From assembly GCA_963842525.1 (NCBI GenBank), contig CAWJGT010000009.1, positions 736,001 to 800,000 on the forward strand: a stretch of 64,000 nt of DNA, read 5' to 3'. Below the pieces are notes generated by a model. The model made no database searches, was not told the DNA's origin, and was given only the letters and a program-made list of their open reading frames with translations. This DNA is from an uncultured Holophagales bacterium (GTDB lineage: Bacteria > Acidobacteriota > Thermoanaerobaculia > Multivoradales > UBA5704). Positions 1-64,000 of this stretch are shown in pieces; positions within the stretch are counted from its first letter, which is position 1, and each line of letters starts with the position of its first letter. Position numbers and translations under genes: made by a program.

Positions 1-411
1 GTCGAAGAGGCGGTGCGCCCGCAGGCGTGGGAACGCGGGATCGCTCTCATGGACTCTTTGGATCCCGCTCTTCCCCGGCGCGTCCGTACAGACCCGGATC
101 ACCTGCGGAGAGCGCTGACCCTCGTCCTTGGCGCGGCCGTGAGCCACGCCGAGTCCGAGGTTTTCTTCCGGCTCGACCTGGGCGACGGAGATCTCCGCAT
201 CGCCATCTCCTCCGACGGAGCGCCCTTCCCTGACACGGAGCCACAGGCCGTCTTCGAGCCCTTTCACGACAGCGTGCGGACAGCCCGCCGGCGCGGCGGA
301 CGCAGCTTGGCGCTGCCGCTGGCCAACGAGCTGGCGCGAGCACTCGGGGGCACGCTGCGGGCGGGCAACCGTGGCGGCAGGCCCACCTTCGACCTGTCGA
401 TCAAGATTTGA
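1..411 (+). CDS. C-terminal HATPase-like domain of a sensor histidine kinase (5' partial)
   Basis: [47 protein letters not shown] resemble degenerate N/G1/F/G2 boxes; runs off the window edge. Confidence 0.7.
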
Positions 412-2000
412 CGCTCAAAAGCTCGCGAATCACGCGCAACAGCTCCTGGGTGGCGAAGGGCTTTTCCAGGAACGCATCGGCGGTGGTCCGGTCGGCCTCC
501 CGGCTCGCCAGGGCATCGTCGGTATAACCGGACATGAGGACGACCTTCATTTCGGGATGAGAGCCGGCGAGCCTGCTGGCCAGATCGACGCCGGTCCCGC
601 CGGGCATGATCATGTCGCTCAGCAGGAGCTGGATGGCTCCGCCGCGCGCCGTTACGAGGTCCATGGCCGCCGCCGGATTCTCGGCCACGAGCACCCGGTA
701 GCCCTGGCCTTCCAGCACCTGCCGCAACAGACCCCGGAACATTTCATCGTCTTCGACCAGGAGGATCGTCTCGTGATCTCTGCTGGTGGCTTCGGTGATC
801 GCGGCCTCGTCCGGTGCAACGGTGGGCTCGGCCTCCTCCTCCTCGCGCACAGGCGCTCCGGCGCAGGGCAGGTAGACCCGGAAGGTGGTGCCCTGTCCGG
901 GCTGGCTCTCCACCGCGACGCCTCCCTGGCACCGCCGGACGATCGCATGTACCGTGGACAGCCCCAACCCCGTGCCCTTGCCGGGCCCTTTGGTGGTGAA
1001 GAACGGCTCGAAGATGCCGCCCGTGGATCTCCTTGTCCATGCCCACGCCGGTGTCCGTTACCTGGAGCAGTACGTACGGTCCCGCGGGAAGCCGGCCGCC
1101 CTGCGACCGCGATCTCCTCATCCGCCTCGAAGCTGCGCAGTCGCCAGGGTCAGCAAGCCGCCCGAGGGCATGGCATCGCAGGCATTGACGATCAGGTTGA
1201 GGATGACCTGGTGGAGCTGCGCCGGGATCGCCCCAGACGCGGCCGAGCCCCGGCTCGATCTGCCGGGTCAGATGGATGTCCTCACCGAGGAGGCGGTCGA
1301 GCATGACCTCAACGTCCGCGAGCAGCTTCGCTCAAGTCGACCGCCTGGGCCTTGATCTCCTGGCGCCGGCTGAACGCGAGGAGCTGCCGCGTCAAGTCTG
1401 CACGCCCGCAGGGCGGCCCGGTGGATCTGCTCGACGTGGCGGCGGTGAGTCTCTTCGGGCGGCAGCGAGCCGAGCAGCATTTCACTGTAGCCGCGGATCG
1501 TGCCGAGCAGGGTGTTGAAGTCGTGCGCCACGCCGCCGGCCAGACGCCCGATGGCCTCCATCTTCTGGGCCTGGCGGATTTCGGCCTCCAGGCGCACGCG
1601 CTCGCTGATGTCGCGCAGCGTTCCCAGGTAGAAGACCTCGCCTCCATGGCGAACTTCACTCACCGCGAGATCCACCGGGAAGGTCGAGCCGTCGCGGCGC
1701 TGGCCTGCGACTTCCCGGCCGATGCCGATGATCCGTGCCTCGCCGGTCGCCCGATAACGAGCGAGATAGCCGTCGTGCTCCTCCCGCCAGGGCGCTGAGC
1801 ATCAGGATCTTGACATTGCGCCCCACCAGCTCCTCGGGCGTGTAGCCGAACATCTTCTGGATGGACGGGTTGACCGACTGGATGATCCCCGACGTATGGA
1901 TCAGCACGATCCCATCCACGGCGGCGTTCAAGACCGCCTCGAGGAGCGCCTCCTTGGCCCCTCCGTGCTCGGCCTGATGGCCGCCGGCGGATTCGTTCAT
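401..2000 (-). CDS. PAS-domain hybrid sensor histidine kinase with C-terminal receiver (frameshifted)
   Basis: Pieces in 4 ORFs: PAS (DGIVLI...[12 protein letters not shown]), H-box ([18 protein letters not shown]), [15 protein letters not shown]...GQGTTF, receiver (ILLVEDD...LLLSDMIMP...FLEKPF). Confidence 0.9.
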
Positions 2001-2649
2001 CCCTGCCCCGCAGACCCGGGGCCGCGACGATGCCGTGGCGCAGGGCGAAGCCCACGACCTGTGCGCGGTTGTGGAGGTGCAGCTTGTCGAGGATGTTGCG
2101 GACGTGGAACTTGACCGTGTTCTCGCTGACCCCCAACTGCGCCAGCTTGCGGTTCGAGGTGACCCCCTGGACCAGCAGCTCGAGCACCTCGCGCTCCCGC
2201 TCGGTCAGGGCGTCGGGTTCGTGGGACTCGGCGGCGGGCCGGGGCGGGCGGGCGAACTCCTGGAGGAGCTTGCGGGCCAGCCCCGGAGTCAGAGCAGGCT
2301 CGCCGCGGCCGACCCTTCCAGGACGGGAAAAACTCCCCGCGATTCGAGGTTCTTGAGCAGATAGCCCTGAGCGCCCGACTTGATCGCCTCGAACAGCTTG
2401 TCGTCCTCGTCCGAGGCGGTGAGGACCACGACCTTGACCTGCGGCATCTCGGCGCTGATCAGGCGCGTGGCCGTCAGGCCGTCGAGCCCCGGCATCGAGG
2501 TCCATCAGGACGATCGGGCTGGAGACGGCGCGTGAGCTCGACCGCCTCGCGCCCGTCGCCGCCTGGCCGGCGACCTCGAGGCCACGGGAGGGAGCAGGCG
2601 CCCAGGCTCTCCCGAAAAGGGCGTGATCGTCGGCAATCAGGATCCTCAT
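1997..2649 (-). CDS. NarL/LuxR-family response regulator (frameshifted)
   Basis: MRILIADDHALF, MPGLDGLTATR...GAQGYLLK, LTEREREVLELL...LGVSENTVKFHVRNILDKL; ATGA overlap with the kinase. Confidence 0.9.
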
Positions 2650-2981
2650 GTCATCCCTACTCGTGGCGGGGATTGGCGCCTTCCGGCTAGCCGCTGATTC
2701 CGCTAAAACATAGCATAGCCGATCCACGGGAGCAGGGACCCACACCATTCCGGACGGTTTTCCCCCTCTCCAAACCACCCGCGCGGTAGTCGCGGCCCAC
2801 CCCGATGGGCGTGGCATCGAGCACAGAGGCCCGTTAGGGTCTTTCGCCCAAGAGGAGTGCCAAGGAGGGTGTGCCGATGATCCCGCCGGCCGCAAGCCTA
2901 AGCCGGTCGCTCGCCGACGCCGTGGTCGAGCACCCCGGCCCTGGTGACCCTGCCCTGAAAAAAAGAGAGAAGGAGACAGCC

Positions 2982-3400
2982 ATGAACATGAAGATCACGT
3001 TTCCCGGCGGGCTTGGCGTGAACGCCGCCTTCAAAGGCTTCACCGTGGCAACCGACCAGGCAGCGGAGCACGGCGGCGGGGGGACGGCTCCCCGAGCCGT
3101 TCAACCTGTTTCTGGCCTCGCTCGGCACCTGCGCCGGCTTCTACGCTCTGCGCTTCTGCCAGCAGCGGGGAATCGCCACCCAGGGCCTCGGCCTCACGGG
3201 GGCGACCAAGGGAACTGCGCGAGGGCAAGCGCCTGGCACTGGTGCGCCTCGCGATGGAGGCCTCCCGGCCGGGTTCCCAGAGAAATACCGCGACGCCGTG
3301 ATCCGCGCCGTCGACCAGGCATGGTGGAACGCCAGATCCGGAGCCACCCAGCTTCGAGGTGGTGACGGTCGCCGGCAGGACGCAGCCCGGATGGTGCAGG
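2982..3400 (+). CDS. OsmC-family protein (frameshifted, 3' end approximate)
   Basis: RBS aaggag; MNMKITFPGGLGVNAAFKGFTVATDQ, then LFLASLGTCAGFYALRFC and FPEKYRDAVIRAVDQ in other frames. Confidence 0.75.
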
Positions 3401-3678
3401 TCCGAAGCCGGTATTCCCGATCGTCGAGGCCCGGTATCTCGCCGAGATCAAGCTCCTCCGGACTGCGCTCCGCGCGGGTTGTCGCCGCGTCGGCCGGCCG
3501 GACGCCCCCCGGGAGCGGCCGCACCGCCCATCAGGGTGGGTCAGAACTGCCCGCCTGCGTTTCCTCTAGCTACCCGCGTGGAGATGGATCTAGGCGAACC
3601 ATCGCTTAAGGTTGATTTCAAGAGTCAGGGGCATGCGGAGGTCACTTATCCACCGCTGGCGCTCCAGAAAGGTTCGCA

Positions 3679-4641
3679 ATGAGCACCTCGAAGCACCTGC
3701 CCGATGATCAGATCGAACCGTATTTCAAGCACCTTGCGGCAGAATACCACGCTCTGCCTGGCGCCTTGCACGCGCCTTATAAGGAAGAGATCGAGAAGAT
3801 TCTGGCACTCGGCGGAGAAAAGGTCGGCGCCGAGGTTCCGAAGAGGCCAGGTAAGCATCTGACGTGGGATGACCTTTTCCAGCTCGAGCTTCTGCTCCTG
3901 CGCGTGTTGCCCGAGGACAAGCTCCTCCGCAAAGCATGGCTGATCCGGAACCGTTACGGCAATGCGATTGGCGCAGCCGGATATGCTCTCTACGTGGAAA
4001 CACAGCCACCGGCAATGGACCCGAACACCAAAACCCCAGACCTCGATTGCCTACGAGCCGACCTCGAAGTCGTTCTGCAAGATCTTTTCTGGCGCTACAA
4101 GCTGTCGAAAACTTGGGAGGAGAAGAGAAAAGATCTGCTGGGCAAATTTACGCTCGGGTACATCCTCCTCGTCGCCTGCGGTATCGCGGCGGTCGGATTC
4201 TGGGGTCAAATCAAAGACTATCATTCTGTCCTGATCCTGCTCGCAGTGGCTGTCGCGGGTGCGACGGGAGGGATCGTCAGCATGCTTCAGCGCCTCCAAA
4301 CCGTACCCCAGGAGCAGAAGCGCACCGACAGCGTCATCCAATTGCAGTACGGCAGCACAGGCCTGCTGCTCCAGTCGGTGTTGACCGGCGGTATCTTCGC
4401 CACTCTGCTGCTCCTCTTCTTCGCGGGTGGGATCCTTACCGGAGAGCTATTTCCCCAGGTGGAAGGCGCTCGGAATCTCTTCGAGTGGCTGAAGCTCATC
4501 CCTGACCAGGGTCGGCATCTTGCCAAGCTGCTCCTCTGGGCCTTTGTCGCAGGTTTCGCCGAACGGCTCGTCCCAGACTTCCTCGACCGCCTCGCAGTGC
4601 GCGGCCAGAAAAGGAGCGAGGCCGCTCCGACGACGACCTGA
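3679..4641 (+). CDS. Hypothetical membrane protein, helical N-terminal domain plus about 4 TM helices
   Basis: 320-aa ORF, lower GC; AGATGGIVSMLQR and FVAGFAERLVPDFL motifs. Confidence 0.8.
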   Translation: MSTSKHLPDDQIEPYFKHLAAEYHALPGALHAPYKEEIEKILALGGEKVGAEVPKRPGKHLTWDDLFQLELLLLRVLPEDKLLRKAWLIRNRYGNAIGAAGYALYVETQPPAMDPNTKTPDLDCLRADLEVVLQDLFWRYKLSKTWEEKRKDLLGKFTLGYILLVACGIAAVGFWGQIKDYHSVLILLAVAVAGATGGIVSMLQRLQTVPQEQKRTDSVIQLQYGSTGLLLQSVLTGGIFATLLLLFFAGGILTGELFPQVEGARNLFEWLKLIPDQGRHLAKLLLWAFVAGFAERLVPDFLDRLAVRGQKRSEAAPTTT

Positions 4642-4654
4642 GAATGAGGCACCA

Positions 4655-5584
4655 ATGCCTTTCTACAACCAGCACGGAGAGCTGGCAGCGAGCCCGCACG
4701 CCAGAACCTACGGCGAGGAGCTGCCGACCATGCTTTCAGCCTTCGACTGCATCCTGAACGGCGCGAAAGCGCTCTACGCAAGCAGCGAGCTGACCACGGG
4801 CAAACGCCTTTACGATCTGATGCTCGCGGCGGGGGTGCGCACGGAGGAGGAGCTGCAAGCAAAACTCGGAAAGCAGGGATATCGGCGTCGGCTCTGGGAA
4901 CCCAACTTCGCCGAGGCCCTCGATTTCGCGCGCCAAATCCGCGAGCGCTATCAAAGCGAGCTGGTCATCACCCCGGCTCCTTTCGTCGCCCTGGGCTGGA
5001 GCCAATCGGAATATCTCGCCCTCTGGGAGACTCTGATCCGCACCCGTGTCAAGGAGCTGTTCTTCGGTCCCGGTTGGGAATACAGCAACGGCTGCGCCTT
5101 CGAGTTCTCCGTCGCCTGGGACGCGGGTATCCCCACCCGCGATGCCGACGGCGTTTTGATCGGTCTGGAGTCGGGGATTGAACGGATCTCGGTGGCGGCC
5201 GCGGAGCTGGAGGGCCACGGGTTCGATGTTTCGGAGCTGCGCCTCAAGCCTCTCCCGCCTCTCAAGCCGGCCGGTCCCTCGCCCCGCAGCAGCCGGGCGA
5301 GCTCGGCATCCCTCTGGTACACGTCCCGACCTAGCTGGAGCGTACCGCTGCTGTCGATCCAGGCGGTCCAGTACGCGACATGGACCGGGACCGTCCGGGC
5401 GAGCGGCACTGTGCGCTCCCGCCCCGCGTCGATGCCGGCGCGAATCGCCTCCGGCATCCAGCGCGGGTCGCTGCGCAACGCCCAGACCGCCAGATCGAAA
5501 GGTTTTTCGATCCGGATGCAGCCGGGGCCGAAGGTGCGGACGGTGCTGCCGAAAAGCGCCGGGGCGGATGTGTCGTGCAGGTAG
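4655..5584 (+). CDS. Nucleoside 2-deoxyribosyltransferase-like / DUF4406-like protein (recognisable part ends ~5250)
   Basis: ATG 13 bp after the previous stop; YASSELTTG...NF...VITP...GWEYSNGCAFEFSVA matches the WxxSxGxxxE NDT/DUF4406 pattern; the tail overlapping the opposite gene is doubtful. Confidence 0.6.
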   Translation: MPFYNQHGELAASPHARTYGEELPTMLSAFDCILNGAKALYASSELTTGKRLYDLMLAAGVRTEEELQAKLGKQGYRRRLWEPNFAEALDFARQIRERYQSELVITPAPFVALGWSQSEYLALWETLIRTRVKELFFGPGWEYSNGCAFEFSVAWDAGIPTRDADGVLIGLESGIERISVAAAELEGHGFDVSELRLKPLPPLKPAGPSPRSSRASSASLWYTSRPSWSVPLLSIQAVQYATWTGTVRASGTVRSRPASMPARIASGIQRGSLRNAQTARSKGFSIRMQPGPKVRTVLPKSAGADVSCR

Positions 5585-6873
5585 ACGCCGAACCGGTTGG
5601 GGAAGACGAATTTGATCCGTCCCAGGGCGTTCCGTGGTCCCGGCTTCTGGCGCAGCCGCGATCCGGAGAGCGTTTCGAAGCCCTCGCGCTGCAGATAGGA
5701 CGGGTCCCTCCGCGCTCTGGCGAGGACTTCCGGGACGATGCTCCGTGGCACATTCCAGGACGGGTTGAGGACCACGGAGTTCATGGCGCTGCTGAACATC
5801 GGCGTGCGGGTGTAGGGCTTGCCGACGATGACCCGCATGTCGAGGACGCTCCGGCCGTCCTCGAAGGCGTCCAGGCGGAAGCCTGCAATGTTGACCAGCA
5901 CATACCGAGGCCCTAGGTCGCGCGGCAGCCAGCGCCAGCGCTCCAGGTTCACCTCGATCTGCCGGACGTGGTCCTCCGCCCGCTGGTTGAGCTCGGCGAG
6001 GGTGGCCGGGCCGACGACGCCATCCACCTCCAGGCCGTGGCGCCGCTGGAACTGACGCACCCCTTCCTCCAAGGGAGCGTCGAACAGGTCGGCGCTCTCC
6101 GCGGCCGGAAGGGGCGCTGCCGCATCGGATGCGGCGGCCTCGGCCAGGCGCGCCCGCAGGGCCGCAACGCGTTCCTCCTGATCCCAGGCCCTCAGCGTGG
6201 GCCCGGGCGGGACCAGCTCGGGGCCGCCTCGCGCGGCGATCCGGCGGTAGCGGCCCAGCGCCTCTCGCAGCGACGCGTATCGCCGATGAGGAGGGACCAA
6301 GCCGGCGAGCGTGGCACGCACCCGGTCCGCAGCCAGCGCCTCTTCGAGGACCGCCGCGAGGTCGGCGGTGTCGCGGCCCAACGCGCAGTCCCGGTAGATT
6401 GCCTGGGGGTTGACTTTGCCGTTCTGCAGGTGTGCGGCGAAGGTGAGGAATGCGTCGCTGAGCAGGAGGTCCAGGTCGGCCAGGCCGCCCGCCTCCGGAC
6501 GGCTCCGCACCGTCGCAGCGAGGCGTGCAAGGGCGGCCGGCCGATAGTCTTCGGCGCGGAGGCCATCGTCCCCGGCGACTGCGAGAGCTGCCAGCAGCGC
6601 TTCGACCCCCGGCCGGAGCGCTCCGCCCTCGCTCCAGGCCGGTGCGTAGCTCCGGCGCTCATAGAAGCACGGGAGATCCGGAGAGGCCCGGAAGCTCTTG
6701 CCCTCGACCGCGAGCCGGGGTGCGGCACCCGAGGCGGGGAAACGGGCTCGCACGATCACCCGGACCTGGTCCGTGCCTGGCGGCTCCTGAGCCTGGACAC
6801 CGCCGAGGGCGAGCATCGCGAAGGCCAGGAGGCAAAGGAGAGATTTCCTGATCCATCTGTTCACGCTGATCAA
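4951..6873 (-). CDS. Murein L,D-transpeptidase (YcbB/LdtD-like) with peptidoglycan-binding domain; real 3' end probably ~5260
   Basis: Signal peptide; FQRRHGLEVDGVVGPAT, NLERWRW, VIVGKPYTRTP, NPSWNVP, RQKPGPRNALGRIKF, YLHDT...GCIRI. Confidence 0.9.
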   Translation of the reverse strand: MISVNRWIRKSLLCLLAFAMLALGGVQAQEPPGTDQVRVIVRARFPASGAAPRLAVEGKSFRASPDLPCFYERRSYAPAWSEGGALRPGVEALLAALAVAGDDGLRAEDYRPAALARLAATVRSRPEAGGLADLDLLLSDAFLTFAAHLQNGKVNPQAIYRDCALGRDTADLAAVLEEALAADRVRATLAGLVPPHRRYASLREALGRYRRIAARGGPELVPPGPTLRAWDQEERVAALRARLAEAAASDAAAPLPAAESADLFDAPLEEGVRQFQRRHGLEVDGVVGPATLAELNQRAEDHVRQIEVNLERWRWLPRDLGPRYVLVNIAGFRLDAFEDGRSVLDMRVIVGKPYTRTPMFSSAMNSVVLNPSWNVPRSIVPEVLARARRDPSYLQREGFETLSGSRLRQKPGPRNALGRIKFVFPNRFGVYLHDTSAPALFGSTVRTFGPGCIRIEKPFDLAVWALRSDPRWMPEAIRAGIDAGRERTVPLARTVPVHVAYWTAWIDSSGTLQLGRDVYQRDAELARLLRGEGPAGLRGGRGLRRSSETSNPWPSSSAAATEIRSIPDSRPIKTPSASRVGIPASQATENSKAQPLLYSQPGPKNSSLTRVRIRVSQRARYSDWLQPRATKGAGVMTSSL

Positions 6874-6888
6874 CTCCTTGCTCCTGGC

Positions 6889-8850
6889 TCAGGGTGCCTC
6901 GGGAATCGTGATCCCGAAGACCCCCCAGCGGTCTGCTGCGTACAGGATCCGCGGATCGCTGGGGTGCAGTGTCAGGGAATAGGCATAGACCTGCTGGCCC
7001 AACGGCTTCCAGGTCGCGCCGCGATCGGCGCTGCGCGAGACGATCGGTCCGGCGACGTAGAAGACGTCCGGGGCCTCCGGATCGATCACCAGGTCGTGGA
7101 CGAGGTGGGGCGTTCGAGCCACCGTCTTCCAGGTCTTTCCCCGATCGTCGCTCGCCAGGACGTCGCGGTTGCGCACGCCATAGAGACGGGAGCGGCTGCG
7201 GTCGAAGGCGAAAGCCCGCAGGTTCAGGGCGATCTTCCGCCAGGTCCGGCCACCGTTCTCACTCTTCCACAGGATCGACGGCAGACCGGCCAGGGGCTCG
7301 TGAGGAGGCTCGAGGACGTCGGTAAGGAAGGTCAGGGCATAGACCTTCGACGGATCGGCTGGATCGACCTCCAGCTTCTGGGCCCACCGCCCGTCTTCGG
7401 ACCATGGGGTCCAGCCGGACAATATAGTCTGCCAGGATTGCCCGTTGTCGGTGCTGCGATAGATGCCGGCGCCCGCGGCAAACAGCGTCTGCTCGTCCGC
7501 GCGGACCAGCGACTCGATGTACCACAGATCGTCGGAGGTCTGTTGCCACGAACGGCCGCCGTCCTGGGTCAGATAGCCGTTGGAGCTGCTCACGGCGACC
7601 ATCCGGGACGGATCCTCCGGATCGATTTCGATGTCCCGGACGTCCCCAAGGCCGCTCGTCAATCCCCAGCTCCAGCCGCCGTTCTTGCTGGTGTAGAGGG
7701 TGAAACCGACGGCAAGGGCCATGCGGGACGGATCGTCCGTCTGGAAGGCGATCTGGGCGCAGGAGCTCTCGGTATTCGGCGTCCGGAAGGCGATCTTCCA
7801 GGTCAAGCCGCCGTCGAGGCTTCGGGCCAGTTCCTTGAAGTCCGTGCCATAGAGGGCTCCGGCCGCGGAGTCGACCACGATGGCACCGGGAAAGATCGGC
7901 GGACGGCCCAGCTTCTGCCAGGTTTGCCCCGCGTTGCGGCTGACCCAGAGAGCGTGCTCGGAGTTTTCTGCCTCCGTCGCGGGCCCGTAGACATAGAGGG
8001 TCTGCGGCGATCGCGGATCGAGGGTCCAGGAGCGCACGGCGAACGGAGCGCCGGGCTTCCCGGTCACGACCTCGCGCCACGTCCGGCCGCCGTCCGTGCT
8101 GCGGAAGAGCCCGCCCTCGGCGCCGCTGTCTGAGACGTAGACCGCGGTCGCGGTGACGGCGAGCCGGTCGATCCGGGCCTCGGGGAAGGGCTGCGGCAGG
8201 GGCGCCCAGGCGTGCCCGGAATCCACGCTCCGAAGGAGGTCCGGGTGCTCCGGGCCGTAGATGACGAGATAGAGACGCTTCGGGGCCGCCGGATGGGTGG
8301 CGAACGCCTGGATCCAGCCGGCCTCGCCCAGGTCGTAGAGGATCTCCCAGGACTGCCCGTTGTCGCGGCTCGCGAGCAGCCGCCGGGAGCTCACGACGTA
8401 GAGGGTCCCTGGAACGGTCACCATGGCGGTCGGCCCGGAACCCCCCAGCGCGGCGATGTAGCTGTCGCCGGTGAGCCGCACCCAGCGGTTGCCGCCGTCC
8501 TCGGTGCGGAAGACCGAGAGGCTCGTAGCGGCCCAGAGGGCGCCGGGACGGGAGGGATCGGCCGCCACGGCGCCCACGTCCGCGCTGGCGAAGGGCTGGC
8601 CCACCCACCTCCAGGTCACCCCGCGGTCCCTGCTCCGGTACAGACCACCTTGCGGCAAGCTGGTCCAGAGGGTGCCGGGAGCACCCGGATGGACGGCAAC
8701 GACTCCGATGCTGTTGCTGTAGCTCACCATGGGGCCGAGGGGGGTCCAGTGGTCGACGCCGGCCTGCGCGGGGAGCCCTACGCCAGCGCAGAGAGCCATC
8801 GCGAGCACGAAAAGGATCGGCGAAGGAAAGGGGTGGATTTTCTTCGACAT
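6889..8850 (-). CDS. Secreted BNR/Asp-box repeat beta-propeller protein
   Basis: Signal peptide; about 11 SxDxGxTW repeats. Confidence 0.85.
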   Translation of the reverse strand: MSKKIHPFPSPILFVLAMALCAGVGLPAQAGVDHWTPLGPMVSYSNSIGVVAVHPGAPGTLWTSLPQGGLYRSRDRGVTWRWVGQPFASADVGAVAADPSRPGALWAATSLSVFRTEDGGNRWVRLTGDSYIAALGGSGPTAMVTVPGTLYVVSSRRLLASRDNGQSWEILYDLGEAGWIQAFATHPAAPKRLYLVIYGPEHPDLLRSVDSGHAWAPLPQPFPEARIDRLAVTATAVYVSDSGAEGGLFRSTDGGRTWREVVTGKPGAPFAVRSWTLDPRSPQTLYVYGPATEAENSEHALWVSRNAGQTWQKLGRPPIFPGAIVVDSAAGALYGTDFKELARSLDGGLTWKIAFRTPNTESSCAQIAFQTDDPSRMALAVGFTLYTSKNGGWSWGLTSGLGDVRDIEIDPEDPSRMVAVSSSNGYLTQDGGRSWQQTSDDLWYIESLVRADEQTLFAAGAGIYRSTDNGQSWQTILSGWTPWSEDGRWAQKLEVDPADPSKVYALTFLTDVLEPPHEPLAGLPSILWKSENGGRTWRKIALNLRAFAFDRSRSRLYGVRNRDVLASDDRGKTWKTVARTPHLVHDLVIDPEAPDVFYVAGPIVSRSADRGATWKPLGQQVYAYSLTLHPSDPRILYAADRWGVFGITIPEAP

Positions 8851-8977
8851 TTGAACACCTCGATCAAGTTGCGGCGCGTCATCGCGACGGAAGCCTGCTT
8901 TACCTTGAGCCATACGAGGAAAGGTTGCACCGACCGTTCAGGCGGGCCAGGGGGCGCCAACGGGTGGGCATCCCCGG

Positions 8978-9070
8978 CCCTACCCGCCGGGGTGGCCACG
9001 GCGCCATCCCATGGCGTGCCACTCCATACCTCGGAGGGTGTCCCGCGCCGGACGCCGCTGTGGAAAAAAG
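8978..9070 (+). promoter_or_regulatory. Duplicated ~90-bp regulatory block, copy 1
   Basis: Near-identical to 11673-11766; contains TACCC-GCCG-GGGTG (8981) and TACCT-CGGA-GGGTG (9027). Confidence 0.75.
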
Positions 9071-9109
9071 TGCCTGGGAGACAGGCAGTGAATTCATGGA
9101 GGAACGACG

Positions 9110-9711
9110 ATGGCCCCTGCACTCGATCGACTCATCCCAAGGCCGCGCAGAGTGGAGGTCGACCGGATCGACCTCGCCGCGCCGCCGGCTCGCGTCTGGG
9201 GCTCGTGCGTCACGGCGACCTGGCGCAATCCCCGCTCGTTCGTGCGCTCTTCGCCGTCCGCACGCTGCCGAGCCGCCTCGCCGGCAAGCGCGCGGCGGGG
9301 GCCTCCCTCCGCATCGCCGATTTTGCGTCGTCGCCCGAGCATCCTGGATTCCAGGTCCTCATCGATGCGCCGCCGCACGAGGTGGCGGTCGGCGCGATCG
9401 GGAAGGTGTGGCGCCTTGAGATCCCGTTCGTGCACTTGACGAGCGCGGAGGCTTTCGCGGCCTTCGCGGACGCGGGCTTCGTCAAGGTCGCGTGGGCCAT
9501 CCGGCTTTCGTCTCTCGGCGAGGGCGCCACGCGCCTCGCGTTCGAGCTTCGCGTCGACGCGACTGACGACGAGTCGTGGCGGAAGTTCCGCCGATACTTC
9601 CATGTCATCGGTCCCGGCTCGCGCTTCATCCGGCGCTCGCTCCTCCGCAACCTCGCCTCGCGCGTGGAGGCATCCGATTTCCCGGGTAGAATCCTGCCGA
9701 CGCCCGGCTGA
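9110..9711 (+). CDS. Hypothetical protein, DUF2867/SRPBCC-like (frameshift ~9200)
   Basis: RBS ggagga; MAPALDRLIP...APPARVW then SPLVRALFAVR...GFVKVAW...RVDATDDESWRKFRRYFHVIGPGS. Confidence 0.65.
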
Positions 9712-9752
9712 CTGAGCAGATCTCCTGCGAGGCGTGGCCGGCGGCAGAGGAC

Positions 9753-10202
9753 ATGCGAGGCTCTACCTTCGCCGTCATCATCCTGGGGCCGCTGATCGGC
9801 TTGGCGGCCGGCATCGGCGGCTATACCTTCCTCTATGCGAAGGGCGCGTCGTACCTCTCCAACGACCCCGCGGCCTGCGCCAACTGCCATGTCATGCAGT
9901 CGCAGTACGACCAGTGGCTGTCGTCGAGCCACCGCTCGGTGGCGGTGTGCAACGATTGCCACACACCCAAGGGGTTTATTGCCAAGTACGCCACCAAGGC
10001 CCTGAACGGCTTCAACCACTCCTATGCGTTCACCACGGGCCGGTTCCACGAGCCGATCCAGATCGGGGAGCGCAACCGGCGGGTCACCGAGCAGGCCTGC
10101 CGCAAGTGTCACGAAGCCATCGTGCAGGCCATCGAAGGGCCCCGCCAACCTGGGCAGGAGCTGTCCTGCATCCGCTGCCATTCGACCGTGGGGCACTTCT
10201 GA
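9753..10202 (+). CDS. nrfH: Cytochrome c nitrite reductase small subunit
   Basis: N-terminal TM helix; 4 CxxCH (CANCH, CNDCH, CRKCH, CIRCH); directly upstream of nrfA. Confidence 0.95.
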   Translation: MRGSTFAVIILGPLIGLAAGIGGYTFLYAKGASYLSNDPAACANCHVMQSQYDQWLSSSHRSVAVCNDCHTPKGFIAKYATKALNGFNHSYAFTTGRFHEPIQIGERNRRVTEQACRKCHEAIVQAIEGPRQPGQELSCIRCHSTVGHF

Positions 10203-10226
10203 TCCGTTGCGAGGAGAGCTGACGAG

Positions 10227-11690
10227 ATGGACAACGACATGAGGAACAGTGGGCTGCGGAGCCGGCGGGGGTGGGGTCTGATCCTGGGCGTGGCTCTGAT
10301 CTCAGCGGTTGCGGCGGCCGGCGCGACGGCTCTCCTGGTCAACATCTTCGAGCACAAGCAGGAGGCCCGGAACCCCTTCTACCGGGTGGTGGAGATCGAC
10401 GACCAGACTGAAGACCCGGCGGTCTGGGGCAAGAACTTCCCCATGCAGTACGACCTCTACAAGAAGACGGTGGACCAGGTACGCACGCGTTACGGCGGCA
10501 GCGAGGCCATGCCACGCACGCCCGACGAGGTGGATCCCCGTTCAATCGTCGCCCAGTCCCGTCTCGAGGAGGACCCGCGCCTGAAGACGATGTGGGCGGG
10601 CTATGCCTTCGCCGTCGACTTCCGCGAGGAGCGCGGCCACGCCTTCATGCTGGAGGACCAGACCTTCACGCAACGCCAGGTGGTCAAGCAGCAGCCCGGC
10701 ACCTGCATGCACTGCCACGCCTCGGTCTATCTGCCCTACAAGAAGCTGGGCAACGGCGACCTCATCGCCGGCTTCGAGAAGATGAACCGGATGCCCTACC
10801 AGGAAGCCCGCAAGCTCGTCGATCACCCGGTGGCCTGCATCGACTGCCACGATCCCGAGACCATGCAGCTCCGCGTCGCCCGGCCGGGCTTCATCGAGGG
10901 GATCCGCACCCTCAAGGCTTCTCAGGGGATGCAGGGCTTCGACGTCAACACCATGGCCACCCGCCAGGAGATGCGGGCCTATGTCTGCGGCCAGTGTCAT
11001 GTCGAGTATTACTTCAAGGGTCCGGAGAAGCGGTTGACCTACCCCTGGCACAACGGCCTCCGGGTGGACGACATCCTGGCGCATTACGACACGGAACAGT
11101 TCAAGGACTGGGAGCACGCCGAGACCGGCGCGCCGGTGCTCAAGGCGCAGCATCCCGAGTTCGAGATGTGGAGCCAGGGCATCCATGCACGCTCGGGAGT
11201 GGCCTGCGCCGATTGCCATATGCCCTACACACGGGTGGGGGCGTTGAAGATCAGCGACCACCACGTGCGCAGCCCTGTGCTCAATATCAACAACGCCTGC
11301 CAGACCTGCCACAAATGGCCCGAGGAGGAGCTCAAGGCGCGGATCCAGACCATCCAGGACCGCACCTTTGCTATGCGCAACCGGGCCATGGACGCCCTCG
11401 TGGCGCTGATCAACGACATCAAGATCGCCCGGCAGGCCGAGGCGTCCCCGGACCAGCTCGCCCGCGCCCGGGACTTCCAGCGCAAGGCCCAGTTCTATCT
11501 CGACTTCATCGAGGCGGAGAACTCCATGGGCTTCCACGCCGACCAGGAGGCGGTGCGGATCCTCGCCCAGTCGATCGACTACGCCCGCCAGGGGCAGATG
11601 GCGGTACGCGGAGTGCCGGGCCTGCCGACGGTGCAGGCCAACCCGGCGCCGCCCCAGACCGCCGCAGGCGGCCCCCACCCGCCGGGGTAG
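10227..11690 (+). CDS. nrfA: Ammonia-forming cytochrome c nitrite reductase
   Basis: 5 heme motifs, ERGH, CGQCHVEYYF, KAQHPEFE, AENSMGFH. Confidence 0.95.
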   Translation: MDNDMRNSGLRSRRGWGLILGVALISAVAAAGATALLVNIFEHKQEARNPFYRVVEIDDQTEDPAVWGKNFPMQYDLYKKTVDQVRTRYGGSEAMPRTPDEVDPRSIVAQSRLEEDPRLKTMWAGYAFAVDFREERGHAFMLEDQTFTQRQVVKQQPGTCMHCHASVYLPYKKLGNGDLIAGFEKMNRMPYQEARKLVDHPVACIDCHDPETMQLRVARPGFIEGIRTLKASQGMQGFDVNTMATRQEMRAYVCGQCHVEYYFKGPEKRLTYPWHNGLRVDDILAHYDTEQFKDWEHAETGAPVLKAQHPEFEMWSQGIHARSGVACADCHMPYTRVGALKISDHHVRSPVLNINNACQTCHKWPEEELKARIQTIQDRTFAMRNRAMDALVALINDIKIARQAEASPDQLARARDFQRKAQFYLDFIEAENSMGFHADQEAVRILAQSIDYARQGQMAVRGVPGLPTVQANPAPPQTAAGGPHPPG

Positions 11691-11766
11691 CCGGCAGCGC
11701 CATCCCATTGCGTGCCGCGCCTTACCTCAAGGGGTATCCCGCGCCGGACGCCGCTGTGGGAAAAAG
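11673..11766 (+). promoter_or_regulatory. Duplicated ~90-bp regulatory block, copy 2
   Basis: Matches 8978-9070; CACCC-GCCG-GGGTA (11676) and TACCT-CAAG-GGGTA (11723). Confidence 0.75.
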
Positions 11767-11791
11767 GGTCTGACAAAAGGAGGCAACGATC

Positions 11792-12802
11792 ATGACCAAA
11801 TCCTTGAAGACCCTCGTCATCGGCACTTCCCTCGGCGACAACAGCGACGGCATCGTGCGGACCGGCGTCGCACTCGCTCGCGCCACCGGCGCTTCCCCAT
11901 GGCTCATCCACGTCTATACCCCGCTCCTCGGCATGACCGGCGCAGGCGTGGACGCCCTCTGGATGCAGGAGCAAGTGAAGAGCCTCAGAGATCTGATCAA
12001 TGAGCAGGCCCAGAGGACCGGGCTGTCCGAGCTCGCCGGCTTCTCCCCCGACCAGGTCCTTCTGATGCTCGGCACGCCGCACCGGGAGATCGTGAATCTC
12101 GCTCGGCGCGTTAAAGCCGACCTCATCGTCGTGGGCGCCGTGGAGTCCACCCATGTGCTCCTGGGCTCGACCGCCGACCGGGTGATCCGGAAGGCACCCT
12201 GTCCGGTGCTCGCCGTCCGTTCCGAGGCCACGTTTCCACCCTACCGTGTGGAGATCCCGGTCGACCTCTCGCCGATCTCGGCACACGCGCTCCGCAAGGG
12301 CGTGGACCTCCTGGGCCAGATCGGGGTTCCGCTCACCGAGGCGGAGGCCCTCTTCGTCCTCAATCCGTTCGAGGTTGCGGGCTCGCTCACCTTCAAACCC
12401 GAGCAGATCGAGCGCTTCGCCGGCGAGGAGCTGCACCGCTTCGTGGCGGAGAACACCGACAAACGGAGCCGCCCGCGGCTGACGCAGGTACGCACCGGTT
12501 ATCCGCGGCAGGAGATCCTCGCCACGTTCGCAGAGCGGAACACGGACCTCGCCGTGCTCGGCACCCACGGGCGCAGCGGCTTCGAACGCCTCATGCTCGG
12601 CAGCGTCACCTCCGGAGTGCTGCAGAGCGCGAGCTGCAACCTGCTCGTCATCCCACCGGAGACAAGCCGGCAGGATGGCGCTGCAACGGAGGATCGAGAA
12701 ACCCGGACGAGCGCCGACTGGAGCTATGTCTCTGACGAGGCTCCCGCCGTTACGGCGAAGGCCTCTTCATCACCCGTGGTGGGTGAATACTGGTTTGGGT
12801 AG
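11792..12802 (+). CDS. Universal stress protein, tandem Usp domains
   Basis: ADLIVVG...LLGSTADRVIRKAPCPVL; DLAVLGTHGRSGFERLMLGSV. Confidence 0.92.
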   Translation: MTKSLKTLVIGTSLGDNSDGIVRTGVALARATGASPWLIHVYTPLLGMTGAGVDALWMQEQVKSLRDLINEQAQRTGLSELAGFSPDQVLLMLGTPHREIVNLARRVKADLIVVGAVESTHVLLGSTADRVIRKAPCPVLAVRSEATFPPYRVEIPVDLSPISAHALRKGVDLLGQIGVPLTEAEALFVLNPFEVAGSLTFKPEQIERFAGEELHRFVAENTDKRSRPRLTQVRTGYPRQEILATFAERNTDLAVLGTHGRSGFERLMLGSVTSGVLQSASCNLLVIPPETSRQDGAATEDRETRTSADWSYVSDEAPAVTAKASSSPVVGEYWFG

Positions 12803-12815
12803 AACGGAGGAAGCC

Positions 12816-13868
12816 ATGAGCATTCAGAACAGCCTTTCCCCTTTGGTCCGCTCGCACCGCCCGCTGCGCACCGTGCTGATCGGCACCTCGCTCGGAGACG
12901 AGAGCGACCAGGTTGTGCGCGCAGGGCTCGCCGTCGCTCGTGCGGCGGGCGCCCGGGTCTTCATCGCGCACGCGGCCCAGCACGAGTCCCCGGTCCTTGG
13001 TTATGAGGTCGGGGCAGGAGCCGACCTCGATCGCGAGCAGATCACCCGCTGCAACGCGGAGCTGCGCCAGCAGATCGCAAGGCTCGGCATCGACGAGCTC
13101 GCGCTTGCCGGGTCCGAGGTTCGGGCGGGAGCCCCCTACCGGATCCTTACCGAGACAGCGCAGCGCATCGGCGCCGACCTGATCGTGGTCGGCGCCACCG
13201 GGTCCGGGCCGCTCGCCGCCGAGCTGCTGGGATCGACCGCGGAGCGGGTCCTGCGCAAGGCTCCCTGCCCTGTCCTGGTCGTGCGTGACGAGCTGCGGGT
13301 GCCGCCGCGCCGCGTCCTGGCTCCGGTCGACCTTTCGACGCTCTCGGGTGACGCCTTCCGCTGCGGCCTGCACCTCCTCTCGCAGCTCGCGGGCAGCGAG
13401 GAGATCCAGGTACAGGCGGTCTACGCCCTCAGCTTCCTCGACGCCGTCGCGGCCCGGCAGCGGACCGGGGGAATACCCCTCGAGCAGATCGAGCCTTCCG
13501 CCGCCAGGGAGCTGCGGCGCTTCGTCCTGGAGAACCGGCCAGAGGCGCCCTTCCACGTCGAGACCGCGATCCTACCTGGCGAAGCCCGCTTCGAGATCCT
13601 CCGCGAGCTCGACGAGCACCCGGCCGACCTCGTGATCGTGGGCACCCACGGGCGCGGCGGGCTGGACCGGCTGGTGCTGGGCAGCGTGGCCTCGACGGTC
13701 GCCCGTAAGGCCCCCTGCAGCGTGCTCATGATCTCGCCGGAAGCCGCTCTCGAAGAGGGCATCGCCGACGCGGTCATCACCCAGACGGAGCCCGCCTGGC
13801 ATCACGAACTGGCAGCCGCTCCGACGCGCGTCATGGATGTGAGAGAACAGCTACAGTTGGCGAGATGA
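12816..13868 (+). CDS. Universal stress protein, tandem Usp domains (paralog)
   Basis: RBS ggagga; LLGSTAERVLRKAPCPVL; GTHGRGGLDRLVLGSV. Confidence 0.92.
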   Translation: MSIQNSLSPLVRSHRPLRTVLIGTSLGDESDQVVRAGLAVARAAGARVFIAHAAQHESPVLGYEVGAGADLDREQITRCNAELRQQIARLGIDELALAGSEVRAGAPYRILTETAQRIGADLIVVGATGSGPLAAELLGSTAERVLRKAPCPVLVVRDELRVPPRRVLAPVDLSTLSGDAFRCGLHLLSQLAGSEEIQVQAVYALSFLDAVAARQRTGGIPLEQIEPSAARELRRFVLENRPEAPFHVETAILPGEARFEILRELDEHPADLVIVGTHGRGGLDRLVLGSVASTVARKAPCSVLMISPEAALEEGIADAVITQTEPAWHHELAAAPTRVMDVREQLQLAR

Positions 13869-16210
13869 GCACGCCTTTCTCATCCCCGAAGCCAGGCCGG
13901 CTTCTCGCGGTGATCGCGCTGTCCGGCATCCTCGCAGGAGGCCTGGCCTGGCTCGCCGGGGCCACCAGTGCCGCCGCGGTCCTTTGGGCCCTCACGACCG
14001 CCGTGGTCCTCGCTCCGCTGGCGCTCACCGTCATCGCCGACCTGCGGCGCGGCGAGCTCGGGGTGGACCTCATCGCCCTGCTGGCGATGGTGGGCTCGCT
14101 CGCGCTCGGGGAGCACCTGGCTGGTGCCGTGATCGCTCTGATGCTCTCCGGCGGTCAGGCGCTCGAGGCATTTGCCGGTGCCCGCGCCCGTCGCGAGCTT
14201 GCCGCCCTGGCGGCACGCGCGCCGCGGGAAGTGCACCGCTACGAGGACGGGCGCCTCACGTCTCCGCCGCTCGACGAGGTCCGCCCCGGCGACCTGCTGC
14301 TGGTCAAGCCGGGGGAAGTCGTGCCAGTCGACGGCCTGGTCGAGGACGAGGCCGCCGTGCTCGACGAATCGGCGCTGACCGGCGAGTCCAAGCCGGTCGA
14401 GCGTGCCCCCGGCGACCTGGCGCGTAGCGGCACGGTCAACGGCGGCGGCCCCTTCAAGATGCGCGCGGTGGCCACCGCGGCCGAGAGCACCTACGCCGGC
14501 ATCGTCCGCCTGGTGCAGGAGGCGGAGGCTTCCAAGGCCCCGTTCGTCCGCCTGGCCGACCGCTATGCCCTGTTCTTCCTGCCGCTGACCCTGGCGATGG
14601 CAGGGATCGCCTGGGCGCTCTCGGGAGACCCGGTGCGCGCCCTGGCCGTGCTGGTGGTCGCGACCCCCTGCCCGCTGATCCTGGCCGCGCCGGTCGCCCT
14701 CCTCGCCGGCGTGTCGCGCTCCGCCAAGCGCGGTGTGATCGTCAAGGGAGGCGCGGCCCTTGAGGCCCTGGCCCAGGCGCGCGTCCTGCTGCTCGACAAG
14801 ACCGGTACGATCACGACCGGGATGCCGGCGCTCTCCGGCCTCGAGACCTTCGGTGCGGAGACCGCCGAGGAGGTCCTGCGGCTGGCCGCCTCCCTGGACC
14901 AGGTCTCGCAGCACGTCCTGGCCGCCGCCGTGGTGCGGGCAGCGCGCGACCGCGGCCTCTCCCTCTCCTTGCCCACGGGAGTGACGGAGCGGCCGGGCTG
15001 GGGCATCCAAGGAGAGGTCAACGGCCGCCGGGTGGCCCTGGGCAAGCTCGCCTGGATCGATCCGGGCGGGCCCCTTCCCGCAGGCGTGCGGCGGGTGCGA
15101 AGGCGGACCGCTCTCGATGGCTCCTCGAGCATCTTCCTGGGAATCGACGGAGCAGTCGCCGGCGCCCTGATCCTGCACGATCCGGTGCGGCCCGACAGCC
15201 CGCAGGCCCTGCGCTCCCTGCGCCGGGCTGGGATCGGACGGGTGGTGCTGGTCACCGGCGACCACCCGGAAGTGGCCGAGATGGTGGGGGCCGGGATCGG
15301 CGCCGACCTGGTCCTGGCGGAGCGCTCGCCGGAGGAGAAGGTCGCGGCCGTGCTCGCCGAGCGTTCCCGGGGACCCACCATGATGGTGGGCGACGGGGTC
15401 AACGATGCGCCGGCCCTGGCGGCGGCCGACGTGGGGGTCGCCATGGGAGCGCGCGGCGCCACGGCATCGGCAGAGGCCGCCGACGTGGTGGTCACCGTCG
15501 ACCGCTTGGACCGCCTCGGCGAGGCGCTCGCCGTCGCCCGCCGCTCGCGTGCCATCGCCGTGCAGAGCGTCGTCGCCGGCATGGGGCTGTCGCTCGTGGC
15601 CATGGTGGCCGCCGCCGCCGGCTATTTGCCGCCGGTTGCCGGCGCCCTGCTCCAGGAGGTGATCGACGTCGCGGTCATCCTCAACGCCCTGCGCGCCCTG
15701 AGCGGCGGACGCCGGCACCCGCAGCCCGAAGGAGAGGGGCTCAGCCGGCAATACCGGGCCGAGCACAGGATGCTGCTCCCCGACGTGGATCGCCTCCGTG
15801 CGGTCGCCGACCGCCTGGACGAGCTGCCGGCCCGCGGGGCGAAGCACGAGTTGGCAGACCTCCGGCGCTTCCTGGAAGAGCGGCTGCTGCCGCACGAGCA
15901 GACCGAGGACGCCACCGTCTATCCGCTCGTCGCCCGCGCCATCGGCGGCGAGGACCCGACCGCCGCAATGAGCCGCGCCCACCTGGAGATCGCCCACCTC
16001 GTCCGCCTCTTCGGGCGCCTGCTCGACGAGCTTCCGGTGGACGATTTCACCTCGCTCGTGCCCGACGATCTGCGCGACCTGCGGCGGATCCTCTATGGCC
16101 TGCACGCCATCCTGCGGCTCCACTTCGCCCAGGAAGAGGAGCAATACCTGCCGCTTCTCGAAGACGGCGCCGCCCAGGACAGACCGCTCCACAGGACCAC
16201 GCACGCATGA
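13865..16210 (+). CDS. P1B-type (P1B-5-like) heavy-metal ATPase with C-terminal hemerythrin domain
   Basis: LTGES, TPCP, DKTGT, GDGVNDAP, QEVID; C-terminal EH...HEQTED...H...HFAQEE. Confidence 0.92.
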   Translation: MSTPFSSPKPGRLLAVIALSGILAGGLAWLAGATSAAAVLWALTTAVVLAPLALTVIADLRRGELGVDLIALLAMVGSLALGEHLAGAVIALMLSGGQALEAFAGARARRELAALAARAPREVHRYEDGRLTSPPLDEVRPGDLLLVKPGEVVPVDGLVEDEAAVLDESALTGESKPVERAPGDLARSGTVNGGGPFKMRAVATAAESTYAGIVRLVQEAEASKAPFVRLADRYALFFLPLTLAMAGIAWALSGDPVRALAVLVVATPCPLILAAPVALLAGVSRSAKRGVIVKGGAALEALAQARVLLLDKTGTITTGMPALSGLETFGAETAEEVLRLAASLDQVSQHVLAAAVVRAARDRGLSLSLPTGVTERPGWGIQGEVNGRRVALGKLAWIDPGGPLPAGVRRVRRRTALDGSSSIFLGIDGAVAGALILHDPVRPDSPQALRSLRRAGIGRVVLVTGDHPEVAEMVGAGIGADLVLAERSPEEKVAAVLAERSRGPTMMVGDGVNDAPALAAADVGVAMGARGATASAEAADVVVTVDRLDRLGEALAVARRSRAIAVQSVVAGMGLSLVAMVAAAAGYLPPVAGALLQEVIDVAVILNALRALSGGRRHPQPEGEGLSRQYRAEHRMLLPDVDRLRAVADRLDELPARGAKHELADLRRFLEERLLPHEQTEDATVYPLVARAIGGEDPTAAMSRAHLEIAHLVRLFGRLLDELPVDDFTSLVPDDLRDLRRILYGLHAILRLHFAQEEEQYLPLLEDGAAQDRPLHRTTHA

Positions 16211-17529
16211 GCCTCGATCCACAGCAGGCCTGGCAGGTCCGCTATGCCGCCAAGATCGCCAGCGCCGAGCAGGCGGTGCGGCTGATCCCGCCCCGGAAGC
16301 GCATCCTCATCGGCTCAGGGGCCGCGGAGCCGGGCGGGCTCGTCGAGGCCATGGTCACCCACGGCACGCACCTCGCGGGCAACGAGGTGGTCCACCTGAT
16401 GACCCTGGGCTCGGCCCCCTACATCCAGCCCGGGCTCGAAAGCCGGTTCCGCCACACCGCATTCTTCATCGGCGCCAACGTCCGGCCGGCGGTGCAGGAA
16501 GGGCGGGCCGACTTCATGCCGGTCTTCCTCTCGGAGATCCCGCAGCTCATCACCTCGGGCCGCGTGCACATCGGCGTCGCCCTGATCCAGGTCAGCCCGC
16601 CTGACCGGCTCGGCTTTGTCAGCCTGGGCGTGTCGGTCGACATCGTGCGCGCCGCCGTGGACACGGCCGACCTGATTCTTGCCGAGGTCAACCCGAACAT
16701 GCCGCGCACCCTCGGCGACTCCTTCCTCCACGTCGACCGCATCGCGCAGCTCGTACCCGTGGACGTGCCGCTGCCGGAGCTCACCCCGCAGCCGCTCGAC
16801 GAGGTGTTCCGCGAGATTGGCCGTAACGTCGCTTCGCTCATCCAGGACGGCGCCATGCTCCAAATGGGGATCGGCAAGATCCCCGACGCCACCCTCGCTG
16901 CCCTGACCGACCGGAGCGACCTGGGGGTCCACACCGAGATGCTCTCCGACGGGGTCATGCACCTCGCCGAAGCGGGCATCCTCACCGGCCGGCGAAAAAC
17001 CTTTCTGCCCGGCAAGATCGTGACCTCTTTCGTCATGGGGACGCGCCGCCTCTACGAGTGGGTGCACGACAACCCGCAGATCGAGATGCGGCCGAGCGGC
17101 TTCACCAATGACCCGTTCCAGATTGCAAGGAACGACCAGATGGTGGCGATCAACTCGGCGCTCGCGGTCGACCTCACGGGCCAGGTGGCCGCGGACACGG
17201 TGCGGGGCCGCTTCTTCTCCGGCATCGGCGGCCAAGTCGACTTCATCCGCGGCGCCGCGCGCAGCCGCGGCGGCCGGCCGGTCATCGCGCTGCCGGCCAC
17301 GGCCAAGGGGGGGACCGTCAGCCGCATCCAGGCCACCTTCGAAGAAGGCACGGGCGTGGTGACGAGCCGGGGCGACATCCACTACGTCGTCACCGAGTAC
17401 GGCATCGCCGACCTCTGGGGCAAGAACATCCGCCAGCGCACCGAAGCGCTGATCGGCATCGCCCACCCCACATTCCGCGCCGAGCTGCTCGCCGCAGCCC
17501 GGGGGCGGTGCTATCTGTTTCCGGGGTGA
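16207..17529 (+). CDS. Acetyl-CoA hydrolase / 4-hydroxybutyrate CoA-transferase family
   Basis: LQMGIGKIP, DLGVHTEM, SGIGGQVDF, VVTEYGIA, IAHPTFR. Confidence 0.92.
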   Translation: MSLDPQQAWQVRYAAKIASAEQAVRLIPPRKRILIGSGAAEPGGLVEAMVTHGTHLAGNEVVHLMTLGSAPYIQPGLESRFRHTAFFIGANVRPAVQEGRADFMPVFLSEIPQLITSGRVHIGVALIQVSPPDRLGFVSLGVSVDIVRAAVDTADLILAEVNPNMPRTLGDSFLHVDRIAQLVPVDVPLPELTPQPLDEVFREIGRNVASLIQDGAMLQMGIGKIPDATLAALTDRSDLGVHTEMLSDGVMHLAEAGILTGRRKTFLPGKIVTSFVMGTRRLYEWVHDNPQIEMRPSGFTNDPFQIARNDQMVAINSALAVDLTGQVAADTVRGRFFSGIGGQVDFIRGAARSRGGRPVIALPATAKGGTVSRIQATFEEGTGVVTSRGDIHYVVTEYGIADLWGKNIRQRTEALIGIAHPTFRAELLAAARGRCYLFPG

Positions 17530-17713
17530 GCGTCTCGGAGGCCACCACCCAGCCGGGTAGTGTCGCCGCCGCCCCGCGCCCACCCTCCCGCGCGCACCTT
17601 CCAACCCCCGGAGATGTCGTCCCCGGCGGCTGCCCGCGGGCAAGATGGACCTGGTCGCGGGACACCCCTTCACGGCTGCTCCCGGCGCCCAACTTCATGA
17701 GGAGGTGACATCC

Positions 17714-18106
17714 ATGAACGAGCTTCGAGTCCGTGACCTCATGACCCCGAACGTCGTCACCGTCCGGCCCGACGACAGTGTTGCCATGGCCTACGAGCTC
17801 ATGCTTGACCATCGGTTCCGTCACCTGGTCGTCCTCGATCACGACGGCGACCTGGTCGGCCTGCTCACCCACCGGGACCTCCTGCGCCACTCGCTGATCG
17901 AGCGCGCAGGGCTGGTGCTGAGCTACCAGAACGATGTTATGCACCGGATCCGGGTCGAGGAGGTGATGACCTCGGAGGTGGAGACCGCCGAGCCCACGCA
18001 GTGGCTCCAGGACGCGGCGCTGGTCATGTTCGTCAGCGGCCGGCCCCGGCGGTCAGGGCGGCGGCCGGCCTCGGAGCCGTGTCATGAATGGGTTATCCTC
18101 GGATAG
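17714..18106 (+). pseudogene. CBS-pair protein truncated in the second CBS domain
   Basis: VRDLMTPNVV...FRHLVV...GLLTHRDLL...VEEVMT; similarity stops after ALVMF (~18030). Confidence 0.6.
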
Positions 18107-18289
18107 TGGGTCGTCCTGCTGACCGCCGATCGTCTTCGACCGTTCGTGCGCAAGTACGACTAGGCGGGTCTGACAAGCCTTGAGCCATCAGTTCGATCGC
18201 TTCTCGGCCTGCTCCCGGAAACCGGGTGAGCGCAGGCCCCCGCGCATGTCCCGAGTGCCAGCCACGATTTCACCGATCCGCTGGACTCC

Positions 18290-18400
18290 TGGAGTAGCAA
18301 CTCGCCGGGCGTCACAGGCTCGAGCTTTTCCAAGATCTCTCCCGCTCCTTCAGTGACAGTTCGCGATCTCGACGTCTTCGGCACCCCGGATCAACGATAA
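18290..18400 (-). pseudogene. Remnant of a higBA toxin-antitoxin junction
   Basis: GAEDVEIANCH* (cf. HigB end AxDVEIVDYH) followed by EKLEPVTPGELL (cf. HigA start PxHPGEIL). Confidence 0.5.
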
Positions 18401-18413
18401 AAGAGCCCGGCTC

Positions 18414-19280
18414 ATGACCACATTGCTCGTCGGCTTCGATTCCGCGTGGACCCGCACCCACAGCGGGGCGCTCGTCGGAGCGCTGCAACTGGAAGACGGG
18501 ACCTTGCGCGAGTTGGGACCACCCCAAACCGGCGATTTCAACCAGGCGGAGCGTGTGATCCTGGAGTGGCAGGCGGAGCACCTGCCAACAGCGACCATCG
18601 TCCTGCTCGACGAGCCGACCATCGTAAAGAATGCCGAACGCCAACGGCCGGTTGACAACCTGGTCTGTTCATCCGTCAGCCTCCGCTATGGTGGGATGCA
18701 GCCGGCCAATCTTGGCAGGGAGGAGATGTTTGGCAAGGAGGCACCGGTGTGGTCGTTCCTGGATCAGTTCGGCGGCGCCGCGGATCCCCTCAATCCAGTG
18801 GGGAGTACGTGGGTCCTTGAGACCTATCCGGTGTTGATGTTGATCGCGCTGGGCTGGCTGCTGCCGGATACCCGCCCCTCGGGTCGGCTGCCCAACTACA
18901 ACCCGCAGCGAAGGAAGACCTTCCTGCCCCAGGACTGGCAGTACCTCTGCTCGCAGGCATCCGCAGCGTTTCGCGAGCGCGACCTCCCCGAGACTGCGGG
19001 GTGGATCGACGGCTCAGGCAGGAACACTTCGCCCCGCAAGAGCGATCAGGACTGCCTGGATGCCTGCTTCTGTCTGCTGGTTGCGTTGGATCTGGCCCAG
19101 GGAAAGGACTGCCTGATGGTCGGTGAGACGAACACCGGCTACATCGTGGTGCCGTATGGCGCCGGGCTTCGTAGGGAACTCGAGACCCGCTGCAAACAGA
19201 CGGGCCGATTGCCAGCGGATTGGGTGCGGGCGTTCCGCTTAAGATTGAGCCTGCCGTACATCGACTCGATCGATCCGTAG
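18414..19280 (+). CDS. DUF429-family predicted RNase H-like nuclease
   Basis: LVGFDSAW, LDEP, QRPVD, ETYP, DQDCLDA. Confidence 0.75.
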   Translation: MTTLLVGFDSAWTRTHSGALVGALQLEDGTLRELGPPQTGDFNQAERVILEWQAEHLPTATIVLLDEPTIVKNAERQRPVDNLVCSSVSLRYGGMQPANLGREEMFGKEAPVWSFLDQFGGAADPLNPVGSTWVLETYPVLMLIALGWLLPDTRPSGRLPNYNPQRRKTFLPQDWQYLCSQASAAFRERDLPETAGWIDGSGRNTSPRKSDQDCLDACFCLLVALDLAQGKDCLMVGETNTGYIVVPYGAGLRRELETRCKQTGRLPADWVRAFRLRLSLPYIDSIDP

Positions 19281-19322
19281 ATCCGTAGCCGTGTCATCAA
19301 CCTGACTTGAGCGTGTGGCCAC

Positions 19323-19709
19323 CTATCGCTGCCGCAATCGGTAGAAGACCCAGGGCGCGATCAGAACCCAGAGGGGCACAAGGACCCACAGGCGCCCGGC
19401 GAGTAGGTTGTAATCCTGCAGGAGCCTGCTCCAGGAAAGGCCGGACACGTAGTGCCCGAAGAGAAACTCGAACGCGAGCGTGAGCCCGAGCCACATCAGG
19501 CCTACGGCGAAGGCGGCGCCCGGCGAGGAGGGAGGCCAGATGCGGACGACGATCCAGATATAGACGGCGAACAGCAGGATCAGCAGGACCGTGGAGATCT
19601 GATGCGCCCGCAACTCGCCGGCGTGCTTGCGAATCCAGCGTTCCCGCAACGCGCCATTGGCGAAAGCGATCCCCACCATCGGAAACCACAGCAGAAGGTA
19701 TTTCCACAT
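19323..19709 (-). CDS. Hypothetical membrane protein
   Basis: 128 aa, about 4 TM; IAFANGALRE, AHQIST, FEFLFGHY, DYNLLAGRLW. Confidence 0.8.
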   Translation of the reverse strand: MWKYLLLWFPMVGIAFANGALRERWIRKHAGELRAHQISTVLLILLFAVYIWIVVRIWPPSSPGAAFAVGLMWLGLTLAFEFLFGHYVSGLSWSRLLQDYNLLAGRLWVLVPLWVLIAPWVFYRLRQR

Positions 19710-19711
19710 CG

Positions 19712-19924
19712 TCAGCTCCCTCGCGGGACGGCCGGATAGGTCACGATCGAAAACAGATAAAGCACCACGCCCGCTGCCACCAGCACGCCTCCCAGGAGCA
19801 GGAAGGCGAGGAATGCCGTGGGATGCGACCAGAACAGGGTGGCCGCCTCGATCAGCAGGCCGAGCCCCACCAGCAGGCCGGCGAGCTTCAGGCGGCGCGC
19901 GAGGCGCGGATCGGTGCCGGTCAT
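19712..19924 (-). CDS. Small 2-TM membrane protein
   Basis: MTGTDPRLARRLKLAG...; ATGA overlap with the NapC-like gene. Confidence 0.7.
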   Translation of the reverse strand: MTGTDPRLARRLKLAGLLVGLGLLIEAATLFWSHPTAFLAFLLLGGVLVAAGVVLYLFSIVTYPAVPRGS

Positions 19925-20535
19925 GGCCTGGGCTCCTTCCACAGGGGTTTCCCCTTCAGATCGTGGACCTCGTGGACCGCGTCGTGACATTCCAGGCAGG
20001 AGGTCTTGTTCGTTCCCAGATCGGCGCGCATCTCCTTGTGCAAATCGCTCTCCTCGAACGCCCGCGATCCGGCGTGGCAGTGCAGGCACTCGCGGTTGTT
20101 ATAGGGCTCGTAGAGCTTGATCTTTTCCGGGATGGTGCCGAGATAGTTGACGTAGACGTGCCGCAGCCCGCGCAGCTTCGCCTTGTAATCGCCGAACATT
20201 GTGTAGTCGGTATGGCAGGTGAAGCAGGCGTGGTCGCGGGGGACGCGGTTGTTCTGGTAGTGCTGGGCCGGCAGCCAGGACGAGTCGTCCACGAGGAGAC
20301 TCTGGCCGTAAGGCTCCATCACGTGGCAGGAGAGGCAGAACTCGGTCGACTTCGAGTGCTCCATGTGGGCGGACAACCCCATCGCCGTGGCCAGGAGTGG
20401 CAGCACCAGAAAAGCGAGAAAGGCCAGGATCCGGCCGCCACGGACCGTGGTGAGCGAGGGGCGGAGCACCAGCAGGGCGATCAGCGCGATCGCGACCAGC
20501 ACAACCGCGGCCACGGCTTCGTTGAGATAGGACAT
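19921..20535 (-). CDS. NapC/NirT/CymA-family membrane-anchored tetraheme cytochrome c
   Basis: 2 TM; STEFCLSCHVM, CFTCH, CLHCH, CLECH. Confidence 0.88.
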   Translation of the reverse strand: MSYLNEAVAAVVLVAIALIALLVLRPSLTTVRGGRILAFLAFLVLPLLATAMGLSAHMEHSKSTEFCLSCHVMEPYGQSLLVDDSSWLPAQHYQNNRVPRDHACFTCHTDYTMFGDYKAKLRGLRHVYVNYLGTIPEKIKLYEPYNNRECLHCHAGSRAFEESDLHKEMRADLGTNKTSCLECHDAVHEVHDLKGKPLWKEPRP

Positions 20536-20554
20536 GGCGCCTCCCGGGACGGGA

Positions 20555-20929
20555 CTACTTCTTCTCCTGCTTCTGCAGCCAGGCGATCAGGGCGCCGATC
20601 TCTTCGTCGCTGCCGGTGAACTCCTTGCCGTGCTTCTTGCCGTTAATTTCGGCTTTCTTGCGCAGGAAGTCGTTGAGCACCCGGGCGTCCATCTTGGGGG
20701 CCACTCCGGTGAGATCGGGTCCCTTCATCTTCTCGGACTTGACCGTCGCCTGGATACCCGCCGACGAGACGGCGTGGCAGAGGTTGCACTTCTGGGCGAG
20801 AAAGATCTGCTTGCCGTCCAGCACCTTGGGCGCCTGCGCCGCGGCGGGTCCGGTGGCGCCGCAGTAGAAGAGGGCGAGCAGGGGTCCGGCCAGGGTGGCG
20901 GACAGGGCGAAACCGAACAGCTTCTTCAT
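20555..20929 (-). CDS. Periplasmic monoheme cytochrome c
   Basis: RBS aaggag; signal peptide; GKQIF..QKCNLCH, GPDLTG. Confidence 0.85.
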   Translation of the reverse strand: MKKLFGFALSATLAGPLLALFYCGATGPAAAQAPKVLDGKQIFLAQKCNLCHAVSSAGIQATVKSEKMKGPDLTGVAPKMDARVLNDFLRKKAEINGKKHGKEFTGSDEEIGALIAWLQKQEKK

Positions 20930-21164
20930 GACGGTCTCCTTCTTGGGACTGGCGCTTTCTGCTCTGAAGCCTAGAGGCGGTGCGGATCGCCCGCCACGTC
21001 CTGAAGGGTAGCGCCACGGCCTCGCTCTTCCCCACCCCAACGGGGTGGGACGCGCGCCCCCCCGTTGGGAGACCTTGAAGCCCTCCTTCGGGCGGTGGTG
21101 GCCGGTGTCTCCTTCACGCTCCAATAGAGGCCAGCAGATTTTCCAGGAGCCCGGAGGAGGGCCT

Positions 21165-22119
21165 ATGAGAATGCAGCGCATCCTGTTTCCCCTCGGTGCC
21201 GCGGTGCTCTTCGCCGTGGCGGGGTGGGGAGGCGCCGCGCAACGGCAGCCCGGACCGGCCCAGCAACCACCCGCCCCCCCGGCGGCCAGCGCCTCGGCGG
21301 CCTACGTAGGCAGCGACGTCTGTACGGCCTGCCACGGCGAGGTCGCCGACCACCTGGCGAAGACCCCGCACGGCAAGGGCGGCTTCGCCCGCCTTTCCAA
21401 CCTGGGCTGCGAGACCTGCCACGGCCCGGGAGCGCGCACGCGGAAGACCCGGACAACCCGGCTCTCCATCCCCGAGTGGACAAGCTGAGCGTCGAGCGGC
21501 AGTCCGCGGTCTGCCAGAGCTGCCACGGCGGCGCCAGCCAGTTCCTCTGGCACGGCAGCGCGCACGAGCGGCGCAACCTCTCCTGCGTGAGCTGCCACAG
21601 CATCCATTCCTTCAAGTCGGAGAACGCGCAGCTCAAGACGGCGAGCACCCCGAGTCGTGCCTGTCCTGCCACAAGGACGTGCGCGCGGAAATGTGGAAGA
21701 ACTCGCATCACCCTATCCGCGAGGGCAAGATGGCGTGCGCCGACTGCCACAACCCGCACGGCACCCAGACCCCGAAGCTGATCAAGGCCGCGTCGGTCAA
21801 CGACCAGTGCTACACCTGCCACGCCGAGAAGCGCGGCCCGTTCCTGTGGGAGCACCCGCCGGTGCGGGAAAACTGCATGAACTGCCACACGCCGCACGGG
21901 TCGAACCACATCAAGCTGCAGAAGACCTCGGTGCCCTACATCTGCCAGCAGTGCCACGCCAACACCCGCCACCCGGGCACGCTCTACGACGCCTTCCGCG
22001 CGCCGACGCTCGAAAATCCGGCGACCGGCAGCAACCGGCTGTTCAACCGCGCCTGCCTGGATTGCCACGCGGCGGTCCACGGCTCCAACCACCCGTCGAG
22101 CCCGTACCTCGCGCACTAG
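21165..22119 (+). CDS. DmsE/MtrA/MtoA-family decaheme cytochrome c (frameshifted)
   Basis: 10 CxxCH across frames: CTACH, CETCH, CQSCH, CVSCH, CLSCH, CADCH, CYTCH, CMNCH, CQQCH, CLDCH; EKRGPFLWEHPPV; HGSNHPS. Confidence 0.92.
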
Positions 22120-22128
22120 GAGGATGCC

Positions 22129-24496
22129 ATGAGCACGATTCCGCAGAGCTCTGGCTCGTCGCGTCGTCGCCGCCGTGCTCCTCCTCGCGGGCCTGCCGCT
22201 CGCGGCGCAGGAGACGGAGGCGGAAACCGAGCCACGCTGCCGGGACGGAAACGCAGGCCGAAGCCGCGACGGAGGCCGAATCCGCGACCGAACTGAAGAG
22301 GCGACCGAGCCAAGGCTTCACCTTCCGGGTCGACCCGCTGGTCCTCCAGGTCCTGGAGACCGACGTCGACACCGAGTCGTCCAAGTTCGAGGAGTACCGT
22401 GATCTCGACAGCGGCTTCCGCCCCTCGCTCCATCTGTTCGGCGAGGGCGGCGACCGCACGCTCGATATCCGCGCCGACGCGATCGGCCGCGACGACGCCC
22501 GCTATACCCTCGACTACGGCGTATCCGGCCGGTACGGGCTCCTCTTCGATTTCAACAAGATCCCGCACCGCTTCGGCAACAACGGCCACATGCTGTGGAC
22601 GCGGACCGGCGCCGGCCGGCTCGAGATCGCCGACCCCGTCCAGGCCGCCATCGAAGGGGCCGTGGCACAGCAGTTCGCCACCAACCGGACCGGGGTGAAT
22701 TTCGCCTTCCTCAACGGCCTGCTCGCCCCATACCTGGCCACCGCCACCGAGGTCGACCTCGGCCTGATCCGCGACCGGACGCTCGTCCGGCTCGACCTGG
22801 GCCGCATGGCGCGGCTGGGCTGGAGCCTCGAATACAGCCACGAGAACCGCAAGGGCGACCGACCCTTCGGCGGCAGCTTCGGGTTCAACAACGTCACCGA
22901 GATCCCCGAGCCGATCGATTACAAGACCGACGCGGCCGAGCTGGCCGGCGAATGGAACACCCGGCAGGCCGGGCTGCGCTTCGGCTACCGCTACTCGACC
23001 TTCAAGAACGACATCAGCACACTGATCTGGGACAATCCGTTCCGGATCAATCCCTCGACCGATGCGAACGCCTATCAGTCACCCAGCTCGTCGTCCATCA
23101 ACGGCTCGAGCCTCGGCTTCGCCGACCTGGCGCCCGACAACGAGTCGAGCCTGCTCTTCCTGACCGGCCGCGCCCGGTTCGGGGGCGACTGGTTCGCCAA
23201 TGGCAGCGTGTCCTACAACGTCATGACGCAGGACGAGCCGCTGCTGCCCTACACGTTCAATCCGGCGATCGTCGGCATCGCCGAGACCGGCGCTGCGTTC
23301 GACCCGACCGAATCGCCAACCTTCCGGCCCGCAACGCCGACAACAAGGTCGACGTCTTCAACATCAGCGCGCAGACAGGCACCCGGTTCGGCGAGAGCCT
23401 GGGACTGACCTTCCGCTACCGCCTCTACGATTACGACAACAAGTCGCAGCGGATCGAGGTCCCCGGCTATGTGCGCTTCCATGCGGTCTGGGAAGAGATC
23501 CCGCGCATCACGGTCCCCTACGCCTACACGGTGCAGGACCTGGGAGCCGAGTTGGGCTGGGACTTCGTGCGCAACAGCCGCCTCGCCCTCTCCTACACCC
23601 TTCAGACCTGGGACCGCGAATTCCGCGAGGTGGAAAGCTCGGACGAGGACATCCTCAAGCTGAGCTTCGACAGCCGGCCGTTCGCCTGGCTCAACCTGCG
23701 AGCGAGCTACGAGATGGGCGACCGGTCGATCGACGGCTACGACCCGGAGGCCCAGGAGGCCAGCTTCGTCGATCCCGCAGGGGTCAGCAACCTGCCGGCG
23801 CTGCGCAAGTACGAGCAGGCCGCCCGCAAGTACGATCAGCTCAACGTCCAGGCCCAACTCGCGGGACAGGCCTGGAACCTCACCTTCGGAGTCACCGGGC
23901 GCGACGAGGACTACGACGAGAGCGCCTTCGGCCTGATCTCCGACGAGGTCCTGCAATACAACTTCGAGGTCGGCTACACGCCCGGAGACAACCTCAACTT
24001 CTACGTCTTCGGCCATCGCGCCGACCGCGACGTCTTCCAGCGCGCCCGCCAGTCCGGCGCGACCCCTTCGAACAACCCGCTGGACGACTGGACGGCGGAT
24101 TTCGACGAAAAGACCGACACCTGGGGCCTGGGCTTCACGTCCCGCTTCGCCGAGAAGTGGACGACCGACATTTCCGGCCGCTGGTCGAAATCGGACGGCT
24201 TCGCGGACTTCACCGCCTTCCCCGGCGGCCTGCCGCTGTCCGGCCGCCCTGTCCAGCAGGCCCTCGACTTCGACAACTACGAGGACATCGAGCTCCTCAG
24301 CCTGCTCGGCCGGCTGGACTACCGGATCACCGACCAGGCCTCGGCGGGGGTCTTCTACCGCTACGAGGACTACACCATCGACAGCTTCATCCTGCAGGGC
24401 CTGACCAACTACCTGCCAGGCGCGCTGCTGCTCAACCCCGAGCAGGGGGACTACCAGGCCAACATCTTCGGCCTGGAGCTGAAGCTGGCCTTCTGA
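22129..24496 (+). CDS. MtrB/PioB-family outer-membrane beta-barrel (frameshifted)
   Basis: SSKFEEYRDL, EIPEPIDYKT, LIWDNP, LAPDN; terminal Phe; follows the decaheme gene. Confidence 0.88.
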
Positions 24497-24531
24497 AGAT
24501 TCGGGCCTACCGTCTGTACTCTCCCCCACCT

Positions 24532-24600
24532 GCTGACGGAAAGCCGGCTCTGGGCCGTGCCTGAGCCGGTCTTTTCGGGCCAGCGAGGCCCGCTCACTCC
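24532..24600 (+). pseudogene. Fragment paralogous to the recombinase-like gene segment at 28020-28088
   Basis: LTESRLWAVPEPVFSGQRGPLTP vs LTENRLWAVPEPVFRGQRGPLTP. Confidence 0.75.
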
Positions 24601-24849
24601 AGCCGGCACCTCCGCCGTCCTCTCTTGCTGTCCTTGAGGTCCTGTTCGTCCGTGCCGTCCGTGTTCGTCCCTTCTCCCTCCCTCGTGGACTGGCGCCTCC
24701 CTCGCGCGCGAAAGGCTTTATCTTTCTCTCTGAGACTGCCTATTCAGTATCAGATTGAGAATGAGTAGACGCGCGCACGCGCGCGTGGACCGTGTCCGCG
24801 ACCGTCCAGCAACCGCTCCCCGAACCCTTCCCGCAACCGCCAAGGGTGC

Positions 24850-25010
24850 GAAATGAAGAAATCATTTCTTCGTTTCCCTTCATGCACTGATCCCGGATCT
24901 CCTGCAAATTGAGCGGTTTACGCCCAAATCGCACTCGCGCTCACTTTGAGGTCTTGCGCCCCTCGATACAACCTGCTCTCCGACCAAGGAGGGAGCACGC
25001 ATGCCGACCC
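24850..25010 (+). repeat. Palindrome-box-RBS unit 1
   Basis: gaaatgaagaaat-c-atttcttcgtttc; ATCTCC (24897)-N15-TTAC; conserved block; ATG 25001. Confidence 0.85.
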
Positions 25011-26054
25011 CAGCAAGCTTCTACCGCCAAGTGGACGTTCACCTCCACGGTGACACCAAATTCCTTGCCCTCACTCCGGAAACTCCGTCTGGACGTGGAC
25101 TCTTCAAGCACCTCCTCATCTGCCCGGAGCTGGGGCCGCTTCCAGGAGTGATCCGCTCCGGCGCCGCCGCCATGGCGGAAGTCCTGGAGTGGCCCCCGGA
25201 TTCGTTCCTGGAGCGGTTCGAGGAACTGATCCGGGAACACCTGGTCGAGGTCGACTGGAAAGCCCGGCTGATCTTCCTCACCAACGGCATCCGCTACAAC
25301 GCGCCGGACAATCCCAACCAGGTCATCGGCTGGGCACGCCACTGGAATGCCCTGCCCGACTCCTCCCTCAAGAGCGTTATCTGGGCGAGCTACCTCGCTC
25401 ACTTCAAGAGCGACGCCGAGAGACGGCGCAAAGAGATCCAGGCTGGGACGAGAGACCAACGGCAAGACCCGGAGGCCCTCCTCAAAGCCTTCCTCGAAAA
25501 CATCGCCAAGCCGGGAGCTGCCCTGCCGGAAGGTGAGATGGAATCGATACCGGCTCCCGCGCCGGTGCCTGCACCCGCAGCCGGCCCGCGGCCGGTGGCG
25601 CCCCCGCCGAAGACTCGCTGGGACGCCGCGCCGCTCCCGGGGGAGTCTCTGCTCGACACCCTGGCGCAGGAGCTTCAAGCCGCCCACCCGCCCGGGCTTG
25701 CCGGGGGAACAGACCTCCAGCACGCGCTCCTCCAAGCGCTGAAGACCGGCGAGCCTCCGCGCCGACGGCACCGCCGCACGACCAGGAATCCAAAGCCTCA
25801 CCCTGTCCGAGCTTCGCGAGCGCCATACCGCTTGGTGCGCTGCCTGGGAGGCTGGAGCCAGCCTCCCCATGAACCTCGCCAACTGGATCAACAAGCGACG
25901 GTGCTGGCGCGAGCAGCCGCCGGAGCCCCGCCCCGATCGCACCGGGGCCCGAGCCCCGAACGACCCACCCAGCGGAGCGGCTGAAAAGCTCCAGCAAATC
26001 GTCGATCTCGAGGAAGAGAGCCTGAGGACCATCAAGTGGAGGAGTCACTCATGA
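25001..26054 (+). CDS. Putative phage-type replication initiator (frameshifted near the 3' end)
   Basis: N-terminal wHTH-like DTKFLALT...LPGVIR...EVLEW...RYNAPDNPNQ; Pro-rich linker; C-terminal MNLANWINKRRCWRE frame overlaps the ATPase start. Confidence 0.55.
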
Positions 26055-26845
26055 ACAGCCTCGCGACCGTCTGGACCGATCTCCAGCGGAAACTGGCTGC
26101 CAACCCCGCAGACTGGCCCGTCTACGTCTGCCCTGGCGGGCACGAGATCGCCCTCCCTCCCTTCTCACGGCTCTGGGACAAAGAGACCGGCCGCCTGACC
26201 GCCCGTCCCGAGTGCCTGGACTGCGAGAAGACGAGGATGGCTTTCCAGCGGTCTCAGCGCCGTCTCCTCGCCGACCGCGAGTCCGCCCTGCTCTCTCACG
26301 GCGTCCCCGCCCGCCTCGCCGGCCAGCCGTTCGTAGGAGGCATGCCCCACGTCCTCGGCCATGACCTGGCCGCCTGGACCGGTGGCCCGGCCACCTGGGC
26401 CGTCGTCCTCCACGGCGTGGAAGACGCCGGCAAGAGCATGCTCGCCGCGCAGCTCCTGTGGCTGCGGCTGCCCCATATCCGAACTGCTGCATGGTGGCGG
26501 GCCGCCCACCTCCTCGATGCGCTCCTTGGCTCCTTCGGCGAAGAGACCCGGGTCCGCGCCCACCAGGAGAGCACCGCGGACCTCCTCGTCATCGACGACC
26601 TCGGCCATGTCCTGGGCGACCGCGGGCTCGACGTTCTGTACAACCTCGTCACAGCACGCCAGGAGCAAGTCCGCGCCACCATCCTCACCCTCGACGAGTC
26701 CCTCGTTGCGTTCTGCAAGCGGCACTGGAGCCTCGGATCGAAACTGACACGCGACACCCTCCCGGTGCCCTTCGCCCAAACCTACGCAGAAAGGACGAGG
26801 CAGGAAGGCTCAAGAGCCGGCAAGCCGGCAAAGGCCGGGCAGTGA
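26051..26845 (+). CDS. DnaC/IstB-like AAA+ ATPase (helicase-loader-like)
   Basis: CPGGH...CLDC; Walker A-like HGVEDAGKS; Walker B LLVIDDLG; LYNLVTAR...TILT. Confidence 0.75.
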   Translation: MNSLATVWTDLQRKLAANPADWPVYVCPGGHEIALPPFSRLWDKETGRLTARPECLDCEKTRMAFQRSQRRLLADRESALLSHGVPARLAGQPFVGGMPHVLGHDLAAWTGGPATWAVVLHGVEDAGKSMLAAQLLWLRLPHIRTAAWWRAAHLLDALLGSFGEETRVRAHQESTADLLVIDDLGHVLGDRGLDVLYNLVTARQEQVRATILTLDESLVAFCKRHWSLGSKLTRDTLPVPFAQTYAERTRQEGSRAGKPAKAGQ

Positions 26846-26888
26846 AGCTGCTGATCTCTGAGCCGGTGGAAAGCATCCCGCTGCCGAA

Positions 26889-27050
26889 ATTGTCGAGATT
26901 ATTCTCGACAATCTGGCGGTCCGTTGAGTCGTCGATCTCCTTTAAAACTGCAGGTTTACGTCGTATCTCGCCTTCCTCGCGATTTGGAGGTCTTGCGCTC
27001 CTCGAAGGAATCTGCTCTCCGACAGAGGGAGGAGCCGAGATGCCGAACCC
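26889..27050 (+). repeat. Palindrome-box-RBS unit 2
   Basis: attgtcgaga-ttat-tctcgacaat; ATCTCC (26935)-N15-TTAC; ATG 27040. Confidence 0.85.
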
Positions 27051-27109
27051 ATCGACCTGGAACCCATGGGGCTGCGCCACATCGCCGCCTTTCGGGCCTC
27101 CGGAGGACC

Positions 27110-27272
27110 AAAGTGTAAGGTTCAACCTTACACTTTTTTCTGCCCCCGAACCGTTCATCTCCTTTGGGTTGTGTGGCTTACGCCGGATCTTGCCCCACTC
27201 CCGATTTGGAGGTCTTGCGCTCCTCGAAGCAACCTGCTTTCCGACAGAGGGAGGAGCCAAGATGACGAACCG
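27110..27272 (+). repeat. Palindrome-box-RBS unit 3
   Basis: aaagtgtaaggtt-c-aaccttacacttt; ATCTCC (27157)-N15-TTAC; ATG 27262. Confidence 0.85.
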
Positions 27273-27552
27273 ATCACCCTGGAACCCACAAGCACCGGTG
27301 GCCCGTTCAACCTTCCCACACCCAGCCCGGCGGGGTAAGAGGGAAGAGGGGAGCGGCTCCCGCCCTACACCCGTTTCGGCCGGGGCAGCTAGCGCCGCAC
27401 ACACGCCTTGTTCGGGCGGCCATGCGACCCGCAGAGGCACAGGCACCGTCCGATGCGCCGGAACCTCTCGTGCCTTCCCTGAGGGATCTCAGGGCCACCA
27501 CGCCGCGCGGCAAGCCTGGCCTGAGGCCCTGAAGTGGAGCCTGCGGCCGACA

Positions 27553-27716
27553 AAGGACCAGATTATCTGGTCCTTGCCTCTTATACCGCGAGCGAGCCTA
27601 TCTCCCGTGGATTGTGCGACTTACCTCCTCCCACGGCACTCCTGCCGATTTGGTGCTCTTGAGCTCCTGGAGACAACCTCCTTTCCGAACAAAGGAGGAG
27701 CCAAGATGCCCAACCC
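27553..27716 (+). repeat. Palindrome-box-RBS unit 4
   Basis: aaggaccagat-t-atctggtcctt; ATCTCC (27600)-N15-TTAC; ATG 27706. Confidence 0.85.
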
Positions 27717-28161
27717 GTCACCACAGAAGCGACTGGCCAAGGCCGGAAAGGAGCGGTCCTGATGCGTCTCGATCCCAAGCACGCCCACGAGCCTTCCCCG
27801 TGTCGATCCCGGCCGCGTCCGCTCTGGCAGGGCCGTGGGGCTGCGCGACGGTGCCCTCCTCGCCCTCGTCGCGGCGGGCCTGAGCGCCACCGAGATCGCA
27901 GCCCTCCAGGCCTCAGCCATCACCATGGCCGACAGCAAGCTCGTCCTCGCAGTCCATCGCCACGGCATCACCTGGTCCGCCCCTCTGCCCACTGACCTCG
28001 GAGCCCGGCTGCTCGTTTGGCTAACAGAAAACCGGCTCTGGGCCGTCCCTGAGCCTGTGTTCCGAGGCCAGCGAGGCCCCCTCACCCCGGTGGGCATCTG
28101 CGCCGTTCTCAAGCGCTACCACAACCACCAGCCAGCGCCGGCGCGCAGGAAACGCAAGTGA
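27706..28161 (+). CDS. Small tyrosine-recombinase-fold protein lacking catalytic residues (start inferred across frameshifts)
   Basis: GLRDGALLALVAAGLSATEIAAL (cf. RDxA...GLRxSE), PVF..RGPLT...VLKRY; ends before the HxxR/Y region. Confidence 0.5.
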
Positions 28162-29064
28162 GAGTCGCGACCTACGCCCGCACCTCGGCCGCCGACCTCG
28201 GCCGAGTCACCGTCGAGCGGACCCTCGCCGGCTTGGCTGACCACGCGGCCCGGAGCGGCTGGGAAGTCGTCCTGGAGTGCGCCGATCAGGGACCCTGGCT
28301 CGAAGGCCGGAGAGAAGGCCTCCAGCGTCTGATCGCCGCCGTGCGAGTGAACGCCGTGCAAGGCATTCTGGTCCACTCCCTCGGCCAGCTCGCGCGCTCC
28401 CTGCGCCACCTGACCGAGCTGGGCCAGCTCCTCGATCGCCAGGGCGTCGCCCTGATAGCCATCGAAGACCACATCGACACCACCGACCCGGGCGGCCTGA
28501 TCCGCTGGCTGGCTCGATCCCTCCGTCCGCCTGGACCGCCACATCCGCTCCGAAGGAGCCAGGCTCGCCCGCCTGCGGGCTTCTGGCGAGCCCTGGGGCC
28601 ACCCCATGGCGGCCGTGAGCCCGAAAGAGCTGCTGGCCTGCTGGGAAGGCCGGAGAGGCCGCCGTCCCCTGTCCCTACGCGCTATCGCCGCCAGATTCGG
28701 CGTCTCAGAAGCCACCATCCGCAAGCGCCTCCGCGAGCTCCGCACCGCCGGTAAAGTCAACGACGAAGCCCGGTCTCGCGCCCTCGCCTCCTGGGGCGGT
28801 CTCCGCAAGGGCGGCCGGCCGCCAGATCCCCTCGACGACGACGCCCTCACCGCTGAGTGGGCAGTACAGCACCAAGCCGCCCGCCTGCGAGGCCACGAGC
28901 CGAGCCTCGCCGCCATCGCCCGCCACCTCCACGTCGAGCCGCAGCCGCGTCCGCGCAAGGCTCCAAGAGCTCGGCCTGCTCCCACAGAGCCCTGGGTACA
29001 CATCCCCGAGGACCAGAGCGGCCAGGGCCACCAGCCAAAACAAGCTCATAGGGAAAACCGATGA
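28158..29064 (+). CDS. Serine recombinase/resolvase-family protein with C-terminal HTH(s) (frameshifted)
   Basis: VATYARTS, REGLQRL, SLGQLARS, IDTTDPGG; then SLRAIAARFGVSEATIRKRL. Confidence 0.7.
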
Positions 29065-29312
29065 AAAACGACAGCAGACCGCAGCAGTCACCACCGAGTC
29101 GGCACACGTTGTCCAACGTTGGTGAGGTGCTCCCCCGGTTCATGACCTGGCCCGAGGTGATCAGTTGGTCAAGCCTGTCCCGGTCCACGTTGCGACGGGA
29201 AATCGCGGCCGGCCGGTTCCCCGCCCCGGAGACTCTCAGCCCTGGAAGGGAAGCCTTTCGCGTGGACAAGCTCCGCGAATGGCAAGAAGGCCGGCGCGAC
29301 TGGGCCGCCTAG
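29061..29312 (+). CDS. AlpA-family excisionase/regulator
   Basis: FMTWPEV...SLSRSTLRREIAAGRFPAP..LSPGR.AFR. Confidence 0.85.
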   Translation: MKNDSRPQQSPPSRHTLSNVGEVLPRFMTWPEVISWSSLSRSTLRREIAAGRFPAPETLSPGREAFRVDKLREWQEGRRDWAA

Positions 29313-30609
29313 GCCTGAGAAGGCACCACGCCGGCCGGCTCGCCGAAGAAGATGCTCCGTAGATGGGCGTCCCAACGCAGCCCGGCCGTCCATTTCTCGG
29401 CGTCGTAGTCATAAAGGTTGTAGTGAATCGTTTCGATGGTCCCATCAGTGTGGTTGACCAGACGTCGCCGGACCTCCTGCAGCACGCCAAGCCGAGCCAA
29501 GGAAGTCAGGAACGTCGTCCGCAGGTTGCGAGCCACGAAGGGGAAGCCCACCTTGGCCGACACCTGGGAACAGAACGCCGTGATGCTCTCGGCGTGGAGG
29601 TGATGGTCCTGCAGCCGATCGCTGGGGAAGACATACGGCAGCCCGGCACTCAACCTCTCGACGCGCGGCAGCACATACTCGCTCCACAGCGGCAGCAGCG
29701 GCACCCGGTGATCCCGTCCCGTCTTCGTGTACCGCCGCCGCCCAATGTAGCCCGGCAGGTTCCACCACTGAGCCTCCAGATCCTGGCGGCGCATGCCGAC
29801 GGTTTCGGTGGTGCGCTGGCCCAGCAGGAGGCGCGTCAGCACCACCAAAGCGAACAGATCCCGGGTCGTAGTGAACTGGCCGTTGTGCAGCTCCGCCTGT
29901 TTGTCGGGCACCGGCTGGTCGGCGATCTCCAGGAGGGCAAACCACAGCGCCCGGAGCTGGTCATCGGAGAGGCTCCTGCGTTCCGGAGGCGCGGCCGGCT
30001 TGGGGTAGGGGAAGCGCCGGACCGGGTTGTACTCGACGAGCTCGCGCCCTTCGGCCCAGGTGAAGATGGCCGAGATCACAAACAGCAGGCCGCGAGCGCT
30101 GACGGCGTGCCCGCCGGTGACGAGCCGGTCGATGACCAGATGGAGATGGCGCTTGCGCACCTCGCCAGCGGGCATCTGGCCGATGACGGGAATCACATCC
30201 TTGCGGACCCGCCGCTGGACGTCGTACCAGGTCGCGAGATGATCGCGAGCGTGGCGCTCCATGTAGAGCTCGAAGAGCCCGCGAAGGTCATCGGGTGTTC
30301 CTCGGGAGCCTCGGGAGGAGCCATCCGAAGCTTCTTCGGGTCCCGCCCCGAGCTGGCGGCGTTAAGATCCTGTCGAGTCTCCTCGCGGGCCTGAGCGAGG
30401 GAGACGCGGGGGAAGGGTCCGATGGTCCGGCGATCCTGCTTGTCCTGGCCCTTGACCCTGTAGACGACGGAGAAGGAGCCATGCCCCTTGTCGCTCTTGC
30501 GGAAGCGAAGCCCCGGGACCACCGTGTCACTCCATTCCTGCCTTTCCTTGCCATCGGGAACGCGGAGACCGCGCAGGGTGCGATCCTCAAATTTGATGTT
30601 GTAGCTCAT
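29309..30609 (-). CDS. P4-like tyrosine integrase with arm-binding N-terminal domain (frameshift ~30270)
   Basis: DTVVPGLRFR...TIGPFPRVSLAQAR; GQRTTE, TKTG, ARNLRTT, VNH, HYNLY. Confidence 0.88.
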
Positions 30610-30762
30610 GGGCGTAAGTATAGCATAACTGGGTCACGCCCGGGTCACACAGCTCCGCGCTTACTGGCGAAAAGTGGTCACGATTGGCACCGCCTGGAGC
30701 GTCTTCCCCTCGGGGAAGGCCCGGATGAGATCACATGAACACCGATGACCTAATTAACCGGG

Positions 30763-31443
30763 TCATCCCCCCTCTCCCGGTCGGGGGGAGGGCGATGGGA
30801 GAGGGGGACAGGGGGTGAGGAACGTCTCCCGCCACCCGCGCGTCGCCGCCAGCAGCTCCAGGGCGCGGTCGAGTCGCGTCTGGTTCTCCGGCTTGACCAG
30901 CCAGGTGCTGCGGCCCGAGGGGTGCGGCAGGGAGATGACTTCGAATTCGATCTCCTCCCGGGCGACCCGGAAGACCTGGCCGACCCGCTCGTGGAGCGGC
31001 GCGGGCTCGGGGAGGAACTTGGCGATGGCGAGTAGGCCCACGGCGATCACGGTGAGCGGCCGGATCAGGCGGATCTCCTCCTCCAGCCAGGGAGCACAGT
31101 TGGCGATCTCCAGCGGAGCGGGCGGACGGTCGCCTCCCTGGGGAGCCCGGCCGGGGAAGCAGCGGATCACCGCCGCCATCCAGACCCGGCGCCGGAACTC
31201 CTCCTCCGAAGCACCCAGCCGCGCGAACCAGGAGAAGAGGCGCGTCCCGGCCGTGAAGGCGAAGGGTATCCCCAGGTCACGCTCCCGCGGCCCGGGGGCC
31301 TGCCCGACCAGCATCATCCGCGGCCAAACTTCGGGCCGGACGATCACCGGCGGCGGCTCGACGGTCGGGCAGATCCGGCACCCCCGCACCTGGGCGATGT
31401 AGCGGTCCAGGGCAGGCCAGTCGAAATGTCCGGATTGCGTCAC
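30763..31443 (-). CDS. Uracil-DNA glycosylase family protein
   Basis: CRIC, VGQAPGPRE, RCFPG, LPHPSGRS. Confidence 0.88.
   Translation of the reverse strand: MTQSGHFDWPALDRYIAQVRGCRICPTVEPPPVIVRPEVWPRMMLVGQAPGPRERDLGIPFAFTAGTRLFSWFARLGASEEEFRRRVWMAAVIRCFPGRAPQGGDRPPAPLEIANCAPWLEEEIRLIRPLTVIAVGLLAIAKFLPEPAPLHERVGQVFRVAREEIEFEVISLPHPSGRSTWLVKPENQTRLDRALELLAATRGWRETFLTPCPPLPSPSPRPGEGG
30768..30820. repeat. REP-like hairpin at the UDG 3' end
   Basis: ccccctctccc...gggagaggggg followed by gggggtgagg. Confidence 0.55.
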
Positions 31444-31479
31444 GCGGCGGATTGTACCTGCGCACCCGCGCCAGGGGAT

Positions 31480-33144
31480 TCAACCCCAGGCAGCCGGACG
31501 CTTGAACACGCCTGACTTCTTGTGCCAGGGACGCTCGGCCAGGAGGAGCAGGAAGGTGTCGACCACCAAGGGATCGAACTGGTGGCCCCGCTCCTTGCGC
31601 AGGACCCCGGTCGCCTGCTCCACGGACAGAGCCCGGCGATAGGAGCGGTCGGTGGTCATGGCGTCAAAGGCGTCGACCACGGAGACGATCCGCGCTCCGA
31701 GGGGGATGCTCTCGCCGCTCAGCCCGCCGGGATAGCCGGGATAGGTCCCGTCCAGCTTGCCGTCGTACCGCTCCTGGTGGTGGCGGACGATCGGGGCGGC
31801 ATCGCGCAGGAGCTCGAGCCGCTCCAGGATCCGCGCGCCGATCTCGGGGTGCCGCTGCATGATCTCGGCCTGCACCGGATCGAGCGGCCCCTTCTTGCGC
31901 AGGATCTCCTCGGGGACGCCGATCTTCCCGATGTCATGGAGCAGGCTCGCATAGTGGAGCATCTCGAGGTCGCGGCCGCGCAACCCCAATCGCGTGCCCA
32001 GGGCCACCGCGTACTCGCTGACCCGCCGGAGGTGCCCTTCCGTGTAGGAGTCCTTGGCCTCGACGGCCTGGGTCAGGGCCTGGACGACGTGCAGCAGGTC
32101 GCGACGGAGGAGGCGGTTGGCGTCCACCAGCTCGTCGCGCAGCCACGCCTCCTGCTCCCGCGACGCGCCGACGAAAGCCCCCACGAGCGACAGGACCAGG
32201 AAATGGCCGGAATGGACCCAGAAGTCGGCTCCCGCTCCCGGCTCGCCGGTCACCGCCGTCATCCCGGCGAGGCCGAGCAGCCAGGCGAGGCCGCTCGCCG
32301 ATGCCGTGATCACCCCGCCGCGCAGGCCATAGCTCAGCGACGCCCAGAGGATCGGCACGAGGTAGGCGAGGACGACCCACGGCCGGCTCTCCGGAAGGAG
32401 GCCCCCCACCGGCACCGCCGCCGCGGTCACGGCCAGCACCAGGACCCCCGCGATGAGCAGGTCGCGTTTCAGGTTCAGCTTACGGCGAGGCGACGCGACC
32501 AGGACCGTCTCGGCGCCGACCGCTTCGACGACCTCGGGGGTCAGGCCGAGCCGCCGCGGCCGGCGGGCTGGCAGCTCGCCGGGGATCGGCACCATCCAGC
32601 GGCGCAGCAACCGGTCCGCGGTCAGCAGCATCGGCGGCGCCAGGAGCACGGCGCCGACGAGAGCGGTCGCGGTCCAGGTCCAGAACCCGCGCGGGCCCCG
32701 GCCTGCGAGAGCGAAGAGCATCCCGCCGACGAGCCCGCCCAGCGCCACGCTGCCAAGGAGCCAGAGGTGCGAGCGCAGATTGGGGAGCCCCCGGCCGACC
32801 TCCGGCACGGAGCGGAAGACGAGGTACGCGGACGCACCGAGGGCCGCCGACGCGAGCGCCGCCACCAGGGCCGCGAGGAGGTCTCCCCGCAACGCCCAGA
32901 CCGTGAGGAGATGCGCCACGGCGCAACCGGCCACCGCCGGCCAGCCGAGGAGCAGACCGGCACAGCCGGAGAGGGCCGGCGAGCCCCAGCCGCCCACCAG
33001 CCCGCCGGCGATCCCCGCCGCCGCCCCTGCGCCGAAGCGGATGCCCCGTGCCTCCCCGCGGAGCAGGTCACCAAGCCGCCGCACCGTCAGGGTCAGACCC
33101 GACGTGACGGACGCGGCACGATGCGGCTGGGTGAGGATGCTCAT
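31480..33144 (-). CDS. Membrane-bound HD-GYP phosphodiesterase
   Basis: Multiple TM helices; EAKDSYTEGH, LLHDIGKIG, HHQERYDG...GYP, VDAFDAMT. Confidence 0.9.
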   Translation of the reverse strand: MSILTQPHRAASVTSGLTLTVRRLGDLLRGEARGIRFGAGAAAGIAGGLVGGWGSPALSGCAGLLLGWPAVAGCAVAHLLTVWALRGDLLAALVAALASAALGASAYLVFRSVPEVGRGLPNLRSHLWLLGSVALGGLVGGMLFALAGRGPRGFWTWTATALVGAVLLAPPMLLTADRLLRRWMVPIPGELPARRPRRLGLTPEVVEAVGAETVLVASPRRKLNLKRDLLIAGVLVLAVTAAAVPVGGLLPESRPWVVLAYLVPILWASLSYGLRGGVITASASGLAWLLGLAGMTAVTGEPGAGADFWVHSGHFLVLSLVGAFVGASREQEAWLRDELVDANRLLRRDLLHVVQALTQAVEAKDSYTEGHLRRVSEYAVALGTRLGLRGRDLEMLHYASLLHDIGKIGVPEEILRKKGPLDPVQAEIMQRHPEIGARILERLELLRDAAPIVRHHQERYDGKLDGTYPGYPGGLSGESIPLGARIVSVVDAFDAMTTDRSYRRALSVEQATGVLRKERGHQFDPLVVDTFLLLLAERPWHKKSGVFKRPAAWG

Positions 33145-33158
33145 GTCCCTCTCGCGGG

Positions 33159-33446
33159 TCAGGGCTTGGCGGGCGTCCCGGCCGCCGCCTCCGGAAGCGG
33201 AGCTGGAGGCGGAGACAGCACCTCCACCGCCGGCTCCCACCAGGGCTCGCCGGGGTCGAAGGCCTCTCCTTCGTGGGCACAGGGGGCCGCGATGTGATCC
33301 CTGCCGTAGATGGGTTTGCCCACGTGCCGGTTGCGGTGGAGCGGATAAATGCTGCCGCAGACGACGCAGAACCGGCCGAGGTCCCGGCCGTGCCGCTCCT
33401 CCGGGAGTTGGCTCTGCGGCGCCGCGTGCGGGGCTCGATAGACCAT
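33159..33446 (-). CDS. Small hypothetical protein, possible zinc ribbon
   Basis: FCVVCG...H...C.H; fills the gap between ndk and HD-GYP. Confidence 0.6.
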   Translation of the reverse strand: MVYRAPHAAPQSQLPEERHGRDLGRFCVVCGSIYPLHRNRHVGKPIYGRDHIAAPCAHEGEAFDPGEPWWEPAVEVLSPPPAPLPEAAAGTPAKP

Positions 33447-33457
33447 TCGTCGATACC

Positions 33458-33880
33458 CTAGCGGGCCGCCAACAGCTCGGAGGAGGAGAAGAAGAAGGCC
33501 AGCTCGATCGCGGCGTTCTCGGCCGAGTCGCTGCCGTGGATGGCGTTGTGCTCGATCGAGGTCCCGAAGAGCTGCCGGATCGTCCCGGGCGCGGCCTTGG
33601 CGACATCCGTCGCGCCCATCACCTCGCGCAGGTAGGGCACCGCGTTGTCACGCTCCAGCGCGACCGGAATCACCGGTCCGCTGGTCATGAAGTCCACGAG
33701 GCTGCCGTAGAACGGCCGTTCCCTGTGGACCTCATAAAAGGCCTGGGCTTGAGCTTGTGTCAGACGCAACATTTTCAGTCCACGAACGACAAAACCTGCG
33801 TCATACAGTTTAGCAATAATCCTGCCAGCATGCCCAGCCGCGACGGCGTCGGGCTTGATGATCGCGAGAGTCCTGTCCAT
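33458..33880 (-). CDS. ndk: Nucleoside diphosphate kinase
   Basis: RTLAIIKPDAV, FMTSGP, PGTIR, NAIHGSDS. Confidence 0.97.
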   Translation of the reverse strand: MDRTLAIIKPDAVAAGHAGRIIAKLYDAGFVVRGLKMLRLTQAQAQAFYEVHRERPFYGSLVDFMTSGPVIPVALERDNAVPYLREVMGATDVAKAAPGTIRQLFGTSIEHNAIHGSDSAENAAIELAFFFSSSELLAAR

Positions 33881-33945
33881 GTCGAGTCATCTCCTCTTTC
33901 AACAGCAGTAGTTTCTTCGAGTCGTGTAAAAAGGGGTGACGGCGC

Positions 33946-34623
33946 TCAGCCGTTCCCAAGGATTTCCAGGTCTTCATCCGGACCGACCACCCGGAAGGCC
34001 TCGCCGACCACCTCCAGGGCGCCGTCCGGACCGAGCAGCACCGCCGACTCGGCTGGGATGCCCAGCCCCCAGCTCACTCCCTCGATGCCGAGGAGCTTAC
34101 GAAGCCGGCGGTCGTGGCCGGGATCGAAATTCGGCTCGACCACCCCGTCGGGGAGCCAGCCGAATCCGGGGACGGTTCGCCCCGGGGCGATGCTGCGCGC
34201 CACCCGTCCGGCCGCCTGCGCCGCGGCGGCGATCGCCACGACCATGCCGCCATCCCGGAGCTTGCGGGCCAGGGCCTCGGCAGCCGGCGTACCGGCGACG
34301 GCTTCGAGCAGGTGATCGGTCACGCCGCCGCCGAGGTAGACCGCCGGGACGGCGTCGATCCGTTCGGCGTTGCGTCCCCGGCGGCCGTCGCGCGACCGGT
34401 AGATGGGGATGACCTCCAGCTCCCGGTCGAACTGCTCCCGCATGTACTCGGCATAGTGCCGTGGATAGTCGTCCGAGCCGCTGGCCGCCGGGATGAACCC
34501 GACCGGCCCCGGCGCCGTCTTCTCGATCCAGGCGTAGTCCGCATCGACCGTATCGCCGAAGCTGAACTCCCCGCCCCCGAGGAGCGCCAGCCAGCCGCGG
34601 CCCGGGGTGCGGAGGGGGGTCAC
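33946..34623 (-). CDS. Peptidase S51/cyanophycinase-like protein, catalytic residues altered
   Basis: [29 protein letters not shown]; GTG overlaps the sucD stop. Confidence 0.75.
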
Positions 34624-35501
34624 CCCCCCAGCACCTTCGCCATCATCGCCCCCATCTCGGCCGGCGACTCCACCACATGAATCCCGGCGGCGCGCATCGC
34701 CTCCATCTTCTCCTGCGCCGTGCCCTTGCCGCCGGCGACGATGGCGCCGGCATGGCCCATCCGCCGCCCCGGCGGCGCGGTGCGGCCGGCGATGAAGCCC
34801 ACGACCGGATTCTTGTAGTTGGCCGCGATCCATTCGGCGGCCTGCTCCTCGGCGCTGCCGCCGATCTCGCCGATCATGATCACCCCTGCGGTGCCGGGGT
34901 CTTCGGCGAAGGCCTGGAAGACGTCGAGGAAATTCGTCCCGTTGACCGGATCGCCGCCGATGCCGACGCAGGTCGACTGCCCGAGGCCGGCGTTCGAGAG
35001 CTGCCAGACCGCCTCGTAGGTGAGCGTGCCCGAGCGGCTGACCACGCCGATCGTCCCGGGCTTGTGGATGTGGCCCGGCATGATGCCGATCTTGGCCGCG
35101 CCCGGCGAGATGATGCCCGGGCAGTTGGGGCCGATCAATCGGGTGGGGCGCGTCGGATGGTCGCGCAGGAACGCCTTGACCTTGAGCATGTCGTTGACCG
35201 GGATGCCTTCGGTGATGGCGATCACCAGCTCGACACCGGCATCGGCGGCCTCCATGACCGCGTCGGCGGCGAACGGCGGCGGCACGAAGATCAGGGAGGT
35301 ATTGGCACCGGTGGCCTCGCGGGCCTCGGCGACCGAGTCAAAGACCGGGATCCCCTCGACCGACTCGCCGCCCTTGCCGGGAGTGACGCCGGCCACCACC
35401 TGGGTCCCGTAGTCGCGGCAGGCGAGGGCGTGGAAGGTGCCCTCCTTGCCGGTGATGCCCTGCACGAGCAGGCGCGTGTCCTGGTTCGCCCAGATCGCCA
35501 T
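34620..35501 (-). CDS. sucD: Succinate-CoA ligase alpha subunit
   Basis: [29 protein letters not shown]. Confidence 0.97.
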
Positions 35502-35504
35502 GGC

Positions 35505-36674
<1,170 letters not shown>

Positions 36675-36867
36675 GACGATCTCCTCCGAGACGTGTCCAA
36701 GAGACGGATTCGGAACGGAATCCCCCCGGCAGGGGGTTTCAGGTGCCCCCGGGACGGCAGGGCCGGGTTGGGAGCATATCAGAGGGGCGGGATCGCGCCA
36801 TCCGGCCCTCAGGAATCCAGCCTTCATGGGGGCAGAATGATCACCTCTCGGTGAATCAGCGCTGGCT

Positions 36868-38045
36868 CTACGGACGGAGGGTGAGCGTCCTACGACGCCC
36901 GTTCGCGGCGATCAGTTCCTCCATCAACCCGGCGAGTCCCCGGAAGCCAACCTCGAGCTCGCCGAAGGTCTTTTCGAAGGGCCGCTCGACATCGATCGCC
37001 AACACCCGGAGGGCGCTGTCCGGATAGAGCTGATGAAAGGCGCGCAGGTTCCGCGGGTCGAAGTCGTTCGCCGATGCCTTGCACTCGATGGCGAGCGGCG
37101 GCCGGCCGCGCCGGGGCACGACCAGATCGACTTCGTGGCCCCGCTTGTTGCGCCAGTAGTGGATACCGGTGCGCGGCAGATGGGTGTGGAGCTCGTTGAG
37201 CACGTAATGCTCCCAGAGCAGCCCGCGATCCTCCGGGCGCAGAGTCAACCAGCCTTTGTGATAGCACACGAACCCGCTGTCGAACCCGTAGACTTTGGGC
37301 GCGGCCACGATCTCGGAGGCGGCTCCGGACTCGCTGAACGGCCGTAAGATGTGGGCCACGTGAGTGGCCTCCAGAACCGCCAGGTAGTTCGTGATGGTGG
37401 TCCGGCTGACCTCGCAGGCGCGCGAAAAGCGGGTGGCTTCGAAGATCCCGCCGCTCTGGGCGAGCAGCAGCTCGAAAAAGCGCTGGAACGAGCTTCGCCG
37501 TTCGAGGCGGAAGAGCTCCAGCACGTCTTTAGCCCAGAAGGCGTCGAGCCACTCCTGGAAGTCGGCCTCCGGCAGCTCTTCGGCGAGGAAAAACGGCGGC
37601 AACCCGCCCCGGAGCAGCCGGTGATCGAGATCGGGACGCCCGAAATCGGCGAGGTCGGCGGCGCTCAGGGGGTGAGCCAGATCTCCTCCTTCCGCCCTGC
37701 CAGGGTGTCGCGAAAGCGGGCTGAGGCGCCGAGCGTCGAGGAGCCGGTCGCCAGAACCTGCGTGGAGGAGAAGTGGTCGGCCGCGATCTTGAGCAGCTCG
37801 GAAGGGTTGCTCAGACGATGGATCTCGTCGAGGACGACCCGCCTGCCTTCGAGACGCTGCAGGAAAGCTTCCGGATCCTCCATCTCTCTGCGGGTGCGCG
37901 GTAGCTCACAGTCGAAGTATTCGACGTCCGGGAGGCTCTGGCAGAGACTGGTCTTGCCCACCCGCCGGACGCCGGTCAACCAGACGACGCTCTTGCGCTC
38001 CCAGGCGCTGAGAAGGCGCTGCTGCCAGAAAGTGCGGGCGTACAT
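36868..38045 (-). CDS. AAA+ ATPase with DUF4143 domain (frameshift ~37660)
   Basis: GVRRVGKT, VLDEIH, TGSS...LAGR; PKVYGFDSG, YWRNKRGHEVD, IECK. Confidence 0.88.
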
Positions 38046-38146
38046 GCAGCTAGTCTGGCAAATAGTGGCACTCAACGCAAATTGGCTTGCGTTTGGTCCC
38101 GCTCTGTGAAGCCCGGCATCTGAACCCGCGACGCGGGCGCAATGGC

Positions 38147-39290
38147 TCAGACCTTGATGAAGATCCGCCGCCGGTACAGGACGGCCATCAAGCCCAACCA
38201 GATCGCGACGTAGGTCAGAGCCCAGGCGATCGAGGAGACGTAGTCCGGCAGCCAGGCGCCGAACGAGTGGCGATACAGCCAGGCCTGCAGGTTGACGGGC
38301 TCGCCCGTCGGCCCGGTCCAGCGGATCAGCAGGATGATCTTTGCCAGCAACGTGCTGCCGAAAAAGGCGGCGATGGCATTGGTGCCGAAGATCGAGAAGG
38401 GCCGCGCCCAGCCGTCGCGACGCTTCATGTCGACGAGGTAGTAGACCGCGGCGACCAGCAGCAGGGCCATACCGGTGGTCAACACGACGTAGGTGGAGGT
38501 CCAGAGGTTCTTGTTGATCGGAAACCACGGATGGAGGGCGAGCCCGGCGACCGTGGCAGAGCATCCCCAGAGGAGCAGGCCCCGGAGCTTCTCCCGAGGG
38601 GCTCGCTGCGACCGCAGCCAGTCGCCGGCGAACAGACCGGCCAGGGCGGAGGCGATGGCGGGCACGGTGCTCAAGATCCCTTCCGGATCTCCGGGACCTG
38701 GCGCCTTCTTCCAGGTGTGATGGCCGAGAAGGGCATGGTCGACCCAGGCGGCGAAGTTGCCCTGCGGGCTCAAGTCCCCGGTGCCCTGCCCGGGCACCGG
38801 CACCAGCACCATCGCCAGCCAGTAGCCGGCGAGCAGCACGAGCGCCAGGATCGCCCGCGACCGGGGCCCGAGGTGGAGCCAGGCAAGCGCGGCGCAGAGG
38901 TAGACGACGGCGATCCGCTGCAGGACACCGGGGATGCGGGCGGCCGACCAGTCGACCGTGTAGAACGGAAACCAGCTCAGGAACAGGCCGAGAGCGAAGA
39001 GGATGACGCTACGCCGCACGATCTGCCGGTGCAGCGGACCACGATCGCCGCCGGATCGCGCCAGGCGCCCGGCAAAGGCGTACGGGATGGCGACCCCGAC
39101 CGCGAAGAGGAAGAAGGGAAAGATGAGGTCGGTTGGCGTCCAGCCATGCCACTCGGCGTGCAGGAGCGGAGCGTAGGTCTTGTCCCAGTCCCCGGCATTG
39201 TTCACCAGGATCATGGCGGCGATGGTCGCTCCCCGGAAGACGTCGAGGGAGCCCAGGCGGTCCGGGGGCGGGTTGATGTTAATGGATCCT
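38147..39290 (-). CDS. Heparan-alpha-glucosaminide N-acetyltransferase-like membrane protein (start uncertain)
   Basis: RLGSLDVFRG, HAEWHG..PTDLIFPFF, GVLQRIA, DPEGILS, PINKNLWT. Confidence 0.88.
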
Positions 39291-39317
39291 AGCACTCGGG
39301 CGGAGCCGTTCAGACCA

Positions 39318-39455
39318 TTACGAGATGCTCTGACGTAGCGCCTGGAGCCACCGATAGTGGGATGGAGTGATCGAAGGTAACAAGCCTTCCTCCATGTCGA
39401 CATGGTCTGCATCCAGTAGCGCGAGGAGCACGTCGATGTCGAGGAGTGCTCGCAT
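39318..39455 (-). pseudogene. Truncated PIN/VapC toxin
   Basis: MRALLDIDVLLALLDADHV then unrelated sequence, stop after 45 aa; TGATG-coupled to the antitoxin. Confidence 0.7.
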
Positions 39456-39697
39456 CAGCCGAGGTCGTCTTCGCGGAGCTTGTCAATCAGCTCGTTGGAA
39501 ACCGGCCTCCCGCGGGGCGGCAATGGCTCGAAGCCATAGAAGCGCTCCGGCTCCTTGGCATCAGCGGCCCCATACCGCTGTTTCAGAGCCTCCCTGGCGA
39601 GCTCGGACAAGAAATCACCGGCACTGCGCTTTTGCCGTCGCGCCCTGTCTTTAACCGCCCGCATGACATCGTCTGCGATGTCGAAAGTCGTACGCAT
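39455..39697 (-). CDS. VapB-like ribbon-helix-helix antitoxin
   Basis: MRTTFDIADDV...A......S.G...SELAR...VSNELIDKLR. Confidence 0.85.
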   Translation of the reverse strand: MRTTFDIADDVMRAVKDRARRQKRSAGDFLSELAREALKQRYGAADAKEPERFYGFEPLPPRGRPVSNELIDKLREDDLG

Positions 39698-39908
39698 ACG
39701 TCAGATGCTAGCACAAGGCAGTCACGGCCGGCCCCCGAATAGGTCCGAATAAACGTTTGGCTCCTCCGCTGGCACCAAACAACTCGCCTGGTCTCCCACC
39801 TTCAAAGAAGGCGGGGCCTTCGGCCCATTGTCTTGATGATGCCGGCGGGACGCCGGCGCTCCCAGGGGTACACGCCGACACCTTTGTGTTCGTTTGAACC
39901 CTGGCACC

Positions 39909-40427
39909 TTAATTCGCGCGCGCTGGGCGCCGCCGGGTTCGCCTGGCACGTCCGAGCAGTGCGCGGAGGGCGCGGACCCAGGGTGTCCACGCCCGCGCGG
40001 CTGGTGGCTGGCCGGTCGCGGCGGCGGCGCGGTTGAACGCGTCCTCAATCAGCGCGTCATGCAGCGGCCGGAACACGACCGGCCAGGTCAGGCGCGCGGG
40101 GCCGACTGTCCGCATCAGGAGCTCGTGCCGGAGGCGTGTTCCAGAATCCCCGTCCGGCTCTACCACGAGGGCGTGCGTCCCGAGAAACCCTGGGGGCCCT
40201 GTGAAGTGGAAGCGGATGAGGCGGCCCGGCTCGTACGCTTCGACCGTATAGCGGATAGGCCCATGCCCGCCGACAGCTCCGACGGCCAGCGGCCGGTCCA
40301 GGCGCATGGCCGGCCAGCGCTGAAAGGGCCAGAGCTGGTCGCCGGGGCTGGCGAGGGTATCCAGGAGCGCTCCGACCTGCGAGGGTGGTACCGGGAGGAG
40401 TCGCTCGTGTATATTGCGGACCGGCAT
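39909..40427 (-). CDS. SRPBCC-family protein
   Basis: NIHERLL, GHGPIRY.V..YEPG, RPLHDALIED. Confidence 0.8.
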   Translation of the reverse strand: MPVRNIHERLLPVPPSQVGALLDTLASPGDQLWPFQRWPAMRLDRPLAVGAVGGHGPIRYTVEAYEPGRLIRFHFTGPPGFLGTHALVVEPDGDSGTRLRHELLMRTVGPARLTWPVVFRPLHDALIEDAFNRAAAATGQPPAARAWTPWVRALRALLGRARRTRRRPARAN

Positions 40428-40742
40428 GGCACGCCTCCTTGAGCCCAGCGGCAGGAAGAGAGCTCGTGGCGGGCCTAACTGTATCAGCTCACCGGGCCTG
40501 GCGACGAGGAGGAGGCGAGACGCCGTTGGGAGGGGCTTCGGGACGATTCTGAAGCCCTCCAGAAGTTTTTCCAGGGCTTCGGATCGGCCCTCAAGCCTTC
40601 CGGGAAAGATCCGGACGGCTGAAAAAATTTCTGGAAGACAACTCCCTTGGCATCACCGGGCGGAATCTCCGGGGACACCCCGGCCGGCCGTGTCCATCCC
40701 GAGCATAGCGAAGATCTGGGGATGGGGAAGCTCCGAGCCCCG

Positions 40743-40862
40743 CCCAGCCGCCGTAGAGCTCGTCGTTGGCCCCCTCCCGCAGTTGGTCGTGGGTTGACGG
40801 TCAGCCGGCAGGAGTCTTCGATCCGCTCGATCTCCCAGGTGACTCTCGAGGTCCTCTCGAGG
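40743..40862 (-). pseudogene. Internal fragment of an SRPBCC/AHSA1 gene
   Basis: TSRVTWEIERIEDSCRLTV / HDQLR / ANDELYGGW across frames; no start or end. Confidence 0.6.
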
Positions 40863-40908
40863 TCCACTCGCTCTTGACGCGCACGCGCCGTTTGGTCACG
40901 ACGAGGCC

Positions 40909-42744
40909 TCAGCCGGCCGAAACGCGCGCCTGCGCGGCCGGTCTGCGGCGGTCCACGTGCTCGCGGCGCGCGGCGGCGGCTTCCCGGCAACGTCTCCAGC
41001 CATCGACCAGGTCGCGCACGCTCAGCGATTCGGCCATGATCGGGTGCGGCGTCTCCCACTCTTGCATGTTCACCGGTGTCAGGTTGAGGTGGGCGTTCAT
41101 CGCCTGCGGCGACCACAGGGCCCGCACGTTGGCGCCGCCGGTCGTCCACAAGCAGGGGTCGGCGACCGTATAGACGATCAGGGTCTGGCGGCCGAGAGCG
41201 GAGGAGAGGTGGGCCAGGCCGGTGTCGGTCGAGACGACGGTGGCGGCGGTGGAGAGGATGGCGACCATGCCGGGCAGGTCTTCGTGGATCGGCTCGATAC
41301 GCGCGCGTACGTCGTCCGGCAGCCGCGCGATCTCAGGGGCGAAGGAACCCTCCCGATTCGTGTCGCAACTGAAAACGATCCGTTGCGCTTGGCGGGATTC
41401 CCGCTCCGCCGCGGCGCACTCGCGGGCGATCTCGCAGAGGAAGCGCGAGAGCAGGTCCGGAGCGAAAGCCTTGCTGCTCTTCGAGGCCGACTCGATCACG
41501 CAGTGGTAGACCGTGCCGTCGAGCTTGTAGCGGTGGAGCAGCAGCTCGCGGCGGCGCTCGACCGCTGTGCCCAGGGGAAGGCTCATGCAGACCTCGGCGG
41601 GGCGGTCGGTGAGCTTGCAGCCGAGGAGGATCTCGATCAAGCGGTGCAGCTTGGCGGGATAGGAGGTGATATGGCGGCGCGGCGGAACGACCGACTGCCA
41701 GGGCACGATGTCGCGCGAATAGCGGTCGATCAGGAGGTCGACGACCGCGAGCGCCCGTCCGCGGTCTTGCGCCGCTGCCAGAAGCTCCGTCGACACCGCC
41801 GGTGCGGAGCTGACGAGGACGACCGTCCGTTCGTTGTGCCGGCGCAGGTCCTCCGCATAGACCGCGGCCTCCGCCGGGTCCCGCGGCCCGCAGAGGCTGC
41901 GCACGGTGGCGAACGGGTGGCGTTCGGCGATCCCCGCCAGGACCGCCGCGTAAGGGCTGATGATGGTCACCGGACGACGCAGGTGCGGGTGCAGGTCGAA
42001 AAGCTTGCCAAGAGCATCGATGGCGCTCATGCCGAGCAGCGCGTCGCCGAGGGCGTGCGAGGTATAGAACAGGATGCGCTCCGCCTCCACGAACGCCGGC
42101 CGCAGCGAGGCCGCCGCGTCCACGTCGTCGCCGACGCCGGCACAGTCCATCATCAGATTGGCACGGTCGAGGAAGGCCTGGGTGAGCTCGCCGTGCGCCA
42201 GCGCAGGCCGGCGGCCACGGCGGACATCGAGGGCGGCGCACACGGCGCCGAGCTCGATCCGGCCGCGCGGCGAAAGCGTGCCGTGGGTCAGCATGCGGCG
42301 CGCGCGCAAGGCGTCTCCCAGGTCGTCGCCGCCGAGGAAAAGGCGAGCCTCGTGGTTCGACCCGTCGAGCGACAGCGCCTCCTCGAAGAGGGAGCGCGCC
42401 TTCTCGTAGTCGCCGAAGCGCGCCGTCACCTGGCCCAGGAACGACAAGGTCCAGGTGTCGCCGGGGCGTTCCTCGTGCAGGCGCTCGAGCAGGTCCCGGG
42501 ACTCATCCGGCCGGCCGCGCCAGAAGAGGATGCGGGCCAATTCCAGACGGGCGACGTGGGCGTCGTCTTCCGCGAGCCCGGGGAGCCGGGCGGCGAGCAG
42601 GCGCTCGGCACCCGCCAGATCGCCGTTGTTGACCAGCTCGTCCTGCGCCCGGCTCAGCAGAATCGACCCTGCCCGTCCGCGTTGGCGGGCGAACGCTTCG
42701 GCACGCTGCCAGGCGTCGTCGCGCACCACGTTTCCCGCGCTCAC
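40909..42744 (-). CDS. TPR + GT9 (heptosyltransferase-like) glycosyltransferase
   Basis: N-terminal TPRs; HALGDALL, VVSTDTGLAHLSSALG...VY. Confidence 0.8.
   Translation of the reverse strand: MSAGNVVRDDAWQRAEAFARQRGRAGSILLSRAQDELVNNGDLAGAERLLAARLPGLAEDDAHVARLELARILFWRGRPDESRDLLERLHEERPGDTWTLSFLGQVTARFGDYEKARSLFEEALSLDGSNHEARLFLGGDDLGDALRARRMLTHGTLSPRGRIELGAVCAALDVRRGRRPALAHGELTQAFLDRANLMMDCAGVGDDVDAAASLRPAFVEAERILFYTSHALGDALLGMSAIDALGKLFDLHPHLRRPVTIISPYAAVLAGIAERHPFATVRSLCGPRDPAEAAVYAEDLRRHNERTVVLVSSAPAVSTELLAAAQDRGRALAVVDLLIDRYSRDIVPWQSVVPPRRHITSYPAKLHRLIEILLGCKLTDRPAEVCMSLPLGTAVERRRELLLHRYKLDGTVYHCVIESASKSSKAFAPDLLSRFLCEIARECAAAERESRQAQRIVFSCDTNREGSFAPEIARLPDDVRARIEPIHEDLPGMVAILSTAATVVSTDTGLAHLSSALGRQTLIVYTVADPCLWTTGGANVRALWSPQAMNAHLNLTPVNMQEWETPHPIMAESLSVRDLVDGWRRCREAAAARREHVDRRRPAAQARVSAG
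42697..42743. repeat. 47-bp direct repeat, copy A (start of the TPR-GT9 gene)
   Basis: 44/47 identical to 44549-44595. Confidence 0.9.
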
Positions 42745-42751
42745 GTTGGTC

Positions 42752-44497
42752 TCATCGGCTGAGCCCTGATTCTGAGCTCTGGCAGTCCTGACGCCAGACG
42801 GCGGGCAGGCGCTGGAGGATCTCTTCCTTCGACAAGCGACGGGGCTTCACCGCCTGGAGCATCAGCTCGCGCTGCATCAACTGATCGCCGACCAGGATGC
42901 CGTTGGCGTAGAATGTCGCTTCCCCGGCGGCCGCCTCCTCCTCGGTTCCGACGCGCAGGTTGTGCACCGGCACCGCCTTCGGGCTCGGCTGGCGGCCGAC
43001 TTCGACGAGAGCCGCCTCTCCGCTCTCTGTGAGCACGACATCGCCCTGCTTGAGCTGGCTTGCCATGACCGGCCCCCGGGAGGTGACCACCGGGTGCGCC
43101 TCGGTCAGCAGCAAGGTGTGCCCCCGGTCGTCACGGATGCGCACCAGGGGGTGTTCCTCGGAGCCCCAGGTCTTCCCTGTGACCGCGCGCACGTCCGCCT
43201 TGCCCTGTGACCGCACTTTCTCGTCGCCGTAGGCCTGGAACGTCTCGATGGCCCTCTCCGAGCCATCTGCCATGCGGACTTTCACGCCCGCGGGCAGACA
43301 GCCCTGCAGAACGTCGATCTTCGGCACGATCACCGTGTTCGACGTCGCAACCTTCGGCTTCCTGCTGGTGAACGTCGCGCCGATATGGCCGCCCGCCGTC
43401 TGCAGGAACAGTTGGAAGGTGTAGTCGAACAACATGCCGTTCGGCCTCAGGCAGTCCTTGTTCGGAAAGCTGGCGGGATTGAGATTCCAAGTCACGATAC
43501 CCTTGTCCACCTTGATGGCCGAAAGGTCGGTCGTCGCAGTCAGCATGCATCCGCCGCCGGCTGCGTCGGTCAAGGTGATGTCCAGAGACCCCGTCAGAGG
43601 GCTCGTCGGAGCCTTGGCCGGGGTGAAGTTGCCGGCGATGGGAAAGATGATGTTTGGCGGATTGCCGCTGCCCGTGCACCCATAATCGCAGTCGCTGTTG
43701 ACGCGCGGCCCATAGCAGATCTTGATGTTCCCCCGTGTCGGATCGACGCAGGCCGTGGCGGCGTTGGTGTTGCACTGCTGGGTTCCGCCTCCACCGGCGG
43801 GCTTGTAGTTCGGCGAGAGCTGGCAGGCGGCCCTCACGGGCTTCAAATCTGTAAGCAGGATGACGTAGGGCTCTACAAGGTCGTGCTTCTTCTGTTTGAT
43901 CAGGAAGAGCGCGTTGGCTTCGATGTCGCTCTCCGAAACCGGTCTCCCCGCAACCGCGACCTCCAGGTTCGTTTGCGCGCACAAGCTGCCTTCCTTGGAG
44001 CCGATATTGGTGTTTTCCTCGAGGTCGATGAGGGTCAGGATGATCCTCGTGTAATCAGGGACCTGATCGCTCGGGTAGGTCGAGAAGGCGCTGGTGTAGA
44101 AGTCTCCGTCTTCCAGCTGGCCGAACTCGGTGATGTAGTTCACGCCTTCGAGCGTAAGTCCTGCCTTGACGAGGCGCGGCTTGCCCGTTTTGCCGGTTGT
44201 GCGTGCCTTCTCCAGGAGCTTGAATAGATGGGGAGACCTCTCGGCGGAGACGCCGGCCCGGCGGAGTGTGTCGATCACGAAAGCGTACTGCCGCGGGTCG
44301 GCCAGGTTCAGCTTGTAAGGCAGACCGATCGCAACGTTCTGGCGGAGATAGCGGAGATTGGTGACCTCTTTCGCGGAAAGCTTCGTTCCTGTCGGCGCCC
44401 CTCCAGAGCTTTCGGCGCCGAGCAGGGACGAGGCGAGGAATAGCCCGAGCAGAAACATCAAGACGAACGCCGAGTGAAGGGCTTGAGGTTTTCTCAT
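42752..44497 (-). CDS. Secreted Cys-rich protein with C-terminal Hint domain
   Basis: Signal peptide; G|CLPAGVKVRMADG, LTEAHP, VHNL, FYANGILVGD. Confidence 0.88.
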   Translation of the reverse strand: MRKPQALHSAFVLMFLLGLFLASSLLGAESSGGAPTGTKLSAKEVTNLRYLRQNVAIGLPYKLNLADPRQYAFVIDTLRRAGVSAERSPHLFKLLEKARTTGKTGKPRLVKAGLTLEGVNYITEFGQLEDGDFYTSAFSTYPSDQVPDYTRIILTLIDLEENTNIGSKEGSLCAQTNLEVAVAGRPVSESDIEANALFLIKQKKHDLVEPYVILLTDLKPVRAACQLSPNYKPAGGGGTQQCNTNAATACVDPTRGNIKICYGPRVNSDCDYGCTGSGNPPNIIFPIAGNFTPAKAPTSPLTGSLDITLTDAAGGGCMLTATTDLSAIKVDKGIVTWNLNPASFPNKDCLRPNGMLFDYTFQLFLQTAGGHIGATFTSRKPKVATSNTVIVPKIDVLQGCLPAGVKVRMADGSERAIETFQAYGDEKVRSQGKADVRAVTGKTWGSEEHPLVRIRDDRGHTLLLTEAHPVVTSRGPVMASQLKQGDVVLTESGEAALVEVGRQPSPKAVPVHNLRVGTEEEAAAGEATFYANGILVGDQLMQRELMLQAVKPRRLSKEEILQRLPAVWRQDCQSSESGLSR

Positions 44498-44548
44498 GGC
44501 TCCTCTCCGTGAAATGAAAACCGCAGCTCATCAACCGAGCGGCGGAGG

Positions 44549-44595
44549 TTCGGCACGCTGCCAGGCGTCGTCGCGCACTGCGTTCCCCGCGCTCA
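44549..44595. repeat. 47-bp direct repeat, copy B
   Basis: Matches 42697-42743; overlaps the lectin stop codon. Confidence 0.9.
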
Positions 44596-44982
44596 AGCCG
44601 CGACGGTGATCCTCACCGTGAGCGATCCCTCGTTATCGGTGAAGCCGGCGCCGTAGATGCCGTTCATGTCGTCGTTGATGCTGAGGTGGAGAGGTCCGAT
44701 CAGGCCGTCCGGCACGAAGCCGATGGGGCCGACGGGGAACACCACGGGCGAGCCTCCTGCGACGACGACCTGGCCCACGAGCAGCCCTTCGACCTGCCCC
44801 TCCAGGTTGTATCCCTCCTTGGCGATGAGCCCAGCGTGGCCGTCCGGACCGACCAGGCCGTTGGCCGGGTTGGCGCTCCACTCGCCGTTCGCTGCGATCC
44901 TCACCGTAGCGGTTCCGTCCAACGTCAGCCCGGTGTCCATCCAGAGAGTGGTGGCGTCGACTGTCACGTTGAAGTCTGGCAT
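44593..44982 (-). CDS. LecA/PA-IL-like lectin
   Basis: WMDTG, IAANGEW, GLLVGQV, INDD...FTDNEGSLTV (cf. PA-IL NDVPGTYGNNSGSFSV). Confidence 0.75.
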   Translation of the reverse strand: MPDFNVTVDATTLWMDTGLTLDGTATVRIAANGEWSANPANGLVGPDGHAGLIAKEGYNLEGQVEGLLVGQVVVAGGSPVVFPVGPIGFVPDGLIGPLHLSINDDMNGIYGAGFTDNEGSLTVRITVAA

Positions 44983-45015
44983 GGCTCGAACCTTCCTTTC
45001 TCGCGATGTGCCGCT

Positions 45016-47277
45016 CTATTGTCTTCGTCCCGGCGGCGGCGAGCGCCGGAGAGGATCCAGGCCGCTCTTGAGCTGCGTGCCGGTTAGAGCCCTCCGGGCG
45101 ACCGGCGCCTGCTGAGCGACTGACGACACGGCCAGCGCAAAAGGCTGCCTCGAGCCCGGCGCAAGCGTGGCCGCCGTGACGGTGATCGTACATGCGCCCG
45201 CGGGCGTCTGCGCCAGGATCAGCTTTTCGAACGAATTCGCCGTGTCGGCAGGCCCATTGGCGGCCGTCTGGCCGTTCTGCATGCTGGGCACTCCTCCGTG
45301 GTAGACGGTGGTTCCGTCCGCCAGCGTCAGCGTGAGGTCGAGGTCGTTGACCAGCGCTCCCGCCAAACCGGCGTCCGGCGGGTCGTACCAGGTCAGTGTG
45401 ATTGCCAACTGCGTGGCGGCCGAGAACGTCAAGTTGGGGAAGACCACCGACTGTCCCTGTTGGGTGAACACGAAGGCTGCGCCGGGCTCGGTCAGAGAGT
45501 CGAAATACATGATCTGACCGGCGCCGAAACCATCGATCGACTGCCGCAGGTTGATTTCGCCCCAGCCCTGCATGTTGTCGGGCACGTAGTTGTAAAGCGG
45601 CGAAGTGCCGTTGACGAGCAGGGCCTTGACCAGCATCCCCGTCGCGTTGGGCAGGTTCGTCTGGGTGGCGAGGAACTCGCGGAGCAGCACCGCCGAGCCG
45701 GACACCAGCGGCGTCGAGAAGGACGTTCCGGAGGCATAGGCAAAGCCGGGCTGGTTCAGGTACGGCTGGTTGGACGGGCCCGCCCCGGTCGCCGGACAGG
45801 TCGCCGCCATGGACTGGGGACAGCGCATCGCGACCATGGCTCCGGGAGCGCAGACGTCCGGCTTGAGGCGGCCGCCCACCACCGGACCCTGCGAGCTGCT
45901 GTTGGCCATCGCGTTGATCGCCGTGGCCGTGGGATAGGTGAAGGGAGGCCCGGCCGCGCCCGTCGGAGGGGTGCCGTTGCCCGCATTGCCGACCACGAGC
46001 GAATCCTTGGAGCAGCTCAGGGTGCCGATCGAGCCGGCTCCCTGGGCGCCGTAGTTGCCGGCGGAGGTCACTACCAGCATGGTCGGGTTCGTCCCGACGA
46101 ACGTGTCGATGGCGGAGGACCCTTGCAGCGAGTACGTGTTGAGCACAGGAGCGAGAACGGGAAAGGTGCCGGTGGCGGGCACCCAACTGTTGTTGTGCAC
46201 CCGCGCATTCGCGGCGAAGGCGTTGGTCAGAGCGCGATCGATGTTCAGATAGCCTGGTTGCAGCCCGTTCGAATCGGCGTTGAAGGGCCGCATGATGGCG
46301 GTCGCCATAAAGGCTACACCGGTGAGGAGTCCGCCGGCAGAGGTCGCGCCGTTGCCCACGGCCACGTCGGTGACGAAGGTGCCGTGCGACGAGGGGTCGC
46401 CCTTATAGTTGAGGCCGGCCCAGCTTTGCGGGATGGTCGGGGCAGGATTGGTCCAGTTTGCGATGTCGCCGTTGACGCGCCCCTGGAAGTCCGCGAGAAG
46501 GGTTGCGGGATTCCCGGTGTCGAGCCCGGTGTCGTAAATGCCGAGCACCTGGCCGGTTCCGTCGAGGTTGTCGATGTTCGCCCAGGGCGGCGCGGCATTT
46601 GCGCGCACGCCGATCCTCACCGGCGCGATGTCGAGCTCTGGTTGCGGGGTCATGGCCGGCTCGACGTTCCATACGTCCGGCAGCGCCGCGAGCCCGGCCA
46701 GCGCCCTGGTTGGGACCGACACCACCAGCGCTTCCTTGCCGAGGGCGGTCGAGACGACGCGCGCGCTGCCGCCGAGCTTCACGATCTCCTCGGCGGTCGC
46801 CGCCGCTTTTTCAAACACGGTCACGACGACGTCCACCTTGCTCGTCGCGTCCGGGTTCTCGGCGCTCGCCCGCAGCGATGGATCGATCTTGTAGCCCGGA
46901 TGGAAGGCGTCGGCGAAGCGCACGCCCCGGAGCGCCCGGAGCTTCGCCAGGCTCAAATCGCCGACGAGAAGCCCGTGCCGGGCGATGGGGCCATGAATGC
47001 GTCCGCCGGCAGCCCGGATGGCGTCGTAGACCGCGCGTCCTTTCCCGGTCTCGTACTGGACGATCGCAACTCCCGGGTCGCCCTTGGCCAGCAGAGCCGG
47101 CGCCAGCTTCGGCGGCGCAGAGAGCGGATCGAAGGCGAAGTCACGCACGTAGAGCTTCGCGGCATTCGCGGCATCGGGTGAGGGCGGAGGCGGCGCGATC
47201 TGCGCGGCGAGAGCCCAGACCGGCAGGATCCATAGAGCGACGAGCGCGAAGAAGCGGCGTCGAGCGGACGATCTCAT
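45016..47277 (-). CDS. Secreted S8 subtilisin-family protease (KP-43-like)
   Basis: Signal peptide and prodomain; IYDTG, SHGT, SAGN, GTSFSTP; C-terminal LVNDLDL. Confidence 0.92.
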   Translation of the reverse strand: MRSSARRRFFALVALWILPVWALAAQIAPPPPSPDAANAAKLYVRDFAFDPLSAPPKLAPALLAKGDPGVAIVQYETGKGRAVYDAIRAAGGRIHGPIARHGLLVGDLSLAKLRALRGVRFADAFHPGYKIDPSLRASAENPDATSKVDVVVTVFEKAAATAEEIVKLGGSARVVSTALGKEALVVSVPTRALAGLAALPDVWNVEPAMTPQPELDIAPVRIGVRANAAPPWANIDNLDGTGQVLGIYDTGLDTGNPATLLADFQGRVNGDIANWTNPAPTIPQSWAGLNYKGDPSSHGTFVTDVAVGNGATSAGGLLTGVAFMATAIMRPFNADSNGLQPGYLNIDRALTNAFAANARVHNNSWVPATGTFPVLAPVLNTYSLQGSSAIDTFVGTNPTMLVVTSAGNYGAQGAGSIGTLSCSKDSLVVGNAGNGTPPTGAAGPPFTYPTATAINAMANSSSQGPVVGGRLKPDVCAPGAMVAMRCPQSMAATCPATGAGPSNQPYLNQPGFAYASGTSFSTPLVSGSAVLLREFLATQTNLPNATGMLVKALLVNGTSPLYNYVPDNMQGWGEINLRQSIDGFGAGQIMYFDSLTEPGAAFVFTQQGQSVVFPNLTFSAATQLAITLTWYDPPDAGLAGALVNDLDLTLTLADGTTVYHGGVPSMQNGQTAANGPADTANSFEKLILAQTPAGACTITVTAATLAPGSRQPFALAVSSVAQQAPVARRALTGTQLKSGLDPLRRSPPPGRRQ

Positions 47278-47377
47278 CGGCTGAGCCCTCCAGCGAAGAA
47301 GAGGACATGATACTATCAGACTTGCACGAAGCCTGTCGAAGCTTAGATTCATTGCTCTGTAAGCATTGGAGATTCGG

Positions 47378-48901
47378 GTGAACCCGGAGGAGATCGCACG
47401 CTACCAGGGCCTGGCGCGCGAGGTGATCGCGAATCCTCCGCCCTATCCGAAGGAGCGCTATACCGGACGCGGCGTGGTGGTCTGCGGCGGCGGCGCCAGG
47501 TACTTCACCTGTGCCTACGTCTGTCTCAGCATGCTGCGCCAGACCGGCTGCCGGCTACCGGTCGAGCTGTGGCATCTCGGCCCGCTGGAGATGAACGACG
47601 ACATGCGCGCGCTGGTCGCGCCGCTCGACGTCACCTGCGTGGACGCGAGCGAAATGCGCAAGGAGCAGCCGGTCCTGCGGCTCCATGGCTGGGAGCTCAA
47701 GCCGTACTCGATCCTCCATTCACGGTTCGAGGAGGTGCTGTTTCTCGACGCGGACAACGTGCCTCTGGTGAACCCGGAGGTCTTCTTCACGTGTGCGGAG
47801 TACGAGCGCACCGGGGCGCTCTTCTGGCCGGATTTCAGCCCGCTCGACAGGAAGAACCCGATCTGGGAGCTGGCGGAGGTGGAGTACCGCTATGAGCCGT
47901 CCTTCGAAAGCGGCCAGCTCGTCGTCGACAAGCGGCGCTGCTGGGCGGAGCTGCAGCTCACGATGCACTACAACGAGCACTCGGACTGCTATTACCGGCA
48001 CACGGGGGGAGACAAGGACACGTTCCACATCGCGTGGCGGCGGCTGGGCCGGCCCTATGCGATGATCCCGCATCACGTTCAGGCGCGCGGCGGCGTGGTG
48101 ATGTGCCAGCACGATTTCACCGGTGAGGTGGTCTTCCAGCACCGCAACAATGCGAAATGGACGCTCGATCTCGACGCCAATCCGCGGGTGGCAGGGTTCC
48201 GCCACGAAGGGCGCTGTCTCGAGATCCTGCGCGAGCTCGCCGCGCGCTGGAACGGCGATCCGGCCCGGCTGCGTCCGGATTCGCCACAAGCGCGCCGGCT
48301 GCACGACGAAATCGAAGCGACGGAGAAGTACGTCTATGACCGGGTCGGCCACGACCGCCGGGTGATCCGCCTGCACACCGACCAGAGCATCTCCGGTGCG
48401 GGCAGCCTGGAGACGTCCTGGTTCGTGATGACCCGCGAAGACGGCGAGCCCGTCCTGTGCATTGCCGGCTCGCAGGGGATCACCTGCCTCCTTGCGCCGC
48501 GCGGCGACGGGGCCCTGACCGGCCGCTGGGAGCTCTTCGAGCGCATGCCGATCGACCTCCTTCCTCTGTCTCTGGTCCCGGCGGAGGATCTGCTGCAGAT
48601 CGAGCGCGACGCCCGCCACACGGCCCTGTGCGGGCTGGCGGCCCTGGTGGTCCACGTGCGGCGCGAGCGGAGGCTGGTCCGCTTCGAGCCGGGCGGAGGC
48701 CTTTCGAGCCAGGACGGCTCCCCGGACGGCTGGCGCTGGGGCCTTCGCTGCCGAGCCGGCGAGCTGGCGCTCGAGCTCACCGAGGCGGACGGCAGCCGGC
48801 GCCTCCTGTTCGAGGAGCCCGACGGCGTCTTCCGCGGTGAGGCGTGCTCCGGGCGCGACCGGGTGGAAGTCATTCCGCTGCCGGGACTGAAGCTCCCTTG
48901 A
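47378..48901 (+). CDS. GT71/Mnn2-like glycosyltransferase with two C-terminal repeat domains
   Basis: RGVVVCGG, LPVELWH, LKPYSILHSRFEEVLFLDADN, LFWPD, ESGQLVVDK, GDKDTF. Confidence 0.85.
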   Translation: MNPEEIARYQGLAREVIANPPPYPKERYTGRGVVVCGGGARYFTCAYVCLSMLRQTGCRLPVELWHLGPLEMNDDMRALVAPLDVTCVDASEMRKEQPVLRLHGWELKPYSILHSRFEEVLFLDADNVPLVNPEVFFTCAEYERTGALFWPDFSPLDRKNPIWELAEVEYRYEPSFESGQLVVDKRRCWAELQLTMHYNEHSDCYYRHTGGDKDTFHIAWRRLGRPYAMIPHHVQARGGVVMCQHDFTGEVVFQHRNNAKWTLDLDANPRVAGFRHEGRCLEILRELAARWNGDPARLRPDSPQARRLHDEIEATEKYVYDRVGHDRRVIRLHTDQSISGAGSLETSWFVMTREDGEPVLCIAGSQGITCLLAPRGDGALTGRWELFERMPIDLLPLSLVPAEDLLQIERDARHTALCGLAALVVHVRRERRLVRFEPGGGLSSQDGSPDGWRWGLRCRAGELALELTEADGSRRLLFEEPDGVFRGEACSGRDRVEVIPLPGLKLP

Positions 48902-48947
48902 GCTCCTTCTCCAGTGCTTCGACCGCGAGATCGCGCCGCTTCTGGGG

Positions 48948-51455
48948 ATGCGCAGGCCGACATTCCGGCGGCTGTTCGAGCTTCTGGAGGGACGGCGACA
49001 GGACTCCTACACCATCGTCGAGACCGGCGTCGCCCACCTCGCCGCTGCCGACGGAAGGCCCGGCTTCCACGCGGTCCACGGCCAGAGCACGCTCCTGTTC
49101 GACCAGTTCGTCAACGCTCGGGGAGGTGCGGTCTACAGCGTCGACTGCTCGCCCGTGCACTGCCGGCGGGCGCGGAGCTGGGTGAGCGACAGAGTCCGTA
49201 TCTTCTGTCACGACAGCCACACGTTTCTGGCCGGCTTCAGCGCGCCGACGCCCATCGACTGCCTCTATCTCGATTCGCTGGCCGTCGATTGGAGCGATCC
49301 GCATCCGAGCGCGCTGCATCATCTTGAAGAGCTGTGCGCCATTCTGCCGCGCCTGCCGGAGGGTTGCATCGTCGTCGTCGACGACACGCTACGCGGCATC
49401 GGAAAGGGCGGCTACATCGTCGAGGTGATGGAGCGCATCGGCGCCCGGCTCCTCTTCGAGGGCTATCAGGTGGCATGGCAGCTCACGGGTCCTCCGCCGG
49501 CGATCCGGCCCTGGGGGTGCTACGCGCCCGACGAGCTGGCGTTCGTGCTGGCTCGCCCGGCCGCCCTCTCGTACCGCTACGTGCGCGTGGGCTCCGACGA
49601 GCGCATCCTGGAGCTTCTGCCCGACGGCACGATCGGCCATGGGAAGGGGGAGCTGGAAGAGCGGTGGTTCGCCGAGCGCGCTGCCGGCGGAGGCGTCGGG
49701 CTGGTTCTCGCGGGCAGCGGGCGGATCACGGCGCGCCTCTCCCCCGTGCCACCGGAGGACCGTTGGCGCGGGCACTGGCTGGTCCACGATCGCGAGGCGG
49801 TCGAGCTGTGGCCGCTGCCGCCGGACGACGGAGTCATGCCGTCCGGCCGTTACTGGCTGCGCGCGGCCGAGGGCGGGGCACGCCCGCTCGGGTTGCTCGC
49901 TTCGCACGACGTCTGGAACCGTGGCGCCGGAGCCGAGACGTGGCGCATCGAACGCGGCGAGGACGGGCAACCGGTCCTCCTGCTTGCGGCGGCGGGCCGC
50001 GACCGATGGCGTTTCCATCCGGACCGCGAAGGGTGCTGGCAGGGGAGCTCGACCGCCGATCCGCCTGTCGCGGCATCGCTCGAGCTCCTCGGCCAGACCA
50101 GCGACAGCGAGGCCTCCGCGCGCACCGCTCTCGCCGCGCGCCGCCTGTTCCGATATCGCCGGGAAGGCGATGGCGAGTGGCCGATCGAGCTGGTGCCGGA
50201 CGGGACGATCGGCCGGGGCGCCACGCCGACCGAGGCCGCCTGGGACGTCGAGGACACCGGAGACGGCGAGCTCGCGCTCCTCCTCTACGGGCGCGACTCG
50301 ATGGCCGTGCGGCTGGCACAGCAGCCGGACGGCTCGTTCCTGGGCAAGTGGCCGCTGCACGACCGGCGGACGGTAAGGGTCGAGCCGCTCGACCGCGGCT
50401 CGGGCGCCTATCTCCTGCCGATCTTCACCGCGTGCCTGCCGCGCCGGCAGATCCGCCGCATCGTCGAGGTGGGAGGCGGCGACGGAGTCGACGCCGTCGC
50501 GCTGCAGCGCTATTTCGACGCCGACGTCATGGTCTTCGAGTGCAATCCCGACCTGCTCTCTGCCTGTGCCAAGCGTGCCGCTGCGTGTCCCCGCGTCACC
50601 CTGGTCGCCAAGGCCGCCGGCGAGGCCGAAGGGATGATCCCTTTCTATCGCGTGACCAACGGGAATCCGCACGCGTCCTCGTGCTTCGTCGCCAATCCCG
50701 CCTATCCCTACGAGGTCTACGTACAGGAACGCTGCGAGGTGGAGATGATCCGGCTCGACGGCTTCCTGGACGCGCAGGGGCCGGAGACGCCGGAGACCAT
50801 CGGCCTCCTGGCGATCGATGTCCAGGGAGGCTGCCTGGGCGTGCTCCGCGGCCTCGGAGCGCATCTCGACCGCGTGCGCTACGTCATCGCCGAGATCGGC
50901 ACCCGTCCCCTGTACGAAGGAGAGGCGCTGGCGCCCGAGGTCATCGCGTTCCTCGCCGGCCGCGGCTTCCATCTCCTGCGCTGGTTCGACCAGTGGGGAG
51001 TCCTGCCCGACGGAGATCTCGTCGACCCCACCGTCTTCCCGCGGCAGTACGCCGGGGCCGAAAGCTGGTTCGGCGACTACCTCTTCGTGCGCAACACACC
51101 GCGCGAAGCGGCGGCCGCGGCCGCCATCACCGCGCACCGGTTCTTCCGCTACGTGCGCCTGGGCCATGACGAACGGACGCTCGAGCTGCTGGCCGGCGGG
51201 CAGATCGGAGAGGGGCGCGGCGGGTGCGAGCGGAACTGGATCGTGGAGGAGCAGCCCGACGGCGCTGTCGAGCTGCTGCTGCTCGGTCTCGAGCAGGTGA
51301 CCTGCCGCCTCCTGCACGGCCCCGACGGCCGCTGGCGGGGGCGGTGGACGTCCCACGAACGGATGCCCGTCTTCCTGGAGCCGCTCCCGGCGGAGTCTCA
51401 GGCAGGATCCCAGGGAGCCTGCGAGGAGCCGAGCAGGGTTTCGCTGGAGGTGTAG
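48948..51455 (+). CDS. Multidomain protein: class I methyltransferase + repeat domains + FkbM-like methyltransferase (start may be ~48898)
   Basis: IVETG...YSVD...LYLDS...VVDD..GKG; VEVGGGDG...FECNP...IDVQG...IAE. Confidence 0.82.
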   Translation: MRRPTFRRLFELLEGRRQDSYTIVETGVAHLAAADGRPGFHAVHGQSTLLFDQFVNARGGAVYSVDCSPVHCRRARSWVSDRVRIFCHDSHTFLAGFSAPTPIDCLYLDSLAVDWSDPHPSALHHLEELCAILPRLPEGCIVVVDDTLRGIGKGGYIVEVMERIGARLLFEGYQVAWQLTGPPPAIRPWGCYAPDELAFVLARPAALSYRYVRVGSDERILELLPDGTIGHGKGELEERWFAERAAGGGVGLVLAGSGRITARLSPVPPEDRWRGHWLVHDREAVELWPLPPDDGVMPSGRYWLRAAEGGARPLGLLASHDVWNRGAGAETWRIERGEDGQPVLLLAAAGRDRWRFHPDREGCWQGSSTADPPVAASLELLGQTSDSEASARTALAARRLFRYRREGDGEWPIELVPDGTIGRGATPTEAAWDVEDTGDGELALLLYGRDSMAVRLAQQPDGSFLGKWPLHDRRTVRVEPLDRGSGAYLLPIFTACLPRRQIRRIVEVGGGDGVDAVALQRYFDADVMVFECNPDLLSACAKRAAACPRVTLVAKAAGEAEGMIPFYRVTNGNPHASSCFVANPAYPYEVYVQERCEVEMIRLDGFLDAQGPETPETIGLLAIDVQGGCLGVLRGLGAHLDRVRYVIAEIGTRPLYEGEALAPEVIAFLAGRGFHLLRWFDQWGVLPDGDLVDPTVFPRQYAGAESWFGDYLFVRNTPREAAAAAAITAHRFFRYVRLGHDERTLELLAGGQIGEGRGGCERNWIVEEQPDGAVELLLLGLEQVTCRLLHGPDGRWRGRWTSHERMPVFLEPLPAESQAGSQGACEEPSRVSLEV

Positions 51456-52420
51456 CTCCGCTGGAGCGGATCGGGCGGATGTCCGCCGCAGCCATACAGG
51501 GCCGGCCGGTAGATCCGGGAAAGGTCGCCGGCCAGGGGCGCGAGGTCGCGCAGGCGCGCGACGTCCTCCTGGCGCACGAAGAAGGCGTTGACGCCGGCGT
51601 TCTCTGCATAGACCAGGACGTACCCCAGCCTCGCGCCGAGACGCTGGAGAGCGAGCTGGCTGGCGCCAAAGTAGCGCGTCCCGTCCCAGGATTTGTCCGG
51701 TCCCTCGTACGGGACCACGAGGTCCTCGCCGGGACCGTGTGCGCCGTTGTGCTCGACGATCACCACGCGGGGAGAGAGCAGCTCGCCGATCCGCCACCAG
51801 AATCGTAGTAGTCGACGTCGATGCTGAGCACGTCGAGCTGCCTGGGGACCTGGTAGCGCTCGACCAACGCGGGGATGTTGTCGAGCGTGACCAACTCGCG
51901 GTAGAGGCCGCGGGACGGATTGTGAAAGCCCAGGTCCCATTGCAGCACCGTGGCTCCCGCCTCGGCCAACACGCGGGTGTTGCACTCGCTGCCGTCTCCG
52001 ACGCCGAACTCCAGCGCGACCGGCCCGCGCACGCCGAGCTCCTGGAGCAGCGCCAGGAGAACGCCATCCTCGCCGTTCTGCGAACGCAGGCGAGCCTCGG
52101 CGCCGTACAGCGGGCTCTCCTTGTACCAGCTCAGACCGTTGTCCCAGTCGATGCGGTGCGTGCCCGCGAGCCGGGCCTCAGGATGGTCCGGACCGAAGAA
52201 GACGCGGAAGCGCACGGGCGCCTCGATCCATTCGAACCGCAGCCTCGGCAAGCGCAACCGCGGGTCTCCGTCACCGGCGATCCGGATGCGCCAGCCGGGG
52301 TAATACCATGTCCCCAGGAGGTCGGCGGGCGGATCAGATCCGGGAACGACGATCAGCTCCTCGATCAAGCTGAATCCCCAGTGCTGCGGCCGGAAGCAGA
52401 AGAACGGCGGCGGATCAATC
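51398..52420 (-). CDS. FkbM-like methyltransferase (frameshift ~51800; start approximate)
   Basis: SQNGEDG, LEFGVGDGSECNT, LSIDVD; PRVVIVEHN, YFGAS, GVNAFFVR. Confidence 0.8.
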
Positions 52421-54511
52421 CTGGCCGGTGCGGAGCCACCAGTAAGAGCCCTGGCTCGGCTTGCGCCGGACGTTGGTGGCACAATGGATTTCGCCGTGAT
52501 CCATGTGGTATGCCCAAGTGTCGACGCTGGTCCCTGTAAAGCCGTAGCGCCCCAACACGCTGAGAGTGTAGGCTTCAAAGACGTCCGCATTCGCCTCGAC
52601 CGTGAAAGGTTCCGTGATGGGTATCTGAATCGGGCCCGGCGTGACGGGCCCGTAGGGTTTGGGGAAAAGACAGCGATTGGAAAGCACGAGCATGTTGACG
52701 ATATCGGCGGTCAAGGCTTCGAGCTTCATCATCGCTTGAAAGAACAGGACGGGGACCTCCTCGATCACGACTTGCGATTCCGGAAACTCGTCACGAATGC
52801 GCTGGATCACTCCCAAAAGCTTTGCCTGTGCAGATTTAGAGTCGAACTCTCCCTCTCCTTGCTGTGTGCTCGTGAGCACGGACTCATACCTCGCTCTGGG
52901 GTCCTCCGACTCCTCGAGCTCGAAATCCACTCCGAGGTTGATGAAATCCGCCCCGGGGGCTATCGGAGCCGCCAAGAAATCCACGAGCGACTGCCCGGCC
53001 TGGCGCGTTCCGTCGGCCAGTTTTATCTCCCGGTCAGTGAGAATCGTCGCGCCGGGGTGCTGGAGCAAAGTTTCGTAGATCAGGCGATAGGCGAGCCGCG
53101 GGCTCGGGACCAGCGCCAGGGCGCGGCGGTCGGGCAGCGGCAGGAAGCACACGACTTCGTCCGCGTGCCCGACTCGGAGCCAGGAGGCATCCAACGAAAA
53201 TGGCCGCTGAACCCTCTGCGCCCTGAGGAAATCTTTGAGATCCTCACGCGAGGGCTCGGAAAAATAGACTCTGCCGAGGATGTCGTCGCCGAGGGGCGGA
53301 GTAACCTCCAGATTCCCGAAGGCGAGGGTTGTGTTGGTGTTTGGCACTTGTTCGCCAACCTGGAACACGCTCATACCAAGCTTTTCTTCGGTCACGCGCC
53401 CCTGCCATCTTTCGACGGGCGAGCGGAGCGCGACCATCACTGCGCGTTCCGCGGTGGCGCGCGTATGGCCGATTTCGAAGCCGTCCTGCATGAATAGCCT
53501 TTCGGCCGCAGACTCGGTAGTGATCTGCTCACGCTGAAGCCCGCACTCTTGAAGGGCCTCCACGGTCGTTGTATACCGGTGCTGTTCATTAGGCGGAGAA
53601 GGCCCTCCTCCCGGGGAGAGCTTCAGCGCCACGTAACCGTGCTCCACCTCTTCTCCGTGATGCATCATGACCCAGGGCGCGATCCGCAAGCGGGCGTACT
53701 GCGGCTCGCCGGCGATCCCGTTGATGAGCGGTGTGAAGGTCACGACCACGCATGGGTCCGCCGCCAGGTCGCGCAGGTACTGGGTTGCTTCCGCGAAGAA
53801 CCGCACGACACCGTCGCCCTCGGCGGGGAATGCGAACTGGTGGACCCCTCGATCCAGAACGATGGCGCCGCCTTCGGCCGTAAAAAACCGAACTCTCTCG
53901 GGAGCGCTGACCGCGATGATGCCCTCTACCATGGGACGCGGTGATGCGCCGAGCACTGACTCCGTCAGTCGAAATTCGAAAGGCGCCCAAGCTTCGCGAT
54001 TCGGTTCAGGGTTCTCGTTCGCAATCAGGATCGCACCGCGCCCCTCGGGCCCGAAGGTCCACTGGTCGATCCCTTCGGAAACCAGCACGCCGTTGCGTGC
54101 GGCGTCCACGAACATGCGTGCGGCCGGCGCCGGCGGCGCCTTGAGTACAACGACGATCTCGACCTCCAGAGAGCCTTGGTTGTCCGCCAAGCCATCCCCG
54201 TGCTGCGCGTTGAGGTCGTCGTTGATTCCCAAAAACAACTGTCCGCGACCCATCGCGGAAACGTTCGCGCCCCGCCCCCCCACCCAGAAAACGGCTTCGC
54301 CGATCTTCCCCACCAAGCCGCCTTCCGGTTGGCCCGGAACCGCATAGCCGTCCGTGGCGGTGTGCTTGGAATCCCCTTCCGGGCCGTATCGGCCCGAGTC
54401 CGGATTGCACGTCCACTCTCCGCCCTTGCAGAGGACGTACACGTCGTGACCCTCGTCAACGACGACTCCCGTCGCCGTCCAACGAACGTTGGCAAGCACC
54501 TGGACTTTCAT
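52415..54511 (-). CDS. LecA-like lectin fused to protein-arginine deiminase (PAD)
   Basis: N-terminal WTATG...INDD...DNQGSLEV; WTFGPEGRGAIL, RIAPW, MQDGFEIG, FGNLEVTPP, WLRVGHADE, VNMLVL, GEIHCATNVRRKP. Confidence 0.9.
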   Translation of the reverse strand: MKVQVLANVRWTATGVVVDEGHDVYVLCKGGEWTCNPDSGRYGPEGDSKHTATDGYAVPGQPEGGLVGKIGEAVFWVGGRGANVSAMGRGQLFLGINDDLNAQHGDGLADNQGSLEVEIVVVLKAPPAPAARMFVDAARNGVLVSEGIDQWTFGPEGRGAILIANENPEPNREAWAPFEFRLTESVLGASPRPMVEGIIAVSAPERVRFFTAEGGAIVLDRGVHQFAFPAEGDGVVRFFAEATQYLRDLAADPCVVVTFTPLINGIAGEPQYARLRIAPWVMMHHGEEVEHGYVALKLSPGGGPSPPNEQHRYTTTVEALQECGLQREQITTESAAERLFMQDGFEIGHTRATAERAVMVALRSPVERWQGRVTEEKLGMSVFQVGEQVPNTNTTLAFGNLEVTPPLGDDILGRVYFSEPSREDLKDFLRAQRVQRPFSLDASWLRVGHADEVVCFLPLPDRRALALVPSPRLAYRLIYETLLQHPGATILTDREIKLADGTRQAGQSLVDFLAAPIAPGADFINLGVDFELEESEDPRARYESVLTSTQQGEGEFDSKSAQAKLLGVIQRIRDEFPESQVVIEEVPVLFFQAMMKLEALTADIVNMLVLSNRCLFPKPYGPVTPGPIQIPITEPFTVEANADVFEAYTLSVLGRYGFTGTSVDTWAYHMDHGEIHCATNVRRKPSQGSYWWLRTGQD

Positions 54512-54713
54512 GGAAGCCCTCCCGCAGGAGCCCGGGTAACGCAGATCAGCAAGAGGCGGCGAGCGCACGGGCGAATCGGCGCCGACGCGCGCACGCGCCG
54601 CCAGCCCATCTCGGCTACATCTGGAATCTTCTAAAGATTACCGCAGAGCTGACTTCTTGTCCAGCGGCTCCCGCCTCGTGCGCCTCGTGAAGCGCGCTCC
54701 GGGAGCCGGGGGC

Positions 54714-55673
54714 CTACTCGGGCTCCCCCTCCCGGTCCAGCAGGAAGCTGACGGGGACGAACTCGTACCCGTCGGCTTTGGCCTTGGGCACCTCTTCCTG
54801 GAGGGCGGCCAGGGTTTCGGGATGGGGGTGGCCGATGGCCACGGCGGCGCCGCGGGTCCTGGCGAGGGTTAGGAGGCGCTGGAACTGCTCGCGGATCGCC
54901 TCCGGCTGCGGGTCGCGATCGAGGAAGACCTTGCGCTCGGCGGCGGGGATGCCCATGGACAGGGCCGTCCGGTAGGCGACGCTGTCGGCGCTGGTGCGCG
55001 AGTCGAGGAAGAAGAGGCCGCGCCCGGCGAGGACCTGCAGGATGGCATGCATGGACGGCGCGTCGGCCGACAGCCCGGAGCCCATGTGGTTGTTCACCCC
55101 CACGGCCCCGGGGACCGCCTGGAGGGCCGCGGTCGTGCCGTCGCGGAGCTCCTCGGGGGTCATGCCGAGCCGCAGCGCACCGGGACCCGGATCCTCGCCG
55201 TTCTTGGGCTCCATGGGCAGGTGCAGGAGGATCTCTTTGCCCTGTTTGCGCAGCTCCGAGACGACCGCGGGGGTCTGGTCTGCGTATGGCAGGACGGCAT
55301 AGGTGATCGGGACGCCGAGGTCCTGCAGGGGACGGAGCTCGTCCACATTGTCCCCCAGGTCGTCGATCACCAGGGCGATCCGGCCCGGCCGGTCTCCTCC
55401 CCCGGTCGATACCGTGGTGCCGGAAGGGACCTCGTCGTCGGGCGCGTCGGTGGGGATGGAGGGCACAGCGGCCCGTACGGCCGTCTCCTCCCCGCGTGCG
55501 GGCGCGGCAGGGGATGCCGCGGAGGGTTTCTCACTCCCTTGCCCGGCAGGCGGAGACGGCGTCCTGTCCTGGAAGACGAGCCAGAGGGTTCCGGCACCGA
55601 TCACGATGCCGAACAGGAAGAGCCAGAAGCTCCCGAGGCCGGAGCGCTGGGAGCGGACGCGTCGGCGGGCCAT
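54714..55673 (-). CDS. Divergent polysaccharide deacetylase (YibQ-like)
   Basis: IALVIDDLG, LLHLPMEP, NNHMGS, FLDSRT, AIGHP. Confidence 0.92.
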   Translation of the reverse strand: MARRRVRSQRSGLGSFWLFLFGIVIGAGTLWLVFQDRTPSPPAGQGSEKPSAASPAAPARGEETAVRAAVPSIPTDAPDDEVPSGTTVSTGGGDRPGRIALVIDDLGDNVDELRPLQDLGVPITYAVLPYADQTPAVVSELRKQGKEILLHLPMEPKNGEDPGPGALRLGMTPEELRDGTTAALQAVPGAVGVNNHMGSGLSADAPSMHAILQVLAGRGLFFLDSRTSADSVAYRTALSMGIPAAERKVFLDRDPQPEAIREQFQRLLTLARTRGAAVAIGHPHPETLAALQEEVPKAKADGYEFVPVSFLLDREGEPE

Positions 55674-55697
55674 GGACGATCGGCCGTCAGGAGCCGA

Positions 55698-56883
55698 TCA
55701 GGCGGCGGCCTTCTGGGTCTCCACGTCGTCGCCGAGGAGCCGGTGGACACCCCGCCGCAGGATCAGCTCGCCGAGGGGCACGTCCTTTTCGAGATAGGTG
55801 CGGGCGCGCTCGTCCACCAGCAGGTCGGGGCGCAACGCCTCGTTGATCGGCTTCTTGTCCGGGCCGGTGTAGAAGGCTTCGGTGAAGAGCAGCCGTCCGC
55901 CGGTGGACAGCTCGGCCATGCCCTGGCGGCCGGCGTAGCCGAAGGTCCGTTCGCCGACCAGCTCGGCCTTGACCTTCTGGCGCAGGACCGTGGCGAGGAC
56001 CTCGGCGGCGCCGAGCGTGCCGCGGTCGACGAGGACCACCATCCGGCCTTGCCAGGTGGGCTTGGTGTCGCCGCCGAAGGCCTGGACCTGCTCGGCGCGC
56101 CGCTGCAGCGCGCCGAGGTCGCCGGTGGCGAACAGGCGGGCGGTGGCATAGGCGGCCTCCGGATCGCCGGAGGAGACGCCGCGCAGGTCGATCGCGATGC
56201 CGCGGCGCGTCCGCTCGGTGCCGTTTTCGAGGAGCTTGCGGACCTGCTCGGCGGTCTGCGCGTCGAAGGTCGGGATGCGCAGCACCGCCACGCCCTCGAC
56301 CTCTTCCATCGACGAGGCCGGCGCCGCGAAGGGCGCCAGCGTGAACGAGACCTGGACGGGCTCGCCGAGGCGGATGCAGCTCCAGGCCCACCTTGGTGCC
56401 CGGCTTGGCGGCCAGGGTCTCCTGCATCTCCCAGAGCGGCATGGTGCGGGTAGTGCGGTCCTGGACCTCGGCCACGATGTCGCCGGGCTTGATCCCCGCC
56501 TCGCCGGCCGGGCTCCCTTTCTCCACCGCCACCACGTAGGCGAAGCCGTTCTCCTTGAGCAGGGTCAGGCCGCTCTGCCGCCAGCCGAGGTTGCGCACCG
56601 ACAGGTAGGTCTCCACCTGCGCGGCCGGGATGTAGAGCGAGAACGGATCGAGCGCGTCGGTCGTGCCGTCGAGGGCGCCGGCCATCAACGACTCCATGTC
56701 GGGCGCATCGACATAGCTCTGGCGGACCAGGCCCAGCACCTCGGTGAAGACGGAGAGGTACTTGTAGAGGGAATCCTCGTCCTGCGGCGCCTGCCGGTCC
56801 GCGGCGCGCAGCAGCGCGTCGGTCAGGAAGGGGAAGGTCAGGAGGAAGGAGACGAGAAAGAAAGCGGTGCGACTGCGGCTCAT
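55698..56883 (-). CDS. S41/CtpA-like PDZ protein with altered catalytic dyad (frameshift ~56375)
   Basis: YVD...LDPFS, GSPAGEAGIKPGD; IDLRG, TLGAAEV, GERTFGY. Confidence 0.82.
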
Positions 56884-58013
56884 GGTGCTCCCCGTAACCA
56901 GCTCAAGGGGTCTTCGGGACGGTTCTCGACGCGGATCTCGAAATACAGCCGATCCGAGGCGAGCCCGACGACACCGCCTAAAGATACCACATTCTGGGGA
57001 ATCACCCGGAGCTCGGAGAGGCCGGCGTAGAGGGTGAAGACGCGGCCCGCGTGGTGGACCACCGCGGTGTTGCCGTAGCCTTGGAACGGCGCGGCGAAGA
57101 TCACCCGGCCGGGGAAGACCGCCCGCACCTCGCCGGCCGGCACGGTGGCCAGGTCGATGCCGTTGTGCGGCACCCGCGTGCGGTAGCGCGGATCGAGCCG
57201 CGGGCCGAAGCCGAGGGTCACCCGGCCTGGCGCCGGCCAGTCGAGCACGCCGCGGAACTGCTGGATGGGCGTGCCGGCAAGGGCGTCGGCGTTGCGGCCG
57301 TAGAGGAGGTCGAGGAGCGCGGCCATCTTGCGCTCCCGGTCCTCCAGGGTGCGGGTGCGGGCAGTCAGCGATTCCTCCTCCTTCTCGACGCGGGCGAGCA
57401 GCACGGCCCGGCGGTCGCGCACGGCGAAGAGCTCGCGGCGGCGCGCGGCCTGGCGGGCCGTCCATTGCTCCTTCTCCTCGCGCTCGGCGAGCAGGCGGTC
57501 GCGCTCGCGGCCGAGGCGCTCGCGGGCCTCCCGGTGGCGGTCGAAGGCCTGGCGGTCGCGCCGGGCCAGGTATCGCATCAGGCGCAGGGATGGGAGGAGC
57601 GGCCGGTCCGGGTCGAGCGACAGGAAGAGCCGGAAATAGCCGTGGCGGCCGAGCCTGTAGAGCGCGGCGAGCCGGCGCCCCAGCTCGCGGCGGGTCGCCT
57701 CGGCCGCTGCTCCAAGCCGCGCCACCTCGGCCTCGCTCGCCTCGATCCGCCGGACGGCCAGGTCGCGGGCGGCCAGCGACTCGGCGAGCCGGACCTCCTG
57801 GAGCCGCAGCTCGAGGTCGGCCGCCGCGAGATCGTCGCGCAAGCCGCGGCTGCGTTGCCGCGCTCCCGAGAGCTGGCCTTCCAGGCGGCCGATCTCCGCC
57901 CGCAACGCGGTCAGCTCCTGCTCGCGGGTTGAATGCGGCTGGGGAAGGGCGGGAACGGCCAGGGCTGCGATGAGACAGAGGCAGGCGCTCCGGCGCAGCC
58001 CCGGCGCGCTCAC
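56880..58013 (-). CDS. envC: Murein hydrolase activator, M23 family
   Basis: Signal peptide, coiled coil, WP..G, HNGIDL, LYFEIR; gene order with S41-like and yibQ-like genes. Confidence 0.8.
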   Translation of the reverse strand: MSAPGLRRSACLCLIAALAVPALPQPHSTREQELTALRAEIGRLEGQLSGARQRSRGLRDDLAAADLELRLQEVRLAESLAARDLAVRRIEASEAEVARLGAAAEATRRELGRRLAALYRLGRHGYFRLFLSLDPDRPLLPSLRLMRYLARRDRQAFDRHREARERLGRERDRLLAEREEKEQWTARQAARRRELFAVRDRRAVLLARVEKEEESLTARTRTLEDRERKMAALLDLLYGRNADALAGTPIQQFRGVLDWPAPGRVTLGFGPRLDPRYRTRVPHNGIDLATVPAGEVRAVFPGRVIFAAPFQGYGNTAVVHHAGRVFTLYAGLSELRVIPQNVVSLGGVVGLASDRLYFEIRVENRPEDPLSWLRGAP

Positions 58014-60103
58014 TCCGCGGTCAGCTCCGACCAGAGGAAGCTCAGCTCGTCGGCGGCCTCCTCGATCTGCTTCGACATCGGCTTGCCGCTGCCGTGCCCG
58101 GCGCGCGTCTCGACCCGGATCAGCACCGGCGCCGGGCCCGCCTGCGCGTGCTGCAGGGCGGCGGCGAACTTGTAGCTGTGCACCGGCACCACGCGGTCGT
58201 CATGATCGGCCGTCACGATCAGCACGGCCGGGTACTCCACCCCGGGCCGCGCGTTGTGGTACGGCGAATAGGAATGGAGCACCCGCAGCTCTTCCGGGTC
58301 CTCGGGCGATCCGTAGTCCGAGACCCACCCCCAGCCGATCGTGAACTTGTGGAAGCGCAGCATGTCGAGCACCCCGACCCCCACCAGGGCCGCCCGGAAG
58401 AGGTCCGGACGCTGGATCAGCGTGGCGGCGGCCACCAGCCCTCCGTTGCTGTGGCCGCCGATCGCCAGGTGCTGCCGCGAGGTGTAGCCGTTGGCGATCA
58501 GCCACTCGGCGGCGGCAATCATGTCGTCGAATGTGTTTTGCTTGCGCACCCGGGTGCCCGCCTGGTGCCAGTCCTCCCCGTACTCGCCGCCGCCCCGCAG
58601 GTTGGCCACGGCATAGATCCCGCCGCGCTCCATCCAGACCAGGCTGGGCACCGAAAAGGCGGGGGTCATGGGGGTGTTGAACCCGCCGTAGCCGTAGAGG
58701 TAGACCGGTGTGTCGGCGGCGGGCTCGAGCCCCCTTTTGAAGGTGAGGAACATCGGCACCCGGGTGCCGTCCCGGCTCTCGAAGAAGACCTGGCGGGTCT
58801 CGAAGCCCGATGGATCGAACGCCACCTGCGGACGGCCGAAGACGGCGATCTCGCCGCGGTCGAGGTCGTAGCGGTAGACGGTGTCCGGCGCGGTGTAGCT
58901 GGCGAAGGAGAAGAAGGTCTCGCGGTCCCCGTGCTTGCCGGCGAAGCCGGCCACGGTGCCGAGCCCCGGCAGGTCGAGCTCGCCCAGGGGCTGGCCGTCG
59001 AGGCCATAGAGGCGGACCTGGGCGGAGGCGTCCCGCAGGTAGTGGGCGATGAAGCGGTCGCCCACGCAGGTCACGGCCTGCAGCGCCTCCTCCGTCTCCG
59101 GGATCAGCTCCTGCCAGCGCTCGGGGGCCGGATCGCGCAGGTCCACGGCCAGGAGGCGGCTGCACGGCGCCGCGAGGTCGGTCAACAGCCAGACGACGGA
59201 CCCGCGGCTGCCCACGAACATGTACGACGCCTCGAAAGCGCCGGGCAGCTCGATCACCGGCAAGCCCGGCTGCCCGAGATCGCGGTAAAGGATCGAGTTC
59301 TCGTCCTTGGTCCCCTTCCAGGCGTGGATGATCAGATACCGGCCGTCCTCGGTGATGTAGGGGACGAACCCCATCTCCTTGTCGTCGGGGCGATGGTAGA
59401 CGAGCTCGTCTTCGGACTGCGGCGTGCCGAGCCGGTGGTAGTACATCCTCTGCCAGAAGTTCGCCTCGTCGAGACGGCGCCCGTCCTGCGGCTCGTCATA
59501 GCGGCAATAGAAGAAGCCGGCGCCGTCATGGGTCCAGGCCGACTGGGAGAACTTGACCCAGCGCAGGACATCGGGCAGGTCCTCGCCGGTTTCGACGTCG
59601 CGGACCCGCCACTCCTGCCAGTCGGAGCCGGCGTGCGCCAGGCCGTAGGCGACCCGCCGGCCGTCCTCGCTGGGGTTGAACAGGGCGAGAGCGACCGTGC
59701 CGTCGTGCGAGAGCTCGTTGGGGTCGATCAGGACGCGCGGCTCGCCGTCCAGGCGGTCCAACATGCAGAGGACGCTCTGGTCCTGGAGCCCGTCGTTCTT
59801 GGTGAAGAAATAGCGTCCCCCCTGGCGGACCGGGATGCCGTAGCGCTCGAAGCTCCAGAGGTCGGTCAGGCGCTGGCGGATCTCCGCCCGCTCGGGGATG
59901 TCCTGCAGGTAGCAGGCGGTGACCCGGTTCTGGGCCATCACCCAGGACCGGGTCAGCTCCGAATCCAGGTCCTCCAGCCAGCGATAGGGATCGGGCACGG
60001 CGATGCCGTGGTGGACGTCGACGTGGTCGACGCGGGGCGTATCGGGGTACGCGAGCCGTCTCGCCAGCGGCGGCCCGACAGGGATCTGCATCTCGGCGCT
60101 CAT
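58010..60103 (-). CDS. Prolyl oligopeptidase (S9A)
   Basis: DPYRWLE, YGYGGF, RGGGEYG, GHSNGG, DHDDRV, AGHG. Confidence 0.95.
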   Translation of the reverse strand: MSAEMQIPVGPPLARRLAYPDTPRVDHVDVHHGIAVPDPYRWLEDLDSELTRSWVMAQNRVTACYLQDIPERAEIRQRLTDLWSFERYGIPVRQGGRYFFTKNDGLQDQSVLCMLDRLDGEPRVLIDPNELSHDGTVALALFNPSEDGRRVAYGLAHAGSDWQEWRVRDVETGEDLPDVLRWVKFSQSAWTHDGAGFFYCRYDEPQDGRRLDEANFWQRMYYHRLGTPQSEDELVYHRPDDKEMGFVPYITEDGRYLIIHAWKGTKDENSILYRDLGQPGLPVIELPGAFEASYMFVGSRGSVVWLLTDLAAPCSRLLAVDLRDPAPERWQELIPETEEALQAVTCVGDRFIAHYLRDASAQVRLYGLDGQPLGELDLPGLGTVAGFAGKHGDRETFFSFASYTAPDTVYRYDLDRGEIAVFGRPQVAFDPSGFETRQVFFESRDGTRVPMFLTFKRGLEPAADTPVYLYGYGGFNTPMTPAFSVPSLVWMERGGIYAVANLRGGGEYGEDWHQAGTRVRKQNTFDDMIAAAEWLIANGYTSRQHLAIGGHSNGGLVAAATLIQRPDLFRAALVGVGVLDMLRFHKFTIGWGWVSDYGSPEDPEELRVLHSYSPYHNARPGVEYPAVLIVTADHDDRVVPVHSYKFAAALQHAQAGPAPVLIRVETRAGHGSGKPMSKQIEEAADELSFLWSELTAE

Positions 60104-60161
60104 CAGTCCAAAAACATCCGGGGTCTGGGACGCACCAGACACCCGCCATAAAGATAGGTGC

Positions 60162-62012
60162 TCAAAGATACCCCAGTGAGCGCAGGCTCTCCAGATATTC
60201 CTTCCCTTCCGGCGTACGAGAGGGCGCCGATCCCCTCTCGCCATAGCCGGCGACGACCACCGGCGGCGCGGGCCAGACGCACTCCGGCGGCGGCGGCGGC
60301 AGCTCTTCGCTCTGCGGCAGGCCCACGGCGCGCAGCAGGGCCGCGGCGACCGCTTCGGGCGTGGTGGAAGGCCGCGGCAACGACGGGTTGTGCCCGCACC
60401 CCTGCCCTCGACGCCAGAGGAGGACCCGTCCCTCTCCTCCGATCCGGCGCCGGCCCGGATCGAGCACCACGGCCACGGTGCCGATCCCCGCGGGCACGGT
60501 CCTCCGGAGGAGCAGGTCCGCGGCCCGCAGCTCGGACCGCATCAGGTCGGCGAAGGCGACGTCCCCGCCGGCCCAGCGGTCGGCGGCGATGTCGAGCGCC
60601 GGCAGGTAGAGGGCGGCGGCGCGCGGCGCGGCGGCGATCCGGTCCTCGAGGACCTGCCGGTAGAAGCGATCGGGGAGCACGGCCCGCTCCAGGACCGATG
60701 CAGCCGCATCGGCAGGCAAGGCGGCCCGCAGCCGGCCTTCCAGGCCGTCGCCCACCGGCCGGGCGGCCTCACGGGCGAGCTGACGCAGCGGCCCTGAGTC
60801 CGGTTCGGGAGCGACCGCCCCCTGCGCACCTTCGTGCAGGAGCTGGTAGGCGCCATGGGCCACCACCAAGCCGGGGAGCTGGCCGGCCGGGAAGGTGGCC
60901 CACCAGTTCACAGCGACGACGGGAGCGCCGCTCCGCGACGCGAGCTCCCAGAGCGTGAAAGCACTGCGCCGGTTGGCGAGCACCGGCCGGTATTCGGCGA
61001 GCCCCAGGGGCACCTCGACACCGCTCCACCAGGTGCGCAGCGGCCCGGTGCGCGCGAGCGGCGTGGCGACCCCGAGCGGCCGGAAGCTGTCGAGCGCCGT
61101 GACGCCATGGTCCGGGCCGGGCAGGCCGGTGGCGACGGACGTCCAGAACGAGGCCGGCGGCTCGTCCCGCCGCGGATAGCTCCAGATCCGCCCTCCGGCG
61201 TGGGACAGAGCGGCGAGGGTCGGCAGATCGCCCACGGCCAGCAGGTAATCCACCTCCTCCGGCAGCACGCCGTCGATCCCGACGAGGAGCACCCGCTCGC
61301 CCGCGGCCATGGGGAGCCCGGACGGCAGCGGAGGGGTCTCCTCCCGGCGGGCCGAGAGGACCACCGGCAGGGTGAGGAGGAACGCCGCGCCGAGGATCGC
61401 CAGCCCCAGCCAGCGCCGCGAGAACAGCCGTCCGGCCGGCGCCGCGTCGGTGAAGCGGATGGCCAGGGCGAGCAGGCCGTCGTAGACGAGCTTGACCAGG
61501 GCATAGACCGCGATGGGGGCCGCGAGGCCGAGCACGGCGGCCAGCGGCGCGTTGCCTTCGGCGAGCAGCGTCCGCGCTCCACGCAGGGCGAGGGCCAGCG
61601 CCCCACCTCCCGCGAGCAGGGCGGCGACGAGCGCCAGGGTCTCGATGCGCCGCACGTGGTAGAGCCGCAGGACGAGCAAAAGCACACCGCAGAGCGCCAG
61701 GAAGCCGAGGGCGATGACGGCCGAGATCGGCGGGAACAGATGGAGGAAGAGAGCCAGGGTGTCGAGGACGAGGTCGAGCACCCGGGTACCGGGCAAGGCG
61801 TTGGCGATCACCAGCGCCAGGGCGAGGGCCAGGGCCGTCACCACCCCGGCGAGGAGGCCGACCTTGAGCGTGAGCAACGCCAGGGTGCGCCCCGGCCGGC
61901 GGGGGCGGAGGGCGTCCTGCAGCAGGAAGCGCTCGAAGCCGTGGTTGAGATATCCCAGCCGCCGCAGCTCCGAGCGCACCCGTTCGAGATCGTGGTCGGC
62001 CGTCTCCTCCAT
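60162..62012 (-). CDS. Membrane protein with alkaline phosphatase/NPP-superfamily domain
   Basis: About 6 TM; LLVGIDG, WTSVATG..PDHG, VNWWATFP. Confidence 0.78.
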   Translation of the reverse strand: MEETADHDLERVRSELRRLGYLNHGFERFLLQDALRPRRPGRTLALLTLKVGLLAGVVTALALALALVIANALPGTRVLDLVLDTLALFLHLFPPISAVIALGFLALCGVLLLVLRLYHVRRIETLALVAALLAGGGALALALRGARTLLAEGNAPLAAVLGLAAPIAVYALVKLVYDGLLALAIRFTDAAPAGRLFSRRWLGLAILGAAFLLTLPVVLSARREETPPLPSGLPMAAGERVLLVGIDGVLPEEVDYLLAVGDLPTLAALSHAGGRIWSYPRRDEPPASFWTSVATGLPGPDHGVTALDSFRPLGVATPLARTGPLRTWWSGVEVPLGLAEYRPVLANRRSAFTLWELASRSGAPVVAVNWWATFPAGQLPGLVVAHGAYQLLHEGAQGAVAPEPDSGPLRQLAREAARPVGDGLEGRLRAALPADAAASVLERAVLPDRFYRQVLEDRIAAAPRAAALYLPALDIAADRWAGGDVAFADLMRSELRAADLLLRRTVPAGIGTVAVVLDPGRRRIGGEGRVLLWRRGQGCGHNPSLPRPSTTPEAVAAALLRAVGLPQSEELPPPPPECVWPAPPVVVAGYGERGSAPSRTPEGKEYLESLRSLGYL

Positions 62013-62042
62013 GGGGGGTAGTGTAACCTCACCCCCTGGCCG

Positions 62043-62750
62043 TCACCCCGCCACCGCTTCGATCCTGCCGTCCTCCAGCTCGCGGAAGAAGTCCACCAGC
62101 TCGGAGGACGAGCTCGCCATCTCCATGGTCAGACGATCGATCCGCTGCGTCAGGTAGTTGAACATCCACGCGGCCGGGATGGCGACCACCAGGCCCAGGG
62201 CGGTGGTCACCAGCGCCTCGGAAATCCCCTGCGAGACGGTGGCGGACCCGCCACCACCCCCCTGTCGGGCGATGCTGTCGAAGGCGTGGATGATGCCGAT
62301 CACCGTGCCGAACAGGCCGATGAACGGCGCGGTCGTGGCGATCGTGGCCAGGGTACCGATGCCGCGCCGGAGGTCGGCCGTGGTCTGCCAGGCGGATCGT
62401 TCGAGGGCCCGCTCCGCGGCCTCGATGATTTCGGCGGACGGGGCCGAGCCCCGGGCCTTTTTGCGCTGGAACGTGGCGAGCCCGGCCGAGACCACCCGGG
62501 CGAGGTGACTGTGCGGGAACTTCTCGGCCGCCTCGAGCGCCGACTGCAGCCAGTTCTCCTCGCGGCTCGAGGACAGCACCTGGGCGAAGCGCACCGACTG
62601 CCGCCGTGCGCGGGCGAAGACGATCAACCGTTCGATGGAGACCGCCAGCGACCAGACCGAAAGAAGGGCCAGGATCGCAATGACCACCAGACCCGTATTG
62701 CTCATCTGGTCCAGACGCAGAGCGGAGATGACGTCCGCGGCACTGTGCAT
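62043..62750 (-). CDS. MotA/TolQ/ExbB proton-channel family protein
   Basis: LATIATTAPFIGLFGTVIGI, GISEALVTTALGL.VAIPA. Confidence 0.92.
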   Translation of the reverse strand: MHSAADVISALRLDQMSNTGLVVIAILALLSVWSLAVSIERLIVFARARRQSVRFAQVLSSSREENWLQSALEAAEKFPHSHLARVVSAGLATFQRKKARGSAPSAEIIEAAERALERSAWQTTADLRRGIGTLATIATTAPFIGLFGTVIGIIHAFDSIARQGGGGGSATVSQGISEALVTTALGLVVAIPAAWMFNYLTQRIDRLTMEMASSSSELVDFFRELEDGRIEAVAG

Positions 62751-62880
62751 GAAAAGCTCCTTTCCGCCCGCGCAAATCGCGGGACGACGTGCCTCCAAGG
62801 CAAACAGTTCCGGGAGCGCTCCCTCGTTCGAATTGGACGGGGGAAAGCGGGATTTGGTTCCGGGGTCAGGGAGACGGGAT

Positions 62881-63792
62881 CTACTTCGATCTTTGGCTGA
62901 CGAACTGCACCAGCTCGCGCAGCGGGTCGGCCTTGCGGCCCAGGGGCTCGAGGGAGTCCACGGCGAAGCCGAGCAGCTCGCGCGCCAGGGCCTGGGCGCC
63001 GGGCACTCCGAGGAGCTTGACGAAGGTCACCTTGCCGGCGTCCTTGCCGGTGTCCTTGCCCGTCTCCTCCGGCGTGGCAAGCACGTCCAGCACGTCGTCC
63101 GCGATCTGGAAGGCGAGCCCCAGGTTCTTGGCGAAGCGGCTCACGGTCTCCAGGTCGCGACGGCGGGCGTCCGCGGCGATCGCGCCCAGCTCGGCGGCGG
63201 CCATGAACAGCGCGCCGGTCTTGTGGCTGTGGATGTATTCGAGGAGGCTCAGGTCCATCGCCTCCGGCTGCGACAGGAGGTCGAGCGCCTGGCCGCCGAT
63301 CAGGCCGCCGCTGCCGATCGCGGCGGCCAGGTGGTGGACCATGTCCTCCGGGGTGTAGCGCCGCAGCGAGAGCCGGTGCGCGCACTCGGCCACCAGGGCA
63401 TAGGACCGGTTGAGCAGCGCCAGGGCGGCGAGGAGGGCCACCGACTCGCCGAAGGCGCGGTGGACGGTGGGCCGGCCCCGCCGCAGGTTGGCGTCGTCCA
63501 TCGACGGCAGGTCGTCGAGCACCAGCGAGCAGGCGTGCACCATCTCGACCGCGCACGCCAAGTCGAGCACCGGGGCCGACCGCTGGCCGAAGAGCTCGGC
63601 CACCATGAGGGTGAGGACCGGCCGTACACGCTTGCCAGGGCCGGTCAGGGCATAGGCCATGGCCTGGTGGACGGTCTCCGGCCGCTGCTCCGCCGGCGGC
63701 AGGAGCTGCGGAAGACGGCGGTCCACCCTCTCCGCCAGGGCGGCCAGGCCGCCGGCCAGAGCGCGCGGGTGGGCAGCGGTCGTCGAGGTCAA
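62881..63792 (-). CDS. Polyprenyl (farnesyl/geranylgeranyl) diphosphate synthase
   Basis: GKRVRP, LVLDDLPSMDD..LRRG, GQALDL, KTGAL, FQIADD. Confidence 0.95.
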   Translation of the reverse strand: MTSTTAAHPRALAGGLAALAERVDRRLPQLLPPAEQRPETVHQAMAYALTGPGKRVRPVLTLMVAELFGQRSAPVLDLACAVEMVHACSLVLDDLPSMDDANLRRGRPTVHRAFGESVALLAALALLNRSYALVAECAHRLSLRRYTPEDMVHHLAAAIGSGGLIGGQALDLLSQPEAMDLSLLEYIHSHKTGALFMAAAELGAIAADARRRDLETVSRFAKNLGLAFQIADDVLDVLATPEETGKDTGKDAGKVTFVKLLGVPGAQALARELLGFAVDSLEPLGRKADPLRELVQFVSQRSK

Positions 63793-63796
63793 CGGA

Positions 63797-64000
63797 CTAG
63801 AAGCCCGCGCAGGCCTGGTCCTCGGTATCGTCGATGTCGAAGACCTGGGCGAGCTGTGTGATCTGCAGGACGAACTGGACCTTGTCCGGGAGGCATGCGA
63901 GACGGAGCTTCGCCCCCCGATTGGTTGTCGACGTATAGGCGCCCACCAGCTCGCCGATCGCTGTCGAGTCGATCGTCGTGACGTCCTTCATGTTGATGAC
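63797..64000 (-). CDS. STAS anti-sigma-factor antagonist (5' partial)
   Basis: IDSTAIGELV, LQITQLAQVF. Confidence 0.85.
   Translation of the reverse strand, partial: VINMKDVTTIDSTAIGELVGAYTSTTNRGAKLRLACLPDKVQFVLQITQLAQVFDIDDTEDQACAGF

Follow-up and report, generated by a model that had tools for sequence, protein, structure and literature searches.

An eight-gene island arranged in three strand blocks

Eight coding regions occupy positions 40909 to 54511 of the window, the 64-kb stretch of DNA from a soil-type bacterium analysed here. They fall into three strand blocks (G1 to G4 on the minus strand, G5 and G6 on the plus strand, G7 and G8 on the minus strand), a layout that a sequence-only reading had proposed and that the ORF list bears out, as does frame analysis on third-position GC. 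The features are:

28158-28754: resolvase, a mobile-element gene about 10 kb upstream of the island
29309-30262: integrase, a mobile-element gene about 10 kb upstream of the island
34620-36827: sucCD, housekeeping flank
40909..42744, minus: G1, 611 aa, N-terminal TPR and C-terminal GT-B with a GT9-like nucleotide-sugar half; core
42697..42743, minus: first copy (A) of a direct repeat of 47 nt, equal to G1 codons 1 to 16 (94% identity, 30 nt exact)
42752..44497, minus: G2, predicted secreted, 581 aa, with signal peptide, Cys-rich N-terminal domain, C-terminal Hint/bacterial-intein-like domain and a tail of about 45 aa
44549..44595, minus: copy B of the 47-nt repeat, a remnant of the G1 5' end that begins at the G3 stop codon
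44593..44982, minus: G3, core gene for a PA-IL/LecA-like protein of 129 aa that stands alone and lacks a signal peptide
45016..47277, minus: G4, S8 subtilase of the KP-43 type, predicted secreted, with a long pro-region at its N-terminus
47366..48901, plus: G5, GT71-like GT-A glycosyltransferase with two R-domain copies (48290-48571, 48611-48898); core
48948..51455, plus: G6, 835 aa, Methyltransf_24, three R copies (49548-49823, 49824-50099, 50124-50399), FkbM methyltransferase, one R copy (51096-51395); core
51398..52368, minus: G7, frameshifted ORF, possibly FkbM-like but unconfirmed, start candidate TTG 52368
52415..54511, minus: G8, LecA-like domain (54146-54511), PAD_M-like and PAD catalytic domains, no signal peptide
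from 54714: yibQ-like, ctpA-like and M23 genes, housekeeping flank

Signal-peptide-like N-termini are confined to G2 and G4, and G1, G3, G5, and G6 have neither a signal peptide nor a membrane segment. G2 (62.9% GC) and G8 (62.3%) are the lowest-GC genes, compared with 68.3 +/- 3.1% for the 47 others. As the sequence-only reading had noted, genes for a flippase, a polymerase, or nucleotide-sugar synthesis are missing: Pfam matched none of these among the called genes of the whole window.

Glycosyltransferases, methyltransferases and a shared repeat domain

G5 matches Mannosyl_trans3/GT71 in Pfam (3.4e-38), its DxD motif (D124/D126) is invariant at both positions in the family alignment, and the family profile finds yeast Mnt2 in the PDB (1e-5). 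Yeast GT71 enzymes use GDP-mannose as donor. G6 combines Methyltransf_24 (3e-8) with an FkbM-type Methyltransf_21 domain (3.1e-11; NCBIfam fkbM_fam at 57.7 bits against a cut-off of 37.7). Three methyltransferase domains had been counted in the island; two stand, both in G6. For the third, in G7, searches of Pfam and the PDB gave nothing, and the hhalign match to the FkbM alignment covers 33 columns at 40% probability. G7 changes frame near 51802 and shows a coding-type GC pattern in two frames. Similarly, the six repeat copies are real, each of about 90 aa (the R domain), but they occur only in G5 (two) and G6 (four) and so join one operon rather than the three units they had been thought to tie together.

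We compared the island with the best 80 loci containing GT71 relatives (354 of 392 candidate stretches were confirmed). R domains are present in 52 of these 80 loci (72 copies), and 55 of 62 R-bearing ORFs also contain GT71; the remainder include methyltransferase and Stealth enzymes. In the Atlas, the R domain leads to lipocalin-like beta-barrels at scores of 0.80-0.83, weak values since those under 0.9 are leads only. The best 120 GT71 matches carry FkbM on four, GT9 on three, and Methyltransf_24 on one; among 16 distant GT71 loci, GT9 adjoins or is fused in four and FkbM likewise in four. GT71-Methyltransf_24 and GT9-Methyltransf_24 fusions were seen in L041 and L023. Distant GT71 genes neighbour Stealth, GT62/Anp1, GT10, GT2, and heptose-activation genes, which look more like polysaccharide building than protein glycosylation.

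A lectin-like gene coupled to a TPR-glycosyltransferase gene

G3 and the G8 N-terminus are homologous, as had been proposed (40% identity over 126 columns, E 3e-20). Their LecA label holds at the profile level, where PA-IL lectins are the top three of six PDB matches (8.5e-4, 3.2e-3, 0.042), but not for single sequences: Pfam PA-IL matches neither domain even at E<=10, and only two of 35 family members match at E<=0.1. G3 is thus a PA-IL-like putative lectin from a family below the Pfam PA-IL threshold. This family comprises 378 representative clusters at E<=1e-3, with invariant residues N103 D104 D105 ... D116 N117 G119. EclA-N, a PA-IL-type domain of solved structure, has no known ligand (PMC11875179). 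In 68 longer family members, fusion partners of the module include S10 peptidase, GH64, GH72, GH18, tyrosinase, deaminases, TIR, PAD, and phosphatidylserine decarboxylase, the behaviour expected of a targeting or sensing unit.

G1 has a TPR match (TPR_14, 7.6e-12) followed by Glyco_transf_9 at residues 455-547 (2.1e-9, 37.5 bits against a cut-off of 22). The latter covers just part of the profile (positions 139-231 of 247), scores 35 bits where the RfaC equivalog model asks for 437, and extends to WaaC/RfaC structures over residues 489-545 only (1.2e-4). GT9 enzymes usually use ADP-heptose. No hydrophobic segment was found in G1. The family is rare: a collection of 5.8 billion proteins yielded 12 full-length homologues, two of which share their longest-contig sizes (75209 and 22588) with the close GT71 matches P0011 and P0020.

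G2 separates these two genes today. The 47-nt duplication on both sides of it indicates that G2 is a later insertion between G3 and G1; the exact 30-mer within the repeat occurs twice in the window, with none expected from 100 shuffles. At copy B the minus strand reads GCT TGA followed directly by G1-like codons, so the TTG start overlaps the TGA stop. Before G2 was inserted, the G3 stop overlapped the G1 start by 4 nt. An 18-nt exact repeat common to the G2 end and the G4 start hints that G2 has been tied to the cassette for longer than a simple late insertion implies. The proposed Hint domain gains support from the family profile, which matches the solved bacterial intein-like domain 2lwy (2.1e-5) and then inteins, but the single sequence stays under the Pfam cut-off (20.5 against 27.7; PT-HINT 6e-4, Vint 2.7e-3). 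In an alignment of the 13 G2 homologues, the autoprocessing domain begins at the invariant G399-C400. G2 is probably a secreted, Hedgehog-style self-cleaving protein.

Protease and arginine deiminase neighbours

G4 is a subtilase by Pfam (Peptidase_S8, 6.8e-29) and by its match to KP-43 (PDB 1wmd, 6.6e-31, residues 237-717), with a hydrophobic N-terminus. Translation probably begins at ATG 47277; the longest ORF extends to 47352 and encloses a promoter-like site (47339-47310). G8 matches PAD (1e-43) and, just below the cut-off, PAD_M (6e-5, 23.2 against 24.8 bits); it aligns with human PAD4 (2.2e-31) including the active-site motifs. The LecA-PAD fusion forms a family of its own, with a full-length homologue, P0234, at 46% identity. 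Nearly all domain calls of the sequence-only reading held, S8, GT71, PAD, and TPR/GT9 among them. Its remark that several families are best known from eukaryotes fits the literature, yet relatives abound in bacteria: 1117 GT71-like matches among 8000 scored candidates, and PADI homologues that Table 1 of PMC8826395 reports in 295 bacterial species.

The core recurs in other bacteria

A family HMM (E<=0.01) found five LecA-like copies in three of the 80 loci (L001, L002, L003) and none in the other 77. These three, from two phyla, are exactly the nearest relatives of the window GT71, and the four GT71 genes form a single supported group in a quick tree (SH-aLRT 97; none of 500 label shuffles was equally clustered). 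L001 and L003 each encode LecA-like, TPR/GT9, GT71-repeat, and Methyltransf_24-repeat genes. L002 (56% GC, labelled Pyrinomonadaceae) has the order S8, LecA, GT71-R, Methyltransf_24, with 58%, 59%, 50%, and 45% identity to the window; its contig, 4.9 kb long, stops within the Methyltransf_24 gene, and no TPR/GT9 gene is visible on it. The LecA-like homologues in the three loci share 50-59% identity with G3. TPR/GT9 genes of the G1 type occur in two of the 80 loci at 44-60% identity (two copies in L003, one, frameshifted, in L001, with 60% reached in both loci), starting 12 nt (L001) or 17 nt (L003) after the LecA-like stop. The G6 domains are two separate genes in L003, and L001 has only Methyltransf_24-R. 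Gene order and flanks vary among all four loci. L001, L002, and L003 are all metagenome-assembled contigs.

The S8 gene, followed by the LecA-like gene, is common to the window and L002 (57.8% identity over 709 aa). G4 is a frequent companion of the core. Homologues of G2, G7, and the PAD catalytic domain with its lectin fusion are absent from all 80 loci. The Hint, protease, and arginine-modifying genes are later or looser additions. Co-occurrence, which the sequence-only reading had named as its check, was therefore found for four families in two loci and for three plus S8 in another; recurrence in other bacteria makes the core probably one working unit. The 77 loci without the lectin or the TPR form of GT9 indicate that the wider GT71/methyltransferase toolkit can do without a lectin.

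Proposed function and alternative explanations

We favour, at a probability of roughly 55%, a composite island rather than a single eight-part system, built around a conserved, transferable, predicted cytoplasmic cassette (G3, G1, G5, G6) that would make an O-methylated glycan, with the lectin partnering the TPR-transferase. Core recurrence, the rarity of the G1 family, LecA-TPR/GT9 coupling, domain fusions, the low GC of G2 and G8 with their absence from the 80 loci, and an analogy with FlmG argue for it; the restriction to three related loci, the 77 others without the lectin, the partial GT9 match, sub-threshold PA-IL, mixed compartments, polysaccharide-type GT71 neighbours, and the 18-nt repeat argue against. 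Having neither signal peptides nor membrane segments, the core enzymes and the lectin would most likely work in the cytoplasm. We infer that the G1 TPR domain binds a protein partner, most likely the co-translated G3, which would be an acceptor or glycan-holding subunit; the GT-B half of G1 would add the first sugar, G5 an alpha-linked hexose, and G6 would O-methylate the glycan, with R domains holding G5 and G6 to the same acceptor and the lectin recognising the product. G8 and the broken G7 are probably lineage-specific neighbours, G8 re-using the lectin module to aim, or sense for, an arginine deiminase.

A possible but less probable alternative is a soluble pathway for a polymethylated oligo- or polysaccharide resembling mycobacterial methylmannose polysaccharide (MMP), in which sugars are added to a free or lipid-linked glycan instead of a protein, the lectin binds or stores the product, and R domains bind the chain. 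Soluble enzymes without export genes fit this, as do methyltransferases fused to or adjoining GT71 in many phyla, the R domains of Stealth enzymes, the lipocalin-like Atlas leads (discounted for their scores), and the GT71 neighbours (heptose-activation-like genes in L012; GT62, GT10, GT2, and GT4 elsewhere). A protein partner is suggested instead by the TPR domain of G1 and by how tightly this gene is coupled to that of a small protein, and no MmpH-like hydrolase or primer-recycling enzyme is present. The sequence-only reading had proposed one write/read system of all eight genes, with lectin domains steering S8 and PAD to carriers of the methylated glycan. The lectin module does occur both free beside S8 and fused to PAD, the S8-LecA adjacency is kept in L002, in L001 a weak trypsin-like ORF immediately precedes the gene of a 488-aa protein whose C-terminus is a LecA-like domain, and the transferases and lectin as a unit are supported by their co-occurrence and common GT71 group. 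Extending that unit to all eight genes is improbable given the PAD domain, G7, and G2 missing from related loci, the scar around G2, the outlying composition of G2 and G8, the separate LecA-PAD family, and the broken G7; moreover, G2 and G4 are predicted to be exported and the other parts, including G3 and G8, are not, so one compartment cannot house them all.

Export of G2 and G4 would suit a set of factors secreted or released against other organisms such as prey, fungi, or other eukaryotes (lectin-PAD, lectin plus S8, Hedgehog-style G2), the transferases modifying these factors or masking the producer. KP-43 is a general extracellular subtilase, Hint plus cargo is a typical layout of released proteins, and some members of the lectin family may target cell walls, to judge from their fusions with domains of the GH64, GH72, and GH18 types. 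G3 and G8 lack signal peptides, however, as do most relatives (23 of 144 classified family members have one by a crude hydrophobicity test), no secretion-system genes occur in the 64-kb window, PADLOC and toxin-domain searches gave no matches, and the TIR, deaminase, and phosphatidylserine decarboxylase fusions look intracellular; we consider this effector reading, also raised earlier, quite unlikely and found no direct support for it. Hardest to credit is a chance accretion hotspot of eight unrelated accessory genes, despite the housekeeping flanks, the resolvase and integrase, two compositional outliers, and one clearly secondary insertion: the core families recur in shuffled order with different flanks at 50-60% identity, too far apart to be near-identical strains, their GT71 genes group together, fusions join their domains, and the lectin and TPR-GT9 genes once overlapped. 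In sum, the earlier observation is partly confirmed and its interpretation partly supported.

Comparison with known systems

In the MMP pathway described in PMC9883506, one cluster supplies the mannosyltransferase, which is soluble, together with methyltransferases and a hydrolase; the island is alike in its soluble transferase and methyltransferases but lacks the hydrolase MmpH. G1 resembles FlmG in joining an N-terminal TPR to a GT-B domain; in FlmG, a cytoplasmic enzyme, the protein acceptor is bound by that N-terminal domain, as described in PMC7591256.

Layout of the island and its genomic setting

The window has a G+C content of about 68%, and we separated genes from shadow open reading frames (ORFs) by third-position GC frame analysis. 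This placed eight coding regions in three strand blocks between 40909 and 54511, in agreement with the eight contiguous genes in three units described in the sequence-only reading.

Coding regions of the island, with their Pfam matches
G1, 40909-42744, minus strand: 611 aa; TPR (7.6e-12) and partial Glyco_transf_9 (2.1e-9, residues 455-547)
G2, 42752-44497, minus strand: 581 aa; weak Hint matches, under the cut-off
G3, 44593-44982, minus strand: 129 aa, stand-alone LecA-like protein; no Pfam match
G4, 45016-47277/47352, minus strand: subtilase; Peptidase_S8 (6.8e-29)
G5, 47366-48901, plus strand: Mannosyl_trans3/GT71 (3.4e-38)
G6, 48948-51455, plus strand: Methyltransf_24 and FkbM Methyltransf_21
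G7, 51398-52368, minus strand: frameshifted ORF; no Pfam match
G8, 52415-54511, minus strand: LecA-like domain and PAD (1e-43)

The island is flanked by ordinary genes, which upstream include sucCD, a split AAA_14/DUF4143 ATPase, an acyltransferase, and an SRPBCC protein, and downstream a YibQ-type deacetylase, a PDZ protease, an M23 peptidase, and a prolyl oligopeptidase. Its lowest-GC genes are G2 (62.9%) and G8 (62.3%), compared with 68.3 +/- 3.1% for the 47 genes outside the island. Pfam searches of all called genes of the window returned no flippase or ABC exporter, no polymerase, no chain-length regulator, and no nucleotide-sugar synthesis gene, which upholds the earlier view that this is not a standard O-antigen or EPS locus. 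Hydrophobic N-termini are found in G2 and G4 only; G1, G3, G5, G6, and G8 have no hydrophobic segment fit for a signal peptide or membrane span, and the single internal hydrophobic stretch of G3 scores 1.79.

Other annotation resources added little. The sole family-level name obtained from NCBIfam was fkbM_fam, and PADLOC gave no system-level match to anti-phage defence, returning weak partial S8 (IetS) matches and one methyltransferase match. Rfam found nothing in 38000-56500 at E<=0.1, and terminator-like sites are not enriched (8 versus 7.7 in shuffles). In plasmid and phage collections, G3 and G5 had no match and just five distant PAD matches (27-28% identity) were recovered.

Elsewhere in the window, about 10 kb separate the island from two upstream genes for a resolvase (28158-28754) and a phage-type integrase (29309-30262), both surrounded by unannotated small ORFs; a tRNA scan found no tRNA genes in the window. 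A respiratory cluster (9753-24496) encodes NapC/NirT-type and cytochrome c552 proteins (nrfHA-like), several multihaem cytochromes, and an MtrB/PioB-type outer-membrane porin, and includes a P-type ATPase fused to a hemerythrin domain (13865-16210). The AAA_14+DUF4143 ATPase gene (36868-38050, minus strand) changes frame near 37680 and is, beside G7, the second frameshifted gene in the 64 kb; sequencing indels may lie behind both.

A glycosyltransferase core recurs in related loci

G5 scores 132 bits against PF11051 (cut-off 22) in two stretches, the best of which covers positions 1-132 of 273, and the DxD residues D124 and D126 are invariant in 41 sequences. The best PDB match of the GT71 family profile is yeast Mnt2 (1e-5), followed by GT8-type enzymes. 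The Mnt2 match is confined to profile positions 36-159, the N-terminal GT-A part, and the GT71-specific C-terminal acceptor domain was not detected in this comparison. Yeast GT71 enzymes use GDP-mannose. Bacterial relatives of G5 are numerous (1117 at E<=1e-3 among 8000 scored), and open-access full-text word searches found no studies of bacterial PF11051/GT71 proteins.

A one-genome-per-species scan with the 41-sequence GT71 alignment yielded 354 confirmed relatives, of which the best 80 loci, with flanks of up to 10 kb, were kept and searched by tblastn, phmmer, and the lectin HMM. LecA-like genes occur in three of the 80 loci (five copies), G1-type TPR/GT9 genes in two, an S8 gene in one, a Methyltransf_24 domain in five, and a G6-type FkbM domain in one. 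The three LecA-positive loci (L001, L002, and L003) are the three closest GT71 relatives, and a quick maximum-likelihood tree of the GT71 domain (80 rows) places them with the window in one group (SH-aLRT 97). Only these three loci are informative, all of them metagenome bins.

LecA-positive GT71 loci
L001, Deltaproteobacteria MAG, GC 71%: GT71-R-R, Methyltransf_24-R, and a convergent frameshifted TPR/GT9 gene preceded by a LecA-like gene
L002, Pyrinomonadaceae MAG, GC 56%, 4.9 kb: S8, LecA-like, GT71-R, Methyltransf_24, contig end
L003, Myxococcaceae MAG, GC 74%: GT71-R-R, Methyltransf_24-R, an FkbM-like gene, R-R-R-FkbM-R, and two pairs of neighbouring TPR/GT9 and LecA-like genes

Their identity to the window is 50-60%, and gene order, orientation, and flanks differ. 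The expectation that the components of the island co-occur elsewhere was borne out for the lectin, TPR/GT9, GT71-R, and methyltransferase-R genes, and in L002 for S8. In tblastn and phmmer searches, none of the 80 loci contained G2 or, from G8, the PAD domain or the middle part, and G7 gave one weak match. In L003, the TPR/GT9 and LecA-like genes are each duplicated (5540-10022). L001 also has a weak trypsin-like peptidase ORF and, immediately after it, a gene for a protein of 488 aa with a LecA-like domain at its C-terminal end (4393-6915); this is a second pair of a protease followed by a lectin protein, with a protease class different from S8.

The R domain, a repeat of about 90 aa, had been described as six copies that tie the island together. 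The six copies are real, but all reside in G5 (two) and G6 (four), and none was found elsewhere in the island or window. The R-domain profile gave spurious PDB matches only, and G6 gave none; stored homologues of the R domain in the protein Atlas lead, as a weak lead, to lipocalin-like beta-barrels (scores 0.80-0.83). Across the 80 loci there are 72 R copies in 52 loci, and 55 of the 62 R-bearing ORFs also carry GT71, the rest including methyltransferases and a Stealth enzyme. The R domain is also seen on Stealth-type enzymes, and there is a Stealth-GT71 fusion (L014 919-2289; L016 8537-11494), so the domain marks a toolkit wider than GT71 and methyltransferases.

To cover more distant loci, we searched Pfam with 79 ORFs from the GT71 neighbourhoods of 16 loci. 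GT9 adjoins or is fused to GT71 in four of these (L022, L025, L038, and L053), and FkbM is fused or near in four (L005, L019, L025, and L040); other neighbours are Methyltransf_24 (L053), Stealth (L016), GT62/Anp1 (L040 and L044), GT10, GT2, GT4, and GT8. Fusions of Methyltransf_24 with GT71 and with GT9 are found in L041 and L023. From these fusions and neighbourhoods, GT71, GT9-type enzymes, and methyltransferases form a widespread glycan toolkit whose members are linked by fusion and fission. The lectin accompanies the TPR-extended form of GT9, and the two are seen only in the clade of the window.

Two further neighbourhoods stand out. In the acidobacterial loci L040 (6629-9691) and L044 (9010-9891), Anp1/GT62-type genes adjoin GT71, so two families of the yeast mannan machinery are neighbours in bacteria. 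In L012, a PfkB kinase+cytidylyltransferase fusion (6623-8092) and a PNK3P-type phosphatase (11164-11751) flank GT71; by their domain names, the kinase/nucleotidyltransferase and the phosphatase look like heptose activation, which would fit a GT9-type partner.

The lectin-like domain and its fusions

The two LecA-like domains named in the sequence-only reading are homologous: G3 and residues 20-140 of G8 share 40% identity (E 3e-20). The label itself holds in a looser sense. Neither G3 nor the N-terminus of G8 matches Pfam PA-IL (PF07828) at E<=10, two of 35 aligned family members match it at E<=0.1 (best 0.031), and two of 68 longer members (P0188 and P0221) reach its cut-off. A profile built from 35 short family members, however, has weak but consistent similarity to PA-IL lectins in the PDB, with PllA (8.5e-4), PA-IL (3.2e-3), and another PA-I lectin (0.042) as the top three of six matches at E<=10. 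Given these profile matches and the few matches to PF07828, "LecA-like" is valid at the superfamily level and not as family membership. Residues N103, D104, D105, D116, and N117 are invariant in the 35 sequences and form the motif N-D-D...D-N-x-G, whose N-D-D...D-N aligns with the ND...DN of PllA with a four-residue insertion inside the calcium-loop motif.

An exhaustive search for the G3 family (E<=1e-3) returned 378 representative clusters. Of the best 150 representatives, 37 are stand-alone proteins; the domain is C-terminal in 80, N-terminal in 19, and internal or present in multiple copies in eight, and six lack a full-length domain match. In the 68 longer members, it is joined to, among others, S10 carboxypeptidase, phosphatidylserine decarboxylase, GH64, GH72, GH18, CBM25, tyrosinase, adenosine and cytidine deaminases, TIR, LamG, and PAD. 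By these architectures, the G3-type domain appears to behave as a targeting or sensing module.

Individual proteins fuse the domain to TIR (P0260), cytidine deaminase (P0250), adenosine deaminase (P0158), and phosphatidylserine decarboxylase (P0134/P0186). Because a signal-peptide-like N-terminus is missing in most members of the family, an intracellular sensing role is suggested for part of it. The LecA-like genes fall into two loose sequence types: type 1, next to S8 or free, comprises G3, the L002 gene, and L003 7370-7756, and type 2, directly upstream of TPR/GT9, comprises the L001 gene, L003 9561-10022, and P0126.

A TPR protein with a partial GT9 domain, formerly coupled to the lectin

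The Glyco_transf_9 match of G1 is above the Pfam cut-off yet covers just profile positions 139-231 of 247. Against NCBIfam equivalogs, G1 reaches 35.5 bits versus 437 for RfaC and 35.3 versus 185.3 for heptsyl_trn_I, and WaaC structures match residues 489-545 only. The likeness of G1 to GT9 is thus confined to the donor-binding half. The usual donor of GT9 enzymes is ADP-heptose. The G1 family is very small, with 12 full-length homologues. For two of these, the longest contigs are equal in size (75209 and 22588) to those of close GT71 matches, which suggests two further G1/GT71 co-occurrences. The GT71-GT9 fusion protein P0043 was considered as kin of G1 and rejected; its GT9 part is not close to G1 in BLASTP, so GT71-GT9 fusions involve another GT9 subfamily.

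G1 and G3 are now separated by G2, and the sequence retains a record of how this came about. A 47-nt direct repeat (42697-42743 and 44549-44595) has 94% identity, including 30 exact nt; the 30-mer is present only twice in the window, and none is expected in 100 shuffles. Copy A corresponds to codons 1-16 of G1, and copy B starts at the TGA stop of G3. The 1852 nt between the copy starts consist of G2, preceded by a separate leader that has a ribosome-binding site, and of a few extra bases. This is most simply explained by insertion of G2 between G3 and G1 when the start of G1 (TTG in the remnant, GTG today) overlapped the stop of G3 by 4 nt. The gaps between the lectin and TPR/GT9 genes of 12 nt in L001 and 17 nt in L003 match this former overlap. 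The lectin and TPR/GT9 genes were formerly translationally coupled, and G2 is secondary. The 47-nt scar is a natural record of a newly arrived gene splitting an operon of overlapping genes.

Another exact repeat, of 18 nt, occurs at 42750-42767 and 47272-47289, its only two sites in the window. At the end of G2 it spans the last 12 coding nt, the stop, and 2 nt more; at G4 it spans the ribosome-binding site and ATG-AGA. One shuffle in 200 produced exact repeats of at least 18 nt. The 18-nt repeat may go back to a former G2-S8 adjacency with an ATGA overlap, or to recombination that moved G2.

Accessory genes: Hint protein, subtilase, lectin-PAD, and G7

G2 has 13 homologues, and their alignment comprises a signal peptide, a Cys-rich N-terminal domain, a Hint block, and a tail of about 45 aa. 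The name Hint, given earlier, falls short at the level of single-sequence Pfam scores, which are under the cut-off, but stands at the level of the family profile, which matches a BIL domain (2lwy, 2.1e-5) and then inteins. G399-C400 is invariant in 14 sequences and marks the start of the Hint block, which ends in ...FYANGILVGD with no His-Asn. An intein was rejected despite the invariant C400: His-Asn and a C-extein are missing, and only the tail of about 45 aa follows. With neither a C-terminal His-Asn nor an extein behind the Hint block, G2 is not expected to undergo protein splicing; G2 is predicted to be a self-cleaving secreted protein of Hedgehog/BIL style. Stored homologues of its cargo in the protein Atlas point to a "Hint domain-containing" cluster (TM 0.75), a weak lead.

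G4 scores 101.5 bits against Pfam S8 (cut-off 21.8) and matches KP-43 over residues 237-717 (6.6e-31). Its N-terminus is signal-peptide-like, and its translation contains D-T-G, H-G-T, and G-T-S, which we take to be the Asp/His/Ser catalytic motifs of S8. By these matches, G4 is a KP-43-type subtilase.

G8 scores 150.3 bits against PAD_C (PF03068; cut-off 25), is borderline for PAD_M (23.2 bits versus 24.8), and aligns with human PAD4 (2.2e-31) through three active-site motifs. The aligned pairs are FMQDGFEIGH / WMQDEMEIGY, VGHADEV / VGHVDEF, and HGEIHCATNVRRKP / HGEVHCGTNVRRKP, presumably containing the catalytic Asp/His/Asp/Cys. Pfam finds in G8 no PAD_N of the three-domain (animal/cyanobacterial) type; the LecA-like domain is at the N-terminus. 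One full-length homologue (P0234) has the same lectin-PAD architecture and 46% identity to G8. No lectin-PAD fusion was found among the matches listed in open-access full-text word searches. The fusion would offer a handle on the targets of two-domain bacterial PADs.

G7 changes frame at about 51802, and the GC pattern past this point is that of a good coding sequence in the other frame. Either the gene is a pseudogene or a sequencing indel has broken it, in which case it may be intact in the organism. The proposal that it carries a third methyltransferase domain was not confirmed: Pfam searches at E<=10 and at E<=1 gave nothing, nor did the PDB, and hhalign of the frameshifted query with six FkbM domains gives a probability of 40% (E 2.9e-4) over 33 columns. 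By phmmer, G7 matches an FkbM-type ORF of L003 (E 4e-4). G7 as a repeat-bearing protein is unsupported.

Proposed mechanism and alternatives

We favour a functional core (G3, G1, G5, and G6) to which the other genes are add-ons, and give this overall picture a probability of roughly 55%. Within it, we think it probable that the lectin and the TPR-GT9 protein act as a pair. By analogy with FlmG, which holds flagellin (excerpts of PMC7591256), the TPR domain of G1 would hold a protein, for which the co-produced lectin G3 is the obvious candidate, either as acceptor or as glycan-binding subunit. G1 and G5 would add sugars, G6 would O-methylate the glycan, and the R domains would keep G5 and G6 on the shared acceptor. 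All steps would be cytoplasmic, since export signals and export genes are absent.

The acceptor could instead be a free or lipid-linked glycan, as in the mycobacterial MMP pathway, whose cluster comprises a soluble glycosyltransferase, O-methyltransferases, and the hydrolase MmpH (excerpts of PMC9883506). As described there, the MMP cluster is, like the core, small, with a soluble glycosyltransferase and O-methyltransferases and without flippase or polymerase, a likeness by description and not by homology. Unlike it, the core uses GT71/GT9 and FkbM/Methyltransf_24 families, has the lectin and TPR parts, and lacks an MmpH-like hydrolase, and we regard this alternative as unlikely. Less likely still is that all eight genes form a write/read system, as first envisaged; the lectin module common to G3 and G8 is the one feature that currently speaks for it. 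Our boldest extension of the core, also improbable, is that a TPR-glycosyltransferase would have a PA-IL-type lectin as its obligate, co-translated partner; with GT71 and R-domain methyltransferases, the two would build an O-methylated glycan intracellularly, at which a lectin fusion would aim PAD, and bacterial citrullination would then be glycan-directed.

Returning to the core-plus-add-ons picture, each enzyme family was known before, as were bacterial PADs, BIL/Hint proteins, and PA-IL lectins; what is new is a putative glycan-building cluster of undescribed composition with a dedicated lectin. The locus provides a testable context for the numerous bacterial GT71 members: a compact exporter-free cassette with methyltransferases, an uncharacterised R domain, and the dedicated lectin. 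If the pairing of lectin and TPR-transferase is true, it would be unusual for a lectin to share a locus with enzymes by which its ligand is made or carried.

Comparison with known systems

Hedgehog/Hog and BIL proteins share with G2 the order of a cargo, a Hint domain with an invariant Cys as its first residue, and a short tail. Unlike in pretoxin-HINT proteins, no toxin domain follows the Hint domain of G2. Its cargo is a Cys-rich fold.

Two-domain proteobacterial PADI homologues were recorded earlier (PMC8826395, in which the word "lectin" is absent). With two-domain bacterial/fungal PADIs and the Streptomyces citrulassin PAD (excerpts of bioRxiv 10.1101/2020.07.16.207027), G8 shares PAD_C and a weak PAD_M; unlike for the latter, no RiPP genes were seen near G8. 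Compared with animal PADIs, G8 has a PA-IL-like domain in the position of PAD_N.

PA-IL of Pseudomonas aeruginosa, PllA of Photorhabdus, and EclA-N of Enterobacter are domains of about 120 aa, as is the G3 family, and G3 is, like LecA, short and without a signal peptide. The calcium site of EclA-N comprises Asp114, Asp121, and Asn122 (excerpts of PMC11875179), and these Asp...Asp-Asn positions line up with the invariant residues of the G3 family, the role of the residues being taken from EclA-N. Unlike these lectins, the G3 family is mostly a module fused to enzymes and, in the window, is linked to glycosyltransferases.

The yeast GT71 mannosyltransferases Mnn1 and Mnt2 are Golgi membrane proteins with a GT-A fold and DxD (excerpts of PMC13756512), and share GT-A, DxD, and PF11051 with G5; unlike them, the bacterial GT71 proteins are soluble and have R domains, and a C-terminal acceptor domain was not detected in the comparison with Mnt2.

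Open-access full-text word searches gave no description of a characterised TPR+GT9 enzyme. FlmG of Caulobacter crescentus is a cytoplasmic protein O-glycosyltransferase with TPR and GT-B parts, whose TPR domain binds the flagellin acceptor (excerpts of PMC7591256). Unlike FlmG, G1 has a GT9-like transferase half and, as neighbour, a lectin-like protein in place of flagellin, and no flagellar or nonulosonic-acid genes are near it. By description and not by sequence comparison, FlmG and G1 are alike in being soluble proteins of about 600 aa with an N-terminal TPR and a C-terminal GT-B part.

Follow-up and report, generated by a model that had tools for sequence, protein, structure and literature searches.

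Citrullination has been well studied in animals, but what it does in bacteria is hardly known at all. The only bacterial protein-arginine deiminases (PADs) with functional data that we found are a cyanobacterial enzyme, which citrullinates proteins (Cummings et al., PMC8826395), and a Streptomyces enzyme that acts on a lasso peptide (bioRxiv 10.1101/2020.07.16.207027). In the accessible text of the former, fungal PADIs, and bacterial ones outside the late-diverging cyanobacteria, are described as having no PAD_N domain, and every catalytic and substrate-binding residue is reported to be conserved across PADI homologues. A PAD core joined to a lectin-type domain, as described here for an uncultured soil-type acidobacterium, offers a concrete handle on the targets of a non-cyanobacterial PADI.

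The gene lies on the minus strand of the window, the whole stretch of 64,000 nucleotides that was analysed, and all features given below are on that strand. Its open reading frame (52415..54511; protein P0001) is real and intact, running uninterrupted over 698 codons and a stop, and encodes a PA-IL-like domain, a linker, a PAD_M-like domain and a PAD catalytic domain. The ATG at 54511 is the starting point shared by 4/4 full-length relatives, and a Shine-Dalgarno-like GGGAGGG (54517..54523), read from the sequence, stands 5 nt 5' of it; starting at the GTG at 54568 instead would add 19 residues without counterpart in those four proteins. Neither inspection nor a crude script heuristic found a Sec-type signal peptide on P0001, in agreement with the earlier note on this DNA. 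The GC3 of the gene is 0.75, the lowest of 13 measured; the 12 other window genes lie at 0.82-0.935.

The PAD catalytic domain (aa 274-692; 52436..53692) matches PF03068 with 150.5 bits (cut-off 25, E 9e-44) over profile positions 8-394 of 395, and its best solved relative is human PADI4, whose chains were matched at E 1.8e-31. When the clade profile A2 was compared with PADI4, a single stretch covering both PAD_M and PAD_C (chain residues 140-519) aligned at E 2e-49; the Pfam PAD_M profile (PF08527) reached 19.2-21.4 bits, under its cut-off of 24.8, over aa 135-171 only of the middle domain (aa 133-273; 53693..54115). The motifs quoted in the earlier note are all present, namely MQD (341-343), VGHADE (447-452) and GEIHCATNVRRKP (673-685) in the catalytic domain and VDAARNG...WTFGPEGRGAIL (aa 135-162) in the middle one. 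They include Asp343 (codon at 53483..53485), the triplet His449-Ala-Asp451 (53159..53167) and the catalytic nucleophile Cys677 (52481..52483), equivalent to Asp350, His471, Asp473 and Cys645 of PADI4, and these four positions hold D, H, D and C in 120/120 aligned PAD cores. Since PF04371 (PAD_porph) gave no match to P0001 at E<=1, the protein is not of the PPAD or agmatine-deiminase type, and its assignment to the PADI family in the same note is borne out by the PF03068 score.

The calcium sites have fared differently from one another. Following the PADI4 site list of PMC13023937, the only conserved site is Ca1, whose residues Q342, E346 and E402 are retained in 5/5 clade members. At Ca2, the equivalents of PADI4 E351 and D369 are Gly (Gly344) and Arg (Arg363) in all five, and N373 corresponds to Glu367 in P0001 and to E/E/T/P/P across the clade; Arg at the Asp369 position is a common non-animal state, found in 69/120 rows. 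The equivalents of D388 and D155 are Ser381 and Asn167, so that neither site 2 nor site 4 is kept, nor the switch residue Asp388/389; the accessible text of PMC8826395 and PMC13023937 gives these features as marks of three-domain PADIs. The acidic Ca-binding segment that follows GAIL had been called reduced, and is: a short loop of 13 residues occupies the place of the acidic Ca3-5 loop, against 30-35 residues in the three animal-type rows aligned there, and PADI4 has an insertion at this point in its alignment with A2. Lectin-less sister sequences have the same short loop, which is therefore not tied to the fusion. With most of Ca sites 2-5 gone and Arg363 at the Asp369 position, activation should need little Ca2+, or Ca1 only. 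A natural PADI reduced to a single Ca site could show how much of the animal Ca switch can be done without.

Trees of the PAD cores, made with FastTree (120 rows) and IQ-TREE (47 rows) and of unknown root, both place P0001 in a separate, divergent clade of 15 rows (support 99). It does not group with the PAD_N-bearing animal-type rows P0107 and P0114, which are nested elsewhere, far from this clade. The label 'vertebrate-type' given by the earlier note is consequently apt at the level of the family but fails at the level of the clade. Its proposal that a lectin domain replaces PAD_N does not stand either. PAD_N (PF08526) has no match in P0001 at E<=1 or E<=10 and was present in only 2/77 PAD proteins scanned, and given its absence from fungal and most bacterial PADIs (PMC8826395, in part), the lectin domain, located at the place of PAD_N in animal PADIs, is an addition, not a replacement.

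For the N-terminal domain itself (aa 1-123; 54143..54511) direct detection gave nothing: the Pfam PA-IL profile (PF07828) had no match at E<=10 or E<=1, phmmer against the PDB returned nothing relevant, NCBIfam was likewise without match, and proteins 69-223 aa long, searched by word index, yielded 0 matches. Its LecA-like nature, as claimed earlier, is nevertheless supported at the profile level (E 5.2e-7 to 2.6e-5). Profile A1, made from 19 relatives of the domain, found the PDB entries 30ew (5.2e-7), 5odu (PllA, 7.7e-7), 1l7l (LecA, 2.6e-5) and 6ygq (7.7e-4), with a homology to PA-IL lectins that spans about 105 residues, and profile-level evidence of this kind supports a place in the PA-IL/LecA superfamily. 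PF07828 was matched at E<=1 by 10/19 family members; its cut-off of 22.5 was reached in whole-protein scans only by P0045 (47.1 bits) and P0130 (22.8 bits). With the LecA contact residues as listed in the accessible part of PMC9300185, the Ca/sugar ligands D100, N107 and N108 align with D98, D110 and N111 of P0001, within the conserved stretches N97-D98-D99 and D110-N111-x-G113. Residues N97, D99, N111 and G113 are conserved in at least 90% of the 19-sequence family, and N97-D99, D110, N111 and G113 are invariant across the five lectin-PAD proteins. Of the galactose-contacting residues, P0001 retains His50, at a position that varies in the family, and has Asp54 aligned with Gln53. We infer glycan targeting from a Ca/sugar motif that is kept, while the galactose contacts His50 and Gln53 are not conserved across the family.

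Taken as a whole, these features lead us to favour, tentatively, a peptidyl-arginine deiminase that is ligand-targeted, probably to glycans, and whose Ca control is reduced. A PF03068-type core of PAD_M and PAD_C, catalytically complete as judged from its residues, would have gained an N-terminal domain of the PA-IL/LecA superfamily. Through Ca2+ at D98, D110 and N111, this module would bind a ligand that is most likely a carbohydrate, and would so tether the enzyme to a glycan-bearing target. There Cys677 would attack the guanidinium group, Asp343 and Asp451 would hold it and His449 would serve as acid and base in the conversion of peptidyl-arginine to citrulline, with a low Ca2+ need or one limited to Ca1. 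Since P0001 has no signal peptide, an external target would be reachable only through lysis or non-classical release; LecA is released by lysis or a non-classical route. A signal peptide was seen, by the same crude heuristic, in only 3/110 Met-starting PAD homologues, which suggests a cytoplasmic PAD family. The failure of the window domain in Pfam PA-IL, the variable galactose contacts and the missing signal peptide are all counted against the favoured reading. If true, a glycan-directed citrullinating enzyme with a low Ca need could serve as a useful tool.

The target may be made by the adjacent cluster of glycosyl- and methyl-transferases, where a stand-alone lectin-like paralogue of 129 aa is encoded as well (44593..44982; tblastn 40% identity, E 2e-15; hhalign against A1, probability 99.9%). 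The paralogue is situated directly 3' of a secreted S8 peptidase gene and 7.4 kb from the PAD gene, and its surroundings comprise genes for this S8 peptidase, a mannosyltransferase, a GT9 protein and a methyltransferase. A specific kinship of the window's S8 peptidase with the S8 domains fused to PADs elsewhere was considered and dropped, the resemblance being generic (33-35% identity across 77-122 aa, with E no better than 5e-6). The open reading frame downstream of the PAD gene is methyltransferase-like by eye only and has no Pfam match. Searches gave 0 matches in Rfam and 0 tRNAs, and neither a promoter-like site, a terminator after the PAD gene nor flanking repeats indicative of a mobile element were found.

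The pairing of a lectin-type domain with a PAD is rare and undescribed. Among 159 stored proteins only P0001-P0005 combine the two, and the four relatives of P0001 (711-713 aa, 46-48% identical, on contigs of 2.4-3.3 kb) align with it end to end, which makes the fusion a real one. A profile search with the clade alignment in genome contigs, a set outside which the window's own genome lies, found no close relative and, out of 163 candidate stretches, two distant loci (L001, Microscilla; L002, Polyangiaceae). The same architecture was not found in plasmids and had no match in phages. No publication on a PAD linked to a PA-IL/LecA domain came up in a literature search that did not extend to supplements, where architecture lists may stand, and the word 'lectin' has 0 occurrences in the key PAD papers.

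From the Pro/Ala-rich linker onward (KAPPAPAAR, aa 124-132; 54116..54142) relatives bear other C-terminal modules. P0085 and P0136 have N-domains with 64-78% identity to their counterparts in P0002, P0003 and P0005, which are about 71% identical among themselves. Even so, non-PAD sequence follows immediately after the linker in P0085 and P0136, with no match in Pfam, PDB or NCBIfam for either C-terminal part, and these parts speak against taking the two proteins for lectin-PAD fragments. In the wider family of the module the partners are TIR (P0127, which matches PDC-S66 at 3.3e-10 and ThsB at 8.9e-4 in PADLOC), a PI-PLC-like region and Laminin_G_3, and many relatives are joined to modules of cytoplasmic type, of which TIR is one. 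Such exchanges raise the prospect that P0001 is an effector of a conflict system, in which the PA-IL-like module would be a portable sensor or address with interchangeable enzymatic heads, the PAD being one of them, used in intracellular defence or against competitors rather than for modifying the organism's own targets by way of glycans. The GC3 of the PAD gene, below that of the 12 other genes measured, fits acquisition by transfer, and signal peptides are missing in most family members. We nonetheless consider this unlikely: P0001 and its neighbours gave nothing in PADLOC, no immunity-like small gene is evident, and phage or plasmid relatives of the architecture were not found. Moreover, the C-terminal part of P0136 resembles a module found N-terminal to the PAD core of P0115 and P0073, so P0136 may be a truncated lectin-X-PAD, not a carrier of a different head. 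Quite unlikely, in our estimate, is the fuller proposal of a constant lectin address or sensor, near-identical from protein to protein, on which unrelated heads (deiminase, TIR, PLC-like and others) are exchanged, citrullination serving as a largely Ca2+-independent weapon or defence in conflict. The relatives joined to TIR and helical domains, which have no signal peptides, would fit an intracellular sensor or adaptor as well as they fit glycan targeting, and should the lectin module turn out to be exchangeable as a targeting or sensing unit, it would define a new family of modular effectors.

Two further explanations concern the substrate, and both appear improbable to us. By analogy with the citrulassin PAD of Streptomyces albulus, P0001 might deiminate a peptide encoded at a distance, with the N-domain aiding its recruitment. 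The lasso-peptide enzyme is the only non-cyanobacterial PF03068 member with functional evidence that we found, and for PADs of the citrulassin type the genes are described as lying apart from those of the substrates, in neighbourhoods of varied content (bioRxiv 10.1101/2020.07.16.207027, in part). Set against such tailoring are the absence of RiPP-type genes among the 53 window ORFs scanned with Pfam and the phylogenetic distance of P0001 from most other PAD cores; a lectin-type domain is not known to serve in peptide recognition. The second is that of a guanidino hydrolase acting on a non-protein substrate, such as a small molecule or a glycoconjugate decorated with arginine or agmatine, whose sugar part the lectin would bind. 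The gene does adjoin glycosyl- and methyl-transferase genes, and its pocket differs from that of PADI4, Trp347 being replaced by Phe340 and Arg372 by Val366. However, PADI4 Arg374, which contacts the peptide backbone, has its equivalent in R368, retained in 5/5 clade members. The conservation of substrate-binding residues across PADIs and the protein citrullination by the cyanobacterial enzyme, both from the accessible text of PMC8826395, speak in the same sense. That the gene is a misassembled chimera or an inactive relic is most improbable, for although two nearby genes have apparent frameshifts, so that the assembly may carry indel errors, and the representative library copy (P0014) is only 358 aa long and identical to aa 341-698, the frame is open over 698 codons, four independent relatives have the whole architecture end to end, and the clade shows no variation at the catalytic or lectin-loop positions.

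Among known systems, the PPAD of Porphyromonas (PF04371) belongs to the same guanidino-modifying superfamily as P0001 and catalyses citrullination (PMC8826395 and bioRxiv 10.1101/2020.07.16.207027, in part), but is of a different family. The animal PADIs, including human PADI4 (PF08526, PF08527 and PF03068), have in common with P0001 the Asp-His-Asp-Cys set, the Arg374 equivalent, Ca site 1 and a PAD_M-homologous middle domain. Unlike them, P0001 has a PA-IL-like N-terminus and no PAD_N, Ca2 ligands exchanged for Gly344, Arg363 and Glu367, a Ser as the Asp388 equivalent, and a loop of Ca3-5 ligands cut down to 13 residues, and it occupies a different region of the tree. Other bacterial PAD fusions follow the same building logic of an accessory module with PAD_M and PAD_C, their partners being PG_binding_1, OmpA, LysM and CarboxypepD_reg, all four as N-terminal binding modules, and Peptidase_S8, amine oxidase, rhodanese or ubiquitin hydrolase; a Pfam scan of 77 PAD-bearing proteins gave no PA-IL match. 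The S. albulus citrulassin PAD resembles P0001 in that no obvious substrate gene is described nearby (Harris et al. 2020 preprint, in part). The two-domain PADIs known from fungi and from bacteria other than cyanobacteria, the S. albulus enzyme among them, likewise consist of PAD_M and PAD_C, have no PAD_N and do not conserve Ca sites 2 and 4 (PMC8826395, accessible text). In them sites 1 and 3 are reported as fully conserved, whereas in P0001 Ca3 is depleted too, its PAD score of 150 bits is far under the 250-340 bits of many bacterial cores, and a lectin-type domain is added. On the lectin side, LecA (PA-IL) of Pseudomonas aeruginosa, PllA of Photorhabdus and related solved PA-IL lectins agree with P0001 in their aligned and conserved Ca/sugar ligands, an Asp with Asn-Asn or Asp-Asn, and in having no signal peptide. 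The N-domain of P0001 differs from them by a four-residue insertion (consensus G-D-G-L) in the binding loop and by other residues at the Gln53 and Thr104 equivalents, and it lies under the Pfam PF07828 threshold. Whereas those lectins stand alone at 121-125 aa, the lectin part of P0001 is a domain within an enzyme of 698 aa.

The deiminase gene, on the minus strand, reads open through 698 codons up to its stop at the coordinates given in the earlier note (52415-54511), and every motif quoted there was found in its translation. Although a GTG at 54568 gives a longer ORF, the ATG at 54511 is the better start, because GGGAGGG precedes it at 54517-54523 and because the equivalent residue opens the four full-length relatives (P0002-P0005). 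The protein (P0001) matches the arginine deiminase core PF03068 over aa 274-692 (150.5 bits) and has no match to the Porphyromonas type, PF04371, in the Pfam scan. Its best solved relatives in a single-sequence search are human PADI4 chains (E 1.8e-31), and a profile of the five-member clade reaches PADI4 at 2e-49 in a single continuous alignment over the middle and catalytic domains. Position counting on the alignments used a chain offset of +3, at which the known catalytic positions read D, H, D and C; Asp350, His471, Asp473 and Cys645 of PADI4 are then D343, H449, D451 and C677 in P0001, and these columns are identical in 120/120 rows of a MAFFT alignment of PAD cores. Pfam PAD_M scores 19-21 bits against a cut-off of 24.8 and spans aa 135-171 only, and the middle domain is therefore assigned by profile alignment rather than by Pfam. 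The sole 100%-identical database copy in the representative library (P0014, 358 aa) begins at Met341 of P0001 and so lacks the lectin and middle domains.

The N-terminal domain was also described in the earlier note as LecA-like, which is borne out at the profile level but not by direct search. Searches with the P0001 N-domain itself (Pfam, NCBIfam, phmmer against PDB, word index) found no PA-IL, and Pfam PA-IL did not match it at E<=1. Exhaustively searching 1.84 billion representatives gave 2104 hits at E<=1e-3, including 15 proteins that match aa 1-130 only. When 19 aligned N-domains were used as a profile against PDB, the matches were 30ew (5.2e-7), PllA (5odu, 7.7e-7), LecA (1l7l, 2.6e-5) and 6ygq (7.7e-4), and little beyond solved PA-IL-type lectins, the following hit being only 0.25; at E<=1, Pfam PA-IL recognises ten of the 19 members, with 2e-5 as the lowest E-value. 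The galactoside and calcium residues listed for LecA in PMC9300185 (His50, Gln53, Asp100, Thr104, Asn107, Asn108) fall on H50, D54, D98, Q103, D110 and N111 of P0001. Conservation in the 19-domain family peaks at the N-D-D and D-N-x-G motifs, which do not differ among the five lectin-PAD proteins; the LecA His50 and Gln53 positions vary across the family. At the level of sequence, we conclude that the N-domain is a member of the PA-IL superfamily, and it probably keeps a predicted calcium site.

A tblastn search of the window with P0001 also revealed a stand-alone lectin-like paralogue of 129 aa (44593-44982, minus strand; 40% identity to the N-domain, E 2e-15), which hhalign aligns to the 19-domain profile with a probability of 99.9% and which has no signal peptide. 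This second copy indicates that the lectin family is at home in this genome and in a glycosylation-rich stretch. The paralogue starts 33 bp past the end of the gene (45016-47352) for a secreted S8 peptidase and lies upstream of a secreted Hint-like protein of 581 aa (42752-44497, minus strand), whose N-terminus resembles a signal peptide by eye and whose Hint/pretoxin-HINT matches, at aa 398-520, are weak and sub-threshold (PT-HINT E 6e-4). The downstream side of the deiminase gene also holds a mannosyltransferase, a TPR-GT9 protein and an 835-aa double methyltransferase (48948-51455, plus strand; Methyltransf_24 and FkbM-type Methyltransf_21), in whose translation a segment of about 35 residues, of the form F/Y-R-Y-x-R-x-G...E-L-L/V-P/A-D/G-G-x-I-G, is seen by eye three times. 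Directly downstream is a minus-strand ORF pair (51398-52590) with the look of a SAM methyltransferase by eye only and without match in Pfam or NCBIfam searches; a TTG some 50 nt past the PAD stop could be its start, and its frame shifts near 51800 (frames 51760-52590 and 51398-51985). Upstream, on the minus strand, are an M23 peptidase, a YibQ-type deacetylase and a PDZ/S41 tail-specific-protease-like gene (55687-57465) with an apparent frameshift near 56370: the PDZ part and the continuing Peptidase_S41 part (84 bits, 55698-56309) are read in different frames, so that the gene is a pseudogene or else carries an assembly indel. Elsewhere in the window, an MtrB/PioB-type outer-membrane porin (21657-24496, plus strand) appears to be divided between two frames that overlap (21657-23408, 22595-24496), perhaps through a further frameshift, and a phage-type integrase gene lies at 29309-30262 (minus strand). 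The SucD protein of the window is 82-86% identical to its best named relatives; of its best 120 hits, the 15 that carry an organism name are all Acidobacteriota, 13 of them labelled Thermoanaerobaculia, which makes the host an uncultured environmental acidobacterium.

The GC3 of the deiminase gene is 0.75, against 0.82-0.935 in the 12 other window genes measured, among which the Hint-like gene is the next lowest (0.82), and this is compatible with gain by transfer; searches for flanking repeats, tRNA genes and Rfam elements found none. Some 115 nt before the deiminase start, where the sequence is richer in AT, lies a perfect inverted repeat (AATCTT TAG AAGATT, 54625-54639; 6-bp arms, 3-nt spacer) that is a possible regulator site.

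The homologue set comprised the best 150 of the 2104 hits plus word-index hits, and the PAD core was matched in 143 of the collected proteins. Trees were inferred from 116 rows of near-full coverage with P0107, P0010, P0011 and P0013 added (23 were omitted for incomplete coverage), using FastTree (120 rows) and a quick IQ-TREE run (47 rows, LG+C20 PMSF), both unrooted. The five lectin-PAD proteins form one group in both (support 99), sister to P0015/P0016 (97 and 96) and within a 15-row clade (99). Pfam PAD_N occurs in only two of 77 PAD proteins scanned, P0107 and P0114, which are nested in another well-supported clade, away from the lectin-PAD group. The designation "vertebrate-type" therefore holds for the family (PF03068, with PADI4 as best solved relative) and fails for the clade, since the PAD_N rows lie elsewhere and the trees are unrooted. 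By eye, some sister rows (P0018, P0021 and P0022) open with Cys/His-rich, eukaryotic-looking segments.

For calcium, we used the PADI4 site list in the figure legend of PMC13023937, which gives Glu349 where the PADI4 chain in our alignment has Gln. Ca1 (PADI4 Q349, E353, E411) is kept as Q342, E346 and E402, in all five clade members. At Ca2 (E351, D369, N373), P0001 has G344 and R363, both clade-invariant, and E367, while the Ca4 switch residue D388 is S381, with Asp in the four relatives. N153 and E252 of Ca3/Ca5 are kept as N165 and E241, and the D155-D179 segment of Ca3-5 is shortened. The earlier observation of a reduced acidic segment after GAIL was confirmed: the loop runs from N165 to P177 (13 residues), where the three animal-type rows that aligned have 30-35. 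In the HMMER alignment, PADI4 carries an insertion of 20 residues here. Counts for Ca3-5 are soft because the 120-row alignment is gappy N-terminally and 45 rows are gapped at N165. Most rows (69/120) have Arg at the D369 position, just 11/120 have Glu at the E351 position, and the 13-residue loop is common to lectin-less sister rows; altered sites and short loop are thus not special to the lectin fusion.

Our preferred reading, held tentatively and at slightly less than an even chance, is that P0001 is a peptidyl-arginine deiminase under reduced calcium control, directed to its target by way of a ligand that is most likely a glycan. The domain layout, the catalytic and Ca1 residues, the lectin-loop residues and the scarcity of the fusion are observed directly; deiminase activity, sugar binding, a low calcium need and the cellular location are inferred. 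The lectin-like module was found in 21 of the 159 collected proteins (phmmer with the P0001 N-domain) and together with a PAD core only in P0001-P0005, and Pfam PA-IL in none of the 77 PAD-bearing proteins scanned. Other PAD cores are joined to PG_binding_1, OmpA, LysM, CarboxypepD_reg, S8 peptidase, amine oxidase, rhodanese or ubiquitin-hydrolase modules; an accessory module is thus usual for a PAD core, and what is new is the lectin type. The module itself occurs in tandem (P0031, P0043), with Laminin_G_3 (P0045, P0051), with a PI-PLC-like region (P0108), at the protein end behind an N-terminus that is lipoprotein-signal-like by eye (P0012), and with TIR in P0127, which also matches the PADLOC models PDC-S66 and ThsB. 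Most telling are two metagenome proteins, P0085 and P0136: their N-domains share 64-78% identity with the N-domains of P0002, P0003 and P0005, as near as those three are among themselves, and yet non-PAD sequence follows directly past the linker. That of P0085 had no match in Pfam, PDB or NCBIfam searches; that of P0136 resembles the module preceding the PAD core in P0115 (E 3.7e-16) and P0073 (6e-9), so that P0136 could be a lectin-X-PAD protein in incomplete form. Such swapping of C-terminal parts, together with the TIR fusion, the low GC3 of the deiminase gene and the general lack of signal peptides (a crude script heuristic finds one in 3/110 Met-starting PAD homologues), would suit an N-domain serving as an intracellular sensor or address for interchangeable effectors, which we consider unlikely, though the foremost rival to glycan targeting. 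Peptide tailoring as in citrulassin, a non-protein guanidino substrate and an artefact are lesser alternatives.

Among known systems, Harris et al. (bioRxiv 10.1101/2020.07.16.207027) survey 837 bacterial PF03068 proteins, one tied to citrulassin, and Cummings et al. (PMC8826395) describe two- and three-domain PADIs and a calcium-dependent cyanobacterial enzyme. The word "lectin" is absent from both main texts, and among the papers listed by literature searches none pairs PA-IL with PAD. Ca3, conserved according to Cummings et al., is depleted in P0001, whereas the missing sites 2 and 4 agree with their account, in which these are exclusive to the animal/late-cyanobacterial PADI clade.
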